A stretch of 32,000 bases of DNA, taken from NCBI GenBank assembly GCA_046350815.1, contig JAXLZO010000001.1, positions 1-32,000 of the forward strand. The letters are read 5' to 3'. This document shows, piece by piece, positions 1 to 32,000 of the stretch. The notes under the pieces are model-generated. The model had not been told where the DNA came from. It saw only the letters and a program-made list of their open reading frames with translations, and searched no databases. The DNA comes from Candidatus Saccharimonadota bacterium. GTDB taxonomy: Bacteria > Patescibacteriota > Gracilibacteria > BD1-5 > UBA2023. Both the position numbers and the translations under genes were made by a program. Within the stretch, counting starts at the first letter, position 1. The number at the start of each line of letters is the position of its first letter.

Positions 1-292
1 GAAGGGAAGCAAAAAGCTCCTCAATGAAGGGAAGCTGAGAACGTAGTTCATCTGGCATCTTATCTCGTGTATTCTTGTATGCTTCATAAGTTGAGCTCCG
101 AATCATAGGCCCTGGACCATCATATGCTACAACAATCCCATCTGGTTGATCATCCTGAAGGAGTGAAACAAGAAGTTTTGTCATGCCATAAATCGCATTT
201 ACCGGCATACCAGATTTTGTATGCATTGTAGGTACTGCAAAAAAATTGCGATAGATGAGATTGAAGGCATCAAGTACAAAAAGTTGCTTCAT
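1..292 (-). CDS. polA: DNA polymerase I N-terminal 5'-3' exonuclease domain (5' end of the gene; continues off the left edge)
   Basis: Minus-strand ATG at 292. Translation is MKQLFVLDAFNLIYRNFFAVPTMHTKSGMPVNAIYGMTKLLVSLLQDDQPDGIVVAYDGPGPMIRSSTYEAYKNTRDKMPDELRSQLPFIEELF, the classic Pol I / FEN-like N-terminus. From this fragment I cannot exclude a stand-alone 5'-3' exonuclease. Confidence 0.75.
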   Translation of the reverse strand, partial: MKQLFVLDAFNLIYRNFFAVPTMHTKSGMPVNAIYGMTKLLVSLLQDDQPDGIVVAYDGPGPMIRSSTYEAYKNTRDKMPDELRSQLPFIEELFASL

Positions 293-300
293 AGAAAAAA

Positions 301-1269
301 TTAAGAAGAAATTTTTACCTCTTTTGCCTTTCGTTTGACTATCTTTTCTCATCCCTCAATGTCTTTTTCATACTCACTATGATGTGATGCACGCTTGTGT
401 CTGAGACTCTCGACAAAATAAATGATGTTTTTTTTGCTGCTCGTTGTATTCGAAGCTGGCTGAATGAAGGAGAGATTGACTCGTACATTTTCACCTTCAT
501 AATTAAGACTGATTTTATATTTAAGACCAAAGTATGATTTAAAATTCTCAGCGAGCTTGCTCGTACGTATAGAGAGATGATCATCGAGAAAATGTTCAAG
601 CTTATTCATAAATTCCTGAAAACTTACCTCAAAACGGTTTGAATTATAAAGAATTTCAAGATCAATACGACGATATCATTGACTTGATAGATCTAATCGC
701 TGATTGATTTCCGTAAAGAATTTATAGTTTGGAACATATATTACACGTCATGTATGATTACCACTCTGATCTTTTGCAATCATCGATACATAGAGTGGAT
801 GAATGGCAATAATTTCACCGAGGCATTCCATACTATTGATCGAACCAAATCTCATAATATCACCGATCTTATATCGTGAAATCACATAAAAAAATGCAGC
901 AAAAGAGAGTATCACTTCTTTGAATATCAAAATAATCACTCAAACTCAAACCGCTAACAAATCAAATGCAGATCATGTTTTTTCAGCAAGAAAAACAACG
1001 ATTACAAATACAATAAACGCTATGCGAATAGTATCCAAAATTTGTACTTTCTTATAGTACTCAATATAGAACTCTGCATTACGCTTCTTATTTTGACCTT
1101 CATTTATATTTACTTGCAGTTCCTGCTCATGCTTTGCGTACACTTGTGCCTTAACACGAGCACGATAACGGCGAAGGGTAAAATCTACCGAGAAAGCAAA
1201 AATAAAAAGAATGATAAAAAACCAGTTCGCCCGAACGAATGGAACAAATGTAAGAAGAAAATCAAACAT
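301..1269 (-). CDS. MscS-family small-conductance mechanosensitive channel
   Basis: Track ORFs 973..1392, 748..939 and 349..609 are in one minus frame, joined by TGA codons at 973, 946, 940, 748, 676 and 349. The joined protein has a Gly-rich pore helix (LAVGVGVIIL) followed by YKIGDIMRFGSINSMECLGEIIAIHPLYVSMIAKDQSGNHTGRVIYVPNYKFF, the MscS beta-domain pattern. The true stop is TAA at 301-303. The start is ambiguous (ATG at 1269, 1308 or 1392). I chose 1269 because mltG read through TGA ends at 1280. Confidence 0.7.
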
Positions 1270-1279
1270 AAAAAGACTA

Positions 1280-2380
1280 TTATCGCAAATATTGTTGCAC
1301 CTTAGCATTGTGTTCTTCGAGATTGCGAGAAAGTCGAAGAACTCAATCGTTGTCATGAAGATAATACAAATACTCAGATTTATCTGATGCATCGAGTGAT
1401 GCTCGATATATATCAGCAGTCACGTTTGAGATTGGTCAGCGTGGCAATCATCGAAGAGTACGGGTATTGTACTCATTTATTTCTCGTATATGACTACCGA
1501 TAAAATTTGGAGTGCACTCAGAAGATGTGATTTTATACGCATAACATGTAGTTGCATCAGCTCACAATGCAATATTATTCTTGAGACGAGTTTTTAGTAC
1601 ACTTGCTACCTTAATATAATTAGCAGGATTTCTTTCTTCTTTTTGGAGAATAGATGCGAGAATAATATCTTTTTGAACTGTTTTCTTCTCAGCATCAGAG
1701 AGATTTTGATAGATTTTTTTATGAAATCCTTCAAGTAATTTCATAACGATCGTCTCAAGTGCTGATCCATCAGCAATCTCATGAGTATCCGGATAGAGAA
1801 ATCCTTCAAGTGAATCCATCCCGCGAAGAAAAGGATATTTTGCTGAAAAAAGGAGTGCGAGATTTGCCTGAGATGAGATGAGATCTCATGAAGCAATATA
1901 TCATCTTTTTGTTAGATATGCATCAATGTCATAGATATTCCAACCTGGCAAGATGGTAATGTTCGCAGCCTCGATTGGTTTGGAAGCTGAGAGAGTCTTC
2001 GTAATAAATTCAGAGATGGTAGCTGTTTTATCTACTGGATAGATTCAAGATTTTACAACACTCGGGACATCAGCGATAAATCGAAGATAGTAACGATATC
2101 TCCAGGGTGCAACCTTATCTTTGAATGGCTTATTATCAATGAGTGTTGAGAGTGTCTCTCATGGTGGAATCTCGATTCTGTTTGTATCCAATACGATACT
2201 ACCAACCTGAACAATACTGATATAAAAACCGAGAGAGAAAAGGAAAGAGAAAAAGAGAAAGAAACGTAGAAAATAATGCGATTTTTTTTTCTTGAGAAAA
2301 GCCCTTGGGTGATGAGTCTCAAGGGGAATTCGATGAAAAGTTCATTTTGCTTGCTTACGCCGTTCTATCGAGTTATTCAT
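1280..2380 (-). CDS. mltG: Endolytic murein transglycosylase MltG/YceG
   Basis: One minus frame runs from ATG 2380 to TAA 1280-1282 when TGA is read as Gly. It has an N-terminal TM helix (FFLFFSFLFSLGFYISIV), then ITILPGWNIYDIDAYL, LEGFLYPDTHEI and ILASILQKEERNP. The signature NEYNTRTLR-G-LPR-G-PISN has both glycines of GLPxGPI encoded by TGA (1448-1450 and 1436-1438). Confidence 0.85.
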
Positions 2381-2769
2381 GTGAAAGTTTTAAGATCTTG
2401 GTAGCTCTTTTGTACTTTTTCTACATTTTCATTCAATTCAGCCACATTGTCTTTGAGTTCTTTTGCCTGGTTTGTTTTTTCAACAGCAACACCAATCCAG
2501 CTATCTAATGTTTCTTTCGTATCTTTGAGGACACCTTGCGCCTGTGTAATAATACCAGATTGGGTTATGCTAGTCAAAGTTGATCCTGATGACTCATTCG
2601 GTGTCGACATAGCGGTGGATTGATGGATGAACGATCGAATACTGCTACCAATATTCAATGCACCACTTCCTCAGATTCGATAGGAAAAAGTATCAGCAAC
2701 AGCTGGTGCAAATATGATCAAACCAAGAACAAGAACAAGAAGAACGATAAGGAAAGAAATGAATTTCAT
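2365..2769 (-). CDS. Hypothetical small secreted or membrane-anchored protein
   Basis: ATG at 2769. MKFISFLIVLLVLVLGLIIFAPAVA is a signal peptide or TM anchor. Two in-frame TGA codons (2671, 2377). Stop is TAG at 2365-2367, overlapping the mltG start by 16 nt. No family recognised. Confidence 0.5.
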
Positions 2770-2774
2770 AGAGG

Positions 2775-3143
2775 TTATTCTCAAGATGAACCAGCAAAAA
2801 GATCACTCACAGACTCAATAGCACGAATTTCGTGATGAAGAGAGCGAATCATAGAGTCATTGATAATATTTTTATCCATACGATTGGATCATTGACTCAT
2901 AGCTGAACTCATAGTATTGGTAAACGTAGCATCAGATGATCACGGAACACCAGGAAAAAACTTAAGTGTCGCCTGAATATCTGTGCGTCGATGGCATGAT
3001 GGACATTCAACAGCAAGAGCAATACCCTCCTGTGTTAGACCCGTAAGAAAAAGATTATTATCCTTGATACGAGATTGACAGTGTGGGCAAGCAAAGGTTG
3101 TTACTGCATTGGCAAGAATGGTCTTAAGTACGAGGTAGTTCAT
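2775..3143 (-). CDS. Hypothetical zinc-ribbon protein (CPHC...CPSC)
   Basis: Translation begins [55 protein letters not shown], with two CxxC pairs. It continues through TGA at 2940, 2889 and 2781 to TAA at 2775-2777. The start overlaps the gltX stop by 20 nt. Confidence 0.45.
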
Positions 3144-4620
3144 AGGAAGATTTGAGAAAATTATAAGCACCATTGAGACGTGCAAGACTTTCGCTCATTC
3201 CAAGGATAGAAATCAGTTCGAATGCACCAGGAGAAAATTGTTCACCCGAAAGTGCTACACGGACTGGATAGAGAATTTGACCATTTTTCAGACCAGAAGA
3301 TGCAATTTTCTCAAGAAATTGTTTTTGCAATTCCTCAGCGGAAGCATGAGAAGATGTTGTGAGAATATCTCTTGCAAAATCAATTGCCATGAGAACTTCC
3401 TCAACACTTGTTACTTTCATTTTTTCATTACAAAATGTCTCGAGTACATAGTGTTCTGGGCGAATATAACAACATTTTGAGAGTTCGCTAAATTGAGAGA
3501 GTGTTGGTAGCCTCATTCCCACTTCTGCAATAACCTTCAAGTGGTATTCTCGATCAAAACTTATCCATGTAGTTGAAGCATATTCATTCTGATACTGCTT
3601 GAGATATGCATCGAGACGATCATAGAGTTCATCTCTGCTCAATTTTGCAATATATTTGCCATTCATCCATGTGAGCTTTTCCATATCAAATATCGCACCA
3701 GCTTTCTGAATATTCGCTACATCAAATCGTTCGATCAGATCCGAAAGAGTGAAAAATTCTTCTGTGGTCTTTGGATTCCATCCAAGAAGAGCAATGTAAT
3801 TAATGATTGCTTCTACAAGGTATCACTTTTCGAGAAAATTATCAACACTTACGTCACCATTTCGCTTTGACAATTTCTTACGATCAGTTCCCAGTATAAG
3901 AGGAAGGTGTCCGTACCGTGGCAATTCAATACCCAATGCTCGAGCGGTGAGAACTTGTTTTGGGATAGATGATATCCACTCTTCACCACGAAACATATGT
4001 GTAACTTTCATAGCATAATCATCCAATACAACTGCGCCATGATAAGTGGGTATGCCATCTGTTTTTAAAAGCACCTGATCCTCCACCTCATTCGTAGCAA
4101 ATTCCAATCGTCCGCGAATCATATCATCAAATATAATTTTTTCTCCCTTTGGTACTTTGAGACGTATAGAATAACTCTCACCCGCATCAACTCGTGCACG
4201 CGCCTCATCATAGGGAAGTTCCCTATCTTTCGACTGAAAATGGGTGGGGAGTCAAAGAGCTTCTTTTTCAGCACGATCAGTCTCTACCTCCTCAATCGTC
4301 GCAAAACAATAGTATGCAAATCCATCTGCAACCATCTTATGAAGATGTTTTTGGTAAAATTCGATGCGTTCTGATTGGACATATGGTCAATTGGGTCCGC
4401 CTATGCCATATCATTCATCAGGAGTACAACCAAAAAGCTTCAGAAGTCGCAGAAAATTATCACTCGCTCACTCGACAAATCGAGTCCGATCTGTATCTTC
4501 GATTCGGAGGATAAAAGTTCCATTATTTTGCTTTGCGAGCAAATACGAATAAAGTGCTGTTCGAATCGAACCAATATGAAGTGGGCCTGTCGGGCTCGGC
4601 GGAAAACGAGTAACAATCAT
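3124..4620 (-). CDS. gltX: Glutamyl-tRNA synthetase
   Basis: ATG at 4620. [55 protein letters not shown] carries the HIGH motif. PDEGYGIGGPNGPYVQSER has conserved glycines supplied by TGA. Also present are [18 protein letters not shown] and KLSKRNG (KMSKS-like). Track ORFs 3823..4122 and 3124..3684 are the same frame. Stop is TAA at 3124-3126. Length is 1497 nt. Confidence 0.9.
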
Positions 4621-4676
4621 AAAAAACAAAATCATAGATAGTGCACATTATAGCAAATTTCCTTAAAAAATCGAAT

Positions 4677-6197
4677 ATGTTTATAACCCCCCTTGGACAT
4701 ACGGAATGCCTCATCGAAATTCCCAATAATAAGAACGAACTTGTTCGTATTCTTGTTGACAGTTGGTTTTCAGATGTATGTGTTGGTGATCTTATGGCTC
4801 GGCGCGAGCGAGTCAGATTCGATTATGACACGCTTCCAAAAATTGATTATATTTTTATTTCACACAGTCACCTTGATCACCTTGATCCGTATTTTCTTAC
4901 AGAATTTTTTAGATACCAATCCCCTACTCTTTTGATCCCAGAGACATGTCAATTTGTCGTGGATATTCTGAAAAAATACCTGCCGGAGGTAAAAGCGATG
5001 ATCATGAGGAATAATGAAAAAATACAGAAGGATGGGGTCACTATTGAATGAGTGATCTGGTCAAGTAATGATGTAGGTAATGAAGAAGATGTTATGACGC
5101 TCTTTGTGAGCAATAGTGAAAGCATGGTCTATCATGAGATTGATACAAAAACACCTTTTAATGAAAGTGAAAGACAACTTCTCGAGAAAAAAATCACTCC
5201 TCACAGATGAAAATCCCTTCTCCTCATAGAATCAGGAAACGAGATTGAGACACAACTACGATCTCTTGAGACGATAAAAATGAGTGAGAGATGAGATATA
5301 GTAAAAAATGCCGAAGAAATATGGAGTGAAAAAATCTCCGAAGAGTGGCAGTACCTCCATGACTATGAACTTTATGATCCTCGCTATGAATCATGTGTCA
5401 CTCGAGCATGGATCGGACAAGGTATCACTGTTCCTCGCGAAATAGACGAAGGACTTTCAAATTTTCATCCACTCCCCCTTTCACGCATCGCGAGTGTCGA
5501 ATCACAAACACTCAAGGGACAAAAATTACCAAAGTCATCGTTTGCTCTCTTGCCAGGCAAACGATATGAGCTCATGAAAAATTCATGACTCAAAGAAATT
5601 CCAACAATCAAAAGCATCAAAGTGGAGCTCTATAAAACGAAGGCTGATTATAAGCACCTTGGATTTCTTGAAAGATTGCCATGACCAGCGCTTGTATCAC
5701 AAAGAGAAGAATATATAAATGATGATATTTTACTCGAACTAATCAATCATCGCTTTCTCCCATTTGGGCTCGCATCTGCAAACGATCCACTCAAGGCAGC
5801 CATCCTCTCATCGAATGATCATCGCTATCGCATTGCTTTCAAGACGCGAAATGGTGATATCATTGCAGTCTATGGATTCTCATGGGCAACCGGTAAATAT
5901 GCACGAGAAGAGAAGATCGTCGAAATTTCTCGAATAAGTGAGATATATTTTCTCGATGATATAGCTGATTTTCTCGAAGGAAAGCAAGAGCTTTATTCAG
6001 TATTTGTGCACGAAATGCAGAGAGGAAAATCCTATAGACTCTGGAATATACTCGGTGCTAATTTTATCAATACTGATCTTCTCGTGAAGAAATACAGCTA
6101 TCATTTTGAGCGAGCAAAACAATGATGGAATAATAAAGAACTCAATGAAGAACTTTTAGAGATATATCAGAGGAAGATCAAAGTTATAAAAAAATAA
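4677..6197 (+). CDS. MBL-fold metallo-hydrolase with a long uncharacterised C-terminal extension
   Basis: Start MFITPLGHTECLIEI is a typical MBL N-terminus. The HxHxDH motif appears as ISHSHLDHLD. The frame continues through seven TGA codons (5049, 5208, 5292, 5586, 5682, 6123 and one more) to TAA at 6195-6197, giving 506 aa. I checked codon by codon and found no in-frame TAA or TAG. Confidence 0.75.
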
Positions 6198-6237
6198 GAA
6201 TACTAAGCCTCATCTATACAAATACTAACGTAGAGAA

Positions 6238-6418
6238 AGATCCTGAAGTAAATATCTGTCATCCTCGCGGAGGCGGGGATCTCATTTCAAATCCATTACG
6301 TTCCTGTAATTAAGATGAATCTCGATAGGCTTCAAGAAGTCCAGTGAGCAGCACAGACGTCGCGAATCATGGATCTATCACCGTCTATTCCGAAGATTCC
6401 CGCCTCCGCGGGAATGAC
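6238..6418. repeat. MITE-like element with inverted GC-rich hairpin repeats (GTCAT...GATC family)
   Basis: GTCATCCTCGCGGAGGCGGGGATC (6258-6281) matches the reverse complement of GATTCCCGCCTCCGCGGGAATGAC (6395-6418) at 21 of 24 positions. Each arm is itself a hairpin. The pair is preceded by AGATCCTGAAGTAAAT (6238-6253), which recurs at 30052. Confidence 0.5.
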
Positions 6419-6488
6419 ATGATAAAAAGCCTTGTAACAAGAAATATTTCGTCTACAACACGGAAGTTTACAATCTTTCTTTTCTTCT

Positions 6489-6911
6489 ATGGTCTCACTC
6501 AATTGGCTTGAGATTATCGTTATTACGATTGGAATATTTGTTATTGGAAATTTCTGGTTCGGACCGATCTTTGGAAAAACATGGATGAGAATCCATCATG
6601 GAAGCGATAGAATGTCAGAATCTGAGATGAAAAAGGCAATGAAGGGGATGTGGAAACTCATGTTTACTGAATTCATTGCAACTTTTATTATGGTAATGAC
6701 ACTCGAATTTTTGATACAAATTCTTCCAAGTTATTCTGGCATACACATTGCATTCATAATATGGCTTGGCTTTATTCTCCCCATGACAGCAAGTAACGTA
6801 ATATGGGGAAACGACAAAAAAGAATGGATGTGTAAGAAAATCGCTATTGCCAGCAGCTACCGACTTGTTACACTGCTTGCAGCTGGATATATTCTGAATA
6901 TTTGGCAGTAA
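6489..6911 (+). CDS. DUF1761-family membrane protein
   Basis: Intact in any code. MVSLNWLEIIVITIGIFVIGNFWFGPIFGKTWMRI matches the DUF1761 N-terminal pattern (NWLAV...FLWYGPLFGKAWM). About four TM helices. Stop is TAA at 6909-6911. Confidence 0.75.
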   Translation: MVSLNWLEIIVITIGIFVIGNFWFGPIFGKTWMRIHHGSDRMSESEMKKAMKGMWKLMFTEFIATFIMVMTLEFLIQILPSYSGIHIAFIIWLGFILPMTASNVIWGNDKKEWMCKKIAIASSYRLVTLLAAGYILNIWQ

Positions 6912-6927
6912 GAAATGATCTAAATGC

Positions 6928-6964
6928 AAAGCTATTCTTGTTTAAGTTTAACAAGAATAGCTTT
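6928..6964 (+). terminator. Rho-independent terminator after the DUF1761 gene
   Basis: The stem is AAAGCTATTCTTGTT / AACAAGAATAGCTTT, with 12 core base pairs (6931-6942 paired with 6950-6961), followed by a T run. Confidence 0.6.
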
Positions 6965-7058
6965 TATATATTGACTCTGTAGAAAAAACATGAAATATTA
7001 TATTTACTAAGATAAAAACATTATTATACTCTTTCACAATTCTTTATTATCAACACTA

Positions 7059-7238
7059 TGGATATCCCAAGCGGAATAGATTCAGAAAATCTTGCAGCGG
7101 AAAATTCTCTTGCTCGAGCAGAAAGAATATGGACGCAAAAACATCCGAATAGAAGACTATGAAGAACTGAGTGAACAGGAACTGATAATGCAGCACCGAC
7201 GAGACTACGGAATGAATTCAATGAAGTACAGATGCTAA
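7059..7238 (+). CDS. Possible small ORF (59 aa), hypothetical
   Basis: ATG 7059 to TAA 7236-7238 gives MDIPSGIDSENLAAENSLARAERIWTQNIRIEDYEELSEQELIMQHRRDYGMNSMKYRC. It contains no TGA and shows no homology I recognise. It sits in an otherwise empty 430-nt gap. Confidence 0.2.
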
Positions 7239-7358
7239 AAATTGGCACCCTTACTAAGATGATTTTATATCGTCAAAATTCACATCAATAAAAACAAAAA
7301 ATGTTCTTCAAGTCTTTGATCTTGAGGGATATTTTTTATTTTTTAATCTCGATATTAC

Positions 7359-7871
7359 CTACAAAATCACTTTCTGAATATCCGATCGAATAAGTTCGAG
7401 CACATTATGAGACAATTGTTTCTTGGGATATGGGGCATAATTCCCATCTGGACGGGGATCGGAAAATTCTTCACCATAAGCAGAAACAGACCTTTGTTTT
7501 GGTATCAAGTGCGCATGCAAATGTAGAACAGTGTTACTCAAAATAGCAATGTTTGGTCGAAACTCTCACCAGAGAATTTGATTCGCTCTCGACCAGATAG
7601 GGATAATAATATCGAAGAGCTCATTTCTTTCATCATGCGTTATACTAAGTAATCTCTCAGCATTTTCACGTCTTGCCCAAGCATAACAACGCCCTAAGTA
7701 CGAATATTTTCTGCATGAAGAAAAAGATCCCAATATTGCAAATGTAGCATATTGATGCGAAGATGATCGTAGAATCCATGAGAAACTACTTATACACCAA
7801 GAAAAATTCTTCCTGACCAGGCTTATACGATCAAAAATCCCCAAGAGCACTTTGAAAATATTCACCACCAA
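7359..7871 (-). CDS. HIT-family nucleotide hydrolase/transferase
   Basis: Track ORFs 7566..7871 and 7359..7541 are joined by TGA at 7566. The sequence is YLGRCYAWARRENAERLLSITHDERNELFDII...ILWGEFRPNIAILSNTVLHLHAHLIPKQ, containing the histidine triad HxHxHxx. Stop is TAG at 7359-7361. The start (TTG or GTG near 7871-7863) is uncertain. Confidence 0.7.
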
Positions 7872-8604
7872 TAATTTTCTGAGGAAAAAATTTATTTATT
7901 ACACCATTGATGCGATTTTCTCATGATCCTACAAGTATACCTGTTGAGCTATTGGAGAGATCAAAGATCGATCCAGAGGCATTCGAAAAGAGATTGATTA
8001 GGAGATTACTCGAGTTATTATGTGAAAGATTTGAATCAAGTGTAAGATTGGAAGAAAAAGCACTATAAGAACGCTCCAAACGAATCCCTTCAAAATTGAT
8101 ACGGCCAAGATGATCTGAGTATGCAAATCCATGAAGCATGCCATCACTTTCACAATAATATACTCCGTCATCTTGGGGATTATCAAGTCGAATATATCAG
8201 AGTGGTGAGACGCTCGACCCAACGTTCCCAAGAGATCGAACAAATCACGAGAATTTATACCCAAATCACTGACTACAGAGCGGGGTAGATCCAGAAATAT
8301 GAGCACCTAAATTTGTATCACTCCCCCAGTCAAAAACAAATGGACCATATAGCGTATTGATAAAGTATCATCCGAGTCGATTATCCATCGTTGTTGCATC
8401 CCCATTGGTATTGATATACTTGGTAGCACCATTATCAGACGGAGAAAAAATCACTTGTGATCCATTCGATCCAAATGATCCTGTGGACGAGGCAAGTGAG
8501 ATCGTTGTATCCAGAGCAAGAACAGAACTTGGAGGTAATCACACAAATGTAAAAGAAGCCAAACAAAACCAAACGGTAATGAGTCGAATGAATAACGAAT
8601 TCAT
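7786..8604 (-). CDS. Secreted hypothetical protein with G-x-aromatic...G-(W/Y/R)-I-x-F type repeats
   Basis: ATG at 8604. Signal peptide is MNSLFIRLITVWFCLASFTFVGLPPSSVLA. There is a single frame through TGA at 8539, 8368, 8266, 8248, 8200, 7921 and 7831. Repeat-like segments are GGYFINTLYGPFVFDW, FSGFVRSLGNVGSSVSPLGYIRLD and LHGFAYSDHLGRINFEG. The first true stop is TAG at 7786-7788. Confidence 0.6.
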
Positions 8605-8658
8605 AAAAAAACTTTCTCGAAGTATAAGTCTTTTGCAAAAATAAAAAAATTTTTCATA

Positions 8659-9432
8659 ATGAGAAAAAATATGCACCAGAAAAAATGAGGATTCACCCTC
8701 GTCGAACTCGTTGTAGTAATTACCATTCTTGGGATACTCTCTGCAGTTGGATTCAGCTTCTACGGATGATACCAAGCATCTGCCCGTGATGCTATTCGCA
8801 GTGCTGATATGGCGAACCTTGAAACTTCTCTTTCCGAAACAAAGAGATTGCGTGGATCATATCCAACACCTATCAATCCACTCGAATTTAGCTGGAGCGG
8901 ACAAATTGTTGCACTTCAGGGAAGCATAGATGAAGATACGGGAATAAATAATATTCCAAGTGATCCTCTTCTGCATCGATCATACACATACAGCACATCT
9001 CAGAAGAGACATCAATACATGCTTGCGGCGACTCTTGAAGCTGCCTATGCACAAGAATCAACCTATCTGCGAACCAATTATCAGCGTGCGAGCGTTGACA
9101 TTCTCCCATCTCTTGCATATGCAACCACCGGCACAGGAGAGATAACAACGATAAAACAAACGGCACTCCTTGATAAATCTCTAAAAAATATCCCCTACAT
9201 TCTCAGAAAAGATGATGTTAATGTTGGGCAACCAAAATCAACTGCAACCACATATGAAGACATACTCACTCAAACCAATCCTCAGGTAAAGGAGCTTCCG
9301 AAATATATCTCCGACAGCTGTAGCGAGCTTGGACTGCATCTTGCTTATATTGGCACTGGAAATTATTATCTACGTGATGCAAGTGGAGCAACAGTTGTTG
9401 GGGAGTGTAACGATACATCGGTCAGTCAGTAA
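8659..9432 (+). CDS. Type IV pilin / pseudopilin with a prepilin N-terminal cleavage-methylation domain
   Basis: Translation begins MRKNMHQKK-G-GFTLVELVVVITILGILSAVGFSFYG-G-YQASARDAI. The leader glycine before FTLVE is TGA (8686-8688). It is in the same frame as track ORF 8809..9432. Stop is TAA at 9430-9432. Confidence 0.85.
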
Positions 9433-9493
9433 AAATATATTGAAATTCAACTAATTCATCTATAATCAAGACATTATTTTCTGATTTTGATCT

Positions 9494-10465
9494 ATGATTG
9501 AAATGTTTCCTATACCGGGTTTCTGATGAATGCAAGTGGTAGGGAATTTTCTCTCCTTTGAGATTTATGTATTCATTTTTGTATGCGTAAGTCTTTTTTT
9601 ATTTCTCAAAGCACACACCTACAAAGATATCCTCTTCGCAGTCATTGCGGTCGGACTGTATAAATATCTCACGCTTTCACTCTTTGGAAATTCTACCTGT
9701 ATGTGTTCTGGGAACACCTATCCAGACGTAAGCGTGATCAATATTTTTATTGGCATGCTCGATGTAGGAACACTACTAATTGCAAAGTACCTGAGCGAAC
9801 GATGCAAGATGAATAGAAAATATCGTTTTACTTTGCTTCTCCTCCTTACGTACTTTATCTTTCTCGTCAATGAGATGATCATACAATCCATGGGGATCAG
9901 ATCATACACAGAAGATATCTCCAATCTTCTTTCACAGAGTACATTTTTGATGCTCCCAATTGAGAATATACCCTATATTCTGGCGGTTGCATTTTATACA
10001 GTTGGCATATACAGTTTTCTCGAGAAAGTGGACCAAGCAAAGACGAAAAACGTACCACAATCATCTTTCACAAAAACACTCTGAATATCGATTATATCAG
10101 TATTCGCACTCCAAATCATCGTACATCCTATTTTCTTGGATACGTGACTTCCTGAATTTACGTACTTGTATCAAGATATTAACTGGCTTGTGACGATCCT
10201 CTGGTCACTTGCGATCGCAACCATTCTGACACTCATAGGAAAAGGAAGATTTGATATTTACCAAGACTTGATCTGTTCATTTTTTGGTATCCTCATCTTC
10301 AATCTCATACTCTTTATCGTTCTTTTTCAAATCGGTATTTTGCGTATCGCTCCAAGTGTGAACGACTATCTCTGGGGTATCAATTTTTTTGGTCTTCCGA
10401 TCGAAGCAATAACAGGACTTACCATTGCCACACTTATAAAAGTACTTTGCATAAAAAGATTTTAA
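9494..10465 (+). CDS. Polytopic membrane protein, possibly two tandem lycopene-cyclase-type domains
   Basis: Track ORFs 9530..10084 and 10166..10465 are in one frame, extended upstream to ATG 9494 through TGA TGA (9524-9529) and joined through TGA at 10082 and 10145. There are two copies of a hydrophobic ...LPIE... motif (FLMLPIENIPYILAVAF and FFGLPIEAITGLTIATL), resembling the PxEE motif of CrtYc/CrtYd-type cyclase domains. Confidence 0.6.
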
Positions 10466-10478
10466 TATCATTGCTCCT

Positions 10479-11327
10479 ATGAAAAACAATTTCTTGCTCG
10501 GGCTCATATCATGAATCATCATCATCCTTGTGTATAAATTCTGATTATTCGGTCTTCTATCAAGCGAAACATCATTCAAAATGAGTGGGGTCGAACCACG
10601 ATATGTGAGCCATTTTCGCTATACTCCTATCTACAAATGAGAAGAACAAGGCACACTATCAACAGGATGAGAGCTCTACAAAGAAAAAATCAAGGCAATG
10701 CTTCCAAAAATTGAATCTCTCTTGGGTAGATCCATGAATAATGAATCAATCCACCTCTCTATAGCAGATCTTGGCAATTTTCCTATTCTCATCAAGGTAT
10801 TGGAAGGTAAAATTACCATTATAGAAACATCCGAAAAAGATTTCTCGCCAAGTATTGTCTTTCGTGTACAAAAGGCAGATATTGACGGATTGGCTTTCTT
10901 TCTCCAAGATTGAAAACTCAATGCGGAAGAGCAGCTGAAAGTTGCCGATGTTATACTTCCTGCAATGACTGAGAGAGTCTATCGAACAAAAAAACTCTAC
11001 AAACATGGAAGTCTCTCCGCATTCTGATTCGATGATCTCATGCAAATCGAGATCAAACACCCAGAAGGCATCAATCGTCTCAGCGTTCCATTGAGTCTTC
11101 GTGTAACAATAGCTAATATCGATGGACAATGGATAGTCACACCATGATTTGTGGGTGATCCTGATGTTCGTTTCTCTCTTAGCCTCGAGGATGCACTCAA
11201 GATATATCAGCTCATCACCATAGATCTTGAAAATGCCGAGACGAAACAAACAGGGATCGCGGTAGGGAAAGATATATTTGCGATTCTCTCAGAGAATCAA
11301 ACCTATGTCAGAAAAGACCATGAATAA
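10479..11327 (+). CDS. Hypothetical membrane-anchored protein
   Basis: ATG at 10479. The TM helix is MKNNFLLGLISGIIIILVYKFGLFGLL. The frame was checked through TGA at 10512, 10542, 10638, 10668 and further TGAs to TAA at 11325-11327. The stop overlaps the next gene's start (ATGAATAA). I preferred this to the 167-aa antisense standard-code ORF 10746..11249. Confidence 0.6.
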
Positions 11328-12120
11328 AAAAGTAGTCGTTATAACAGGATCTTCATGATGACTTGGTCATGCTCTCACAGAGGATTTTCTCCAAAAATGA
11401 TACCATGTAATAGCTGGTGTAAGAGATAAAAAAGAGTTAGAGAGAGAACCTCATGAAAACTATGAAAGGATATCACTCGATGTAACCTCTGCAAAAGATC
11501 GATCAGAACTTCTCCGTCGGATCAAGGCAATCGGAAGACTTGATGTACTCATCAATAATGCTGCCATATCCGGATGGTGAGATTTTTGGAAGAGAGATAT
11601 GAATATTGATCAGAGCGTCTATGAGATCAATCTCTTCTGACCGCTTGAGTTGATGAAAATATGTCACGATTTACTCGAATCGGGTAAATGATCCGTGATT
11701 AATATAAGCTCTATCGCTGGGGTCATTCCAACACCATTTCTCGCTTCATATGGAGCATCGAAGATCGCACTCGAATCACAGACCATCGCTCTCTACCTGG
11801 AGAATCCACACACCAAGATTCGCTATCTCAACCTCAGGCTCTGACCGCTCACAGAGGGTCTCTGTGCAAATAAGATCAACCCATGAGATCATCGCTACAA
11901 AGAATGAGTGAAAACACATATGGAAAAAATCAAACACTTTCATGGATACCCAGTGGGAAAAGTGGCAGAATCCATATTTTCATTTCTTGATTCCGAAAAC
12001 AAATTCTCAACCAAAACACTCGGAACATGGGCAAAGATCATTGTATTTCTTGCAAAGTTTCTCCCACAACCGTGGTACCAGATACGCATCGGAAAATGGT
12101 ACAAAAAAATTTCTTTCTAA
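11320..12120 (+). CDS. Short-chain dehydrogenase/reductase (classical SDR)
   Basis: MNKKVVVITGSS-G-G-LGHAL carries the TGxxxGxG motif, with TGA TGA at 11356-11361. Also present are LINNAAISGWGDF, NLF-G-PLEL, G-SVINISSIAG and the catalytic YGASK. It is in the same frame as track ORF 11908..12120. Stop is TAA. Confidence 0.9.
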
Positions 12121-12123
12121 TCT

Positions 12124-12879
12124 ATGATCGAACTTATTATTATCGGAGCTATTATAGCGATTGCTACGCAACAAAACAAGGGCAATAATGTTGTACAAAG
12201 AAACCAGAGTAATAATATTGTGCAAACCGCAAAACCAATGGGGATTATCTGGAGAACTATTCTCTTTGTGATCATCACGCCAATTCTCATGGGTGCGGTT
12301 TGATTAACTCTTTGTATTGGATTCTTCATAGTGGGCGTATCTGGTGCTGAAGATTTAGCTATGACTCTTTCATGGATTATTATACCACTAGCATTGTGCT
12401 GGATTCTCTATAAAAGCGTTCGAACGACGTTCGCAACAGAAATCGGAAGCGGAACGAAGCAATCATGAATGGAACAATGAGATCAGACAACCTCACCAGA
12501 GAAAAAAAGTATGAACATACTTGAAGATATTCTTCCGGTGACTCCTCAAAATAATATGTCTCCCGAAACTCTTGATCTTATGCAAAGTTTAGAGTCAATG
12601 GATATAGGAAATATCGAATCGGTTGTTTTTCTCGGAGCAAATGGAACCATCTTCTCATCGGAGACAGAGAATATAAAGCGTCTTGTCGTGTATATTACCG
12701 ATAAACTCAAAAAGATCGTGTTTGCCCCAGAAGAATTACGAAAGATCTACCATCATGTTTACAGCTATATTGTCTCCAATCTTCCTCCAACAGAATTTGA
12801 AACACTCTCAAAGAAAATCGAACAATTTGTTCAAGAAGGTGGGGAAGTAAAAATAGTGACACGTAACACATTACTCTAA
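12124..12879 (+). CDS. Hypothetical protein with N-terminal TM helices and a soluble C-terminal domain
   Basis: ATG 12124 is in frame with track ORF 12511..12879. The two parts are joined through TGA at 12301, 12466 and 12478, with no TAA or TAG between them. An internal start at 12511 cannot be excluded. Confidence 0.55.
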
Positions 12880-12883
12880 ACCT

Positions 12884-13039
12884 ATGATCATCATTCTCTT
12901 CATTATTTTCCTGCTTCTTGTCTTCACAGAAAAGTCCAGTACAAGTGGTAAAATCATCCGCGGTATACTCAAATTTATAGGAATCATCATTCTTATGGGA
13001 TTCGCATTCTGTACTCTTGTTCTCCTTGGTTCATTCTAA
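12884..13039 (+). CDS. Small two-TM hydrophobic peptide (51 aa)
   Basis: MIIILFIIFLLLVFTEKSSTSGKIIRGILKFIGIIILMGFAFCTLVLLGSF, ending in TAA at 13037-13039. It fills the gap between neighbouring genes. Confidence 0.35.
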   Translation: MIIILFIIFLLLVFTEKSSTSGKIIRGILKFIGIIILMGFAFCTLVLLGSF

Positions 13040-13062
13040 AACTTCTCTTTTATTAATTCATC

Positions 13063-14178
13063 ATGAATCTCTACAAACTTCCCTGGAGTCAACAAGATAA
13101 CCCGAATGGCTGGATCGAGCCAACTACGTATTGTCAGCTCAAATGTCCTGGCTGCTATCGTGGTCTCGACACGTGAGAAGTTATATTCCAGCATATTCCT
13201 CTCGATGAGATGAAACAACAGGTGGATGATTTTATCACCAAACGGAACGTCCAAACCATTTCGATTGCCTGAGGTGAGCCCCTCATGTATCCGCAGATAT
13301 TCGATTTAGTAGAATATATATCCTCCAAGAAGATTTTCACAAAAATTTATACGAACGGTATATCTCTCAATGAAAAAACTCTTAAGAGAATGAAAGAGGT
13401 GGGGCTCACAGAATTTGTTGTCCACATCGATATGTTTCAGGATCGCCAAGGGTGGATGGGACAAAATGAAACGGAGCTCAATGTACTCAGGCAATCTTTT
13501 GTCGATATGTTTCGCAAGAATCCATGAATCAATCTTGGTTTTATTATGCCGATCGGTGTGAACAATCTGATATATCTCGATGATATTATGCGATTCTATC
13601 GCACAAATATTGATATAATCAATCTCATTGTATTCACGGTATTTCGTGATGTTCACGTGGATAATCTTGCTACTATCGATGCAAAGAAGCTCGCAGAAGA
13701 AATCGCCAAGAGAGTGGATTATAACCCGAGTAGCTATCTTCCAAAGGTTCGAAAACAAGAGGAATATGCCTGGCTTCTTTCAGTGTGATTTGGCAATCCT
13801 TCCCGCTATTTTGGAGATGTGAATGCACATCAATACCAGAGATTTATGGAAGCATACTACAAAAAATGGTGAAAATTCTTCATCACCAAGCGACATATTC
13901 TCATGCGTGGAGTCAATCTCTGCAAACTCTTCGCGGGTATTATCTTCTCCAAGAGCGGTATGAAGATCATCAAAAACTATCTTCTGTCAAAAGAAAAAGC
14001 ATTCTACTACCAGAGTATTCTCATCATCGATCCTCCATCAAAATTTGGTGATTGGTGCGAAGCATGTCCTGATATGATGTACGTAAATGGAAAAATGTTT
14101 CCATCATGTATGGTCAACAAATACAAACCGTTTAAAGATCGATTTCTCAAAAAGAAAAAAGATGTTCCTCATTCGTAG
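13063..14178 (+). CDS. Radical SAM enzyme with a Cys-containing C-terminal extension
   Basis: EPTTYCQLKCPGCYR is the CxxxCxxC cluster. ISIA-G-GEPLMYP is the GGEP motif, with its first Gly as TGA at 13270-13272. The C-terminus reads FGDWCEACPDMMYVNGKMFPSCMV. Track ORFs 13285.., 13546.. and 13903..14178 are in the same frame. Stop is TAG at 14176-14178. Confidence 0.88.
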
Positions 14179-14764
14179 ATCACATATTCATAGTGCCAAT
14201 CTTCTCACATTTCTCGCGATACTCTATGGTCTCTGGGGAAGTATGAACATCACTTATGGAAATATTCATACTGGGATCGCTCTCATGATCGTAGGAGTTT
14301 GGTGTGATATGCTTGATGGATATATTGCGCGCAAATACAAACTGCAATCGCAATTGTGATCCATTCTCGATAGCTTTGCTGATATATTCCTCTATATTCT
14401 TCCAATTATTCTCATACAATGACGACTCTCTTGATATGATCTGATTTCTTGATTCATATTGAGTCTATTTACTCTCGCGTGATGTTTTCGACTCGCCTAT
14501 TTCACAGAATCAGGACTTATTACTAAATGAGGAAAGCTTCATTACCCAGGATTTCCCGTCTATTTGAGTCATATATTCTTCATCCTGCTCCTCATAGGAT
14601 CACCTTCATGATTGAGTCTCTCCTATATCGCCATTTTTTCACTGCTTATGGTGTGTGATTGTAATGTTCCAAAAATAAGCATTTTTCTCGGTATTGTTCT
14701 CCTTGTGATACTTATGGCAACCAATATTCTTTCTTCATTATGAGTATTCTCATCTGGATTCTAA
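14162..14764 (+). CDS. CDP-alcohol phosphatidyltransferase (PssA / archaetidylserine-synthase-sized, 200 aa)
   Basis: CDMLDGYIARKYKLQSQL-G-SILDSFADIF is an exact DGx2ARx8Gx3Dx3D motif, with the central Gly encoded by TGA at 14357-14359. The protein is multi-TM. Stop is TAA at 14762-14764. It overlaps the upstream gene by 17 nt. Confidence 0.88.
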
Positions 14765-15333
14765 TATACAACACTCTCTACATCTTCTGTGAATGTGGAT
14801 ATAGGTTTTTTGAGATGAAAGAATTATGGAGAAAGATTGCTCATATCGGAACAGGTCTCATAACATTTGCTTCAACACATTTTCTCATTCTCTCCGATTA
14901 TATTGTTCTCTTTGGATTCTTTTTCCTTTCTTTTCTTATCATTCGCAAATACCATCTCTTCAGAGTATTTGACGAAAAATGACGATGATTTGGTGATCTC
15001 TATTTTATCATTGGACAGCTTATTGCTATCCTTTTTCTGGAATACAATCGAACCATCACCGAGATATGACTTCTCATACTTACACTCTCTGATGGACTGG
15101 CACCATTTGGAAAATATATTTGGAGTGGGGAAATTATCTTTGGTAAGACCTACGGTTGAAGCCTCTTATTCAGTCTGATAACCCTCTTGATTCTCTCGTA
15201 TTATTTTTGATTTTCATTCACGATTATTCCCATTCTTACACTCGCAATTCTCGCAGAACTCCTGTGATACAAAGGTACAGACAATATTACGATTCCGGCT
15301 GTCGTCTGTATGAGTCTTTTCTTGATATGATAA
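14740..15333 (+). CDS. Polyprenol/phytol/dolichol-kinase-like membrane protein (CTP-transferase-1 superfamily, COG0170-like)
   Basis: Motifs are WRKIAHIGTG, LSDGLAPFGKYIWSGEIIFGKTYGGSLLF (compare gD..A..vG...G..k...KT.EGs) and a C-terminal TDNITIP. About six TM helices. Stop is TAA at 15331-15333. It overlaps both neighbouring genes. Confidence 0.65.
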
Positions 15334-16184
15334 ACTACTTTCTCACTCGCTTCCCGATTCTCCTCATAACATGTACTTCTCTTTCACAGATTCTAGGAAC
15401 ATTTTTTGCACTTCGAATACCTATTAATACCAATATTGTTTGTGTTTTTTTGATATTTTCATTGCTTTTTCTCTTCTTTATTCGAGTCATTGATGACTAC
15501 AAAGATCGTGAACATGATAGCAAACACTACCCCGAGAGAGCGATACAAAGCGGACAGATAAACCTCAAGATCCTTCTAAAAATTGCATTGGTTGGAATAA
15601 TATTCGGACTTTGACTTCTTTGGTATTTTTTCTGACTACTTCCATTCATTTTTGCATCGCTCTGAGTCGCGAATAATCTCCTCGGGATTCTATGATTTTG
15701 ATACGGTCGAGATTATAAATTCAAACATATCTTTTTTTATAGTATTCTCAATGGTCTGAGCCTTGCCTTCATTCAGCTCGCACTCTACAGTGTATCTGAG
15801 ATTCAATCATACGCATATTCATATGCTGGAATACTTTTTTTTCTGATGGTCTATTGTAACAATCATCTCTTCGAGATAGCTCGCAAGATACGATCCAGAC
15901 GAGATGTAAGGCACGGTGATAGTTACATGGAACTTCTTGGAGAACAAACAAATCTTTATCTCCTTACCTCAACCATATTCATCATTACGTTGATCAATGT
16001 TCTCATAAGCGGAGAGATTGGTACCAGCTATCAACTCACGATTCTCTACTGTTTGAGTGCTAGCTTTTTCATCATTCTCCTCTGATGGTTTCAGAAATTA
16101 CAGACCCGAAAACTGAAATACTCTGTTCTCTCTGCCACTATTCTCTTCTATATGATGAGTAATCTCCTCCATTTTTCCCTCTAA
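15327..16184 (+). CDS. UbiA-superfamily aromatic/polyprenyl prenyltransferase
   Basis: The first Asp-rich motif and following loop read IRVIDDYKDREHDSKHYPERAIQSGQI (compare NDxxDxxxD...RPlxxG). About eight TM helices. Six in-frame TGA codons were checked (15612, 15633, 15663, 15693, 15699, 16083). Stop is TAA at 16182-16184. Confidence 0.78.
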
Positions 16185-16189
16185 ATCCC

Positions 16190-18133
16190 ATGAAATATCA
16201 ACGCCTTCATATACTTCAAGAGAAAAATATTCTCACTCCACAATCGTTTCTCTACAATGGAGATTTGGATACATTAGGTTGATGGAAAACAACCTCTGTG
16301 ATCGTACGATCTTCTTATCGCTTCGAAGATGAAAATGATCGATCGTATGCCGGATTTTTCCAATCCATAGGACCAATTGATATACACGATACCAAATCCA
16401 TCACGAAAGCTATTGAGACGATCCGAGAAGATGCAAAATTCAAACTCACATCCATAGGACAATCATATGAAGATTTTGATGTTTTTGTTCAGGAGTATCA
16501 AGAAATAGATGGCGGCGGGGTAATATTCCTCCAAGACGAAAAAATGTTACTCCACTATTCCCACGGATGAAATGGTACGAAAAATATTGTAAATGGAACA
16601 CGACCAGATGCAACTATCTATACACAGCAATCATTTGAATTAGTCAGCGATGAAAACAAATACCTAAAAAGATATAGGAAACATATTCAAAAGACTCTGA
16701 AAAAAATCCAACGAATATTCACGGGAAATTTGGATATTGAATTTGGAATATCTAAATGAAATATCTTCATCTTCCAGGTTCGGCCACTCACAGCACACCC
16801 ATTCACCAATCATGGTATCCTCGATTCCAGTAATATCAGTGAGAATTTTCCGGGAACCGTTTCCAGACTCACTGCAAGCTTTGTAACACATCTCTATAGT
16901 CAGGTCTATCAATCACTCGCACATCATTCTGGGATTTCACTCTCAACGATCGCCCAATGCAATCATATTTTTCAAGATCTTATTGTCTACAAGGATAAGA
17001 AACTCTTTTATAATATCACCAACTGGTACAAGATGCTTTTGCTTTTCCCGGGAGATCACAAAAAATCTTTTGATACGATGATTGGGAGTTCATGAAAGGT
17101 TAACTATGTAATACTCGATGATATGATCGATCTTCTGCCTAGATTTTGTTTTCGAATAAAATACTTTTTTTTAGTTCTCTGGAAGATACCAACTTTTCGA
17201 AGAAATCTGAAGAAACTCGAGAATTACCTTGAAGATTTTTATGCTAAATTCGAGAAAATGAACCTTGAGACGACAACCCTGGGCGAAGTATATTTTTTCT
17301 ACAAACAATTTGAGTCACGACTCAATGCATCGTGGCATCTGACCATTGAAAACGACTTTGTTATTATGAAAATGTGAAAGAATATTGATCTAAGAGCTAT
17401 CAACGGTCTCATAAGTGCCAATCAAATTGAGAGCCTCAGTCGTGTCGCGCATGGAAAAATGACTCTTCAAGAATACAAAAAGATATATGGCGCGCGCCTT
17501 GGTGATGAGCTCAAACTCGAGAATACACAGACAGATAATGATAGTGTACTGATGGACATAATCGCCAAATACCGAGAAAAACCACCGTATGAAAAAGATC
17601 AAAAAACCAGAGAAACTCCTATTTCAGGATTCCTCTCTACATTCATCAAGAATCGTGAACAATTTCGACTCTATCGGGCAAAGAATTTTCACATCACTCG
17701 ATTACTTTTTGTGAGTATGGGGCAAAAATTAAGGGAACTCTGAAGTATTTCAAGAGAAGAAGATATTTTTGATCTCAGTATCCAAGATGTAGGAAGACTC
17801 GTACTTTCGCACCAACCTCTTTTGCAAGAGAATGGAAATAAAATACTCATCGGTAAAGCATTTTCTGGAAGAGCATATGTGATGAAGTCATTCAACAGAG
17901 AGGCTCTTAAATATGATGTGATTGTAGCTGAGAATTTTGATCCTGGCTGGACGAGTCTCCTTGGAAATCTCAAAGGAATTATTATCGAACGTGGCAATCT
18001 TCTTTCACACGTGAGTATTATGTGTCGAGAGCTCAATATTCCACTGCTCATGGGAGCAAAAGAAAGTACACTGCATATACAGACTGGAGATCATATATCC
18101 GTAAATTTTCAAGGAGATGTTGCAAAACTCTAG
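16190..18133 (+). CDS. PEP-utilising enzyme family protein: N-terminal PPDK_N/ATP-grasp domain plus C-terminal swivelling phosphohistidine domain (rifampicin-phosphotransferase-like architecture)
   Basis: Motifs are VIVRSSYRFEDENDRSYAGFFQSI, DIEFGISK-G-NIFIFQVRPLT, NISENFPGTVSRLT and YNITNWYKML. The C-terminal segment DPGWTSLLGNLKGIIIERGNLLSHVSIMCRELNIPLLMG matches the GG..SHaaIvaRE.GiP swivel motif. Track ORFs 16298.., 17123.., 17459.. and 17822.. all share one frame. Stop is TAG at 18131-18133. Confidence 0.85.
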
Positions 18134-19046
18134 TATACACATCAGAAAATATCTCGATCAAATCGAGACAAAGTACAATGCCTTCCGATACCATTCTGAT
18201 CATATCACACTCTCGAGGATAGATGACGTGTGCTTTTCGCACATTGAAAAAGAAATCATCGCAGATGATCGAGGATTTGGAATTCTTTTTTGTGATGATC
18301 GTATCTCATCGGAAGTTGGTTTTATAGGATTTTTCGAACTCTATCAGGTATCAGATAAAATGGACTTCATACAATACCTCATAGAAAAAGCAAAAGAAAA
18401 ATGATACAAACGATTGATCGCACCAGTCAATCTCTCCATCTGGGGGAGTTATCGCTTTTCTCATATATCGAGCAATCCGGCAATATATGGCGAATATCTC
18501 ACGGATCCAGAATATCCGGACATCTTCTTAAAAACTGGCTTTTCCAAATATGAAGGATATACAACAGCATATCGCGAAAGCAATCCATTTATAACCCTGG
18601 ATGAACTGGAGGATAATTTGGAAGTAGATGAAATCCCACAAGAAATACAAGATGAAGTACTCTTTTGACTCTCTTCGAAAATATTCGTATGAGCACCGAA
18701 GATATCAAAGGAAGAATTTGATATATATATGCAAGTATACAAAAAACTCTATACGAAGAATATGCACATATTCTGACTCAGATTCAACGGATCATATATT
18801 GGCTTCGCGAGCACTTTTTATGACGAAAAGAGTTTTATTATAAAAACGATTGGAATACTAGATGTTTATCGTGGAAAATGATATGGAAATCATTTCCTCT
18901 CGCATATTCATTCCTTTTATGAACATCTCAGCATCAAAAAGGCATTCTACCTTTTTATGAGAGAATCCGGGGATGCACTCGACCTCACACACAAAGACGC
19001 CAAATACCATAGAAGTTATTCCACCTATATTTTCCATCTATCCTAA
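18117..19046 (+). CDS. GNAT-family N-acyl/acetyltransferase with an N-terminal extension
   Basis: Track ORFs 18117..18404 and 18414..18668 are in the same frame and continue to TAA at 19044-19046. The acyl-CoA binding motif is DVYRGK-G-YGNHFLSHI (R/QxxGxG), with one Gly as TGA at 18879-18881. Confidence 0.68.
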
Positions 19047-19051
19047 AGAGT

Positions 19052-20131
19052 ATGACGATCACGGACATTCTTGCTATTTTTATCATTCTCGATCTTGCCG
19101 GTATCATTCATATCATTTGTATCAAGAAAGATCTCTTCAAATTTTTGAAAACACCAATATATGAGAAGCTCTTCTGAAAGAATAAAACCTACCGAGGTCT
19201 CATTCTGATGCCACTTCTGTCTGGGATGCTCGGAAGCTCCTATTTTGATTTCTCATTTGCACTGAGCCTTGGTCTTGTATGGATTCTCTGAGAACTTCCG
19301 AATAGTGCTATGAAGCGATTCTTTCATATCAAACCTGGAACATATGCCACAGGTGGATGGATACTCGTACAATATATGGGCGATACGATGGATAGTATTG
19401 TTTTCTTGCTGATCTTTTTAAATATTGTCTTCCCTATTTCTCTCGAAACAAATCTTATACTTCTGATAGCCTGATGTCTCAATCATATCATCATTGATGT
19501 ACTGTGTTATAAAATAGGCATCAAAAAACTCAACTTTGGCAATCCATTAATCATTCTCAATCAAATCATTCTCTGGATATTATTTCGACCATATATATGG
19601 TATTTTGTCACGAAACGATGAACGAACTACACGGTATTTGAGAAGAAAAAATCCAAGATTCTCATATCCAATCACATTAGTCAACTCGATCCATTTCTTA
19701 TCTGTGGCACGCTTCCATTTAACATATTTTTCTCATGCCTCCCATTTCGATTTCTGACATCCAATCAATTTATGGATAAGGTATTTCGATGAAATTTTCT
19801 TCGCATAGTCTGAGGATACAGAGCATATACACTTGATTCACAAGGGAATAATCACAGTTTGCAAATTTCTGAACAATTTCTAAGTCAAAATGAGGCGCTG
19901 ATGATATTTCCGGAATGAGGCATACACTATCGCAAATTCTGAGTGGGTGCCTTTTATCTCAAGGCTCACGTGCCAGAATCCACACTTCTCTGTTTTCATA
20001 TTGCAAAAGATCACCACCACTATAAGATAACCTTCAATGGAAGAGCTGAACTCACCGATCCATCATGAGATCTCATGATCCAAGGCACACAAATATTTCA
20101 AAACTCCTGCTATGAATCTCATGAAAAGTAA
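19052..20131 (+). CDS. Fusion protein: CarS-like (CDP-archaeol synthase / DUF46 family) N-terminal domain plus PlsC/LPLAT acyltransferase C-terminal domain
   Basis: The N-terminal half has LF-G-KNKTYRGLILMPL and LG-ELPNSAMKRFFHIKPG...GDTMDS. These compare with A. fulgidus CarS GDGKTWRG and GDLCGSFIKRRFGYERG...VDQ. The C-terminal half has ISNHISQLDP (HxxxxD) and MIFPE-G-G (FPEG, with TGA at 19916-19918). The whole frame was verified codon by codon. Stop is TAA at 20129-20131. Confidence 0.72.
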
Positions 20132-21179
20132 AATTGAGAAACTGAAGCTGATGTATACTATGATCCGATATAGCGGATCATACTCTCAGAAAATAGTAGA
20201 AACTTTTTTTGATAAATACCTCGGTCATCACAAAATCGTTCGTTGGCGAGATGGATTTCCCATCTATAGCAGCTTTGTCCCACCTATTTGGAGCGATGCG
20301 AGTGCACATCTGATGGGTGCAACGTTCTTTGGTCTCGTTGCAGACAAACAAATACCATTTCAGATGAATGTTGCCGTCACGGATATATGCAATGCTCAGT
20401 GCAGTCATTGCAGTTTTTACAATGGTATCCACGATGAAAATCGAACTATGCTCAGCAAAAACGAATACAAATGATTGATATCTCAGGCTCAATCCATCGG
20501 TATCAGTCATATTGGATTTGTCTGATGAGAGCCGCTTATGAGCGAAGATTTCTTTGAGATTCTCGCAGATGTTGATACCAAAAAATCAATTACCACACTT
20601 TTTACGAATGGATATTTTCTCGAGGAAAATGTCGAACGTCTGAACAAATTATGACTCACGACCATAGCAGTAAGTCTCGATAGCCCAGATCTCCACATGC
20701 ATGAAAAACTTCGAGTACTCCCATGACTCAAAGAACGATTGATACGTGGAATTGAGAAGGCAAGAAAGTATAATTTCAATCTTGTTCTGTCCGTGTGTCT
20801 CTTTGAAGGAAATTATTTTCATTTCTCCAGATATATGGAGCTCGCGCGCAAAATGGGATTTCATGAAGTACTTCTTCTCCCAGCGATCCCAACGTGAAGA
20901 TTGAAAAATAAACCTCTCAAAGTGAGCATCAGCGGTGGAAGAGCGCTCAAAAAAATGGTGGATAAATATAACCAGAACTGTGATTACCCACCCATATACC
21001 ACTACAGTTGGATCAGTTCATCTGCATCACTCTGATGCCAAGGAGGAAAAAAATATATCTATATTTCACCATACGGCGATCTTCTCCATTGTGATTTTGC
21101 TAGCAAATCTTATGGTAATATCAAAGACGACACACTCTCGGATCTACTCTTTGGTAATAAGAAATTATGTGGTTTTTAG
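20112..21179 (+). CDS. Radical SAM enzyme with a SPASM/twitch-like C-terminal Cys region
   Basis: VTDICNAQCSHCSF is the CxxxCxxC cluster. In GFV-G-G-EPLM both GGEP glycines are TGA (20523-20528). The C-terminus reads L-G-CQGGKKYIYISPYGDLLHCDF, matching the C.aG...l.i.pdGdv.pC pattern. Stop is TAG at 21177-21179. Confidence 0.85.
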
Positions 21180-21186
21180 CTCAGTA

Positions 21187-21211
21187 AAACAGTCGCAAAT
21201 TGCGACTGTTT
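21187..21211. terminator. Bidirectional hairpin terminator between convergent genes
   Basis: The stem is AAACAGTCGCA / TGCGACTGTTT (11 bp, loop AAT). It lies between the radical-SAM stop (21179) and the rseP stop (21225). Confidence 0.6.
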
Positions 21212-21224
21212 ATGAATACAAAAC

Positions 21225-22394
21225 TTACCAAAACACATCCTTAAAAGCAATCAAAACGCTCAGGATCATCAAGAGAATGAATCCGAATCCATGGTAGTAT
21301 TGAGCAAATTGTTCATATTTTTTTGGAGACATACCACATATTCTCAGAAGAGAAGCAAACGCCTCCTCAACGATGCGACCGCCATCAAGCGCTGGGAATG
21401 GAAGAAGATTAAAGAATCCTATGCTGATCGAGAGAAGTGCAGCAAATATTATATAGATCTGAAATTCAACATTTCATACAATAAGTGAATGTACTCATTT
21501 TCAAGCTGCAATCGGTCCACCAAGTGACTCTACTGCCTCTGCACGTTCTTCACTATTCTTGGGTGCAACAATGCGTTTTGCAAGCGTAGCAAGTGACTCT
21601 CACGCTATACACACCTGATCATACGTCTCCCGAAATCCTGCTTTTATTGCTTCGAACAATGACATTTTATAGCGAAAATCTTTCTTGTAATCTAGCTCTT
21701 TCCAAGAAATATAGCTTTGAATTTTCCCTTTATCATCTTTTTGCACCGCTAATTCTGTGAGTGTGCCAGATTGAAAAATCTGCATTGATATCATATTACC
21801 AGATTTTGCAACAGCGCTAAGAGCTTGTTCTGGAGTTGATATACTCATTCCATTAACAGCAAGCAATGTTGATCCAGAAAGAACTCATGACCGCATAGCA
21901 GAACCTCAATCGAGTGGATTCAGAACAACACCACTTGCAGAAATAAATCCAGATTGTTGAGCCTGAGTAAAAGATGGAAAAAGAAGTGATGTTCTCTCAA
22001 ATGGCAGATGTGAATTATGAATCATGAGTGGTGAAACTCCCGAGAAAAATAATCATGAAAGTATTACGCCTGCAAAGAGAAAATTGAAAACAATTCACAT
22101 AATCAACACCCATATCTTTGTGAAGAGTGACTTTGATCGGAGACTTTTCGGTCATCGCTCTTCTGGGGTTTCTCCTTCCAATCGCACAAAACCTCAAATT
22201 GGCAACCAGTTGAGTGTATATTGTGTACCGTATCGATCTTTTCCAAGAATCTTTGCTTTTGGAGGAATGCCAATTCAAAATTCTCGCACTCGAACACCGA
22301 CCGATCGAGCAGCAAGAAAATGCCCAAGCTCATGTACGACAACCACGAGAAGAAAAAGAACAAGAGTAACAATGATAGAAAAGAAAATCAACAT
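21225..22394 (-). CDS. rseP: RseP-type site-2 zinc metalloprotease (M50) with a PDZ domain
   Basis: ATG at 22394. MLIFFSIIVTLVLFLLVVVVHELGHFLAARSVGVRVREF-G-IGIPP carries the HExxH motif. NWLPI-G-GFVRLEGE matches PLGGYV. The PDZ region is track ORF 21600..21866. The C-terminal motif is FFNLLPFPALDGGRIV. Stop is TAA at 21225-21227. Length is 1170 nt. Confidence 0.9.
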
Positions 22395-22456
22395 AAAATA
22401 CCACGCTAAAAGAAGAGTGGTATTCTAGTGATTTTTATCAAAGATCCAACTGGAAA

Positions 22457-22750
22457 CTACTTACGTGCAAGTTTTTCTTTGAGTTTATCAAAGAGATGAT
22501 TAATAAGATCTGCAAGATGCACATATCGTTCACGATCAAAGTGAAAATGCTGATCAACGATATCCACATTGAGAGTTCATGAGTAGCTACCATCATCAGC
22601 ATGGAGCTCAATTTTTACATCGATACGTACTTCCCTATCGGCAAACGGACGAAGGTAGGAATCAAGTTTGTTCTCAAGATTTTCAGAGACAAGACGTTCT
22701 GTTGCAGGTTTTGCAGAATCTGGAGCGTGAATAATAATTGTTTGTGACAT
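22457..22750 (-). CDS. hpf: Ribosome hibernation-promoting factor / RaiA (short form)
   Basis: Translation is MSQTIIIHAPDSAKPATERLVSENLENKLDSYLRPFADREVRIDVKIELHADDGSYS-G-TLNVDIVDQHFHFDRERYVHLADLINHLFDKLKEKLARK. It shows the S30AE-family pattern and has one TGA. Stop is TAG at 22457-22459. Confidence 0.7.
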
Positions 22751-22779
22751 AGGCAAAAAGTTAAGAACGAACCATGGAT

Positions 22780-23583
22780 TTATCAGTGATTTGGTGGATC
22801 GCTTCCATGGCGTGATTCATGATGAACAGTCGTACTTCATACATCTTCTCGGAGATCAATCGTATCAACACGAAGTTTTGCAGTCTCGACAAAATATTTG
22901 TGACGTGGTTTATCATCCCCGACATGATAACCGATGGAATGATGCTCAATTGGGGTTACCTTCTCTTTTACCACATCCGTGAGTGTTCGCAAAAGAAGTG
23001 AAAATGCCTCTTGATCGCTCATAGCGCCCGCATCTGCAGCATCATTAAGGGTATGGGATGCAAGATCACTATGGTTTCCTCGCATAATAGATCGGATGGC
23101 GAGTGCACCATCATCTGGAAAGATCGCTCACCGGAGTATCGGATCAAGATTCGAATCCGTCGTATGAAGGCGAATATCGCCCCGAAGAAGAATCGGATCA
23201 TAGAAGGTAGATGAAGTGCTTGAGACACTCACGATCGACTGTGGATCGATGTATGACTCATCAAATGATATTCCCGAATATCGCAAGTCTACCATACCAT
23301 TGGTCGTCACGATCCAGACTCGAAAATACCAGAGACAGATATTATAGAGCACCACTATATAAATAGCGATGAGAAGCATATTCATACTCATCGGAGTGAG
23401 GAGCGCATGAATACCAAATGAGTTGTATTTATAGAGAAAAATCGGGAGAAATATACCAAAAAATACCCAAGGTGTTATCGACTCGATCAATTCAAAAGGA
23501 TGAAGCCGAATAATACGCACTATCTGCTCGACAGGAACGATTCGTCCGAACAAGAACGATTCAAAAGCAGAGACGCTATTCAT
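22780..23583 (-). CDS. Hypothetical membrane protein (N-terminal TM hairpin plus a possible bPH-like soluble domain)
   Basis: Track ORFs 23128..23583 and 22837..23085 are in one frame, joined by TGA at 23128 and extended through TGA at 22837 and 22783 to TAA at 22780-22782. Confidence 0.55.
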
Positions 23584-23727
23584 ATATTCTGATTATAGTC
23601 TGAGAGGAAAAATTCTCAATAAAAAAATCTCACTTTGATTGCTGCAATTCTCATGATGATTGAAGTATAAAAATACTCTTTGTAATTAAATTCTTTGTAT
23701 CTCAAGATATACTGAATATTATTCATC

Positions 23728-24048
23728 ATGATCTCATTTCTTCCCCACTTCGATATGAACGAAACATTTATTCTTATTCTCACCTTTCTCTATTCCATAG
23801 GTTGAGTAGTGACTTTTTTTGGATTTATCCCAACTATGTTGGATTTATGGAAAGGAAAACCAAGTGCAAATATATCTACCTATATTGTTTGGACGCTCAC
23901 AACACTTTTCACTTCGCTTTATGGCATTTTTGTGCTGCAAAATTTAATCTTCATAATAGTGATCAATCTCCAATTATTAGCATGTGTTTTTGTTCTCATA
24001 TTGAGACTCAGATTGAATTATCTGAAAAAAAATTCTACATTGAGATAA
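23728..24048 (+). CDS. Three-TM PQ-loop/SemiSWEET-like small membrane protein
   Basis: ATG 23728 is in frame with track ORF 23809..24048 through one TGA. FFGFIPTMLDLWKGKPSANISTYIVW resembles the PQ-loop motif (lPQ....k.ks..g.S), with Thr in place of Gln. Confidence 0.45.
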
Positions 24049-24052
24049 GAGT

Positions 24053-24439
24053 ATGACAAATATCAAACTTCACCAAAAGGCAATCATCTTCAATCACGAA
24101 GGTAAGATTTTAACGCTCAAAGCAAGCTACAAATGACTCAAATGGGACCTACCAGGTGGTGGACTGGAATTCCCAGAGCTTCACGAAGAAGCACTCAGAC
24201 GTGAAATCAGAGAAGAAACAAGTCTCGAAATACAAAATATTGTTCCGCTCGAAATACAGAATGTCTACAACAAAGAAGCCGATGAATATATGATCTTCAT
24301 CGGTTATAAATGCTGAGTTCTATCCGGATCAATCAAGCTTAGTTCAGAGCACTCCGAATATAGATGGGTAACCAAGGATCAATTTCTCACTCTGGATGCA
24401 ATACCATATCTCAAAGATTATGTAGCAAAGTTTTGCTAG
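24053..24439 (+). CDS. NUDIX hydrolase
   Basis: The Nudix box is PGGGLEFPELHEEALRREIREETSL (GX5EX7REUXEEXGU). Two in-frame TGA codons. Stop is TAG at 24437-24439. Confidence 0.85.
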
Positions 24440-24488
24440 TCTTAAATCCATTATTATTATCAAAGTAAAAATTAACATTACGTTTTAT

Positions 24489-24764
24489 ATGACCGATAAA
24501 GAAGATCCAATCGTTCCCCTGTTTATTCCGAGTCTTGTTGCAAAATTAAAAGCAGCTGAAGATAAAAAGGGTTCCTCTCTGACAGAAGAAGAAGTTATCA
24601 ATATGAGAGATATTTCAATTGCCGTAACAGTGCCATTGACAATTCGCAATGAAATTTGGGAATCTCGTGGTTATAATGATATCAGTGTAGAAAACTGTTG
24701 GCAAGATTGGTGTGAAATAAGAAAAGAACTACTCAACTATGATACAACAAAAATGGCACTTTAA
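24489..24764 (+). CDS. Hypothetical protein (91 aa)
   Basis: The ORF is intact in any code and is followed directly by a strong hairpin. No family recognised. Confidence 0.5.
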   Translation: MTDKEDPIVPLFIPSLVAKLKAAEDKKGSSLTEEEVINMRDISIAVTVPLTIRNEIWESRGYNDISVENCWQDWCEIRKELLNYDTTKMAL

Positions 24765-24774
24765 GTGCCATTTT
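24748..24774. terminator. Hairpin terminator overlapping the stop codon, shared by convergent genes
   Basis: The stem is AAAAATGGCACT / AGTGCCATTTTT (loop TTA), flanked by an A run and a T run, so it could work in both directions. Confidence 0.6.
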
Positions 24775-24804
24775 TATAACAAGATATTTTGATTCACAAC
24801 AATC

Positions 24805-26853
24805 TTACTCATCCTTCTTCAGCGATACATTCATACGAAAGATCGTATCATCACTCACATAGCGACCCTTTACCGCTGAGAGACAACGAGTGACATTTGC
24901 ATGCCAATTCTTACTCGATGAGGCATAGATTGGTCAGGTAAGATTGCCATAGCGAGAGAGCTCTGATACCTTGGTATAATTCCCGAGATATCGGTTATTG
25001 AGCGTCTTTGCCATCATTCGTACTCACGTCTGTGGAGAACTAAATGTTCGAACATCCCCACTATCGGTATTACCGATATTACCAACATTGTATCCCGTCT
25101 TGAGATGACGACCCAGTCCTGTCTCAGCAAGACCAACACACATCATAAATGCAGGGTCAATACCACCAGCAAGTGACTCATCCGTCCACATATCCCAATT
25201 CTGGAAGGCTGGTGTTGCATACGTGTTGAGAAGGTATTTCTGACGATCAACTTCTGTTGCACCACTGAGCATAAACGTGCTTGGCGAATCCATCTTCGGC
25301 GCTGATCCAAACCGAGCAAAATAATCAGCGGCATATTTATCAAGATATCGCTCAGTGAGTCATTTTGGTTCAAGATTCGAGATATTCATATATTGGAGCG
25401 GATCGACTGCTTCACCATCTTTGAACACCTCAAAATGAAGATGGGGACCAGAAGTCATAGAGCCAGCACCAACTGTACCACGTGCCCCACCACTCTGTGC
25501 GATAATTTGTCCGCGCTGAACTACATCAAATTTTGATACATTCACGCTCGAGATATGACCATATACGGTCATAAATCCATTCGGATGTTTGATCGCAACA
25601 TATCCATATCATGTCTTCGTTGGAGGGTTGATATAGTAGACATATCCATCCGCTGGAGATAAAATATCAGTTGACTGAGCCACAGGGATATCGATCGCAT
25701 CATGATGCGATCCGAGCGCTTCGTAATACTCACTGTCGTGAAAATAACTTGAAATTCTTGAACTTGCAACGGGCCAAGAAAGAGGGTTACTCGAGTCATC
25801 AGCCATTGCAGAAGTCATGATTTTCTTCTCTGCCTCAAAATACGATGCGAGCGTTACACATTCAATACTACTTTGAGCATCGAGCACAATCGATGCTTTT
25901 TCATTCACACTACATCATTTTACTGCAGCAATTTCCTCAAATGTCTTCTGATAAACATTACTGACTTCTGAGAGATGCGCAGAGAGTTTTTCACTCGATT
26001 CACTTCGTTCAATGATGAGAGTATTAAGTTGTGATTCATCATCTTTTGCCTGTGTAAGAAGAGCTTCTTTATAGTCTTTTTGATCATCGAGAGTGATCTG
26101 ATAATTCTCGAGGTCTTTCTTTGCCACCTCGAGGTCTTCTTTTTGCTTTTGGAGACTGAGGTTCTCCTGATAGAGTGCTGCGACCGCACTACGATAATTA
26201 TCGATAAATTCTTTACCAGCGAGCTCGAGCAATGCTTGAGAATAAATGTCATCGAGCACACGAGCAACATCATTGGAATTCATCACAATCGTCTTGAGAA
26301 GATCAACATCCTGATTTTTTACATCAAACACAACATCTCATTTCGTATAAATAACTTCAAGATATTGAAGGAGGATCGCCTTACTTGCAGCTATTTTTTC
26401 CTGAAGTGCACTCACTCGATTTTGAGTCGATCTTATATTTGCCTCGATACCGACACTGTCACGTTCACGTTTTTCGATCTCAGTCTGAGTTAAGCTCATA
26501 TCTTGTTCGATCTGAGCAATAGCATCCTTAAGACTCATTTTCTTTTCAACAACATTTCTCTTCATTTCCTTATACTGATCTTTTGTTTCATTGACACGAT
26601 TGAGCATTTGTGCAAGTGTATTTGCTTTGCGCTCCGCAAGAAAGAGTTTCTGTTCAACTCATTGAGGGAAAGGGGATGTCTCAAAAAGGAGTACTTTTTC
26701 TCATTCTTTAAAACGATCAAGAATAACCGCAGATCTTGATTTCTCTATACTGACAAAATTCTCAGCAAAAAGAGATACTGGAAAAATATGAGCTAGAGAT
26801 GTAGCAATCAAAGTATATGAGAGAATATTGAGAAGAAGAAGGCGATTTTGCAT
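24805..26853 (-). CDS. Secreted multidomain cell-wall hydrolase: signal peptide, long coiled coil (EnvC-like), M23 peptidase and a C-terminal glucosaminidase-like domain
   Basis: Six track ORFs (26701.., 26338.., 25915.., 25609.., 25360.., 25024..) all lie in one minus frame, separated only by TGA. The signal peptide is MQNRLLLLNILSYTLIATSLAHI. M23 motifs are HDAIDIPV, G-YGYVAIKHPNGFMTVYGHIS and GPHLHFEVFKDGEAVDP. The C-terminal domain reads VGLAETGLGRHLKTGYNVGNIGN...PIYASSSKNWHANV. Stop is TAA at 24805-24807. Confidence 0.85.
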
Positions 26854-26909
26854 GTCTGAGAAAGTGTATATACTCCAGCCTATCATATACACCCCACATC
26901 TGACAAATT

Positions 26910-27386
26910 ATGGAGCCACTTATTTCAAAATTCTATTGACAGTCAAAAAATCAAATTTATAAAGATATTTGAGAAGAAACATTAGAGTCTATCGCCTGTT
27001 CACTCGCACAAGAACTCAAGGAAACCTGAGGAAAATATATTATCGGTCTCAAGTGAGATCTTGGCATGGGTAAGACAACATTTGCTCGTGCGTTCATACG
27101 ATCCTACGAAAACAAGCCAGACCTTGAGGTAACAAGCCCAACCTATACCTACTACAAGCTTTATCCGAATGTCACACACTTTGATCTCTATCGTCTCGAA
27201 GAGTACAATAATTTTGTTGCACTCTGATGAGAAGAATACCTCGACCAAGCACAAGTTGCACTTATCGAATGGTCAGATCTCATAAAGGATTATTATAGTT
27301 TTGATATCTTGATTGAGTTGAGTGGTGAGAGGGATGGAAAGAAGAGGGATGTAGCTATAAATCTTTCGAGAAGTTTCGTAGCTTAA
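26910..27386 (+). CDS. tsaE: tRNA t6A37 biosynthesis ATPase TsaE (YjeE)
   Basis: Motifs are IIGLK-G-DLGMGKTTFARAF (P-loop, TGA at 27054-27056), VTSPTYTYYKLY, HFDLYRLEE and VALIEWSD. Stop is TAA at 27384-27386. Confidence 0.85.
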
Positions 27387-27435
27387 TAATAGCTTGTTTG
27401 GAAATAGACAAAATTTGACATTCTATGAGAAATGC

Positions 27436-28156
27436 TAGGGTCTAGACTAGCAAATTTTTAAAAATAGCTTTTTTTGCGAGTCTGAAATTTTTATAATTGT
27501 ATCGAAATTCGCACCCTTTCAAACGAAGATGAAATTTATCTGGGGCAATCCCATTAAACTTTGCCATTCTTCTTTTGCAGAAACTCCAGAAAGATTCAAT
27601 ACCATTCACATGATTCTTTCCTCTGGCAAACTCATTCTCACTGTGAAATACCCTATAGTGATCATATCCATTTAAAACAAGAGAATCATATGCTTTCCAT
27701 CCATCCGTATAGATGGTAGATCATTCCAGTATTTTCCCATGAATAATTGGCATAAGTTCACTTCTGGAGCAGTTCTCTACAATACTTACAAATACTCTTC
27801 CATCTCGCTTGAGAAGTCCAAACACTGGTGTTTTTCCTGCAGCTCACCTTCCTCTTTTTCATCTAACCCGACGAGCACCAAAGTAACTTTCATCCAGTTC
27901 AAATTCTCATCAGAATTCATACCTTTCTTTGAAACTCTTTGATTCCTCAATGGAAATTCGCACAATAGCCTCTCGAAATCGGTTATACCAAAGATTCACA
28001 CTATTACGATTTATCCCCATAATTTTTGCTGTCTGAGTAGCAGTAAAATCCTCAAAAAAATAGTAAAAAATTCTTCAAATTTTATAAGTCGATAATTTTG
28101 TGTATTTGATCATAAGCAAATAGTGTAAGAAGTACTATTTGCTAGTCAAGACCCTA
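27436..28156 (-). mobile_element. IS1595-family insertion sequence (about 721 bp) with 20-bp imperfect terminal inverted repeats
   Basis: IRL is TAGGGTCTAGACTAGCAAAT (27436-27455). The reverse complement of IRR (28137-28156) is TAGGGTCTTGACTAGCAAAT, a 19/20 match. The repeats enclose a single transposase gene. I could not identify a target-site duplication. Confidence 0.8.
27442..28113 (-). CDS. IS1595-family (ISXO2-like DDE) transposase, intact under code 25
   Basis: The protein (223 aa) contains F-G-G-EFELDESYFGARRVR-G-KRGR-G-AAGKTPVFGLLKRDGRVFV...STIYTDGWKAYDSLVLNGYDHYRVFHSENEFARGKNHVNGIESFWSFCKRRMAKFNGI. I scanned every codon. There are six in-frame TGA codons (28075, 27910, 27907, 27859, 27844, 27721) and no TAA or TAG until 27442-27444. 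Confidence 0.85.
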
Positions 28157-28187
28157 TGCTATTATTATGATATATAATACACAATTT

Positions 28188-28409
28188 ATGGAACAACAGA
28201 GTAATAATAATGTTGCATGATCAATATCTCATAGCCCTGAAAGGGGTAGATGGGCAGCTAAACAAGCAAAAGCTATTTTGGCGGTAGATAACATTAAACC
28301 AACCCAAGAGTGAGAAGAACTTGCTCAAAGAGTAGAAAATGGGGAGATATCTTATGAAGAAGCAATACAAGCACTAGTAAATAGAGCACATGAATATGCT
28401 AAAAGATAG
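28188..28409 (+). CDS. Small protein resembling the VbhA-type antitoxin domain (73 aa)
   Basis: The sequence is ...ERGRWAAKQAKAILAVDNIKPTQE-G-EELAQRVENGEISYEEAIQALVNRAHEYAKR. It has the same layout as VbhA (RR..A...ALAS.RLEG..P......v.GE.....i..L), but the (S/T)xxxE(G/N) inhibitory motif is not conserved. A TATAAT box lies at about 28173. Confidence 0.4.
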
Positions 28410-28526
28410 AATTCATGATCACTGGCGTAAAGCAAATCAAATTGAGAGAAAACTCCAAGTACATACAAAGACCCACCCATTCTTCAGAATTTTCAATTTC
28501 AACACCTAAAAACAATTCCACCATAT

Positions 28527-29564
28527 CTATCTCCAAAATCTCATCCACCTTACGATCCACAACAAATAATATTTCCAAGAAAGTATTATCATGCATCCCT
28601 GGGGAAATCTCACCACCTCCCCACCAAATCGAGATTTGAAGAAGCTAACACCTGCAAGATGATGTTTTTTCTGGTTTTCTGGAGCGATCCCGAGAAAATC
28701 ATAGATTTTCCGACCTGTCTCCATCGCATATCAAATCATCGCTCACTGTATAACAAAACTGGCCATCAATTTCTTCGCCTCACTCTCCCCAGCTGATGCA
28801 CCGTAATAATAATACGCCATATCTCAACAAGCAATATAGAGAGCACTCGCCAAAGGATCAGTGTATGATGGATGCTTTGCCTCAAAAAGACGTACCTCTA
28901 GAGCATCTGACTGCAAAGATGCTAGTGCTTCAAACATCGAACGTGAATTAATCGAGAACCCATCTCGCTTTGCTGTGTCTGCAAGGAGTCAGTAAAATCA
29001 ATTAATATTTTCCATTGAGAATAAGCGATTGGATACAGTGACTCAACGTTTTTCACCAAGACGTAGATTATATCGACCTTTTTCATGCATGTTTGCAAGG
29101 ATCGTCTCATATGAGTCATCAAGACGAATAATTCGTGTATATGGTTCGATAAATTTCTTCCAAAATCACTTTTTCACGTTTTCTTGCTTGAGTAGTATAT
29201 CTTCAACGTCTCATTCAAGTGGTTCAAATGAAAGAAAAACTAATCTATGCTTGAGAGACCAAGATTGCAACTCTTTCATATGTTCTGCAAAAAACTCATC
29301 ATCATTTCACATCACGATCGGACCGCCAATCACAAATCATCCATATTGCCCAAGTCCTATTCTGCGAATCTGTAGAGCACTCCATATTCGACATCCTGAT
29401 CATTCTGAAAAAAGAATGATACTCTCACTCGTTGCATCACCCGCATTGATCACCATTTGTTGCCATTCTTTCGTTTGCCAGAGAGAAATATTATCCAAAT
29501 GGATTGACAGGAGAGCTAAAGAAGTTTTGTTATAAAATTGATGTTTATACTTTTTTATGCTCAT
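28527..29564 (-). CDS. FemAB-family aminoacyl-tRNA-dependent peptidoglycan peptide-bridge transferase
   Basis: The frame runs from ATG 29564 through about 12 TGA codons to TAG at 28527-28529. Motifs are WQTKEWQQMVINAG, KGRYNLRLGEKR-G-V, YYYYGASAGE, FVIQ-G-AMI-G-YAMETGRKIYDFLGIAPE and GVSFFKSRFGGEVVRF (compare Gv..FK..fGG). Confidence 0.78.
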
Positions 29565-29597
29565 AAATTTGCAAAGAATGAAAAGATAGTATAGCAT

Positions 29598-29981
29598 ATG
29601 AATGTAATGATTTTTTCCAAATATATGAACACTCCTATAGAAATTAAAAGCAAGAACGAACAAGGCGCTATGGTATTTGAATTCCATGGTGAACTTGATG
29701 AAACTAATGCTGACAAGACATTTACTGATATCTATAGCAGTATAGGTGATTTTAAATCCAAGAAAATCATCTTGAATCTTGTCGAACTCAAGTATCTCAA
29801 CAGTAAATCCATCGGATATATCGCTGATATTTTCTCCAATCTTGAAGACGTCGGATCAAAGATGGCACTCTCCAATATTCTTCCAGAAGTTCATGACACA
29901 CTCGAACTCGTTGGAATCCTCCAAATTATCCCAGCATTTGCGAGTGAGCAAGAAGCAGTTGCTTCATTTGTTGCGACATAA
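29598..29981 (+). CDS. STAS-domain anti-sigma-factor antagonist (SpoIIAA-like)
   Basis: The sequence is FEFHGELDETNADKTF...KIILNLVELKYLNSKSIGYIADIF...ALSNILPEVHDTLELVGILQIIP, with the conserved phosphorylatable-Ser context (LNSKSIG). It has no TGA. An alternative start lies at 29625. Stop is TAA. Confidence 0.78.
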   Translation: MNVMIFSKYMNTPIEIKSKNEQGAMVFEFHGELDETNADKTFTDIYSSIGDFKSKKIILNLVELKYLNSKSIGYIADIFSNLEDVGSKMALSNILPEVHDTLELVGILQIIPAFASEQEAVASFVAT

Positions 29982-29996
29982 AATCATATCTTGATT

Positions 29997-30032
29997 AAAA
30001 AATCCTTCAGAAATATTTCTGAAGGATTTTTT
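29997..30032 (+). terminator. Strong rho-independent terminator
   Basis: A perfect 18-nt palindrome arm pair, AAAAAATCCTTCAGAAAT / ATTTCTGAAGGATTTTTT, follows the STAS stop directly. Confidence 0.7.
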
Positions 30033-30051
30033 CATCTGATGACTCCAATAT

Positions 30052-30340
30052 AGATCCTGAACTAAATTCAGGATGATAAAATACAACTCCCCCCTACTCG
30101 TAAACTCATTTTTTCCTCATTGAGGGGGATCAAAGTTGAAGTTCTTTATTTCTTCCCCTCTTGAGGGGTGCCGAAGGCGGGGTGGCTGTATTTTTGCCTG
30201 AGTCATTTCGAACAAAGTGAGAAATCCCTTCGAATTACCTTTCAGTGAGAATATTATATATAAGGGATCTCTCCTAATGTCGAGATGACGAATATAGAAG
30301 AAAAAGTAGGTCCCCTTATCTACGCGAGGATAACAAATTC
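30052..30340. repeat. Cluster of GC-rich hairpin repeats of the same family as at 6238-6418
   Basis: The elements are AGATCCTGAACTAAATTCAGGAT (30052-30074), TCCCCC...GGGGGATC (30089-30131), CCCCTCTTGAGGGG (30155-30168) and GCCGAAGGCGGGG (30170-30182). There is also an inverted pair, GTCATTTCGAACAAAGTGAGAAATCCC (30202-30228) and GGGATCTCTCCTAATGTCGAGATGAC (30264-30289), and TTATCTACGCGAGGATAA (30316-30333). Confidence 0.45.
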
Positions 30341-30354
30341 ACCGCAAAGAATCC

Positions 30355-31671
30355 CTACCGAAGTTCTTCAAGAACTTTATCTCGAATAGTATAATTTTCG
30401 TATATTTTTTGAAACATACTAACTCATGGAGAAACAACAGAATTAACCATCATCATTCCAACAACATTCTTTCGTTGAAATATGGAACCAAAACTTTGAT
30501 CTATAGAATATTCTTCCATAAAAGGCATATACGCTTTTCATTTGAAAAAACCCGACCACTCAAGACACCGCCATGAATCTGCTGGTAAATTATCTTGTCC
30601 ATAGAGAATCTGAAAATAGCAAGCATCAAGCATTTGTTGTGTCTCTCTTCGATCCAGAGTTAGACGACCAAACCACTCGCTCAACACATCTGAATCACGG
30701 GTCCAATCCTGTGGCACACCTGCCAGATCAAGCGTTTGATTCACTAGTTCATTCGTCTGATAATACTCAAACTGCCATGCACGCTGCTTTAAATCTTCCT
30801 TAGAGACGATAGGCACAAGGAGTATTTCTTTGATTTGAGACCTTGAAACATCAGACAATTCAATGTTATGAAGGATATAAGAGATTAAATTGAGACTGTA
30901 TTTCTCAGAAGCTATCATAATCATAGTTGGAACCATATTCGTCGTTCCTTCTTTCATTTTTTGACTAAATCAGTAGAGAAAGAGAGTTTTTCTCACGCAA
31001 TCATCCTCTCGATCTGCAAGACAATCCAGAAGTGCACTATAGCTCACATTTCTCGCAAATCTCTGTATTCACTCCTGAGGCATGCCCAGAGTCAAGAGAG
31101 AATCTTTATCACGAATATCAATTTTTGGAAGAACGGGAACAAATTGATATTGACTCATAATTTCCTCCATCTTTGGTATGATCTCATCCAAAGATGTGTT
31201 CAATATGTCAAAAGATTGTTGGTATTCTCCGGAGAGATATTGAGACTGAATAATGCGAATTTCATCAGGCGTTATGAAACGATTTTTTGGTGAACGTGCA
31301 CCAAAAGGCTCAGAAGAAAAAAGAACATTTCGAGAAACACTTCAATTATCAATATCAACGCTCGTACTTCCACCAAAAAGAAGATCTGATCATTCCATTT
31401 GACATATTTTCTGATCAATATTTATTTCGCTACAATGCTTCTTGCGAATATTCTGAAATTCCTCAGAGTAGAGCTTCTGGATAAGAAGATAACCATTTTG
31501 ACCATCCGGAATTGGTTGTACCTGAGGCATAAGAGATCCTGTATCCACATCAGGAATATTGAGATCCACATTGGAATTCCAAGCAAAAATACCAAGCCAA
31601 ACGACAAAAAGAAGAGCTGGAAGCATCAAGAGAACGATTAGGATTCTTTTAAGAATTTTCATACAAAACAT
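30355..31671 (-). CDS. Hypothetical membrane-anchored protein (438 aa) downstream of pilT
   Basis: Track ORFs 31390..31671 and 30538..30957 are in the same frame. The 430 nt between them were translated codon by codon (TGA at 31390, 31342, 31069, 30970) with no TAA or TAG. The frame continues through TGA at 30538 and 30424 to TAG at 30355-30357. The N-terminal TM helix is MKILKRILIVLLMLPALLFVVWLGIFAW. Confidence 0.6.
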
Positions 31672-31681
31672 ATATTATAAA

Positions 31682-32000
31682 CTACATCACACCATCACGA
31701 ATCATCTGTGGGTTATTTGCATACTTGAGAGCCTCATCAAGAGTGATTTCTCAGAACTTCACTGAATCAATAAGATCATGTTCCAGCAGCTGCATTCCTT
31801 CAGTTCGTCCTGTTTGCATGACGGATGGGAGTTGATGAAGCTCATTTTCACGAATAAGATTCGCGACCGCGGCATTACGAATAAGTATCTCTTTTACCAT
31901 TTTAACACCATATTGATCTTTTTTGAGAAGGAGACGTTGACTAAATACCGCTACAAGTGCTTCAGCAAGTTGCACACGAATTTGATTCTGTTGATCACCT
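31682..32000 (-). CDS. pilT: Type IV pilus retraction ATPase PilT, C-terminal part (5' end lies off the window)
   Basis: The sequence is GDQQNQIRVQLAEALVAVFSQRLLLKKDQYGVKMVKEILIRNAAVANLIRENELHQLPSVMQTGRTEGMQLLEHDLIDSVKF-G-EITLDEALKYANNPQMI, a typical PilT/PilU C-terminus. Stop is TAG at 31682-31684. Confidence 0.85.

Follow-up and report, generated by a model that had tools for sequence, protein, structure and literature searches.

Recoding of UGA to glycine (genetic code 25) has been on record since 2013. Translation table 4 is used by Mycoplasmatales and several insect endosymbionts, and the loss of release factor 2 (RF2) has been proposed as the enabling step. UGA is read as glycine in Gracilibacteria and Absconditabacteria, and the tRNA with anticodon UCA was classed as a glycine tRNA by G1:C72, C2:G71, G3:C70 and U73 (PMC8629427). 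In Absconditabacteria, CGA and CGG are both rare, at <37 and mostly <7 per 10,000, respectively (PMC8629427). In BD1-5 genomes, prfA was present and prfB was detected in none (PMC6851277). A proteomics study on a BD1-5/SN-2 bacterium (PMC4032931), which by its title reports recoding of UGA to glycine, is cited in PMC6851277 as experimental validation of this reassignment. UGA to glycine recoding in this clade is already known and is not new.

The window analyzed here, a stretch of 32 kb, has a GC content of 38%. ORF coverage was defined as the share of the window taken up by start-to-stop ORFs that do not overlap and have 100 aa or more. Under code 11, coverage was 32% with a mean ORF length of 137 aa, and the longest ORF had ~207-232 aa (stop-to-stop maximum 232 aa). 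The maximum in shuffled sequence was ~160-220 aa. When only TAA and TAG were used as stops, coverage, mean length and maximum length were 80%, 326 aa and 695 aa, respectively. In the controls, freeing TAA or TAG instead of TGA gave coverages of only 47% and 44%, respectively. Thirty-one genes contained 164 in-frame TGA codons (1.76% of 9,302 codons), while no in-frame TAA or TAG was found in the same genes. All 30 complete genes stopped at the expected end, 21 with TAA and 9 with TAG. The genes are whole only when TGA is read through. In 20 of the ~35 genes of the window, Pfam domains were uninterrupted across many TGAs, and the matches to tRNA-synt_1c, YceG and Peptidase_M50 each formed one stretch across TGAs, covering model positions 2-314 of 314, 3-275 of 275 and 2-219 of 221, respectively.

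The gene map is given in Table 1. In L095 and L097, the interval from gltX to yceG likewise contains two small genes. The IS1595-family element has inverted repeats of 18 bp together with a ~6-bp duplication, and it is missing from the 99%-identical contig L007. For the CDP-alcohol phosphatidyltransferase, the closest NCBIfam model was pssA/archaetidylserine synthase, below the cut-off.

Table 1. Features of the 32-kb window, with the number of in-frame TGA codons and the basis of each assignment.
Position	Strand	Feature	TGA	Basis
2..352	-	5'-3' exonuclease, N-terminal part; runs off left window edge		Pfam 5_3_exonuc_N, E = 2e-26
301..1476	-	Membrane protein, no family assigned; start codon uncertain	7	ORF, codon score; orthologue 87-90% identical in L013/L014
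1280..2380	-	MltG/YceG-like endolytic transglycosylase, 366 aa; G-LPR-G-PI motif TGAs at 1448-1450 and 1436-1438	9	Pfam YceG; PDB alignments
2365..2769	-	Small membrane/coiled-coil protein, ~134 aa		ORF; 134-aa gene call in L013 matches
2775..3143	-	Possible small zinc-ribbon protein, gene uncertain		Sub-threshold zinc-ribbon matches only
3124..4635	-	Glutamyl-tRNA synthetase GltX, 503 aa	5	Pfam E = 1e-90; PDB matches
4677..6197	+	Metallo-beta-lactamase-fold protein	6	Pfam Lactamase_B_2, E = 1e-8
6489..6911	+	DUF1761 membrane protein, 140 aa	0	Pfam; exact matches on public contigs
7359..7780	-	HIT-like small protein (weak)	1	Pfam HIT below cut-off (E = 0.007); L013 has a 140-aa gene call
7786..8604	-	Secreted protein, no family assigned, ~270 aa	7	ORF; L013 has a 268-aa gene call
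8659..9432	+	Type IV pilin-like protein, N-terminal methylation motif; one TGA at 8686-8688	2	Pfam N_methyl, E = 1e-7
9494..12879	+	Four genes in one direction: polytopic membrane protein, 282-aa protein (no family assigned), SDR, 251-aa protein (no family assigned)	4, 7, 9, 3	
11305-12120	+	SDR oxidoreductase (of the preceding four); TGATGA 11356-11361	9	Pfam adh_short; PDB alignments
13063..14178	+	Radical SAM protein; A-G-GEP motif TGA 13270-13272	5	Pfam Radical_SAM, E = 4e-18
14087..14764	+	CDP-alcohol phosphatidyltransferase; TGA 14357-14359 at central G of DGx2ARx8Gx3Dx3D (motif read from sequence)	8	Pfam E = 7e-13
14740..16184	+	Membrane protein (197 aa) and UbiA-family prenyltransferase (285 aa)	7, 6	Pfam UbiA, E = 4e-11
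16190..18133	+	PEP-utilising (PEP synthase-like) enzyme, 647 aa	6	Pfam PEP-utilizers, PPDK_N; NCBIfam
18117..20131	+	309-aa protein with RGK-G-YG acetyltransferase-like motif and PlsC-like acyltransferase (359 aa; FPE-G-G TGA 19916-19918)	5, 9	Weak matches only
20037..21179	+	Radical SAM/SPASM protein; TGATGA 20523-20528 at GGE motif	8	Pfam; PDB homologues
21225..22394	-	RseP/M50 site-2 protease, 389 aa	11	Pfam; PDB alignments
22457..23583	-	Two proteins, no family assigned: 22457-22840 and 22780-23583 (267 aa, membrane)	2, 3	Orthologues in L007
24053..24764	+	NUDIX hydrolase (128 aa) and 91-aa protein	2, 0	Pfam NUDIX; exact public matches
24805..26886	-	M23 peptidase, coiled-coil region, glucosaminidase-like domain, 693 aa	8	Pfam; PDB matches
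26817..27386	+	TsaE (t6A biosynthesis ATPase) in long ORF; P-loop TGA 27054-27056	8	Pfam; PDB homologues
27438..28155	-	IS1595-family insertion sequence, 718 bp; transposase 27442-28113	6	Pfam DDE_Tnp_IS1595, E = 1e-27
28527..29564	-	FemAB-family peptidyltransferase	11	Pfam FemAB, E = 3e-25; PDB matches
29598..29981	+	STAS-domain protein (anti-sigma-factor antagonist type)	0	Pfam STAS, E = 1e-16
30355..31671	-	438-aa protein, no family assigned; missing from L007 (blastn gap)	6	ORF
31682..31999	-	PilT/T2SSE-type ATPase, C-terminal part; runs off right window edge	1	99% identical to T2SSE gene end in L007

The initial annotation had placed the whole window in code 25 and called the standard-code ORF track wrong, and the comparison of codes bears this out in both ORF coverage and mean length. 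Each of the ten sets of coordinates that it quoted is an in-frame TGA or TGATGA of the gene around it, the genes end in TAA or TAG as it had stated, and homologues do not end at the TGA positions, since Pfam domains run through them. Its count of roughly 40 genes is revised to ~35. Its view that the TGAs sit at invariant glycines needs correction at two variable positions, namely the first codon of the SDR TGATGA and the TGA of the prepilin (leader position -2). The label GNAT had no Pfam match with TGA as X and a weak rimI match (E = 1.4e-4) with TGA as G, while the label PlsC rests on a Pfam match below threshold (20 bits vs. a cut-off of 23).

To identify the residue, 50 TGA columns with 103 non-gap cells were compared with solved-structure (PDB) homologues from standard-code organisms. 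G occupied 52 of the 103 cells (50%), W occupied one (1%), and C was never found. In the same alignments, GGN columns of the window had 63% G, TGG columns had 43% W and 7% G, and columns of the other 18 amino acids had 0-9% G. G was found in the homologues at both columns of the radical SAM TGATGA 20523-20528 and at the P-loop TGA of TsaE. Other residues were conserved at a few sites: Q in all three homologues within the MltG stretch LQ(T)DPT, S within FS(I/V)GFG of RseP, and F in the M23 peptidase. The non-G share in these distant homologues was about half at TGA columns, close to the 37% at true GGN columns; with half of the columns non-G and a few conserving another residue, single sites are thus not each proven. 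Across 80 GltX homologues from diverse standard-code bacteria, G filled 79.6% of cells at TGA columns and W filled 0.3%. GGN columns had 67% G, TGG columns 68.5% W, and all other columns 1.9% G.

Pfam bit scores with TGA translated as G, X or W ranked G > X > W in all five families: 160.2, 141.5 and 131.9 for YceG, 115.5, 94.0 and 84.5 for adh_short, 77.1, 66.6 and 63.2 for Radical_SAM (20037..21179 protein), 150.8, 140.0 and 138.2 for Peptidase_M50, and 93.6, 88.2 and 86.5 for TsaE, respectively. If read as glycine, TGA would supply ~27% of glycine codons in the window, and Gly and Trp would make up 6.45% and 1.10% of residues, respectively. With TGA as tryptophan, these values would be 4.69% and 2.86%.

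Codon exchange was followed in L013, a relative of ~85% identity (70-92% amino-acid identity per gene). Opposite the TGAs of the window, L013 had TGA in 49 cases, GGN in 8, another codon in 5 and TGG in none. Where L013 had TGA and the window did not, the window codon was GGN in 14 cases, another codon in 6 and TGG in none, giving 22 exchanges between TGA and GGN and none between TGA and TGG. TGG was kept at 43 of 43 positions. The gltX genes of three named Gracilibacteria/Altimarinota genomes contained 17-21 in-frame TGAs each, and opposite 53 aligned TGAs of these genes the window had GGT or GGA at 32, TGA at 10 and TGG at none. Of the 3,844 codons in the alignment with L013, 44 were CGA. 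CGA aligned with arginine (47% R over 10 GltX columns), and CGG was exchanged with CGT, CGA and AGA, never with TGG. The comparisons identify glycine as the residue at TGA positions, and CGA, CGG and UGG as codons with unchanged, standard meanings. The initial annotation was right that TGG is still tryptophan, and TGA columns, which it had named as a test, match glycine over tryptophan.

Proteins identical to those of the window were found in an NCBI MAG (locus tags U0518_, 1,283,673-bp contig) that bears the name Candidatus Gracilibacteria bacterium. Its MFO0763244.1 is the same protein as the window GltX and has G at each of the five TGA sites. Among named genomes, the closest GltX relatives belong to Gracilibacteria/Altimarinota, with identities of at most 55%. 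Best hits and the names of database entries place the window in the code-25 clade, in agreement with the earlier assignment to Gracilibacteria or Absconditabacteria. Other public copies of this GltX carry W at the TGA sites (P0001, P0003, P0005, P0154) or are code-11 fragments of 50-99 aa, and code-11 annotation of related NCBI MAGs yields short 'hypothetical proteins' (P0147, P0148, P0151). The initial warning of mis-annotation was therefore justified, and the recoding here is of interest mainly because several public gene copies are mistranslated (W) or fragmented (code 11).

Tryptophan at TGA (translation table 4) would give an identical ORF structure, so that read-through alone cannot separate tables 4 and 25. 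Several public pipelines insert W in these very genes, and the gTranslate preprint (2026) describes the first UGA-to-Trp cases in Patescibacteriota. However, W was almost absent from TGA columns while filling 43-68% of cells at true TGG columns, TGA and TGG were never exchanged despite a one-base difference, and W lowered Pfam scores under the X baseline in every family. Homologue columns, codon exchange, Pfam scores and composition refute this reading, which we consider highly improbable. Under the standard code, the TGAs would be real stops in decayed pseudogenes, selenocysteine sites, or mistakes of sequencing or assembly, and code-11 annotation of related MAGs does give short proteins. However, TGA sites were conserved at 91 of 93 positions in L007 and 49 of 62 in L013, and an independent assembly (L008) was 100% identical across 12,976 bp. 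In the region 22457-23583, 49 of 73 nucleotide differences affected the third base of a codon in the minus-strand frame; this bias of substitutions between relatives indicates purifying selection. The TGA frequency is far beyond any selenoproteome, and TGA columns show G, never C. TGA conservation and the lack of in-frame TAA or TAG refute the standard-code reading, whose probability is vanishingly small.

UGA could also be mixed, mostly glycine but a stop in some genes, or ambiguous between Gly and Trp via UCA wobble. A U34 tRNA potentially reads UGA and UGG ambiguously (PMC8629427), TGA directly before TAA ends two ORFs (14665-15333, plus strand; 22780-23592, minus strand), and sequence comparison reveals the selected meaning only, decoding fidelity being outside its reach. 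Against this, domain matches and orthologue alignments continue past every examined TGA, every complete gene has TAA or TAG where its end is expected, UGG columns remain tryptophan, and prfB is reported missing from BD1-5 genomes (PMC6851277). Mixed decoding is very unlikely. With a probability of about 0.96, the window is a normal stretch of chromosome from an uncultured bacterium of the Gracilibacteria type (BD1-5-like, Patescibacteria/CPR) that uses translation table 25, with UGA as glycine and UAA and UAG as the sole stops. No tRNA gene lies within the 32-kb window or the related loci retrieved, and we infer the decoding machinery from published work on the clade: UGA would be decoded by a dedicated tRNA-Gly with anticodon UCA, and loss of RF2 (prfB) would make this decoding possible.

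Compared with known systems, the window shares UGA read-through and ORF structure with table 4 of Mycoplasmatales and insect endosymbionts, but table 4 inserts Trp, whereas every test on the window gives Gly and excludes Trp. With the extended Absconditabacteria code (UGA as Gly, CGA and CGG as Trp; Shulgina and Eddy 2021, PMC8629427) it shares UGA as Gly. However, CGA is common in the window, and both codons act as arginine codons there; the extended pattern is thus not seen. With table 25 of Gracilibacteria (BD1-5)/Absconditabacteria (SR1), GTDB class JAEDAM01, the window shares frequent sense UGA at glycine columns, UAA and UAG as sole stops, low GC and CPR-type gene content. There is no difference in kind from this clade, although the window lineage, by its GltX, is far from named genomes.

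In the genes of the window, UGA acts as a sense codon under selection for glycine, and UAA and UAG remain the stop codons. When TAA and TAG were the only stops, non-overlapping start-to-stop ORFs of at least 100 aa covered 80% of the 32-kb window (38% GC), with a mean length of 326 aa and a longest ORF of 695 aa. With TAA, TAG and TGA as stops (code 11), the coverage, mean and longest ORF were 32%, 137 aa and 207 aa, respectively. The corresponding values were 47%, 150 aa and 240 aa with TAG and TGA as stops (TAA read through), and 44%, 140 aa and 307 aa with TAA and TGA (TAG read through). Counted from stop to stop, the longest ORF under code 11 was 232 aa; the maximum ORFs in shuffled sequence were about 160-220 aa. 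Candidate ORFs were translated with TGA as X, so no codon meaning was presupposed. Pfam matches were found in 20 of these ORFs, most of them above the Pfam thresholds, and each domain formed one unbroken stretch across several TGAs. The matches of the GltX catalytic domain, YceG and Peptidase_M50 covered model positions 2-314 of 314, 3-275 of 275 and 2-219 of 221, respectively. Other domains matched across TGAs were adh_short, Radical_SAM (two proteins), CDP-OH_P_transf, UbiA, PEP-utilizers, NUDIX, Peptidase_M23, TsaE, DDE_Tnp_IS1595, FemAB and STAS. An NCBIfam search with the unannotated window proteins gave no match at the curated cut-off.

The 9,302 codons of 31 genes include 164 TGAs in frame, or 1.76%, and not one in-frame TAA or TAG. 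The genes ended in TAA (21) or TAG (9), as the initial annotation had stated. The ten sets of TGA coordinates that it quoted were all TGA or TGATGA, in frame with the surrounding gene. Its count of roughly 40 genes was somewhat high; we counted about 35, including small genes accepted on the support of public gene calls from syntenic contigs. Two of the TGAs that it had placed at invariant glycines, the one in the prepilin and the first of the two adjacent SDR codons, are at variable positions. The family names GNAT and PlsC, also proposed there, found sub-threshold support only.

Eight window proteins were aligned to standard-code PDB homologues, and the printed alignments were tabulated by script. 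At 50 TGA columns (103 non-gap cells) the homologues carried G in 50% and W in 1%. Columns with GGN in the window had 63% G, those with TGG had 43% W and 7% G, and those of the other 18 amino acids had 0-9% G. A second, independent comparison used the 80 gltX genes returned by a genome-contig scan with a GltX alignment. All came from standard-code bacteria, a diverse set, since the tblastn step of the scan confirms hits under code 11. In this set the 5 TGA columns had 79.6% G and 0.3% W, the 28 GGN columns had 67% G, the 4 TGG columns had 68.5% W, and all remaining columns had 1.9% G. About half of the TGA columns lacked G in distant homologues, near the rate of true GGN columns. A few TGA columns fell where the PDB homologues conserve Q, S or F. 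One is the MltG codon in 'NIAL-TGA-ADAT', which table 25 reads as G in this lineage; the aligned residue is the Q of a conserved 'LQTDPT' stretch in each of the three solved homologues.

In all five Pfam families tried, replacing X by G raised the score and replacing it by W lowered it. With G, X and W, respectively, the scores were 160.2, 141.5 and 131.9 bits for YceG; 115.5, 94.0 and 84.5 bits for adh_short; 77.1, 66.6 and 63.2 bits for Radical_SAM; 150.8, 140.0 and 138.2 bits for Peptidase_M50; and 93.6, 88.2 and 86.5 bits for TsaE. The amino-acid composition is consistent with these results: glycine and tryptophan made up 6.45% and 1.10% of residues, respectively, under TGA = Gly, and would make up 4.69% and 2.86% under TGA = Trp.

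Codon exchange between relatives does not depend on any assumed translation table. Across window 1-13 kb, the related JGI metagenome contig L013 has the same gene order and is about 81-87% identical in nucleotide sequence. A window TGA was aligned with TGA 49 times, with GGN 8 times and never with TGG, and an L013 TGA was aligned with a window GGN 14 times and never with TGG. In total there were 22 TGA/GGN exchanges and no TGA/TGG exchange, and TGG was conserved at 43 of 43 positions. Many of the exchanges were from TGA to GGT, GGC or GGG, which takes two base changes, as expected of a synonymous codon family. The gltX genes of three named Gracilibacteria/Altimarinota genomes contained 17-21 in-frame TGAs each; among the 53 that could be aligned, the window had GGT/GGA at 32, TGA at 10 and TGG at none. 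UGA thus evolves as a synonym of GGN. The claim that the window is written in code 25 was borne out independently by the PDB, GltX, codon-exchange and Pfam-score tests.

An ARAGORN search of the window and 13 related loci (eight near-identical public contigs, two syntenic JGI contigs and the 21-kb gltX loci of the three named Gracilibacteria/Altimarinota genomes) detected no tRNA gene. From the literature on the clade, UGA would be read by a tRNA-Gly with anticodon UCA; a tRNA with this anticodon has been described with the glycine identity elements G1:C72, C2:G71, G3:C70 and U73 (PMC8629427). RF2 would likewise be absent and RF1 retained, as prfB is reported absent from all BD1-5 genomes and prfA kept (PMC6851277). 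Proteomics of a BD1-5 enrichment (PMC4032931) validates the glycine reading, according to PMC6851277.

Further features of the window are listed below. The IS1595-family insertion sequence is complete and has the terminal inverted repeats GGGTCTAGACTAGCAAAT and GGGTCTTGACTAGCAAAT; a direct repeat of about 6 bp (ATGCTA) flanks it. NCBI contig L007, 99% identical in other respects, lacks the element. Because the transposase gene contains 6 TGAs in frame, the element can be expressed only where UGA is a sense codon. Copies that have diverged to about 53% aa identity adjoin gltX in L013 and in a second related JGI contig, L014. A strain-level indel separates the STAS gene from the gene for the PilT-type ATPase. 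In a third region, which is about 9% diverged from L007 (about 1% elsewhere), 49 of 73 differences fall at third positions of the minus-strand frame, with 20 aa changes on the minus strand versus 52 on the plus strand. The real gene is therefore the one on the minus strand, which encodes a membrane protein of 267 aa, and the divergence suggests a recombined allele.

Coordinates of features in the window and their counterparts (L007, NCBI MAG contig; L095 and L097, gltX loci of named Gracilibacteria/Altimarinota genomes)
Feature	Window	Strand	Counterpart	Detail
gltX, two small genes, yceG/mltG	1280-4635		L097 10001-13287; L095 10001-12260	gene order compared
MltG TGA at conserved Q	1568-1570 region			
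Small ORFs	2365-3143			
gltX	3124-4635			
Candidate lipid or glycan cluster	9494-21179	plus		about 13 genes
ORF ending in TGA then TAA	14665-15333	plus		
ORF ending in TGA then TAA	22780-23592	minus		
Putative recombined allele	22780-23583	minus	L007 8286-9110	public gene call on plus strand, 274 aa
IS1595-family element	27438-28155			718 bp
Strain-level indel	30067-31674		L007 14852-15122	1.6 kb in place of 271 bp
Protein of unknown family in indel	30355-31671	minus		438 aa

The order of gltX, two small genes and yceG/mltG is common to the window and an Altimarinota genome whose GltX is about 51% identical, and two small genes also follow gltX in HOT-871. The comparison supports the view that the two small ORFs are real genes. 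The candidate cluster consists of co-directional, tightly packed genes for membrane proteins, an SDR, two radical SAM proteins, a UbiA prenyltransferase, a PEP-synthase-like enzyme, a CDP-alcohol phosphatidyltransferase (best similarity to pssA/archaetidylserine synthase), an acetyltransferase-like protein and a PlsC-like acyltransferase with a faint N-terminal CDP-archaeol-synthase match. Judged from these similarities, with the specific matches all far below curated cut-offs, it looks like a cluster for membrane lipids or lipid-linked glycans; a CPR bacterium with such a cluster would be unusual. Two ORFs end in TGA directly followed by TAA; the TGA is either a C-terminal glycine or the relic of an ancestral TGA stop backed by TAA.

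That UGA can be recoded to glycine has stood in textbooks since 2013. The initial annotation described a genuine feature and interpreted it correctly; the phenomenon is an established one, and the source genome had already been deposited with glycine at these sites. An exact-sequence look-up found the same proteins in the NCBI MAG 'Candidatus Gracilibacteria bacterium' (locus tags U0518_, contig of 1,283,673 bp), and its GltX (MFO0763244.1) equals the window GltX with G at 5 of 5 TGA sites, so that record is already annotated with table 25. Many public contigs encode exact copies of two TGA-free window proteins; a Logan contig matches the window at 100% identity across 12,976 bp, and L007 (99% identity) is a contig of an NCBI MAG. 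Samples with identical contigs include SRR26348422, ERZ650281 and JGI 3300056789.

The warning that code-11 or code-4 annotation would yield fragments or wrong residues proved justified, as wrong GltX forms are present in the 90%-identity cluster and its neighbours. Public translations of the window GltX exist in three forms: with G, with W and as fragments. Gene calls from Logan, JGI and ENA (P0001, P0003, P0005, P0154) have W at the TGA sites, and these table-4 versions put tryptophan at conserved glycines. The table-11 fragments of 99, 55 and 50 aa (P0147, P0148, P0151) each end exactly before a TGA and are filed at NCBI as 'hypothetical protein' (MCA9377394.1, MCB9804319.1, MCA9377396.1) of Candidatus Peregrinibacteria or Peribacteria; the MAGs concerned, with locus-tag prefixes KC711_ and H6769_, probably carry a wrong taxonomic label as well as an annotation made under the wrong table. 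In the L014 gltX (P0005), about 40 residues (~90-135) are unlike the window and L013 before the sequence returns to register. The pattern resembles two frameshifts that compensate each other, probably introduced when the JGI contig was assembled. For this lineage, wrong translations of the three-form kind described above distort taxonomic profiles, structure predictions and protein families, and table 25 is required for any analysis of the window or its relatives.

Best hits and names would place the organism in the code-25 clade (GTDB class JAEDAM01: BD1-5 and Absconditabacterales). The nearest other named GltX proteins, at 47-55% identity, come from Gracilibacteria, Altimarinota (the NCBI name for Gracilibacteria's phylum) and the 2012 'uncultured bacterium (gcode 4)' genomes, and three of these named hits are the genomes with 17-21 in-frame TGAs in gltX; identity to standard-code bacteria is 44% at most, and a genome-contig scan with RseP found no relative. 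Other NCBI MAGs with the same GltX gene bear Peregrinibacteria or Peribacteria labels. A position outside the recognised clade comes into view because GltX is at most 55% identical to named genomes and the NCBI labels are threefold, and we regard it as very improbable. If the organism belonged among the standard-code 'Gracilibacteria/Peribacterales', UGA = Gly would have a wider distribution than currently assumed, or more than one origin; what novelty is left lies in the chance of such a placement for this rather distant lineage.

Within the window, other readings of TGA fared poorly against glycine. Table 4 (UGA = Trp) is rejected by the scarcity of W at TGA columns in the PDB and GltX comparisons and by the lack of TGA/TGG exchanges. 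Selenocysteine is rejected by the frequency of TGA and by C in 0 of 103 aligned cells; a Rfam search of the window matched no family. Pseudogenes or sequencing errors are rejected by the conservation of TGA positions in relatives and the lack of in-frame TAA and TAG. In Absconditabacteria, CGA and CGG are reported to be reassigned to tryptophan as well (PMC8629427), and this extended code is rejected as well, since both codons behave as Arg here. CGA is common in the window and aligned with Arg (47% R at ten GltX columns). With only 2 CGG columns in GltX, the meaning of CGG comes mainly from codon exchange: it swaps with CGT, CGA and AGA, its partners are confined to Arg codons and Gln, and no exchange of CGA or CGG to TGG was found between the window and L013. 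The codon pattern of the window is that of plain table 25, like most Gracilibacteria.

What the first reader, a model, noticed from the sequence alone, without database searches (positions are those of the whole stretch)
13063..21179. Gapless eight-gene operon that looks like an isoprenoid/ether (archaeal-type) or hybrid membrane-lipid pathway in a code-25 CPR bacterium
Eight + strand genes are joined by overlaps or 5-6 nt gaps (overlaps of 17, 25, 7, 17 and 20 nt), which suggests translational coupling. In order they are: radical SAM, CDP-alcohol phosphatidyltransferase, polyprenol/phytol-kinase-like CTP-transferase-family protein, UbiA prenyltransferase, PEP-utilising phosphotransferase, GNAT acyltransferase, CarS-like::PlsC fusion, and radical SAM/SPASM. 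UbiA prenyltransferase, then CarS, then a CDP-alcohol phosphatidyltransferase are the last three enzyme families of archaeal phospholipid synthesis (DGGGP synthase, CDP-archaeol synthase, archaetidylserine/inositol synthase). Radical SAM enzymes carry out the known late lipid-tail modifications: tetraether or membrane-spanning lipid formation and ring formation. CPR bacteria with this code are generally thought to lack de novo lipid synthesis and to scavenge host lipids. A self-contained lipid-building or lipid-remodelling island would therefore be unexpected. G1P dehydrogenase and GGGP synthase are not in the window, so the pathway may act on scavenged precursors.
Basis: partly seen in the sequence, partly recalled or inferred. 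Interest (0 to 1): 0.88.

Follow-up and report, generated by a model that had tools for sequence, protein, structure and literature searches.

The report
Lipid-building operon in a Gracilibacterium
A tiny bacterium with a reassigned stop codon, from a group thought unable to make membrane lipids, carries a tightly packed 13-gene operon, shared with other ultra-small bacteria and archaea, whose enzymes appear built to assemble or rework a phospholipid from archaeal-style and bacterial-style parts.

Summary
Under code 25 (TGA=Gly, verified at invariant Gly motifs), 13063-21179 encodes eight + strand genes with exactly the reported overlaps, and every domain call is confirmed. G4 is a UbiA whose family profile matches archaeal DGGGP synthase far better than any other solved UbiA. 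G7 is a CarS-like::PlsC fusion. G3 belongs to the phytol/dolichol-kinase family. G5 has the architecture of rifampin phosphotransferase. G6 is a tandem GNAT. The best solved relative of G1 is the tetraether synthase GDGT-MAS.

The operon is larger than reported: 13 genes, 9494-21179. It is syntenic in at least five recoded Gracilibacteria-type lineages. Reduced versions occur in Saccharibacteria, Peribacteria and DPANN archaea. The UbiA/kinase/GNAT triad is widespread in free-living bacteria beside other lipid genes.

It is not the archaeal pathway itself. G1P dehydrogenase, GGGP synthase and prenyl synthase are absent from the window. The UbiA lacks the second Asp-rich motif. No gene reaches a curated equivalog cut-off.

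The best reading is a self-contained operon that salvages, assembles and remodels a glycerophospholipid, possibly one with mixed isoprenoid and acyl chains. I found no published description. The product is unknown.

The parts
9440..9466 (+). Promoter-like motif TTGAAA-15 nt-TATAAT, 27 nt upstream of the first gene
   Evidence: Read directly from the sequence. The consensus scan missed it because its spacer is 15 nt. Function not shown.
9494..10465 (+). U1: 323-aa polytopic membrane protein with an internal repeat. Very rare family. Sub-threshold similarity to the lycopene cyclase domain.
   Evidence: PF18916 scores 17.9 bits, below the gathering score of 27. Only 9 relatives were found among 1.84 billion representatives. 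It is present in L001, L002-4, L010, L011, L014 and L089, and as two half-size genes in DPANN loci.
10479..11327 (+). U2: 282-aa protein with an N-terminal membrane anchor and no known family
   Evidence: No Pfam or NCBIfam hit. Orthologues sit in the same position in L001, L002, L009, L010, L011 and L089, at 42-47% identity in L001 and L002.
11305..12120 (+). Classical short-chain dehydrogenase/reductase
   Evidence: PF00106 scores 115.5 bits. NCBIfam gives only generic hits, including 3-ketodihydrosphingosine reductase at 95.6 bits against a cut-off of 400. It is syntenic in the relatives.
12124..12879 (+). U4: 251-aa membrane-anchored protein, in the variable slot of the operon
   Evidence: No family hit. 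Only weak similarity to the L001 gene in the same slot.
12884..13039 (+). Small 51-aa two-helix membrane ORF that fills the apparent gap before G1
   Evidence: ORF listed; sequence. Small ORFs of 69-74 aa lie in the equivalent part of the operon in L001 and L002. The NCBI locus-tag spacing U0518_00060 to U0518_00110 fits one extra gene.
13063..14178 (+). G1: radical SAM enzyme whose core is closest to the tetraether / macrocyclic archaeol synthase. Three conserved C-terminal cysteines.
   Evidence: PF04055 scores 70.5 bits. The Cx3Cx2C motif is present. The family profile hits 7TOL GDGT-MAS at 57 bits, with the next hit at 34. It is fused to PlsC in DPANN.
14162..14764 (+). G2: CDP-alcohol phosphatidyltransferase, PssA-like
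   Evidence: PF01066 scores 56.4 bits. TIGR00473 (pssA) scores 58.7 bits over its full length, below the cut-off of 107. The complete motif DxxDGxxARx8Gx3Dx3D is read from the sequence. It is fused to CarS-like in other phyla.
14740..15333 (+). G3: membrane kinase of the CTP-dependent polyprenol/phytol/dolichol kinase family
   Evidence: No Pfam hit for the window protein. The family profile finds 69 homologues named dolichol kinase, phytol kinase or PA cytidylyltransferase, three of them with PF01148. Invariant residues include RK..H, D118/A121 (SDGLA in the window protein), K136/G140 and G.DN...P.
15327..16184 (+). G4: UbiA-superfamily prenyltransferase, DGGGP-synthase-like, with the second Asp-rich motif replaced by ExxRK
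   Evidence: PF01040 scores 47.6 bits. The profile hits 6M31 at 50.9 bits. NCBIfam ranks PRK13592 and PRK12884 first, then the DGGGPS models, all sub-threshold. Invariant residues are R53, D56, D60, D64, R186, K187 and Y200; E183 is conserved in at least 90% of members.
16190..18133 (+). G5: ATP-grasp / substrate domain / His-swivel phosphotransferase with rifampin-phosphotransferase architecture and no PEP/pyruvate TIM barrel
   Evidence: PPDK_N plus PEP-utilizers. The best PDB hits are Listeria RPH 5FBS and 5HV1. Homologues carry PF27448 Rph_4th. His607 is invariant.
18117..19046 (+). G6: tandem-GNAT acyl/acetyl-transferase
   Evidence: PF00583 scores 25.4 bits. An AlphaFold2 model of the 94%-identical P0080 has pLDDT 82.5 and pTM 0.84. 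Foldseek top hits are tandem GNATs: 5KF2 (TM 0.62), VipF and 2WPW; MprF and FemX score lower.
19052..20131 (+). G7: fusion of a CarS-like CTP:lipid-phosphate cytidylyltransferase domain (residues 1-165) and a PlsC-type acyltransferase (residues 190-300)
   Evidence: The motifs FGKNKTxRG, ELPNSxxKR and DxxDS are conserved. HX4D (NHISQLD) and FPEGG are present. For the model, Foldseek gives PlsC 5KYM first and CarS 5GUF with TM 0.51.
20112..21179 (+). G8: radical SAM enzyme with a C-terminal SPASM/twitch-type Cys cluster
   Evidence: PF04055 scores 77.2 bits and SPASM 20.8 bits. NCBIfam and PDB give only generic hits: AhbD, MoaA, BlsE, SkfB. Orthologues are present in the Gracilibacteria-type loci L001, L002-L004, L010 and L011, in Peribacteria L014, and in DPANN loci.
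21187..21211 (.). Perfect 11-bp hairpin (AAACAGTCGCA-AAT-TGCGACTGTTT) between the convergent genes G8 and rseP; a candidate bidirectional terminator
   Evidence: Read from the sequence. The terminator scan did not call it because there is no T-run. Function inferred.

Best explanation
The locus is one 13-gene operon (9494-21179) of a Candidatus Gracilibacteria bacterium. It encodes a self-contained route for building or re-building a glycerophospholipid-type membrane lipid from lipid alcohols that the cell does not make itself.

Proposed flow:
1. Two unrelated kinases re-phosphorylate salvaged lipid alcohols (prenols, mono- or di-radyl glycerols). G3 is a CTP-dependent polyprenol/phytol-kinase family member. 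G5 is an ATP-dependent phosphotransferase of the rifampin-phosphotransferase type.
2. The DGGGPS-like UbiA enzyme G4 attaches a hydrocarbon (probably isoprenoid) chain to a free hydroxyl by an ether bond.
3. The PlsC domain of G7 esterifies an acyl chain.
4. The fused CarS-like domain of G7 converts the resulting phosphatidate-like lipid into its CDP-activated form.
5. G2 swaps CMP for a polar alcohol, most likely serine-like.
6. The tandem-GNAT G6 N-acylates or N-acetylates the head-group amine.
7. G1 (Tes-like radical SAM core), G8 (radical SAM/SPASM), the SDR and the membrane protein U1 modify the hydrocarbon tails.

Shown: the enzyme families, intact catalytic motifs, operon structure, conservation as a unit, and gene fusions that link the steps pairwise. 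Inferred: the substrates, the order of steps, the ether/isoprenoid nature of the product and the salvage logic.
For: - Families and motifs.
- G4 is closest to DGGGP synthase among solved UbiA enzymes.
- G7 N-terminal domain is CarS-like. G7 C-terminal domain is PlsC-like, with HX4D and FPEG motifs.
- G2 has the complete CDP-alcohol transferase motif and is most like PssA.
- G3 homologues are named phytol or dolichol kinase.
- G5 has RPH architecture.
- G6 is a tandem GNAT.
- The G1 core is closest to GDGT-MAS/Tes.
- Rosetta-stone fusions tie the steps together: CDP-OH transferase::CarS-like in Proteobacteria and Spirochaetota, CarS-like::PlsC here, and PlsC::G1 in DPANN.
- The set travels as a unit although its gene blocks are permuted: L001, L010, L011, L002-4 and L089.
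- Related clusters add enzymes that act on diacylglycerol-type lipids: a DAG-kinase catalytic domain, BtaA-like DUF3419, a fatty-acyl reductase, MMPL, and patatin in L001.
- Organism context: the nearest sister group is described as devoid of phospholipid synthesis and dependent on host lipids (PMC8080830).
Against: - No lipid has been measured.
- No gene reaches a curated equivalog cut-off.
- CarS-like scores 19-21 bits in the window protein itself, against a gathering score of 22.
- The UbiA family lacks the canonical second Asp-rich Mg2+/diphosphate motif, so its donor may not be an ordinary prenyl diphosphate.
- No prenyl-diphosphate synthase, G1PDH, GGGPS or glycerol-phosphate acyltransferase is in the window.
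- The UbiA/G5/G6 triad also occurs in free-living bacteria that have complete lipid synthesis, so salvage cannot be its general rationale.
- The best fold match of G6 is a sugar N-acetyltransferase.
- U1, U2 and U4 have no assignable function.
Confidence: 0.55

Rival explanations
1. This is ordinary bacterial-type (all-acyl) phospholipid salvage and head-group resynthesis. Kinase, PlsC, a CdsA-equivalent (CarS-like) and a PssA-like transferase rebuild phosphatidylserine-type lipids from host lysolipids or diacylglycerol. The UbiA and radical SAM enzymes serve an accessory function, such as handling a polyprenyl-phosphate carrier. No ether or isoprenoid membrane lipid is made.
For: - PlsC motifs are intact, and PssA is the best NCBIfam match for G2.
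- Three of six CarS-like domain members also hit the bacterial CdsA family PF01148.
- CdsA and CarS are reported to be interchangeable on each other's substrates (PMC7852524).
- No isoprenoid supply genes are in the window.
- CPR are reported to be enriched in lysolipids (cited in PMC8080830).
Against: - UbiA (G4) is present in 68 of the 83 loci that carry G5, and lies directly upstream of it in 39. It is therefore central to the module, not accessory.
- The nearest solved relative of G4 is DGGGP synthase.
- G3 belongs to the prenol-kinase family.
- The core of G1 is Tes-like.
Confidence: 0.2
2. This is a cell-envelope polymer or lipid-carrier pathway rather than a bulk membrane lipid. The UbiA enzyme would act like decaprenyl-phosphate phosphoribosyltransferase on a polyprenyl phosphate. 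The kinases would recycle the polyprenol carrier. The CDP-alcohol transferase would add a phospho-alcohol unit, and the tandem GNAT would N-acetylate an amino sugar.
For: - The best fold match of G6 is a glucosamine N-acetyltransferase.
- G3 is in the polyprenol/dolichol kinase family.
- The UbiA superfamily includes non-lipid-tail transferases (established knowledge).
- The window neighbourhood holds cell-wall genes: MltG, M23 peptidase and FemAB.
Against: - PlsC and CarS-like domains are fused to each other, to the head-group transferase and to G1.
- Related clusters carry DAG kinase, a BtaA-like protein and a fatty-acyl reductase, which act on glycerolipids.
- No glycosyltransferase or flippase is in the operon.
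Confidence: 0.12
3. This is a specialised isoprenoid pigment or secondary-metabolite cluster. The UbiA would act as a chain elongase and U1 as a lycopene-cyclase-type cyclase, as in C50 carotenoid clusters, and the rest would decorate the product.
For: - U1 shows sub-threshold Lycopene_cyc similarity (17.9 and 15.2 bits).
- U1 occurs as two half-size genes in DPANN, like heterodimeric cyclases.
- Many carriers of the triad, such as Hymenobacter and Pontibacter, are pigmented (one search gives the taxa; the pigmentation is from my own knowledge).
Against: - No phytoene synthase or desaturase is present in any locus examined.
- The Lycopene_cyc hits are below threshold and absent in most U1 homologues.
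- PlsC, CarS and the CDP-alcohol transferase have no role in carotenoid pathways.
Confidence: 0.06
4. This is a genuine, complete archaeal-type pathway making archaeol-based (G1P, di-ether, isoprenoid) phospholipids, with the missing early steps encoded elsewhere in the genome.
For: DGGGPS-like, CarS-like and archaetidylserine-synthase-like matches. The cluster is shared with DPANN archaea.
Against: - A bacterial PlsC domain is fused to CarS.
- All archaeal equivalog models score far below their cut-offs.
- The second Asp motif of the UbiA is missing.
- No G1PDH or GGGPS is in the window.
- Clade A of the same module is purely bacterial.
Confidence: 0.05

Closest known systems
Late steps of archaeal phospholipid synthesis: DGGGP synthase, then CDP-archaeol synthase CarS, then archaetidylserine/inositol synthase
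   Same: The same three enzyme superfamilies lie in one operon. The G4 profile's best solved match is DGGGPS 6M31. The only PDB match of the G7 N-terminal profile is CarS 5GUF. G2 carries the full CDP-alcohol transferase motif and matches archaetidylserine synthase models at 43-46 bits.
   Different: All scores are far below the equivalog cut-offs. G4 lacks the second Asp-rich motif. CarS is fused to a bacterial PlsC acyltransferase. G1PDH, GGGPS and prenyl synthase are missing from the window. The operon also holds two kinases, a tandem GNAT, an SDR and two radical SAM enzymes.
Bacterial Kennedy-type pathway: PlsC, then CdsA, then PssA
   Same: The logic is the same: acylation of a lyso-phosphatidate, CTP activation, then head-group transfer. 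PlsC motifs are intact and G2 is most like PssA.
   Different: The cytidylyltransferase is of the CarS type rather than the CdsA type. There is no PlsX, PlsY or PlsB and no fatty-acid synthesis genes in the window.
GGGPS/DGGGPS homologues of FCB-group bacteria (Cloacimonadota 'mixed membrane' proposal; PMC7852524, PMC6431249)
   Same: Bacteria carrying DGGGPS-like UbiA enzymes. Clade A of the present module is abundant in Bacteroidota.
   Different: Those genomes pair DGGGPS with GGGPS and lack CarS. Here there is no GGGPS, but there is a CarS-like domain, and the UbiA is tied to an RPH-like kinase and a tandem GNAT. I did not test whether the FCB 'DGGGPS orthologues' of those papers are the same subfamily as G4.
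Tetraether / macrocyclic archaeol synthase (Tes, GDGT-MAS; PDB 7TOL)
   Same: The radical SAM core of the G1 family is closest to it among all solved structures: 57 bits against 34 for the next. G1 is fused to a lipid acyltransferase in DPANN.
   Different: Only the roughly 175-residue core aligns. The NCBIfam Tes model scores 52 bits against a cut-off of 450. G1 is 371 aa against 526 aa and has a different C-terminal region.
Rifampin phosphotransferase (RPH) and the PigC/RedH ATP-grasp / His-swivel enzymes
   Same: The domain order is the same: ATP-grasp, substrate domain, His domain. There is no PEP/pyruvate barrel. The best PDB hits are Listeria RPH. Homologues carry Rph_4th.
   Different: The RPH equivalog model scores 43.5 bits against a cut-off of 999. 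The central domain is divergent, and the genomic partner is always a UbiA enzyme.
Plant and cyanobacterial phytol salvage (VTE5 phytol kinase, VTE6 phytyl-phosphate kinase, then a UbiA-type prenyltransferase)
   Same: A phytol-kinase-family protein (G3), a second kinase and a UbiA enzyme sit side by side. This gives a precedent for making a prenyl donor from a salvaged alcohol (family names; the pathway is from established knowledge).
   Different: G5 is unrelated to VTE6. Nothing shows that prenols are the substrates.
Bacterial membrane-spanning-lipid synthase (MslS/Mss) homologues reported in DPANN (10.1101/2022.04.21.487849)
   Same: A radical SAM lipid-tail enzyme reported in DPANN genomes and interpreted there as remodelling of host lipids.
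   Different: I could not test whether G1 or G8 are those homologues, because no reference sequence was available.

Membership tests
Archaeal ether-phospholipid pathway | G1P dehydrogenase and GGGP synthase supplying the mono-ether substrate | tested here: not met
   None of the window ORFs that were scanned (about 31 in all) hits these families. The rest of the genome was not examined.
Archaeal ether-phospholipid pathway | DGGGP synthase (UbiA family with two Asp-rich motifs; NCBIfam PRK12882/PRK12883) | tested here: inconclusive
   The nearest solved relative is DGGGPS 6M31 at 50.9 bits. The NCBIfam DGGGPS models score 16-22 bits against cut-offs of 296-353. The second Asp-rich motif is replaced by ExxRK.
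CDP-archaeol synthase (PF01864 / NF003114) | Pfam hit above the gathering score; conserved motifs around the CTP and lipid-phosphate site | tested here: inconclusive
   The window protein scores 19.1-20.8 bits against a gathering score of 22. All 6 family members hit PF01864 at E<=0.01 (best 3.8e-13), and the profile's only PDB hit is 5GUF at E 0.0025. Foldseek gives 5GUF TM 0.51 with probability 0.72. This fits a divergent subfamily of the CarS-like family. Activity was not tested.
CDP-alcohol phosphatidyltransferase (PF01066) | Motif D-x2-D-G-x2-A-R-x8-G-x3-D-x3-D and a Pfam hit above the gathering score | tested here: met
   56.4 bits against a gathering score of 22. The motif CDMLDGYIARKYKLQSQLGSILDSFAD is read in G2. 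The subfamily (PssA against the archaetidylserine models) is unresolved, and all are below cut-off.
PlsC / LPLAT acyltransferases (PF01553) | HX4D catalytic motif, FPEG(T) block and a Pfam hit above the gathering score | tested here: met
   28.3 bits against a gathering score of 23. NHISQLD and FPEGG are present. The top fold match is T. maritima PlsC 5KYM. TIGR00530 scores 31.7 bits against a cut-off of 103, so the protein is not a canonical PlsC equivalog.
Tetraether synthase Tes / GDGT-MAS (NF045702) | Full-length match above the cut-off of 450 bits; additional Fe-S clusters and a lipid-binding C-terminal region | tested here: not met
   52 bits over the core only. The PDB 7TOL match covers residues 21-193 only. 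It may work like Tes, but it is not a member.
Rifampin phosphotransferase (NF041857) | Full-length match above 999 bits | tested here: not met
   43.5 bits, in the C-terminal His domain only. The three-domain architecture is shared.
CTP-dependent polyprenol/phytol/dolichol kinases (COG0170-type; PF01148 clan) | Sequence membership and conserved kinase motifs | tested here: inconclusive
   No Pfam or NCBIfam hit for G3 or for 5 homologues. The family profile retrieves proteins that JGI and NCBI name phytol kinase, dolichol kinase or PA cytidylyltransferase, three with PF01148. hhalign against the CarS-like domain gives a probability of only 7.7%.
Tandem GNAT acyltransferases | Two GNAT folds in one chain | tested here: met
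   The model has pTM 0.84. The top Foldseek hits are mostly tandem-GNAT proteins, with TM up to 0.63. The acyl donor and acceptor are unknown.
Lycopene cyclase domain (PF18916), for U1 | Pfam hit above the gathering score of 27 | tested here: not met
   17.9 and 15.2 bits in two proteins, and no hit in the other U1 homologues.
Bacterial membrane-spanning lipid synthase MslS/Mss | Homology to the T. maritima / T. ethanolicus enzymes | not testable with these tools
   No reference sequence or model was available. The paper reports DPANN homologues.

The most novel reading that the evidence does not exclude
Ultra-small episymbionts of both domains share one horizontally exchanged lipid-remodelling cassette: CPR bacteria (Gracilibacteria, Saccharibacteria, Peribacteria) and DPANN archaea (Woesearchaeota, Nanoarchaeota). 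The cassette holds a DGGGPS-like UbiA, an RPH-type lipid kinase, a tandem GNAT, PlsC, a Tes-like radical SAM, a second radical SAM and U1. In CPR it also has CarS-like, a CDP-alcohol transferase and a prenol kinase. It would convert scavenged host lipids into a hybrid ether/ester, isoprenoid/acyl phospholipid, and would therefore be a natural enzyme set that works across the 'lipid divide'.
Probability: 0.2. Interest if true: 0.9.

Novelty: new variant of a known kind. Interest (0 to 1): 0.74.

Why it matters
Gracilibacteria and Absconditabacteria, like CPR bacteria in general, are described as lacking lipid synthesis and living on host lipids (PMC8080830). A conserved operon with intact motifs would change that picture from passive uptake to active re-synthesis and tailoring of membrane lipids. 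This operon holds a head-group transferase, a CTP-activating enzyme, an acyltransferase, a DGGGPS-like prenyltransferase, two lipid-type kinases and a Tes-like radical SAM.

The closest relatives of this cluster variant are in other CPR lineages and in DPANN archaea. This raises a testable link to the bacterial/archaeal lipid divide and to gene exchange between the two groups of episymbionts.

The core UbiA/kinase/GNAT module is also present in culturable bacteria (Pontibacter, Sphingobacterium, Hymenobacter, Fluviicoccus). The chemistry can therefore be solved by ordinary genetics and lipidomics and then transferred to the uncultured lineages.

The CarS-like domain in bacteria, fused either to PlsC or to a CDP-alcohol transferase, does not appear in the literature I could search.

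Tried and rejected
- tRNA and Rfam scans of the window found nothing, so no suppressor tRNA-Gly(UCA) could be used. The code was settled from motif glycines instead.
- Promoter and terminator consensus scans were no better than shuffled sequence.
- Pfam and NCBIfam gave nothing for G3, U1, U2 and U4, nor for eight homologues of G3 and U1.
- hhalign of the G3 family against the CarS-like domain gave no support (probability 7.7%).
- A single-sequence PDB search of G7 found nothing.
A TGA-free fragment of U1 was accepted and found only 9 relatives.
- A bulk Pfam census of 100 neighbour proteins could not be passed to the tool. It was replaced by local BLAST clustering with annotated seeds.
- Seven literature searches found no description of this cluster. 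The Ubi-297 paper concerns the unrelated ebo cluster. The Lipocone paper mentions other UbiA neighbourhoods.
- I considered that the 11.5-kb contigs L002-L004 might be a circular element. This could not be resolved because the contig ends were not retrievable.
- Rejected: code 4 (TGA=Trp). Rejected: a PEP synthase or PPDK function for G5, since it has no PEP/pyruvate domain. Rejected: a MenA, UbiA or CyoE identity for G4.

Full report

With the standard code, the region 12-22.5 kb breaks into about 90 short ORFs. When TGA is read through, it resolves into a row of long + strand ORFs, each with 3-9 in-frame TGA codons, and all end in TAA or TAG.

TGA falls on glycines that are invariant in well-known motifs: the SDR dinucleotide-binding motif (TGSS@@LG), the radical-SAM GGEP motif in both radical SAM genes, the PlsC FPE@G block, and RseP LPI@GF. 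The code is therefore 25 (TGA=Gly) and not 4.

A protein 100% identical to a 184-residue U1 fragment of the window shares a 90%-identity cluster with NCBI protein MFO0763250.1. A protein 94% identical to G6 shares a cluster with MFO0763260.1. Both NCBI entries are 'hypothetical protein' of a Candidatus Gracilibacteria bacterium MAG on a 1.28-Mb contig, with locus tags U0518_00060 and U0518_00110.

**2. Family assignments**

- *G1 and G8.* Pfam confirms the Radical_SAM domain in both. G8 also has a sub-threshold SPASM hit.
- *G2.* It is a CDP-alcohol phosphatidyltransferase with the full DxxDGxxARx8Gx3Dx3D motif. Its best NCBIfam match is PssA.
- *G4.* It is a UbiA-family protein.
- *G5.* It has PPDK_N and the PEP-utilizers mobile domain but no PEP/pyruvate barrel. 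Its best solved relatives are the Listeria rifampin phosphotransferases 5FBS and 5HV1. Homologues carry the Rph_4th domain. G5 is therefore a small-molecule phosphotransferase of the RPH type, not a PEP synthase.
- *G6.* It has a weak GNAT hit. An AlphaFold2 model of the 94%-identical P0080 (pLDDT 82.5, pTM 0.84) is a tandem GNAT. Its best fold matches are other tandem GNATs, with MprF and FemX-type lipid or peptidoglycan aminoacyl transferases further down the list.
- *G7.* The PlsC acyltransferase half is above the Pfam threshold and has the HX4D and FPEG motifs. The CarS-like half is just below threshold in the window protein (19-21 bits against 22). At family level the CarS assignment is sound. 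All six members of the domain family hit PF01864 (best 3.8e-13). The only PDB hit of the profile is CarS 5GUF. A model of the 88%-identical P0001 matches PlsC 5KYM first, and matches 5GUF for the membrane domain (TM 0.51).
- *G3.* It has no Pfam or NCBIfam hit. Its family profile retrieves 69 proteins that JGI and NCBI name phytol kinase, dolichol kinase or phosphatidate cytidylyltransferase.

**3. The UbiA and radical SAM questions**

A profile of 15 G4-family members from many phyla hits M. jannaschii DGGGP synthase (6M31) over its full length at 50.9 bits (E 1e-12). Chlorophyll synthase follows at 18 bits. No MenA, UbiA, UBIAD1 or heme O synthase structure appears at E<=10. NCBIfam ranks two uncharacterised 'prenyltransferase' models first, then the DGGGPS models, all far below their cut-offs.

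The family keeps the first Asp-rich motif (RxxDxxxDxxxD) without exception. In place of the second it has a conserved ExxRK. G4 is therefore DGGGPS-like, but it is not a canonical DGGGPS.

For G1, both a single-sequence search and a profile search of the PDB put the tetraether / macrocyclic archaeol synthase GDGT-MAS (7TOL) first by a wide margin: 57 bits against 34. Only the radical SAM core aligns, and the curated Tes model is not reached (52 bits against 450). G8 gives only generic SPASM/twitch relatives.

**4. The unit is larger than reported**

Five further + strand genes are packed directly upstream, with gaps of 13, -23, 3, 4 and 23 nt:
- U1, a rare polytopic membrane protein;
- U2, of unknown family;
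- a classical SDR;
- U4, a variable membrane-anchored protein;
- a 51-aa membrane ORF.

A pilin-like gene ends 61 nt before U1. That spacer holds TTGAAA-15-TATAAT. A perfect 11-bp hairpin follows G8, before the convergent rseP gene.

The rest of the window is housekeeping: MltG, GltX, RseP, an M23 peptidase, FemAB, NUDIX and an IS1595 transposase. It holds no G1PDH, GGGPS or prenyl synthase.

**5. Conservation**

G7 has only ten relatives among 5.8 billion clustered proteins. Their contigs show the same gene set:
- L001 (GCA_017973835.1) has the window's order, including U1, U2 and the SDR, and a patatin-like phospholipase right after G8.
- L089 is collinear with the window at 87-91% nucleotide identity.
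- L010 (a 582-kb contig), L011 and L002-L004 carry the same genes with the three blocks permuted: [U1-U2-SDR], [G1-G4] and [G5-G8].

The set stays together while its order changes, which is the strongest evidence for a single function.

Standard-code versions with G1-G7 plus a ferritin-like di-iron protein occur in L005, in a Saccharibacteria MAG and in a Peribacteria MAG.

**6. Beyond CPR**

A scan of 185,579 species genomes with a G5 profile found 212 relatives. I mapped the first 80 loci with HMMs built from the operon proteins.

Ten loci from MAGs that their depositors label Woesearchaeota, Nanoarchaeota, 'archaeon' or Methanosarcinales carry G8, two half-size U1-like genes, G5, G6, G4 and G1. 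In several of these loci (L016, L019, L042) G1 is the C-terminal half of a PlsC::radical-SAM fusion. Its N-terminal signature is nearly identical to the window's: LPWSIKDNPNGWIEPTTFCQLKCPGCYRG against LPWSQQDNPNGWIEPTTYCQLKCPGCYRG. L019 also encodes a DAG-kinase catalytic domain protein, a BtaA-like DUF3419 protein and a fatty-acyl-reductase-like protein.

A rough neighbour-joining tree of G5 (no support values) separates two clades. Clade B holds Gracilibacteria, Saccharibacteria, Peribacteria, the DPANN loci and two Bacteroidota, all with the radical-SAM type of cluster. Clade A holds Bacteroidota, Proteobacteria, Planctomycetota, Myxococcota, Bdellovibrionota and Spirochaetota.

In clade A the UbiA/G5/G6 triad sits with other lipid-related genes. 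Counts are out of 77 standard-code loci, a set that also includes the standard-code clade B loci:

| Neighbour | Loci |
|---|---|
| AMP-ligase | 48 |
| APH/EcKL kinase | 35 |
| BtaA-like DUF3419 | 32 |
| HMG-CoA reductase (fused to the kinase in the two loci examined, L006 and L076) | 24 |
| MMPL transporter | 19 |
| CDP-alcohol transferase plus CarS-like (fused or adjacent) | 15 |

Across all loci, UbiA lies directly upstream of G5 in 39 of 83, and G6 directly downstream in 48. Culturable carriers include Pontibacter, Sphingobacterium thalpophilum, Hymenobacter and Fluviicoccus keumensis.

**7. How it most likely works**

The pairwise fusions argue that these enzymes act on one lipid intermediate in succession: CDP-OH transferase::CarS, CarS::PlsC and PlsC::G1. 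The order would be acylation, CTP activation and head-group transfer, with G1 acting on the same lipid.

The accessory enzymes seen in relatives all act on diacylglycerol-type lipids: DAG kinase, BtaA-like protein, fatty-acyl reductase, patatin and MMPL. I therefore read the operon as a membrane glycerolipid assembly and remodelling pathway.

The two kinases (G3, prenol-kinase family; G5, RPH type), and the absence of any early-pathway gene in the window, fit an entry from salvaged alcohols. This agrees with the published view that these organisms lack phospholipid synthesis and use host lipids (PMC8080830). The DGGGPS-like G4 and the Tes-like G1 suggest an ether-linked, probably isoprenoid chain and tail chemistry. 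The tandem GNAT suggests N-acylation of an amino head group such as serine. The steps, the substrates and the product are inferences.

Points that weaken the model:
- the sub-threshold scores;
- the missing second Asp motif of G4, so the donor may be unusual;
- the presence of the triad in free-living bacteria, so salvage cannot be its general rationale;
- the fact that the best fold match of G6 is a sugar N-acetyltransferase.

**8. Comparison with what is known, and novelty**

The closest known systems are:
- the last three steps of archaeal phospholipid synthesis;
- the bacterial PlsC-CdsA-PssA route;
- the GGGPS/DGGGPS pairs of FCB-group bacteria, which lack CarS (PMC7852524; PMC6431249);
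- Tes/GDGT-MAS;
- RPH;
- plant phytol salvage.

The operon is a member of none of these as a system. It recombines their enzyme families.

Seven full-text searches found no description of this cluster or of the UbiA/RPH-like/GNAT module. This is absence from the searchable library, not proof of novelty. A paper on bacterial membrane-spanning-lipid synthase notes radical SAM homologues in DPANN and suggests lipid remodelling. I could not test whether G1 or G8 are those proteins.

I rate the finding as a new variant of a known kind: a lipid biosynthesis/remodelling gene cluster with an unprecedented composition and host range.

**9. Verdict**

Interest is high. The finding contradicts the simple 'no lipid synthesis' picture for Gracilibacteria, links CPR and DPANN through a shared cassette, and can be tested directly by expression and by genetics in culturable carriers of the core module.

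Noticed in passing
L002, L003, L004 (whole loci, about 11.1 kb of 11.3-11.5 kb contigs): Three independent metagenome assemblies give contigs that hold only the 12-gene cluster, in circularly permuted order (G7, G8, U1, small ORF, U2, SDR, G1-G4, G5, G6). All three start just upstream of G7. This could be a small circular element, a tandem copy or a recurrent assembly break.
   Followed up: partly
L019 9208-10959, L042 13147-14904, L016 6442-8139: In DPANN-labelled MAGs the G1 radical SAM is the C-terminal half of a fusion protein of about 560 aa. Its N-terminal half is a PlsC-type acyltransferase with NHPERID and FPSGE motifs.
   Followed up: yes
L076 6351-9119; L006 2354-5113; similar genes in 24 of 77 loci: HMG-CoA reductase fused to an APH/EcKL-type kinase (919-922 aa) sits between or beside the UbiA and the G5-like gene in Moraxellaceae, Spirochaetota, Oligoflexales and others. 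A reductase-kinase fusion of this kind is unfamiliar to me and unexplained.
   Followed up: partly
window 15327-16184 and alignment A4: The UbiA subfamily tied to G5 keeps RxxDxxxDxxxD invariant but replaces the second Asp-rich motif of UbiA enzymes with ExxRK in 15 members from CPR, DPANN, Bacteroidota, Proteobacteria and other phyla.
   Followed up: partly
P0001, P0002, P0080, P0082 (public protein collection): The public protein collection translates these recoded genes with TGA=Trp. Tryptophans therefore stand where Gly is expected (for example LFWKNKT for LFGKNKT). This lowers Pfam scores and may hide such genes from annotation pipelines.
   Followed up: yes
L001 12171-12971: In the Gracilibacteria-type genome GCA_017973835.1, a patatin-like phospholipase follows G8 by 15 nt on the same strand. 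This fits a supply of lysolipids or fatty acids to the pathway.
   Followed up: no
window 27442-28113 (-): An IS1595/ISXO2-like DDE transposase (PF12762, 105.6 bits) lies 6 kb downstream of the operon.
   Followed up: no
window 28527-30467 (-): This long ORF has 17 in-frame TGA codons. Only its C-terminal 180 residues match FemAB / Acetyltransf_6. The roughly 450-aa N-terminal part has no match and may be mis-called or a separate gene.
   Followed up: no
window 7786-9432: Two long code-25 ORFs overlap on opposite strands. The + strand one (8659-9432) has a type IV pilin N-methylation motif and is conserved upstream of U1 in L089. The - strand ORF (7786-9012, 408 aa) has no family hit and is probably spurious.
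   Followed up: partly
window 22400-24700: This stretch has only short or doubtful ORFs (one NUDIX gene at 24053-24439). The ORF at 22774-23598 has an odd, Arg/His/Cys-rich composition and was not annotated.
   Followed up: no
L005 6690-7304, L020 4858-5499, L014 2252-2917: Standard-code CPR versions of the cluster carry a ferritin-like / PaaA-like di-iron protein (213-221 aa) between the UbiA and the G5-like gene. The Gracilibacteria operon lacks it. It could be an oxygen-dependent alternative to one of the radical SAM steps.
   Followed up: partly

What the first reader, a model, noticed from the sequence alone, without database searches (positions are those of the whole stretch)
19052..20131. 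Single polypeptide fusing a CDP-archaeol-synthase-like domain to a bacterial PlsC-type acyltransferase
Residues about 1-180 carry the two CarS signatures: G-KNKTYRG, and GELPNSAMKRFFHIKPG followed by an acidic GDTMDS. Residues about 200-359 carry the LPLAT motifs NHxSxLD and FPEGG. CarS chemistry (CTP activation of an ether lipid) belongs to the archaeal pathway. PlsC chemistry (sn-acylation of a lysolipid) belongs to the bacterial pathway. I am not aware of this fusion being described. It would physically couple acylation and CDP activation, as expected for a mixed ester/ether (or prenyl/acyl) lipid or for recycling of scavenged lysolipids.
Basis: partly seen in the sequence, partly recalled or inferred. 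Interest (0 to 1): 0.75.

Follow-up and report, generated by a model that had tools for sequence, protein, structure and literature searches.

The report
CarS-like/PlsC fusion lipid enzyme
In a bacterium that reads the stop codon TGA as glycine, one gene joins a CTP-dependent lipid-activating domain (related to archaeal CarS) to a PlsC-type acyltransferase, and it sits in a conserved, uncharacterised membrane-lipid operon in a lineage reported to have no phospholipid synthesis.

Summary
With that code, 19052-20131(+) is an intact 359-codon gene with nine in-frame TGAs, four of them at positions where homologues conserve Gly. Residues 1-165 are a CarS-like (PF01864) membrane cytidylyltransferase domain. 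The target alone scores just below Pfam's threshold, but family profiles hit PF01864 and, in the PDB, only A. pernix CarS (E=4e-7). Residues 166-359 are a PlsC/LPLAT acyltransferase (PF01553 above threshold, HX4D and FPEG motifs, PlsC/PatA fold). About 24 clusters at 50% identity share the architecture, so it is not an assembly artefact.

The "archaeal plus bacterial chimera" reading is overstated. The N-domain belongs to a large bacterial CarS-like branch, far below NCBI's CarS cutoff. In many phyla that branch sits in a conserved module with a CDP-alcohol phosphatidyltransferase, a rifampin-phosphotransferase-like kinase, a UbiA prenyltransferase and a GNAT-like protein.

Here the fusion lies in a 12-gene operon (9494-21179). 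The most likely function is acylation of a lyso-type glycerol-phosphate lipid followed by CDP-activation for the operon's serine-transferase-like enzyme. Substrates, possibly prenyl/acyl, are unproven. I found no paper on it. Rating: new variant of a known kind, interest 0.65.

The parts
19052..20131 (+). Fusion gene: 359 codons plus TAA, read with code 25 (9 TGA=Gly codons)
   Evidence: Orthologues appear.
19052..19546 (+). N-terminal CarS-like (PF01864) cytidylyltransferase domain, residues 1-165. Five predicted TM helices and two K/R-rich loops that carry the conserved motifs.
   Evidence: Pfam. PDB profile hit to 5GUF only. AF2 model helices 3-25, 47-61, 67-90, 103-126 and 131-155. Foldseek match to 5GUF with target-normalised TM-score 0.58.
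19175..19198 (+). Motif G42-KNKTYRG49, equivalent to GDGKTIEG of A. pernix CarS
   Evidence: G42, K45, T46, R48 and G49 are invariant in 38 family members. Alignment to 5GUF.
19289..19339 (+). Motif G80-ELPNSAMKRFFHIKPG96, equivalent to the SFxKRRLGIxxG loop of CarS
   Evidence: E81-S85, K88 and R89 are invariant.
19379..19396 (+). Acidic motif G110-DTMDS115, aligned with DQLD of CarS
   Evidence: D111, D114 and S115 are invariant.
19547..20128 (+). C-terminal LPLAT/PlsC-type acyltransferase domain, residues 166-359. It begins with a hydrophobic helix (165-185) followed by an alpha/beta domain.
   Evidence: PF01553 at 28.3 bits. Foldseek matches PatA 5OCE/5F2T at E=1e-4, PlsC 5KYM (target-normalised TM-score 0.53-0.54) and GPAT 1K30.
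19670..19690 (+). Acyltransferase motif I, N207-H-I-S-Q-L-D213 (HX4D catalytic dyad)
   Evidence: N207, H208, S210, L212 and D213 are invariant in the fusions.
19907..19921 (+). Acyltransferase motif III, F286-P-E-G-G290
   Evidence: F286, P287 and E288 are invariant. TGA codon 289 aligns to Gly in 10 of 11 homologues.
9494..10465 (+). Operon gene g07: 323-aa polytopic membrane protein with a weak lycopene-cyclase-like hit
   Evidence: PF18916, E=0.0046, below cutoff. Syntenic in L001, L003, L013, L023 and L035.
10479..11327 (+). Operon gene g08: 282 aa, unknown function, faint SCP2-like hit
   Evidence: Syntenic in L001, L003, L004 and L049.
11305..12120 (+). Operon gene g09: short-chain dehydrogenase/reductase
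   Evidence: PF00106 at 115.5 bits. Syntenic in L001 and L003.
12124..12879 (+). Operon gene g10: 251 aa, unknown function
   Evidence: No family hit.
13063..14178 (+). Operon gene g11: radical SAM enzyme
   Evidence: PF04055 at 70.5 bits. Only core-level similarity to HpnH, Tes and NirJ.
14087..14764 (+). Operon gene g12: CDP-alcohol phosphatidyltransferase, closest to PssA/archaetidylserine synthase. The true start is probably the ATG at 14162.
   Evidence: PF01066 at 56.6 bits. TIGR00473 pssA at 58.1 bits, below the cutoff of 107.
14740..15333 (+). Operon gene g13: 197-aa membrane protein, tentatively dolichol/phytol-kinase-like
   Evidence: JGI names homologues 'dolichol kinase' and 'phytol kinase'. 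One of 11 homologues hits PF01148 at E=0.0015. No PDB fold match.
15327..16184 (+). Operon gene g14: UbiA-family prenyltransferase
   Evidence: PF01040 at 47.6 bits. No equivalog-level assignment.
16190..18133 (+). Operon gene g15: rifampin-phosphotransferase-like ATP-grasp plus swivelling-His phosphotransferase, with no PEP/pyruvate TIM barrel
   Evidence: PF01326 and PF00391. Best PDB hits are 5FBS and 5HV1. Orthologues carry PF27448 Rph_4th.
18117..19046 (+). Operon gene g16: 309-aa GNAT-like acyltransferase
   Evidence: PF00583 at 25.4 bits. It accompanies CarS-like genes in 30 of 80 loci.
20037..21179 (+). Operon gene g18: radical SAM/SPASM enzyme. The true start is probably the ATG at 20112, which overlaps the fusion gene by 20 nt.
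   Evidence: PF04055 at 77.1 bits plus a SPASM hit. The 20112 ORF is listed. Homologue alignments begin at residues 29-46.

Best explanation
The gene encodes a bifunctional integral-membrane enzyme of a dedicated polar-lipid pathway in a code-25 CPR bacterium (Gracilibacteria/Absconditabacteria group).

Proposed steps:
1. The C-terminal LPLAT domain (His208/Asp213) acylates the free hydroxyl of a monoradyl glycerol-phosphate, either lyso-phosphatidate or a 1-O-prenyl-glycerol-phosphate made with the operon's UbiA enzyme.
2. The N-terminal CarS-like domain (K45/T46, K88/R89, D111/D114) transfers CMP from CTP onto the resulting diradyl-glycerol-phosphate, giving a CDP-activated lipid.
3. The operon's PssA-like CDP-alcohol phosphatidyltransferase (14087-14764) then exchanges CMP for a head group, probably serine.

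The fusion would channel a membrane-bound intermediate between two consecutive steps.

Shown: domain identities, motif conservation, conservation of the fusion, operon synteny, and the wide bacterial module built around CarS-like genes.

Inferred: that the two steps are consecutive, the substrates, the acyl donor, and that both active sites face the cytoplasm. The last point rests on the K/R-rich loops 26-46, 88-102, 156-164 and 186-201 (positive-inside rule). On that reading helix 165-185 is an interfacial anchor like the N-terminal helices of PlsC.

My estimate that one chain is prenyl (a mixed ether/ester lipid) is about 0.3.
For: Gene integrity under code 25.

N-domain:
- PF01864 in 6 of 7 fusion homologues, best 1.1e-12.
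- The fusion profile retrieves hundreds of PF01864 proteins at E=1e-26 to 1e-32.
- The N-domain profile hits only CarS 5GUF in the PDB, E=4.4e-7, nearly full length, with the three motifs aligned.
- The AF2 model (pLDDT 88.9) matches 5GUF with target-normalised TM-score 0.58.
- 16 invariant residues across 38 family members, including K45, T46, K88, R89, D111, D114 and H145.

C-domain:
- PF01553 above cutoff.
- HX4D and FPE invariant.
- Fold matches PatA, PlsC and GPAT.

Fusion conserved: about 24 representative clusters at 50% identity cover both domains.

Pathway context:
- The same gene order (radical SAM, CDP-OH_P_transf, g13, UbiA, RPH-like, GNAT-like, fusion, radical SAM) occurs in L001-L004 at 31-50% identity.
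- The standard-code fusions in L082 and L085 sit beside UbiA, RPH-like, CDP-OH_P_transf and GNAT genes.

Other fusions of the same CarS-like branch:
- CDP-OH_P_transf + CarS-like (P0008, P0067, P0078).
- AMP-binding + CDP-OH_P_transf + CarS-like (P0172).
- CarS-like + fatty-acyl-reductase domain (P0142).
These link this branch to CDP-dependent head-group transfer and to fatty-acyl chemistry.

Streptococcus sanguinis: the module contains a bona fide phosphatidylserine decarboxylase next to the CDP-alcohol transferase. This argues that the CarS-like product is a CDP-lipid consumed by a serine transferase.
Against: - No substrate is known for any member of the bacterial CarS-like branch.
- The target's own PF01864 score is below the gathering threshold (19.1 vs 22), and it scores 20.7 against a cutoff of 148 on the CarS equivalog model.
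- The C-domain is far below the PlsC subfamily cutoff (31.7 vs 102.95). Motif III reads FPEGG rather than the usual FPEGT/R.
- LPLAT enzymes also acylate acceptors other than glycerol-phosphate, for example PatA and OlsA (own knowledge). PatA was in fact the best structural hit.
- In most lineages the CarS-like gene is stand-alone and paired with an RPH-like kinase (49 of 80 loci) rather than with an acyltransferase (4 of 80). The usual feeder of the CarS-like step may therefore be a phosphorylation, not an acylation.
- The acyl donor is unclear. CPR genomes examined in one study lacked ACP-dependent enzymes (PMC7242380).
- I could not inspect the rest of the source genome.
Confidence: 0.6

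Rival explanations
1. Both domains are active but do not act consecutively on a glycerolipid. For example, the CarS-like domain CDP-activates a polyprenyl phosphate or another lipid phosphate made by the operon's kinases (g13, RPH-like). The LPLAT domain O-acylates a different acceptor, such as a head group or an aminolipid made with the neighbouring GNAT-like protein, by analogy with OlsB/OlsA.
For: - RPH-like kinases accompany CarS-like genes in 49 of 80 loci, whereas this PlsC subfamily does so in only 4 of 80.
- The GNAT-like gene lies immediately upstream of the fusion and is itself part of the core module, in 30 of 80 loci.
- The best structural matches of the C-domain are PatA, a sugar-acylating LPLAT.
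- g13 homologues are named dolichol/phytol kinase by JGI.
Against: - The nearest solved relative of the N-domain acts on a diradyl-glycerol-phosphate (5GUF).
- Fusions to Pss-like CDP-alcohol phosphatidyltransferases and a PS decarboxylase in the S. sanguinis module fit glycerophospholipid-type chemistry.
- Gene fusions most often join consecutive steps (general knowledge).
Confidence: 0.2
2. This is a genuine archaeal-type pathway acquired by horizontal transfer. The N-domain is a true CDP-archaeol synthase acting on DGGGP made by the UbiA enzyme (as DGGGPS), so the cell makes archaeol-based lipids.
For: - UbiA, a CarS-like domain and an archaetidylserine-synthase-like CDP-alcohol transferase lie in one operon.
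- Radical SAM genes show core similarity to Tes and HpnH.
- One locus with the same module is labelled as a Pacearchaeota archaeon (L035).
Against: - No GGGPS/PcrB or G1P dehydrogenase was found among the window's proteins.
- The target and all bacterial relatives score far below the CarS equivalog cutoff: 20.7 for the target and 43-76 for its relatives, against 148.
- The UbiA protein scores only 22 bits against DGGGPS models with cutoff 296.
- The same branch is spread over many bacterial phyla, which argues for an old bacterial family.
- An ester-forming acyltransferase is fused to it.
- CPR cells analysed so far contained acylglycerol lipids (PMC7242380).
Confidence: 0.07
3. The N-terminal half is a catalytically dead CarS relic that serves only as a membrane anchor for an ordinary lysophospholipid acyltransferase.
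For: - The target's own PF01864 hit is sub-threshold and covers only residues 67-161.
- PlsC enzymes need a membrane anchor (own knowledge; 5KYM).
Against: Every conserved polar residue of the CarS-like family is retained in the target and in all fusions: G42, K45, T46, R48, G49, E81-S85, K88, R89, D111, D114, S115 and H145. These fusions have diverged to 27% identity. That pattern indicates purifying selection on the active site, not only on hydrophobic helices.
Confidence: 0.05
4. The fusion is an artefact: a frameshift or assembly join near 19550-19650, or two genes separated by a real TGA stop.
For: Under the standard code the frame is broken by nine TGAs. No reads are available to check the assembly.
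Against: - The window is globally TGA-recoded, and the TGAs fall on conserved Gly positions.
- No TAA or TAG interrupts the frame.
- Orthologues of the same length and architecture exist in more than 20 independent assemblies, including standard-code organisms whose gene calls are unambiguous.
- The junction region (K158, P165, Q171) is conserved and ungapped.
Confidence: 0.02

Closest known systems
CDP-archaeol synthase CarS (Aeropyrum pernix, PDB 5GUF; PF01864; EC 2.7.7.67)
   Same: - Five-TM fold, with target-normalised TM-score 0.58 to the model.
- Nearly full-length profile alignment.
- Conserved motifs GxxKTxxG, SFxKRRxGxxxG and DxxD located in two cytoplasmic loops.
- Presumably the same chemistry: CTP plus lipid phosphate gives CDP-lipid plus PPi.
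   Different: - About 16% identity.
- The target (20.7 bits) and the whole bacterial branch (43-76 bits) fall far below NCBI's CarS equivalog cutoff of 148.
- The host is bacterial.
- It is fused to an ester-forming acyltransferase.
- No GGGPS or G1PDH is nearby.
- The substrate is unknown.
PlsC, 1-acyl-sn-glycerol-3-phosphate acyltransferase (Thermotoga maritima, PDB 5KYM; PF01553)
   Same: - PF01553 above threshold.
- HX4D and FPEG motifs.
- Alpha/beta fold with target-normalised TM-score 0.53-0.54.
- A hydrophobic helix precedes the catalytic domain.
   Different: - 11-12% identity.
- Below the TIGR00530 cutoff.
- Motif III is FPEGG.
- The membrane anchor is a whole five-TM enzyme.
- It belongs to a small distinct subfamily that also exists as stand-alone 190-217 aa proteins.
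CdsA, bacterial CDP-diacylglycerol synthase (PF01148; T. maritima 4Q2E)
   Same: It is in the same CTP-transferase superfamily and does the analogous step in bacterial phospholipid synthesis (PMC9385802). Some stand-alone relatives of the N-domain also carry weak PF01148 hits.
   Different: The target hits PF01864, not PF01148. It is much shorter and, like CarS, lacks the CdsA N-terminal dimerisation domain (PMC7018664).
CDP-OH_P_transf + CarS-like fusions found here (P0008, P0067, P0078, P0144; P0172 with an added AMP-binding domain)
   Same: They use the same bacterial CarS-like branch, fused to the enzyme of an adjacent pathway step. They sit in the same UbiA/RPH-like module.
   Different: The partner is the downstream head-group transferase, not an upstream acyltransferase, and the CarS-like domain is C-terminal. 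I found no description of these fusions either.
ElbD of Myxococcus xanthus and OlsF of Serratia/Flavobacteria (multidomain bacterial lipid enzymes containing a PlsC-type domain; own knowledge, not tested here)
   Same: There is precedent for fusing an LPLAT domain to the enzyme of a neighbouring step in a non-canonical lipid pathway. ElbD combines AMP-binding, reductase and AGPAT domains for ether lipids. OlsF combines O- and N-acyltransferases. AMP-binding and reductase domains are also found fused to this CarS-like branch.
   Different: Neither contains a cytidylyltransferase domain. No sequence comparison was made here.

Membership tests
CarS-like family (Pfam PF01864) | Significant match to the PF01864 HMM | tested here: inconclusive
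   The target alone scores 19.1 bits, E=0.0014, below the gathering score of 22. Six of 7 fusion homologues match, best 1.1e-12. The fusion profile retrieves hundreds of PF01864 proteins. Membership holds by transitive homology, not by the target's own score.
CarS-like family (Pfam PF01864) | Conserved motifs GxxKTxxG, SFxKRRxGxxxG and DxxD on cytoplasmic loops of a five-TM core | tested here: met
   The motifs are present at residues 42-49, 85-96 and 111-114. They are invariant in 38 family members and align to the same motifs of 5GUF. The AF2 model shows five TM helices.
CarS-like family (Pfam PF01864) | Fold similarity to solved CarS | tested here: met
   Foldseek match to 5GUF: target-normalised TM-score 0.58, 157 columns, probability 0.90. 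The E-value is only 0.62 because the query was the two-domain model. The model is of P0001, 88% identical to the target.
True CDP-archaeol synthase (EC 2.7.7.67; NCBIfam NF003114 equivalog) | Score at or above the equivalog cutoff of 148 bits | tested here: not met
   The target scores 20.7 bits. Bacterial relatives score 43-76 bits.
True CDP-archaeol synthase (EC 2.7.7.67; NCBIfam NF003114 equivalog) | Genomic association with GGGPS, DGGGPS and G1P dehydrogenase | tested here: not met
   A UbiA gene is present, but it scores 22 bits against DGGGPS cutoffs of 296-353. No PcrB/GGGPS or G1PDH domain was found in any window protein scanned. The rest of the genome could not be examined.
True CDP-archaeol synthase (EC 2.7.7.67; NCBIfam NF003114 equivalog) | Activity on DGGGP with CTP | not testable with these tools
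   This needs an enzyme assay.
LPLAT/PlsC-type acyltransferases (Pfam PF01553) | PF01553 match above the gathering score | tested here: met
   28.3 bits against a cutoff of 23, residues 194-292. Six of 7 homologues match, best 6e-15.
LPLAT/PlsC-type acyltransferases (Pfam PF01553) | Catalytic HX4D (motif I) and FPEG (motif III) | tested here: met
   N207-HISQLD213 and F286-PEGG290. H208, D213, F286, P287 and E288 are invariant in the fusions. R233, a candidate motif II residue, is also invariant.
LPLAT/PlsC-type acyltransferases (Pfam PF01553) | Fold of solved LPLATs | tested here: met
   PatA 5OCE/5F2T at E=1.4e-4 to 8e-4, PlsC 5KYM with target-normalised TM-score 0.53-0.54, and GPAT 1K30.
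PlsC proper (1-acyl-sn-glycerol-3-phosphate acyltransferase; TIGR00530) | Score at or above the TIGR00530 cutoff (102.95 bits) | tested here: not met
   The target scores 31.7 bits. Standard-code fusions score 41-43 bits.
PlsC proper (1-acyl-sn-glycerol-3-phosphate acyltransferase; TIGR00530) | Acylation of lyso-phosphatidate at sn-2 | not testable with these tools
   This needs an enzyme assay or complementation of a plsC(ts) strain.
Genetic code 25 (SR1/Gracilibacteria) | TGA is a sense codon read as Gly, not Trp | tested here: met
   ORF statistics. TGA codons of the target align with Gly in 36/36, 32/39, 11/11 and 10/11 rows not translated with code 4, mostly standard-code homologues. No tRNA gene in the window could confirm a tRNA-Gly(UCA).

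The most novel reading that the evidence does not exclude
The operon builds a natural hybrid membrane lipid in a CPR bacterium. It would be a glycerophospholipid with one isoprenoid chain ether-linked by the UbiA enzyme and one fatty acyl chain ester-linked by the fusion's PlsC domain. The prenyl donor would be salvaged by the dolichol-kinase-like and RPH-like kinases. The CarS-like domain would CDP-activate the product and a Pss-like enzyme would add a serine-type head group. On this reading, the bacterial CarS-like branch marks a widespread, overlooked ether/prenyl-phospholipid pathway. It occurs from Streptococcus sanguinis to Bacteriovoracia and CPR, and it straddles the archaeal/bacterial lipid divide.
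Probability: 0.3. Interest if true: 0.85.

Novelty: new variant of a known kind. Interest (0 to 1): 0.65.

Why it matters
1. Absconditabacteria and related CPR bacteria are described as devoid of phospholipid synthesis and dependent on host lipids (PMC8080830, PMC7242380). This operon shows that at least the late steps (acylation, CDP-activation, head-group transfer) are encoded. They are hidden by the alternative genetic code and by sequence divergence, so metabolic reconstructions of these lineages need revisiting.

2. The fusion is a Rosetta-stone link that assigns a working hypothesis to a large, unstudied bacterial branch of the "archaeal" CarS family. It also points to a conserved five-gene module (CarS-like, CDP-alcohol transferase, RPH-like kinase, UbiA, GNAT-like) with no published function that I could find.

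3. The module occurs in cultivable, genetically tractable Streptococcus sanguinis. Whether bacteria naturally make CDP-activated prenyl or ether glycerolipids therefore becomes directly testable, which bears on the lipid-divide debate.

Tried and rejected
- **Standard-code reading.** It gives only fragments and was rejected in favour of a recoded TGA.
- **Code 4 (TGA=Trp).** Rejected because the TGAs sit on conserved Gly positions.
- **PDB sequence search with the full-length fusion profile.** It found nothing at E<=1. Only the N-domain-only profile recovered CarS.
- **Structure prediction of my code-25 translation.** I modelled P0001 instead, which is 88% identical but has Trp at the TGA positions, so local geometry at those nine sites is unreliable.
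- **The 197-aa membrane protein g13 as a CTP-transferase-superfamily kinase.** Pfam gave no hit for the window protein. One of 11 homologues had a weak PF01148 hit. hhalign against the CarS-like profile gave probability 5%. The PDB profile search gave nothing. Foldseek with a good model (pLDDT 86) gave no match. Only JGI's names support the idea, so it is kept as tentative.
- **The 195-aa protein between UbiA and RPH in L082 and L085.** I first took it for a g13 homologue. It is a ferritin/COQ7-like di-iron protein. The real g13-like gene there is the 216-217 aa membrane protein next to the fusion.
- **L004 (labelled Ca. Peribacteria) as a standard-code fusion.** Its ORFs are intact only with TGA as sense (vs 73).
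- **Literature.** Ten full-text searches found no paper on the fusion, on bacterial CarS-like proteins, or on the module. One search was badly specified and wasted.
- **RNA and tRNA scans of the window.** Both were empty.
- **Technical failures.** One genome scan failed and was repeated.
Full report
**1. The observation**

Under the standard bacterial code, 19052-20131(+) is not an ORF. The whole window behaves this way. Only 11 stop-to-stop ORFs of at least 150 aa exist under table 11, against 73 when TGA is sense.

In alignments, TGA codons 42, 141, 254 and 289 of the target fall on Gly in 36/36, 32/39, 11/11 and 10/11 rows not translated with code 4, mostly standard-code homologues. The code is therefore 25 (TGA=Gly, SR1/Gracilibacteria), not 4. 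No tRNA gene in the window could confirm this.

With code 25 the gene runs from ATG 19052 to TAA 20131 and encodes 359 residues.

**2. Domain identities**

The target alone gives two Pfam hits:
- PF01553 Acyltransferase, 28.3 bits (cutoff 23), residues 194-292.
- PF01864 CarS-like, 19.1 bits (cutoff 22, E=0.0014), residues 67-161.

NCBIfam gives only sub-threshold hits to AGP_acyltrn and to the CarS equivalog. It is clearly not met at family level:
- Six of seven full-length homologues hit PF01864, best 1.1e-12.
- A profile of the fusions retrieves hundreds of PF01864 proteins at E=1e-26 to 1e-32.
- A profile of the N-domain family hits one PDB sequence only, A. pernix CarS (5GUF). The E-value is 4.4e-7 over residues 13-172 of 182, and GxxKTxxG, SFxKRRLGIxxG and DQxD align to the target's G42-G49, S85-G96 and D111-D114.

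I also obtained an AlphaFold model of P0001. The model has pLDDT 88.9 and pTM 0.83, with five TM helices, a sixth hydrophobic helix (165-185) and an alpha/beta domain. In Foldseek the C-half matches PatA, PlsC (5KYM, target-normalised TM-score 0.53-0.54) and GPAT. The N-half matches 5GUF with target-normalised TM-score 0.58.

Conserved polar residues of both halves are invariant across fusions that share only 27% identity. These are K45, T46, E81-S85, K88, R89, D111, D114, S115 and H145 in the N-half, and N207, H208, D213, R233, F286, P287 and E288 in the C-half. This argues against a dead anchor domain.

The K/R-rich segments 26-46, 88-102, 156-164 and 186-201 suggest by the positive-inside rule that both catalytic sites face the cytoplasm. 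On that reading helix 165-185 is interfacial. This is inference.

**3. The fusion is not an artefact**

- Orthologues of 357-362 aa with the same architecture come from many independent assemblies.
- A search of 1.84 billion representatives at 50% identity finds about 24 clusters covering both domains.
- A second clade (P0006, P0017, P0018, P0020-22; 387-424 aa) uses the standard code. There the gene calls are unambiguous, and PF01553 and PF01864 are both precomputed.
- The junction is conserved and ungapped.
- The only name any source gives the fusion is JGI's "1-acyl-sn-glycerol-3-phosphate acyltransferase" for one member. The NCBI copies carry no name.

**4. Genomic context in the window**

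The gene is the eleventh of twelve tightly packed or overlapping + strand genes, 9494-21179:

| Gene | Product |
|---|---|
| g07 | polytopic membrane protein |
| g08 | unknown, faint SCP2-like hit |
| g09 | short-chain dehydrogenase/reductase |
| g10 | unknown |
| g11 | radical SAM enzyme |
| g12 | CDP-alcohol phosphatidyltransferase, closest to PssA/archaetidylserine synthase |
| g13 | 197-aa membrane protein; homologues named dolichol or phytol kinase by JGI |
| g14 | UbiA prenyltransferase |
| g15 | ATP-grasp plus swivelling-His phosphotransferase; best PDB relatives are Listeria rifampin phosphotransferase |
| g16 | GNAT-like protein |
| g17 | the fusion |
| g18 | radical SAM/SPASM enzyme |

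The same order recurs at 31-50% protein identity in four other recoded genomes, L001-L004. In L001 it is followed by a patatin phospholipase. No GGGPS or G1P dehydrogenase was found among the window's proteins.

**5. The wider picture**

The N-domain is not an archaeal import. It belongs to a large bacterial branch of PF01864. Most members are stand-alone proteins of 170-200 aa, found in Bacteriovoracia, Flavobacteriales (Kordia), Streptococcus sanguinis and S. cristatus, Clostridia, Planctomycetota, Myxococcales and several CPR phyla. These proteins align full-length to NCBI's CarS equivalog model but score 43-76 bits against a cutoff of 148.

I examined 80 loci from GTDB representative genomes, each centred on such a gene, using locally built HMMs. 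Within 10 kb I found:
- a CDP-alcohol phosphatidyltransferase in 49 loci,
- an RPH-like kinase in 49,
- a UbiA gene in 37,
- the GNAT-like gene in 30,
- radical SAM genes in 13-14,
- a g13-like gene in 10,
- this PlsC subfamily in only 4.

Seventeen loci have all five core families. Several CPR loci carry the window's cluster with a stand-alone CarS-like gene and no PlsC: L013 (Moranbacteria), L023 (Paceibacterota), L049 (Komeilibacteria), L035 and L076. In the Gracilibacteria group and one standard-code lineage (L082, L085), the acyltransferase is fused on.

Other fusions of the same CarS-like branch point to the surrounding chemistry:
- Pss-like CDP-alcohol transferase + CarS-like.
- AMP-binding + CDP-alcohol transferase + CarS-like.
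- CarS-like + fatty-acyl-reductase domain.

In S. sanguinis the module includes a bona fide phosphatidylserine decarboxylase (145 bits) next to the CDP-alcohol transferase. This implies that the CarS-like product feeds a serine transferase.

A g13-like gene and a second RPH-like copy never co-occur. Ten loci have g13 plus one RPH, 13 loci have two RPH and no g13, and none has both. The window's RPH is the UbiA-adjacent type. This hints that g13 replaces the CarS-adjacent kinase. The statistics are weak (one-sided p of about 0.03, my own hand estimate, phylogeny ignored).

**6. Mechanism**

The best-supported reading is a bifunctional membrane enzyme that performs two consecutive late steps of polar-lipid assembly. 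The LPLAT domain acylates a monoradyl glycerol-phosphate. The CarS-like domain then converts the diradyl product to a CDP-lipid for the operon's Pss-like transferase.

Whether one chain is a prenyl ether installed by UbiA, with the two kinases salvaging a prenol to the diphosphate, cannot be decided here.

The main rival is that the two domains serve different lipids. For example, the CarS-like domain would CDP-activate a kinase-made lipid phosphate, while the LPLAT domain performs OlsA- or PatA-like O-acylation together with the neighbouring GNAT.

A true archaeol pathway, a dead anchor domain and an assembly artefact are each unlikely, for the reasons given above.

**7. Known versus new**

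Ten full-text searches found nothing on this fusion, on bacterial CarS-like proteins, or on the module. Reviews of CarS/CdsA and of CDP-DAG synthases do not mention such fusions.

The published view of the closest studied lineage is that it is "devoid of phospholipid synthesis" (PMC8080830). CPR bacteria in general are reported to recycle lipids and be rich in lysolipids (PMC7242380).

The library lacks most subscription journals, so absence of a paper is not proof of novelty. I rate the finding a new variant of a known kind: two known enzyme families in an undescribed architecture and pathway context.

**8. Limits**

- No substrate, acyl donor or membrane topology is demonstrated.
- The rest of the source genome could not be inspected.
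- The structural model is of an 88%-identical proxy with Trp at the nine TGA positions.
- The co-occurrence counts use contigs of unequal length and phylogenetically related genomes.

Noticed in passing
window 1-32000: The whole window uses TGA as a sense codon: 73 ORFs of at least 150 aa with TGA as sense, against 11 under the standard code. Where tested, TGA stands for Gly (code 25). Every gene of the lipid operon contains 3-9 in-frame TGAs, so standard-code annotation would shatter it.
   Followed up: yes
L054 10007-19017 (Streptococcus sanguinis 2908); also L064, L072, L077, L046: Cultivable Firmicutes carry a seven-gene cluster: CarS-like, RPH-like kinase, Pss-like CDP-alcohol transferase, PS decarboxylase, UbiA, a second RPH-like kinase and a GNAT-like protein. 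The PS decarboxylase was confirmed only in S. sanguinis. I found no paper on the cluster. It predicts an unknown phosphoserine or phosphoethanolamine lipid.
   Followed up: partly
80 GTDB loci L002-L081: The g13-like membrane protein and a second RPH-like kinase copy are mutually exclusive around CarS-like genes (10 loci vs 13 loci, none with both). The window's RPH-like gene is the UbiA-adjacent type. This suggests functional replacement, but the statistics are weak.
   Followed up: partly
L083 2354-12781: One version of the module contains a 919-aa HMG-CoA-reductase plus kinase fusion, UbiA, an RPH-like kinase, a CDP-OH_P_transf + CarS-like fusion, an AMP-binding enzyme and an MMPL transporter. 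This ties the module to isoprenoid supply and lipid export.
   Followed up: no
L082 12343-12930(-); L085 6746-7330(-): The standard-code versions of the fusion operon carry a ferritin/COQ7-like di-iron protein between UbiA and the RPH-like kinase. The Gracilibacteria operon has radical SAM enzymes instead. These could be aerobic and anaerobic solutions to the same lipid modification.
   Followed up: no
L004 (CAZXON010000004.1, labelled Candidatus Peribacteria); L035 (labelled Pacearchaeota archaeon): L004's genes are intact only with TGA read as sense, so it is recoded despite its label. L035 carries the CPR-type module although it is labelled archaeal, which could reflect a binning error or horizontal transfer.
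   Followed up: partly
window 27442-28113 (-): IS1595/ISXO2-like DDE transposase (PF12762, 105.6 bits), downstream of the operon region.
   Followed up: no
window 28527-30467 (-) and 24805-26886 (-): There is a FemAB-family peptidoglycan-branch transferase; the long upstream extension of its ORF looks spurious. There is also a 693-aa protein that appears by eye to be an M23 peptidase with a coiled coil (not scanned against Pfam). These are cell-wall genes typical of episymbiotic CPR bacteria.
   Followed up: no
window 22400-24800: This stretch has few convincing genes. A probable ribosome-hibernation-factor-like ORF lies at 22457-22909 (-) and a Nudix hydrolase-like ORF at 23981-24439 (+), both judged by eye from the translations. 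There were no Rfam or tRNA hits.
   Followed up: partly
L001 12171-12971: In GCA_017973835.1 a patatin-like phospholipase follows the operon directly. This fits production of lysolipids as acceptors for the acyltransferase domain. There is no patatin at the equivalent place in the window, where RseP follows on the opposite strand.
   Followed up: no
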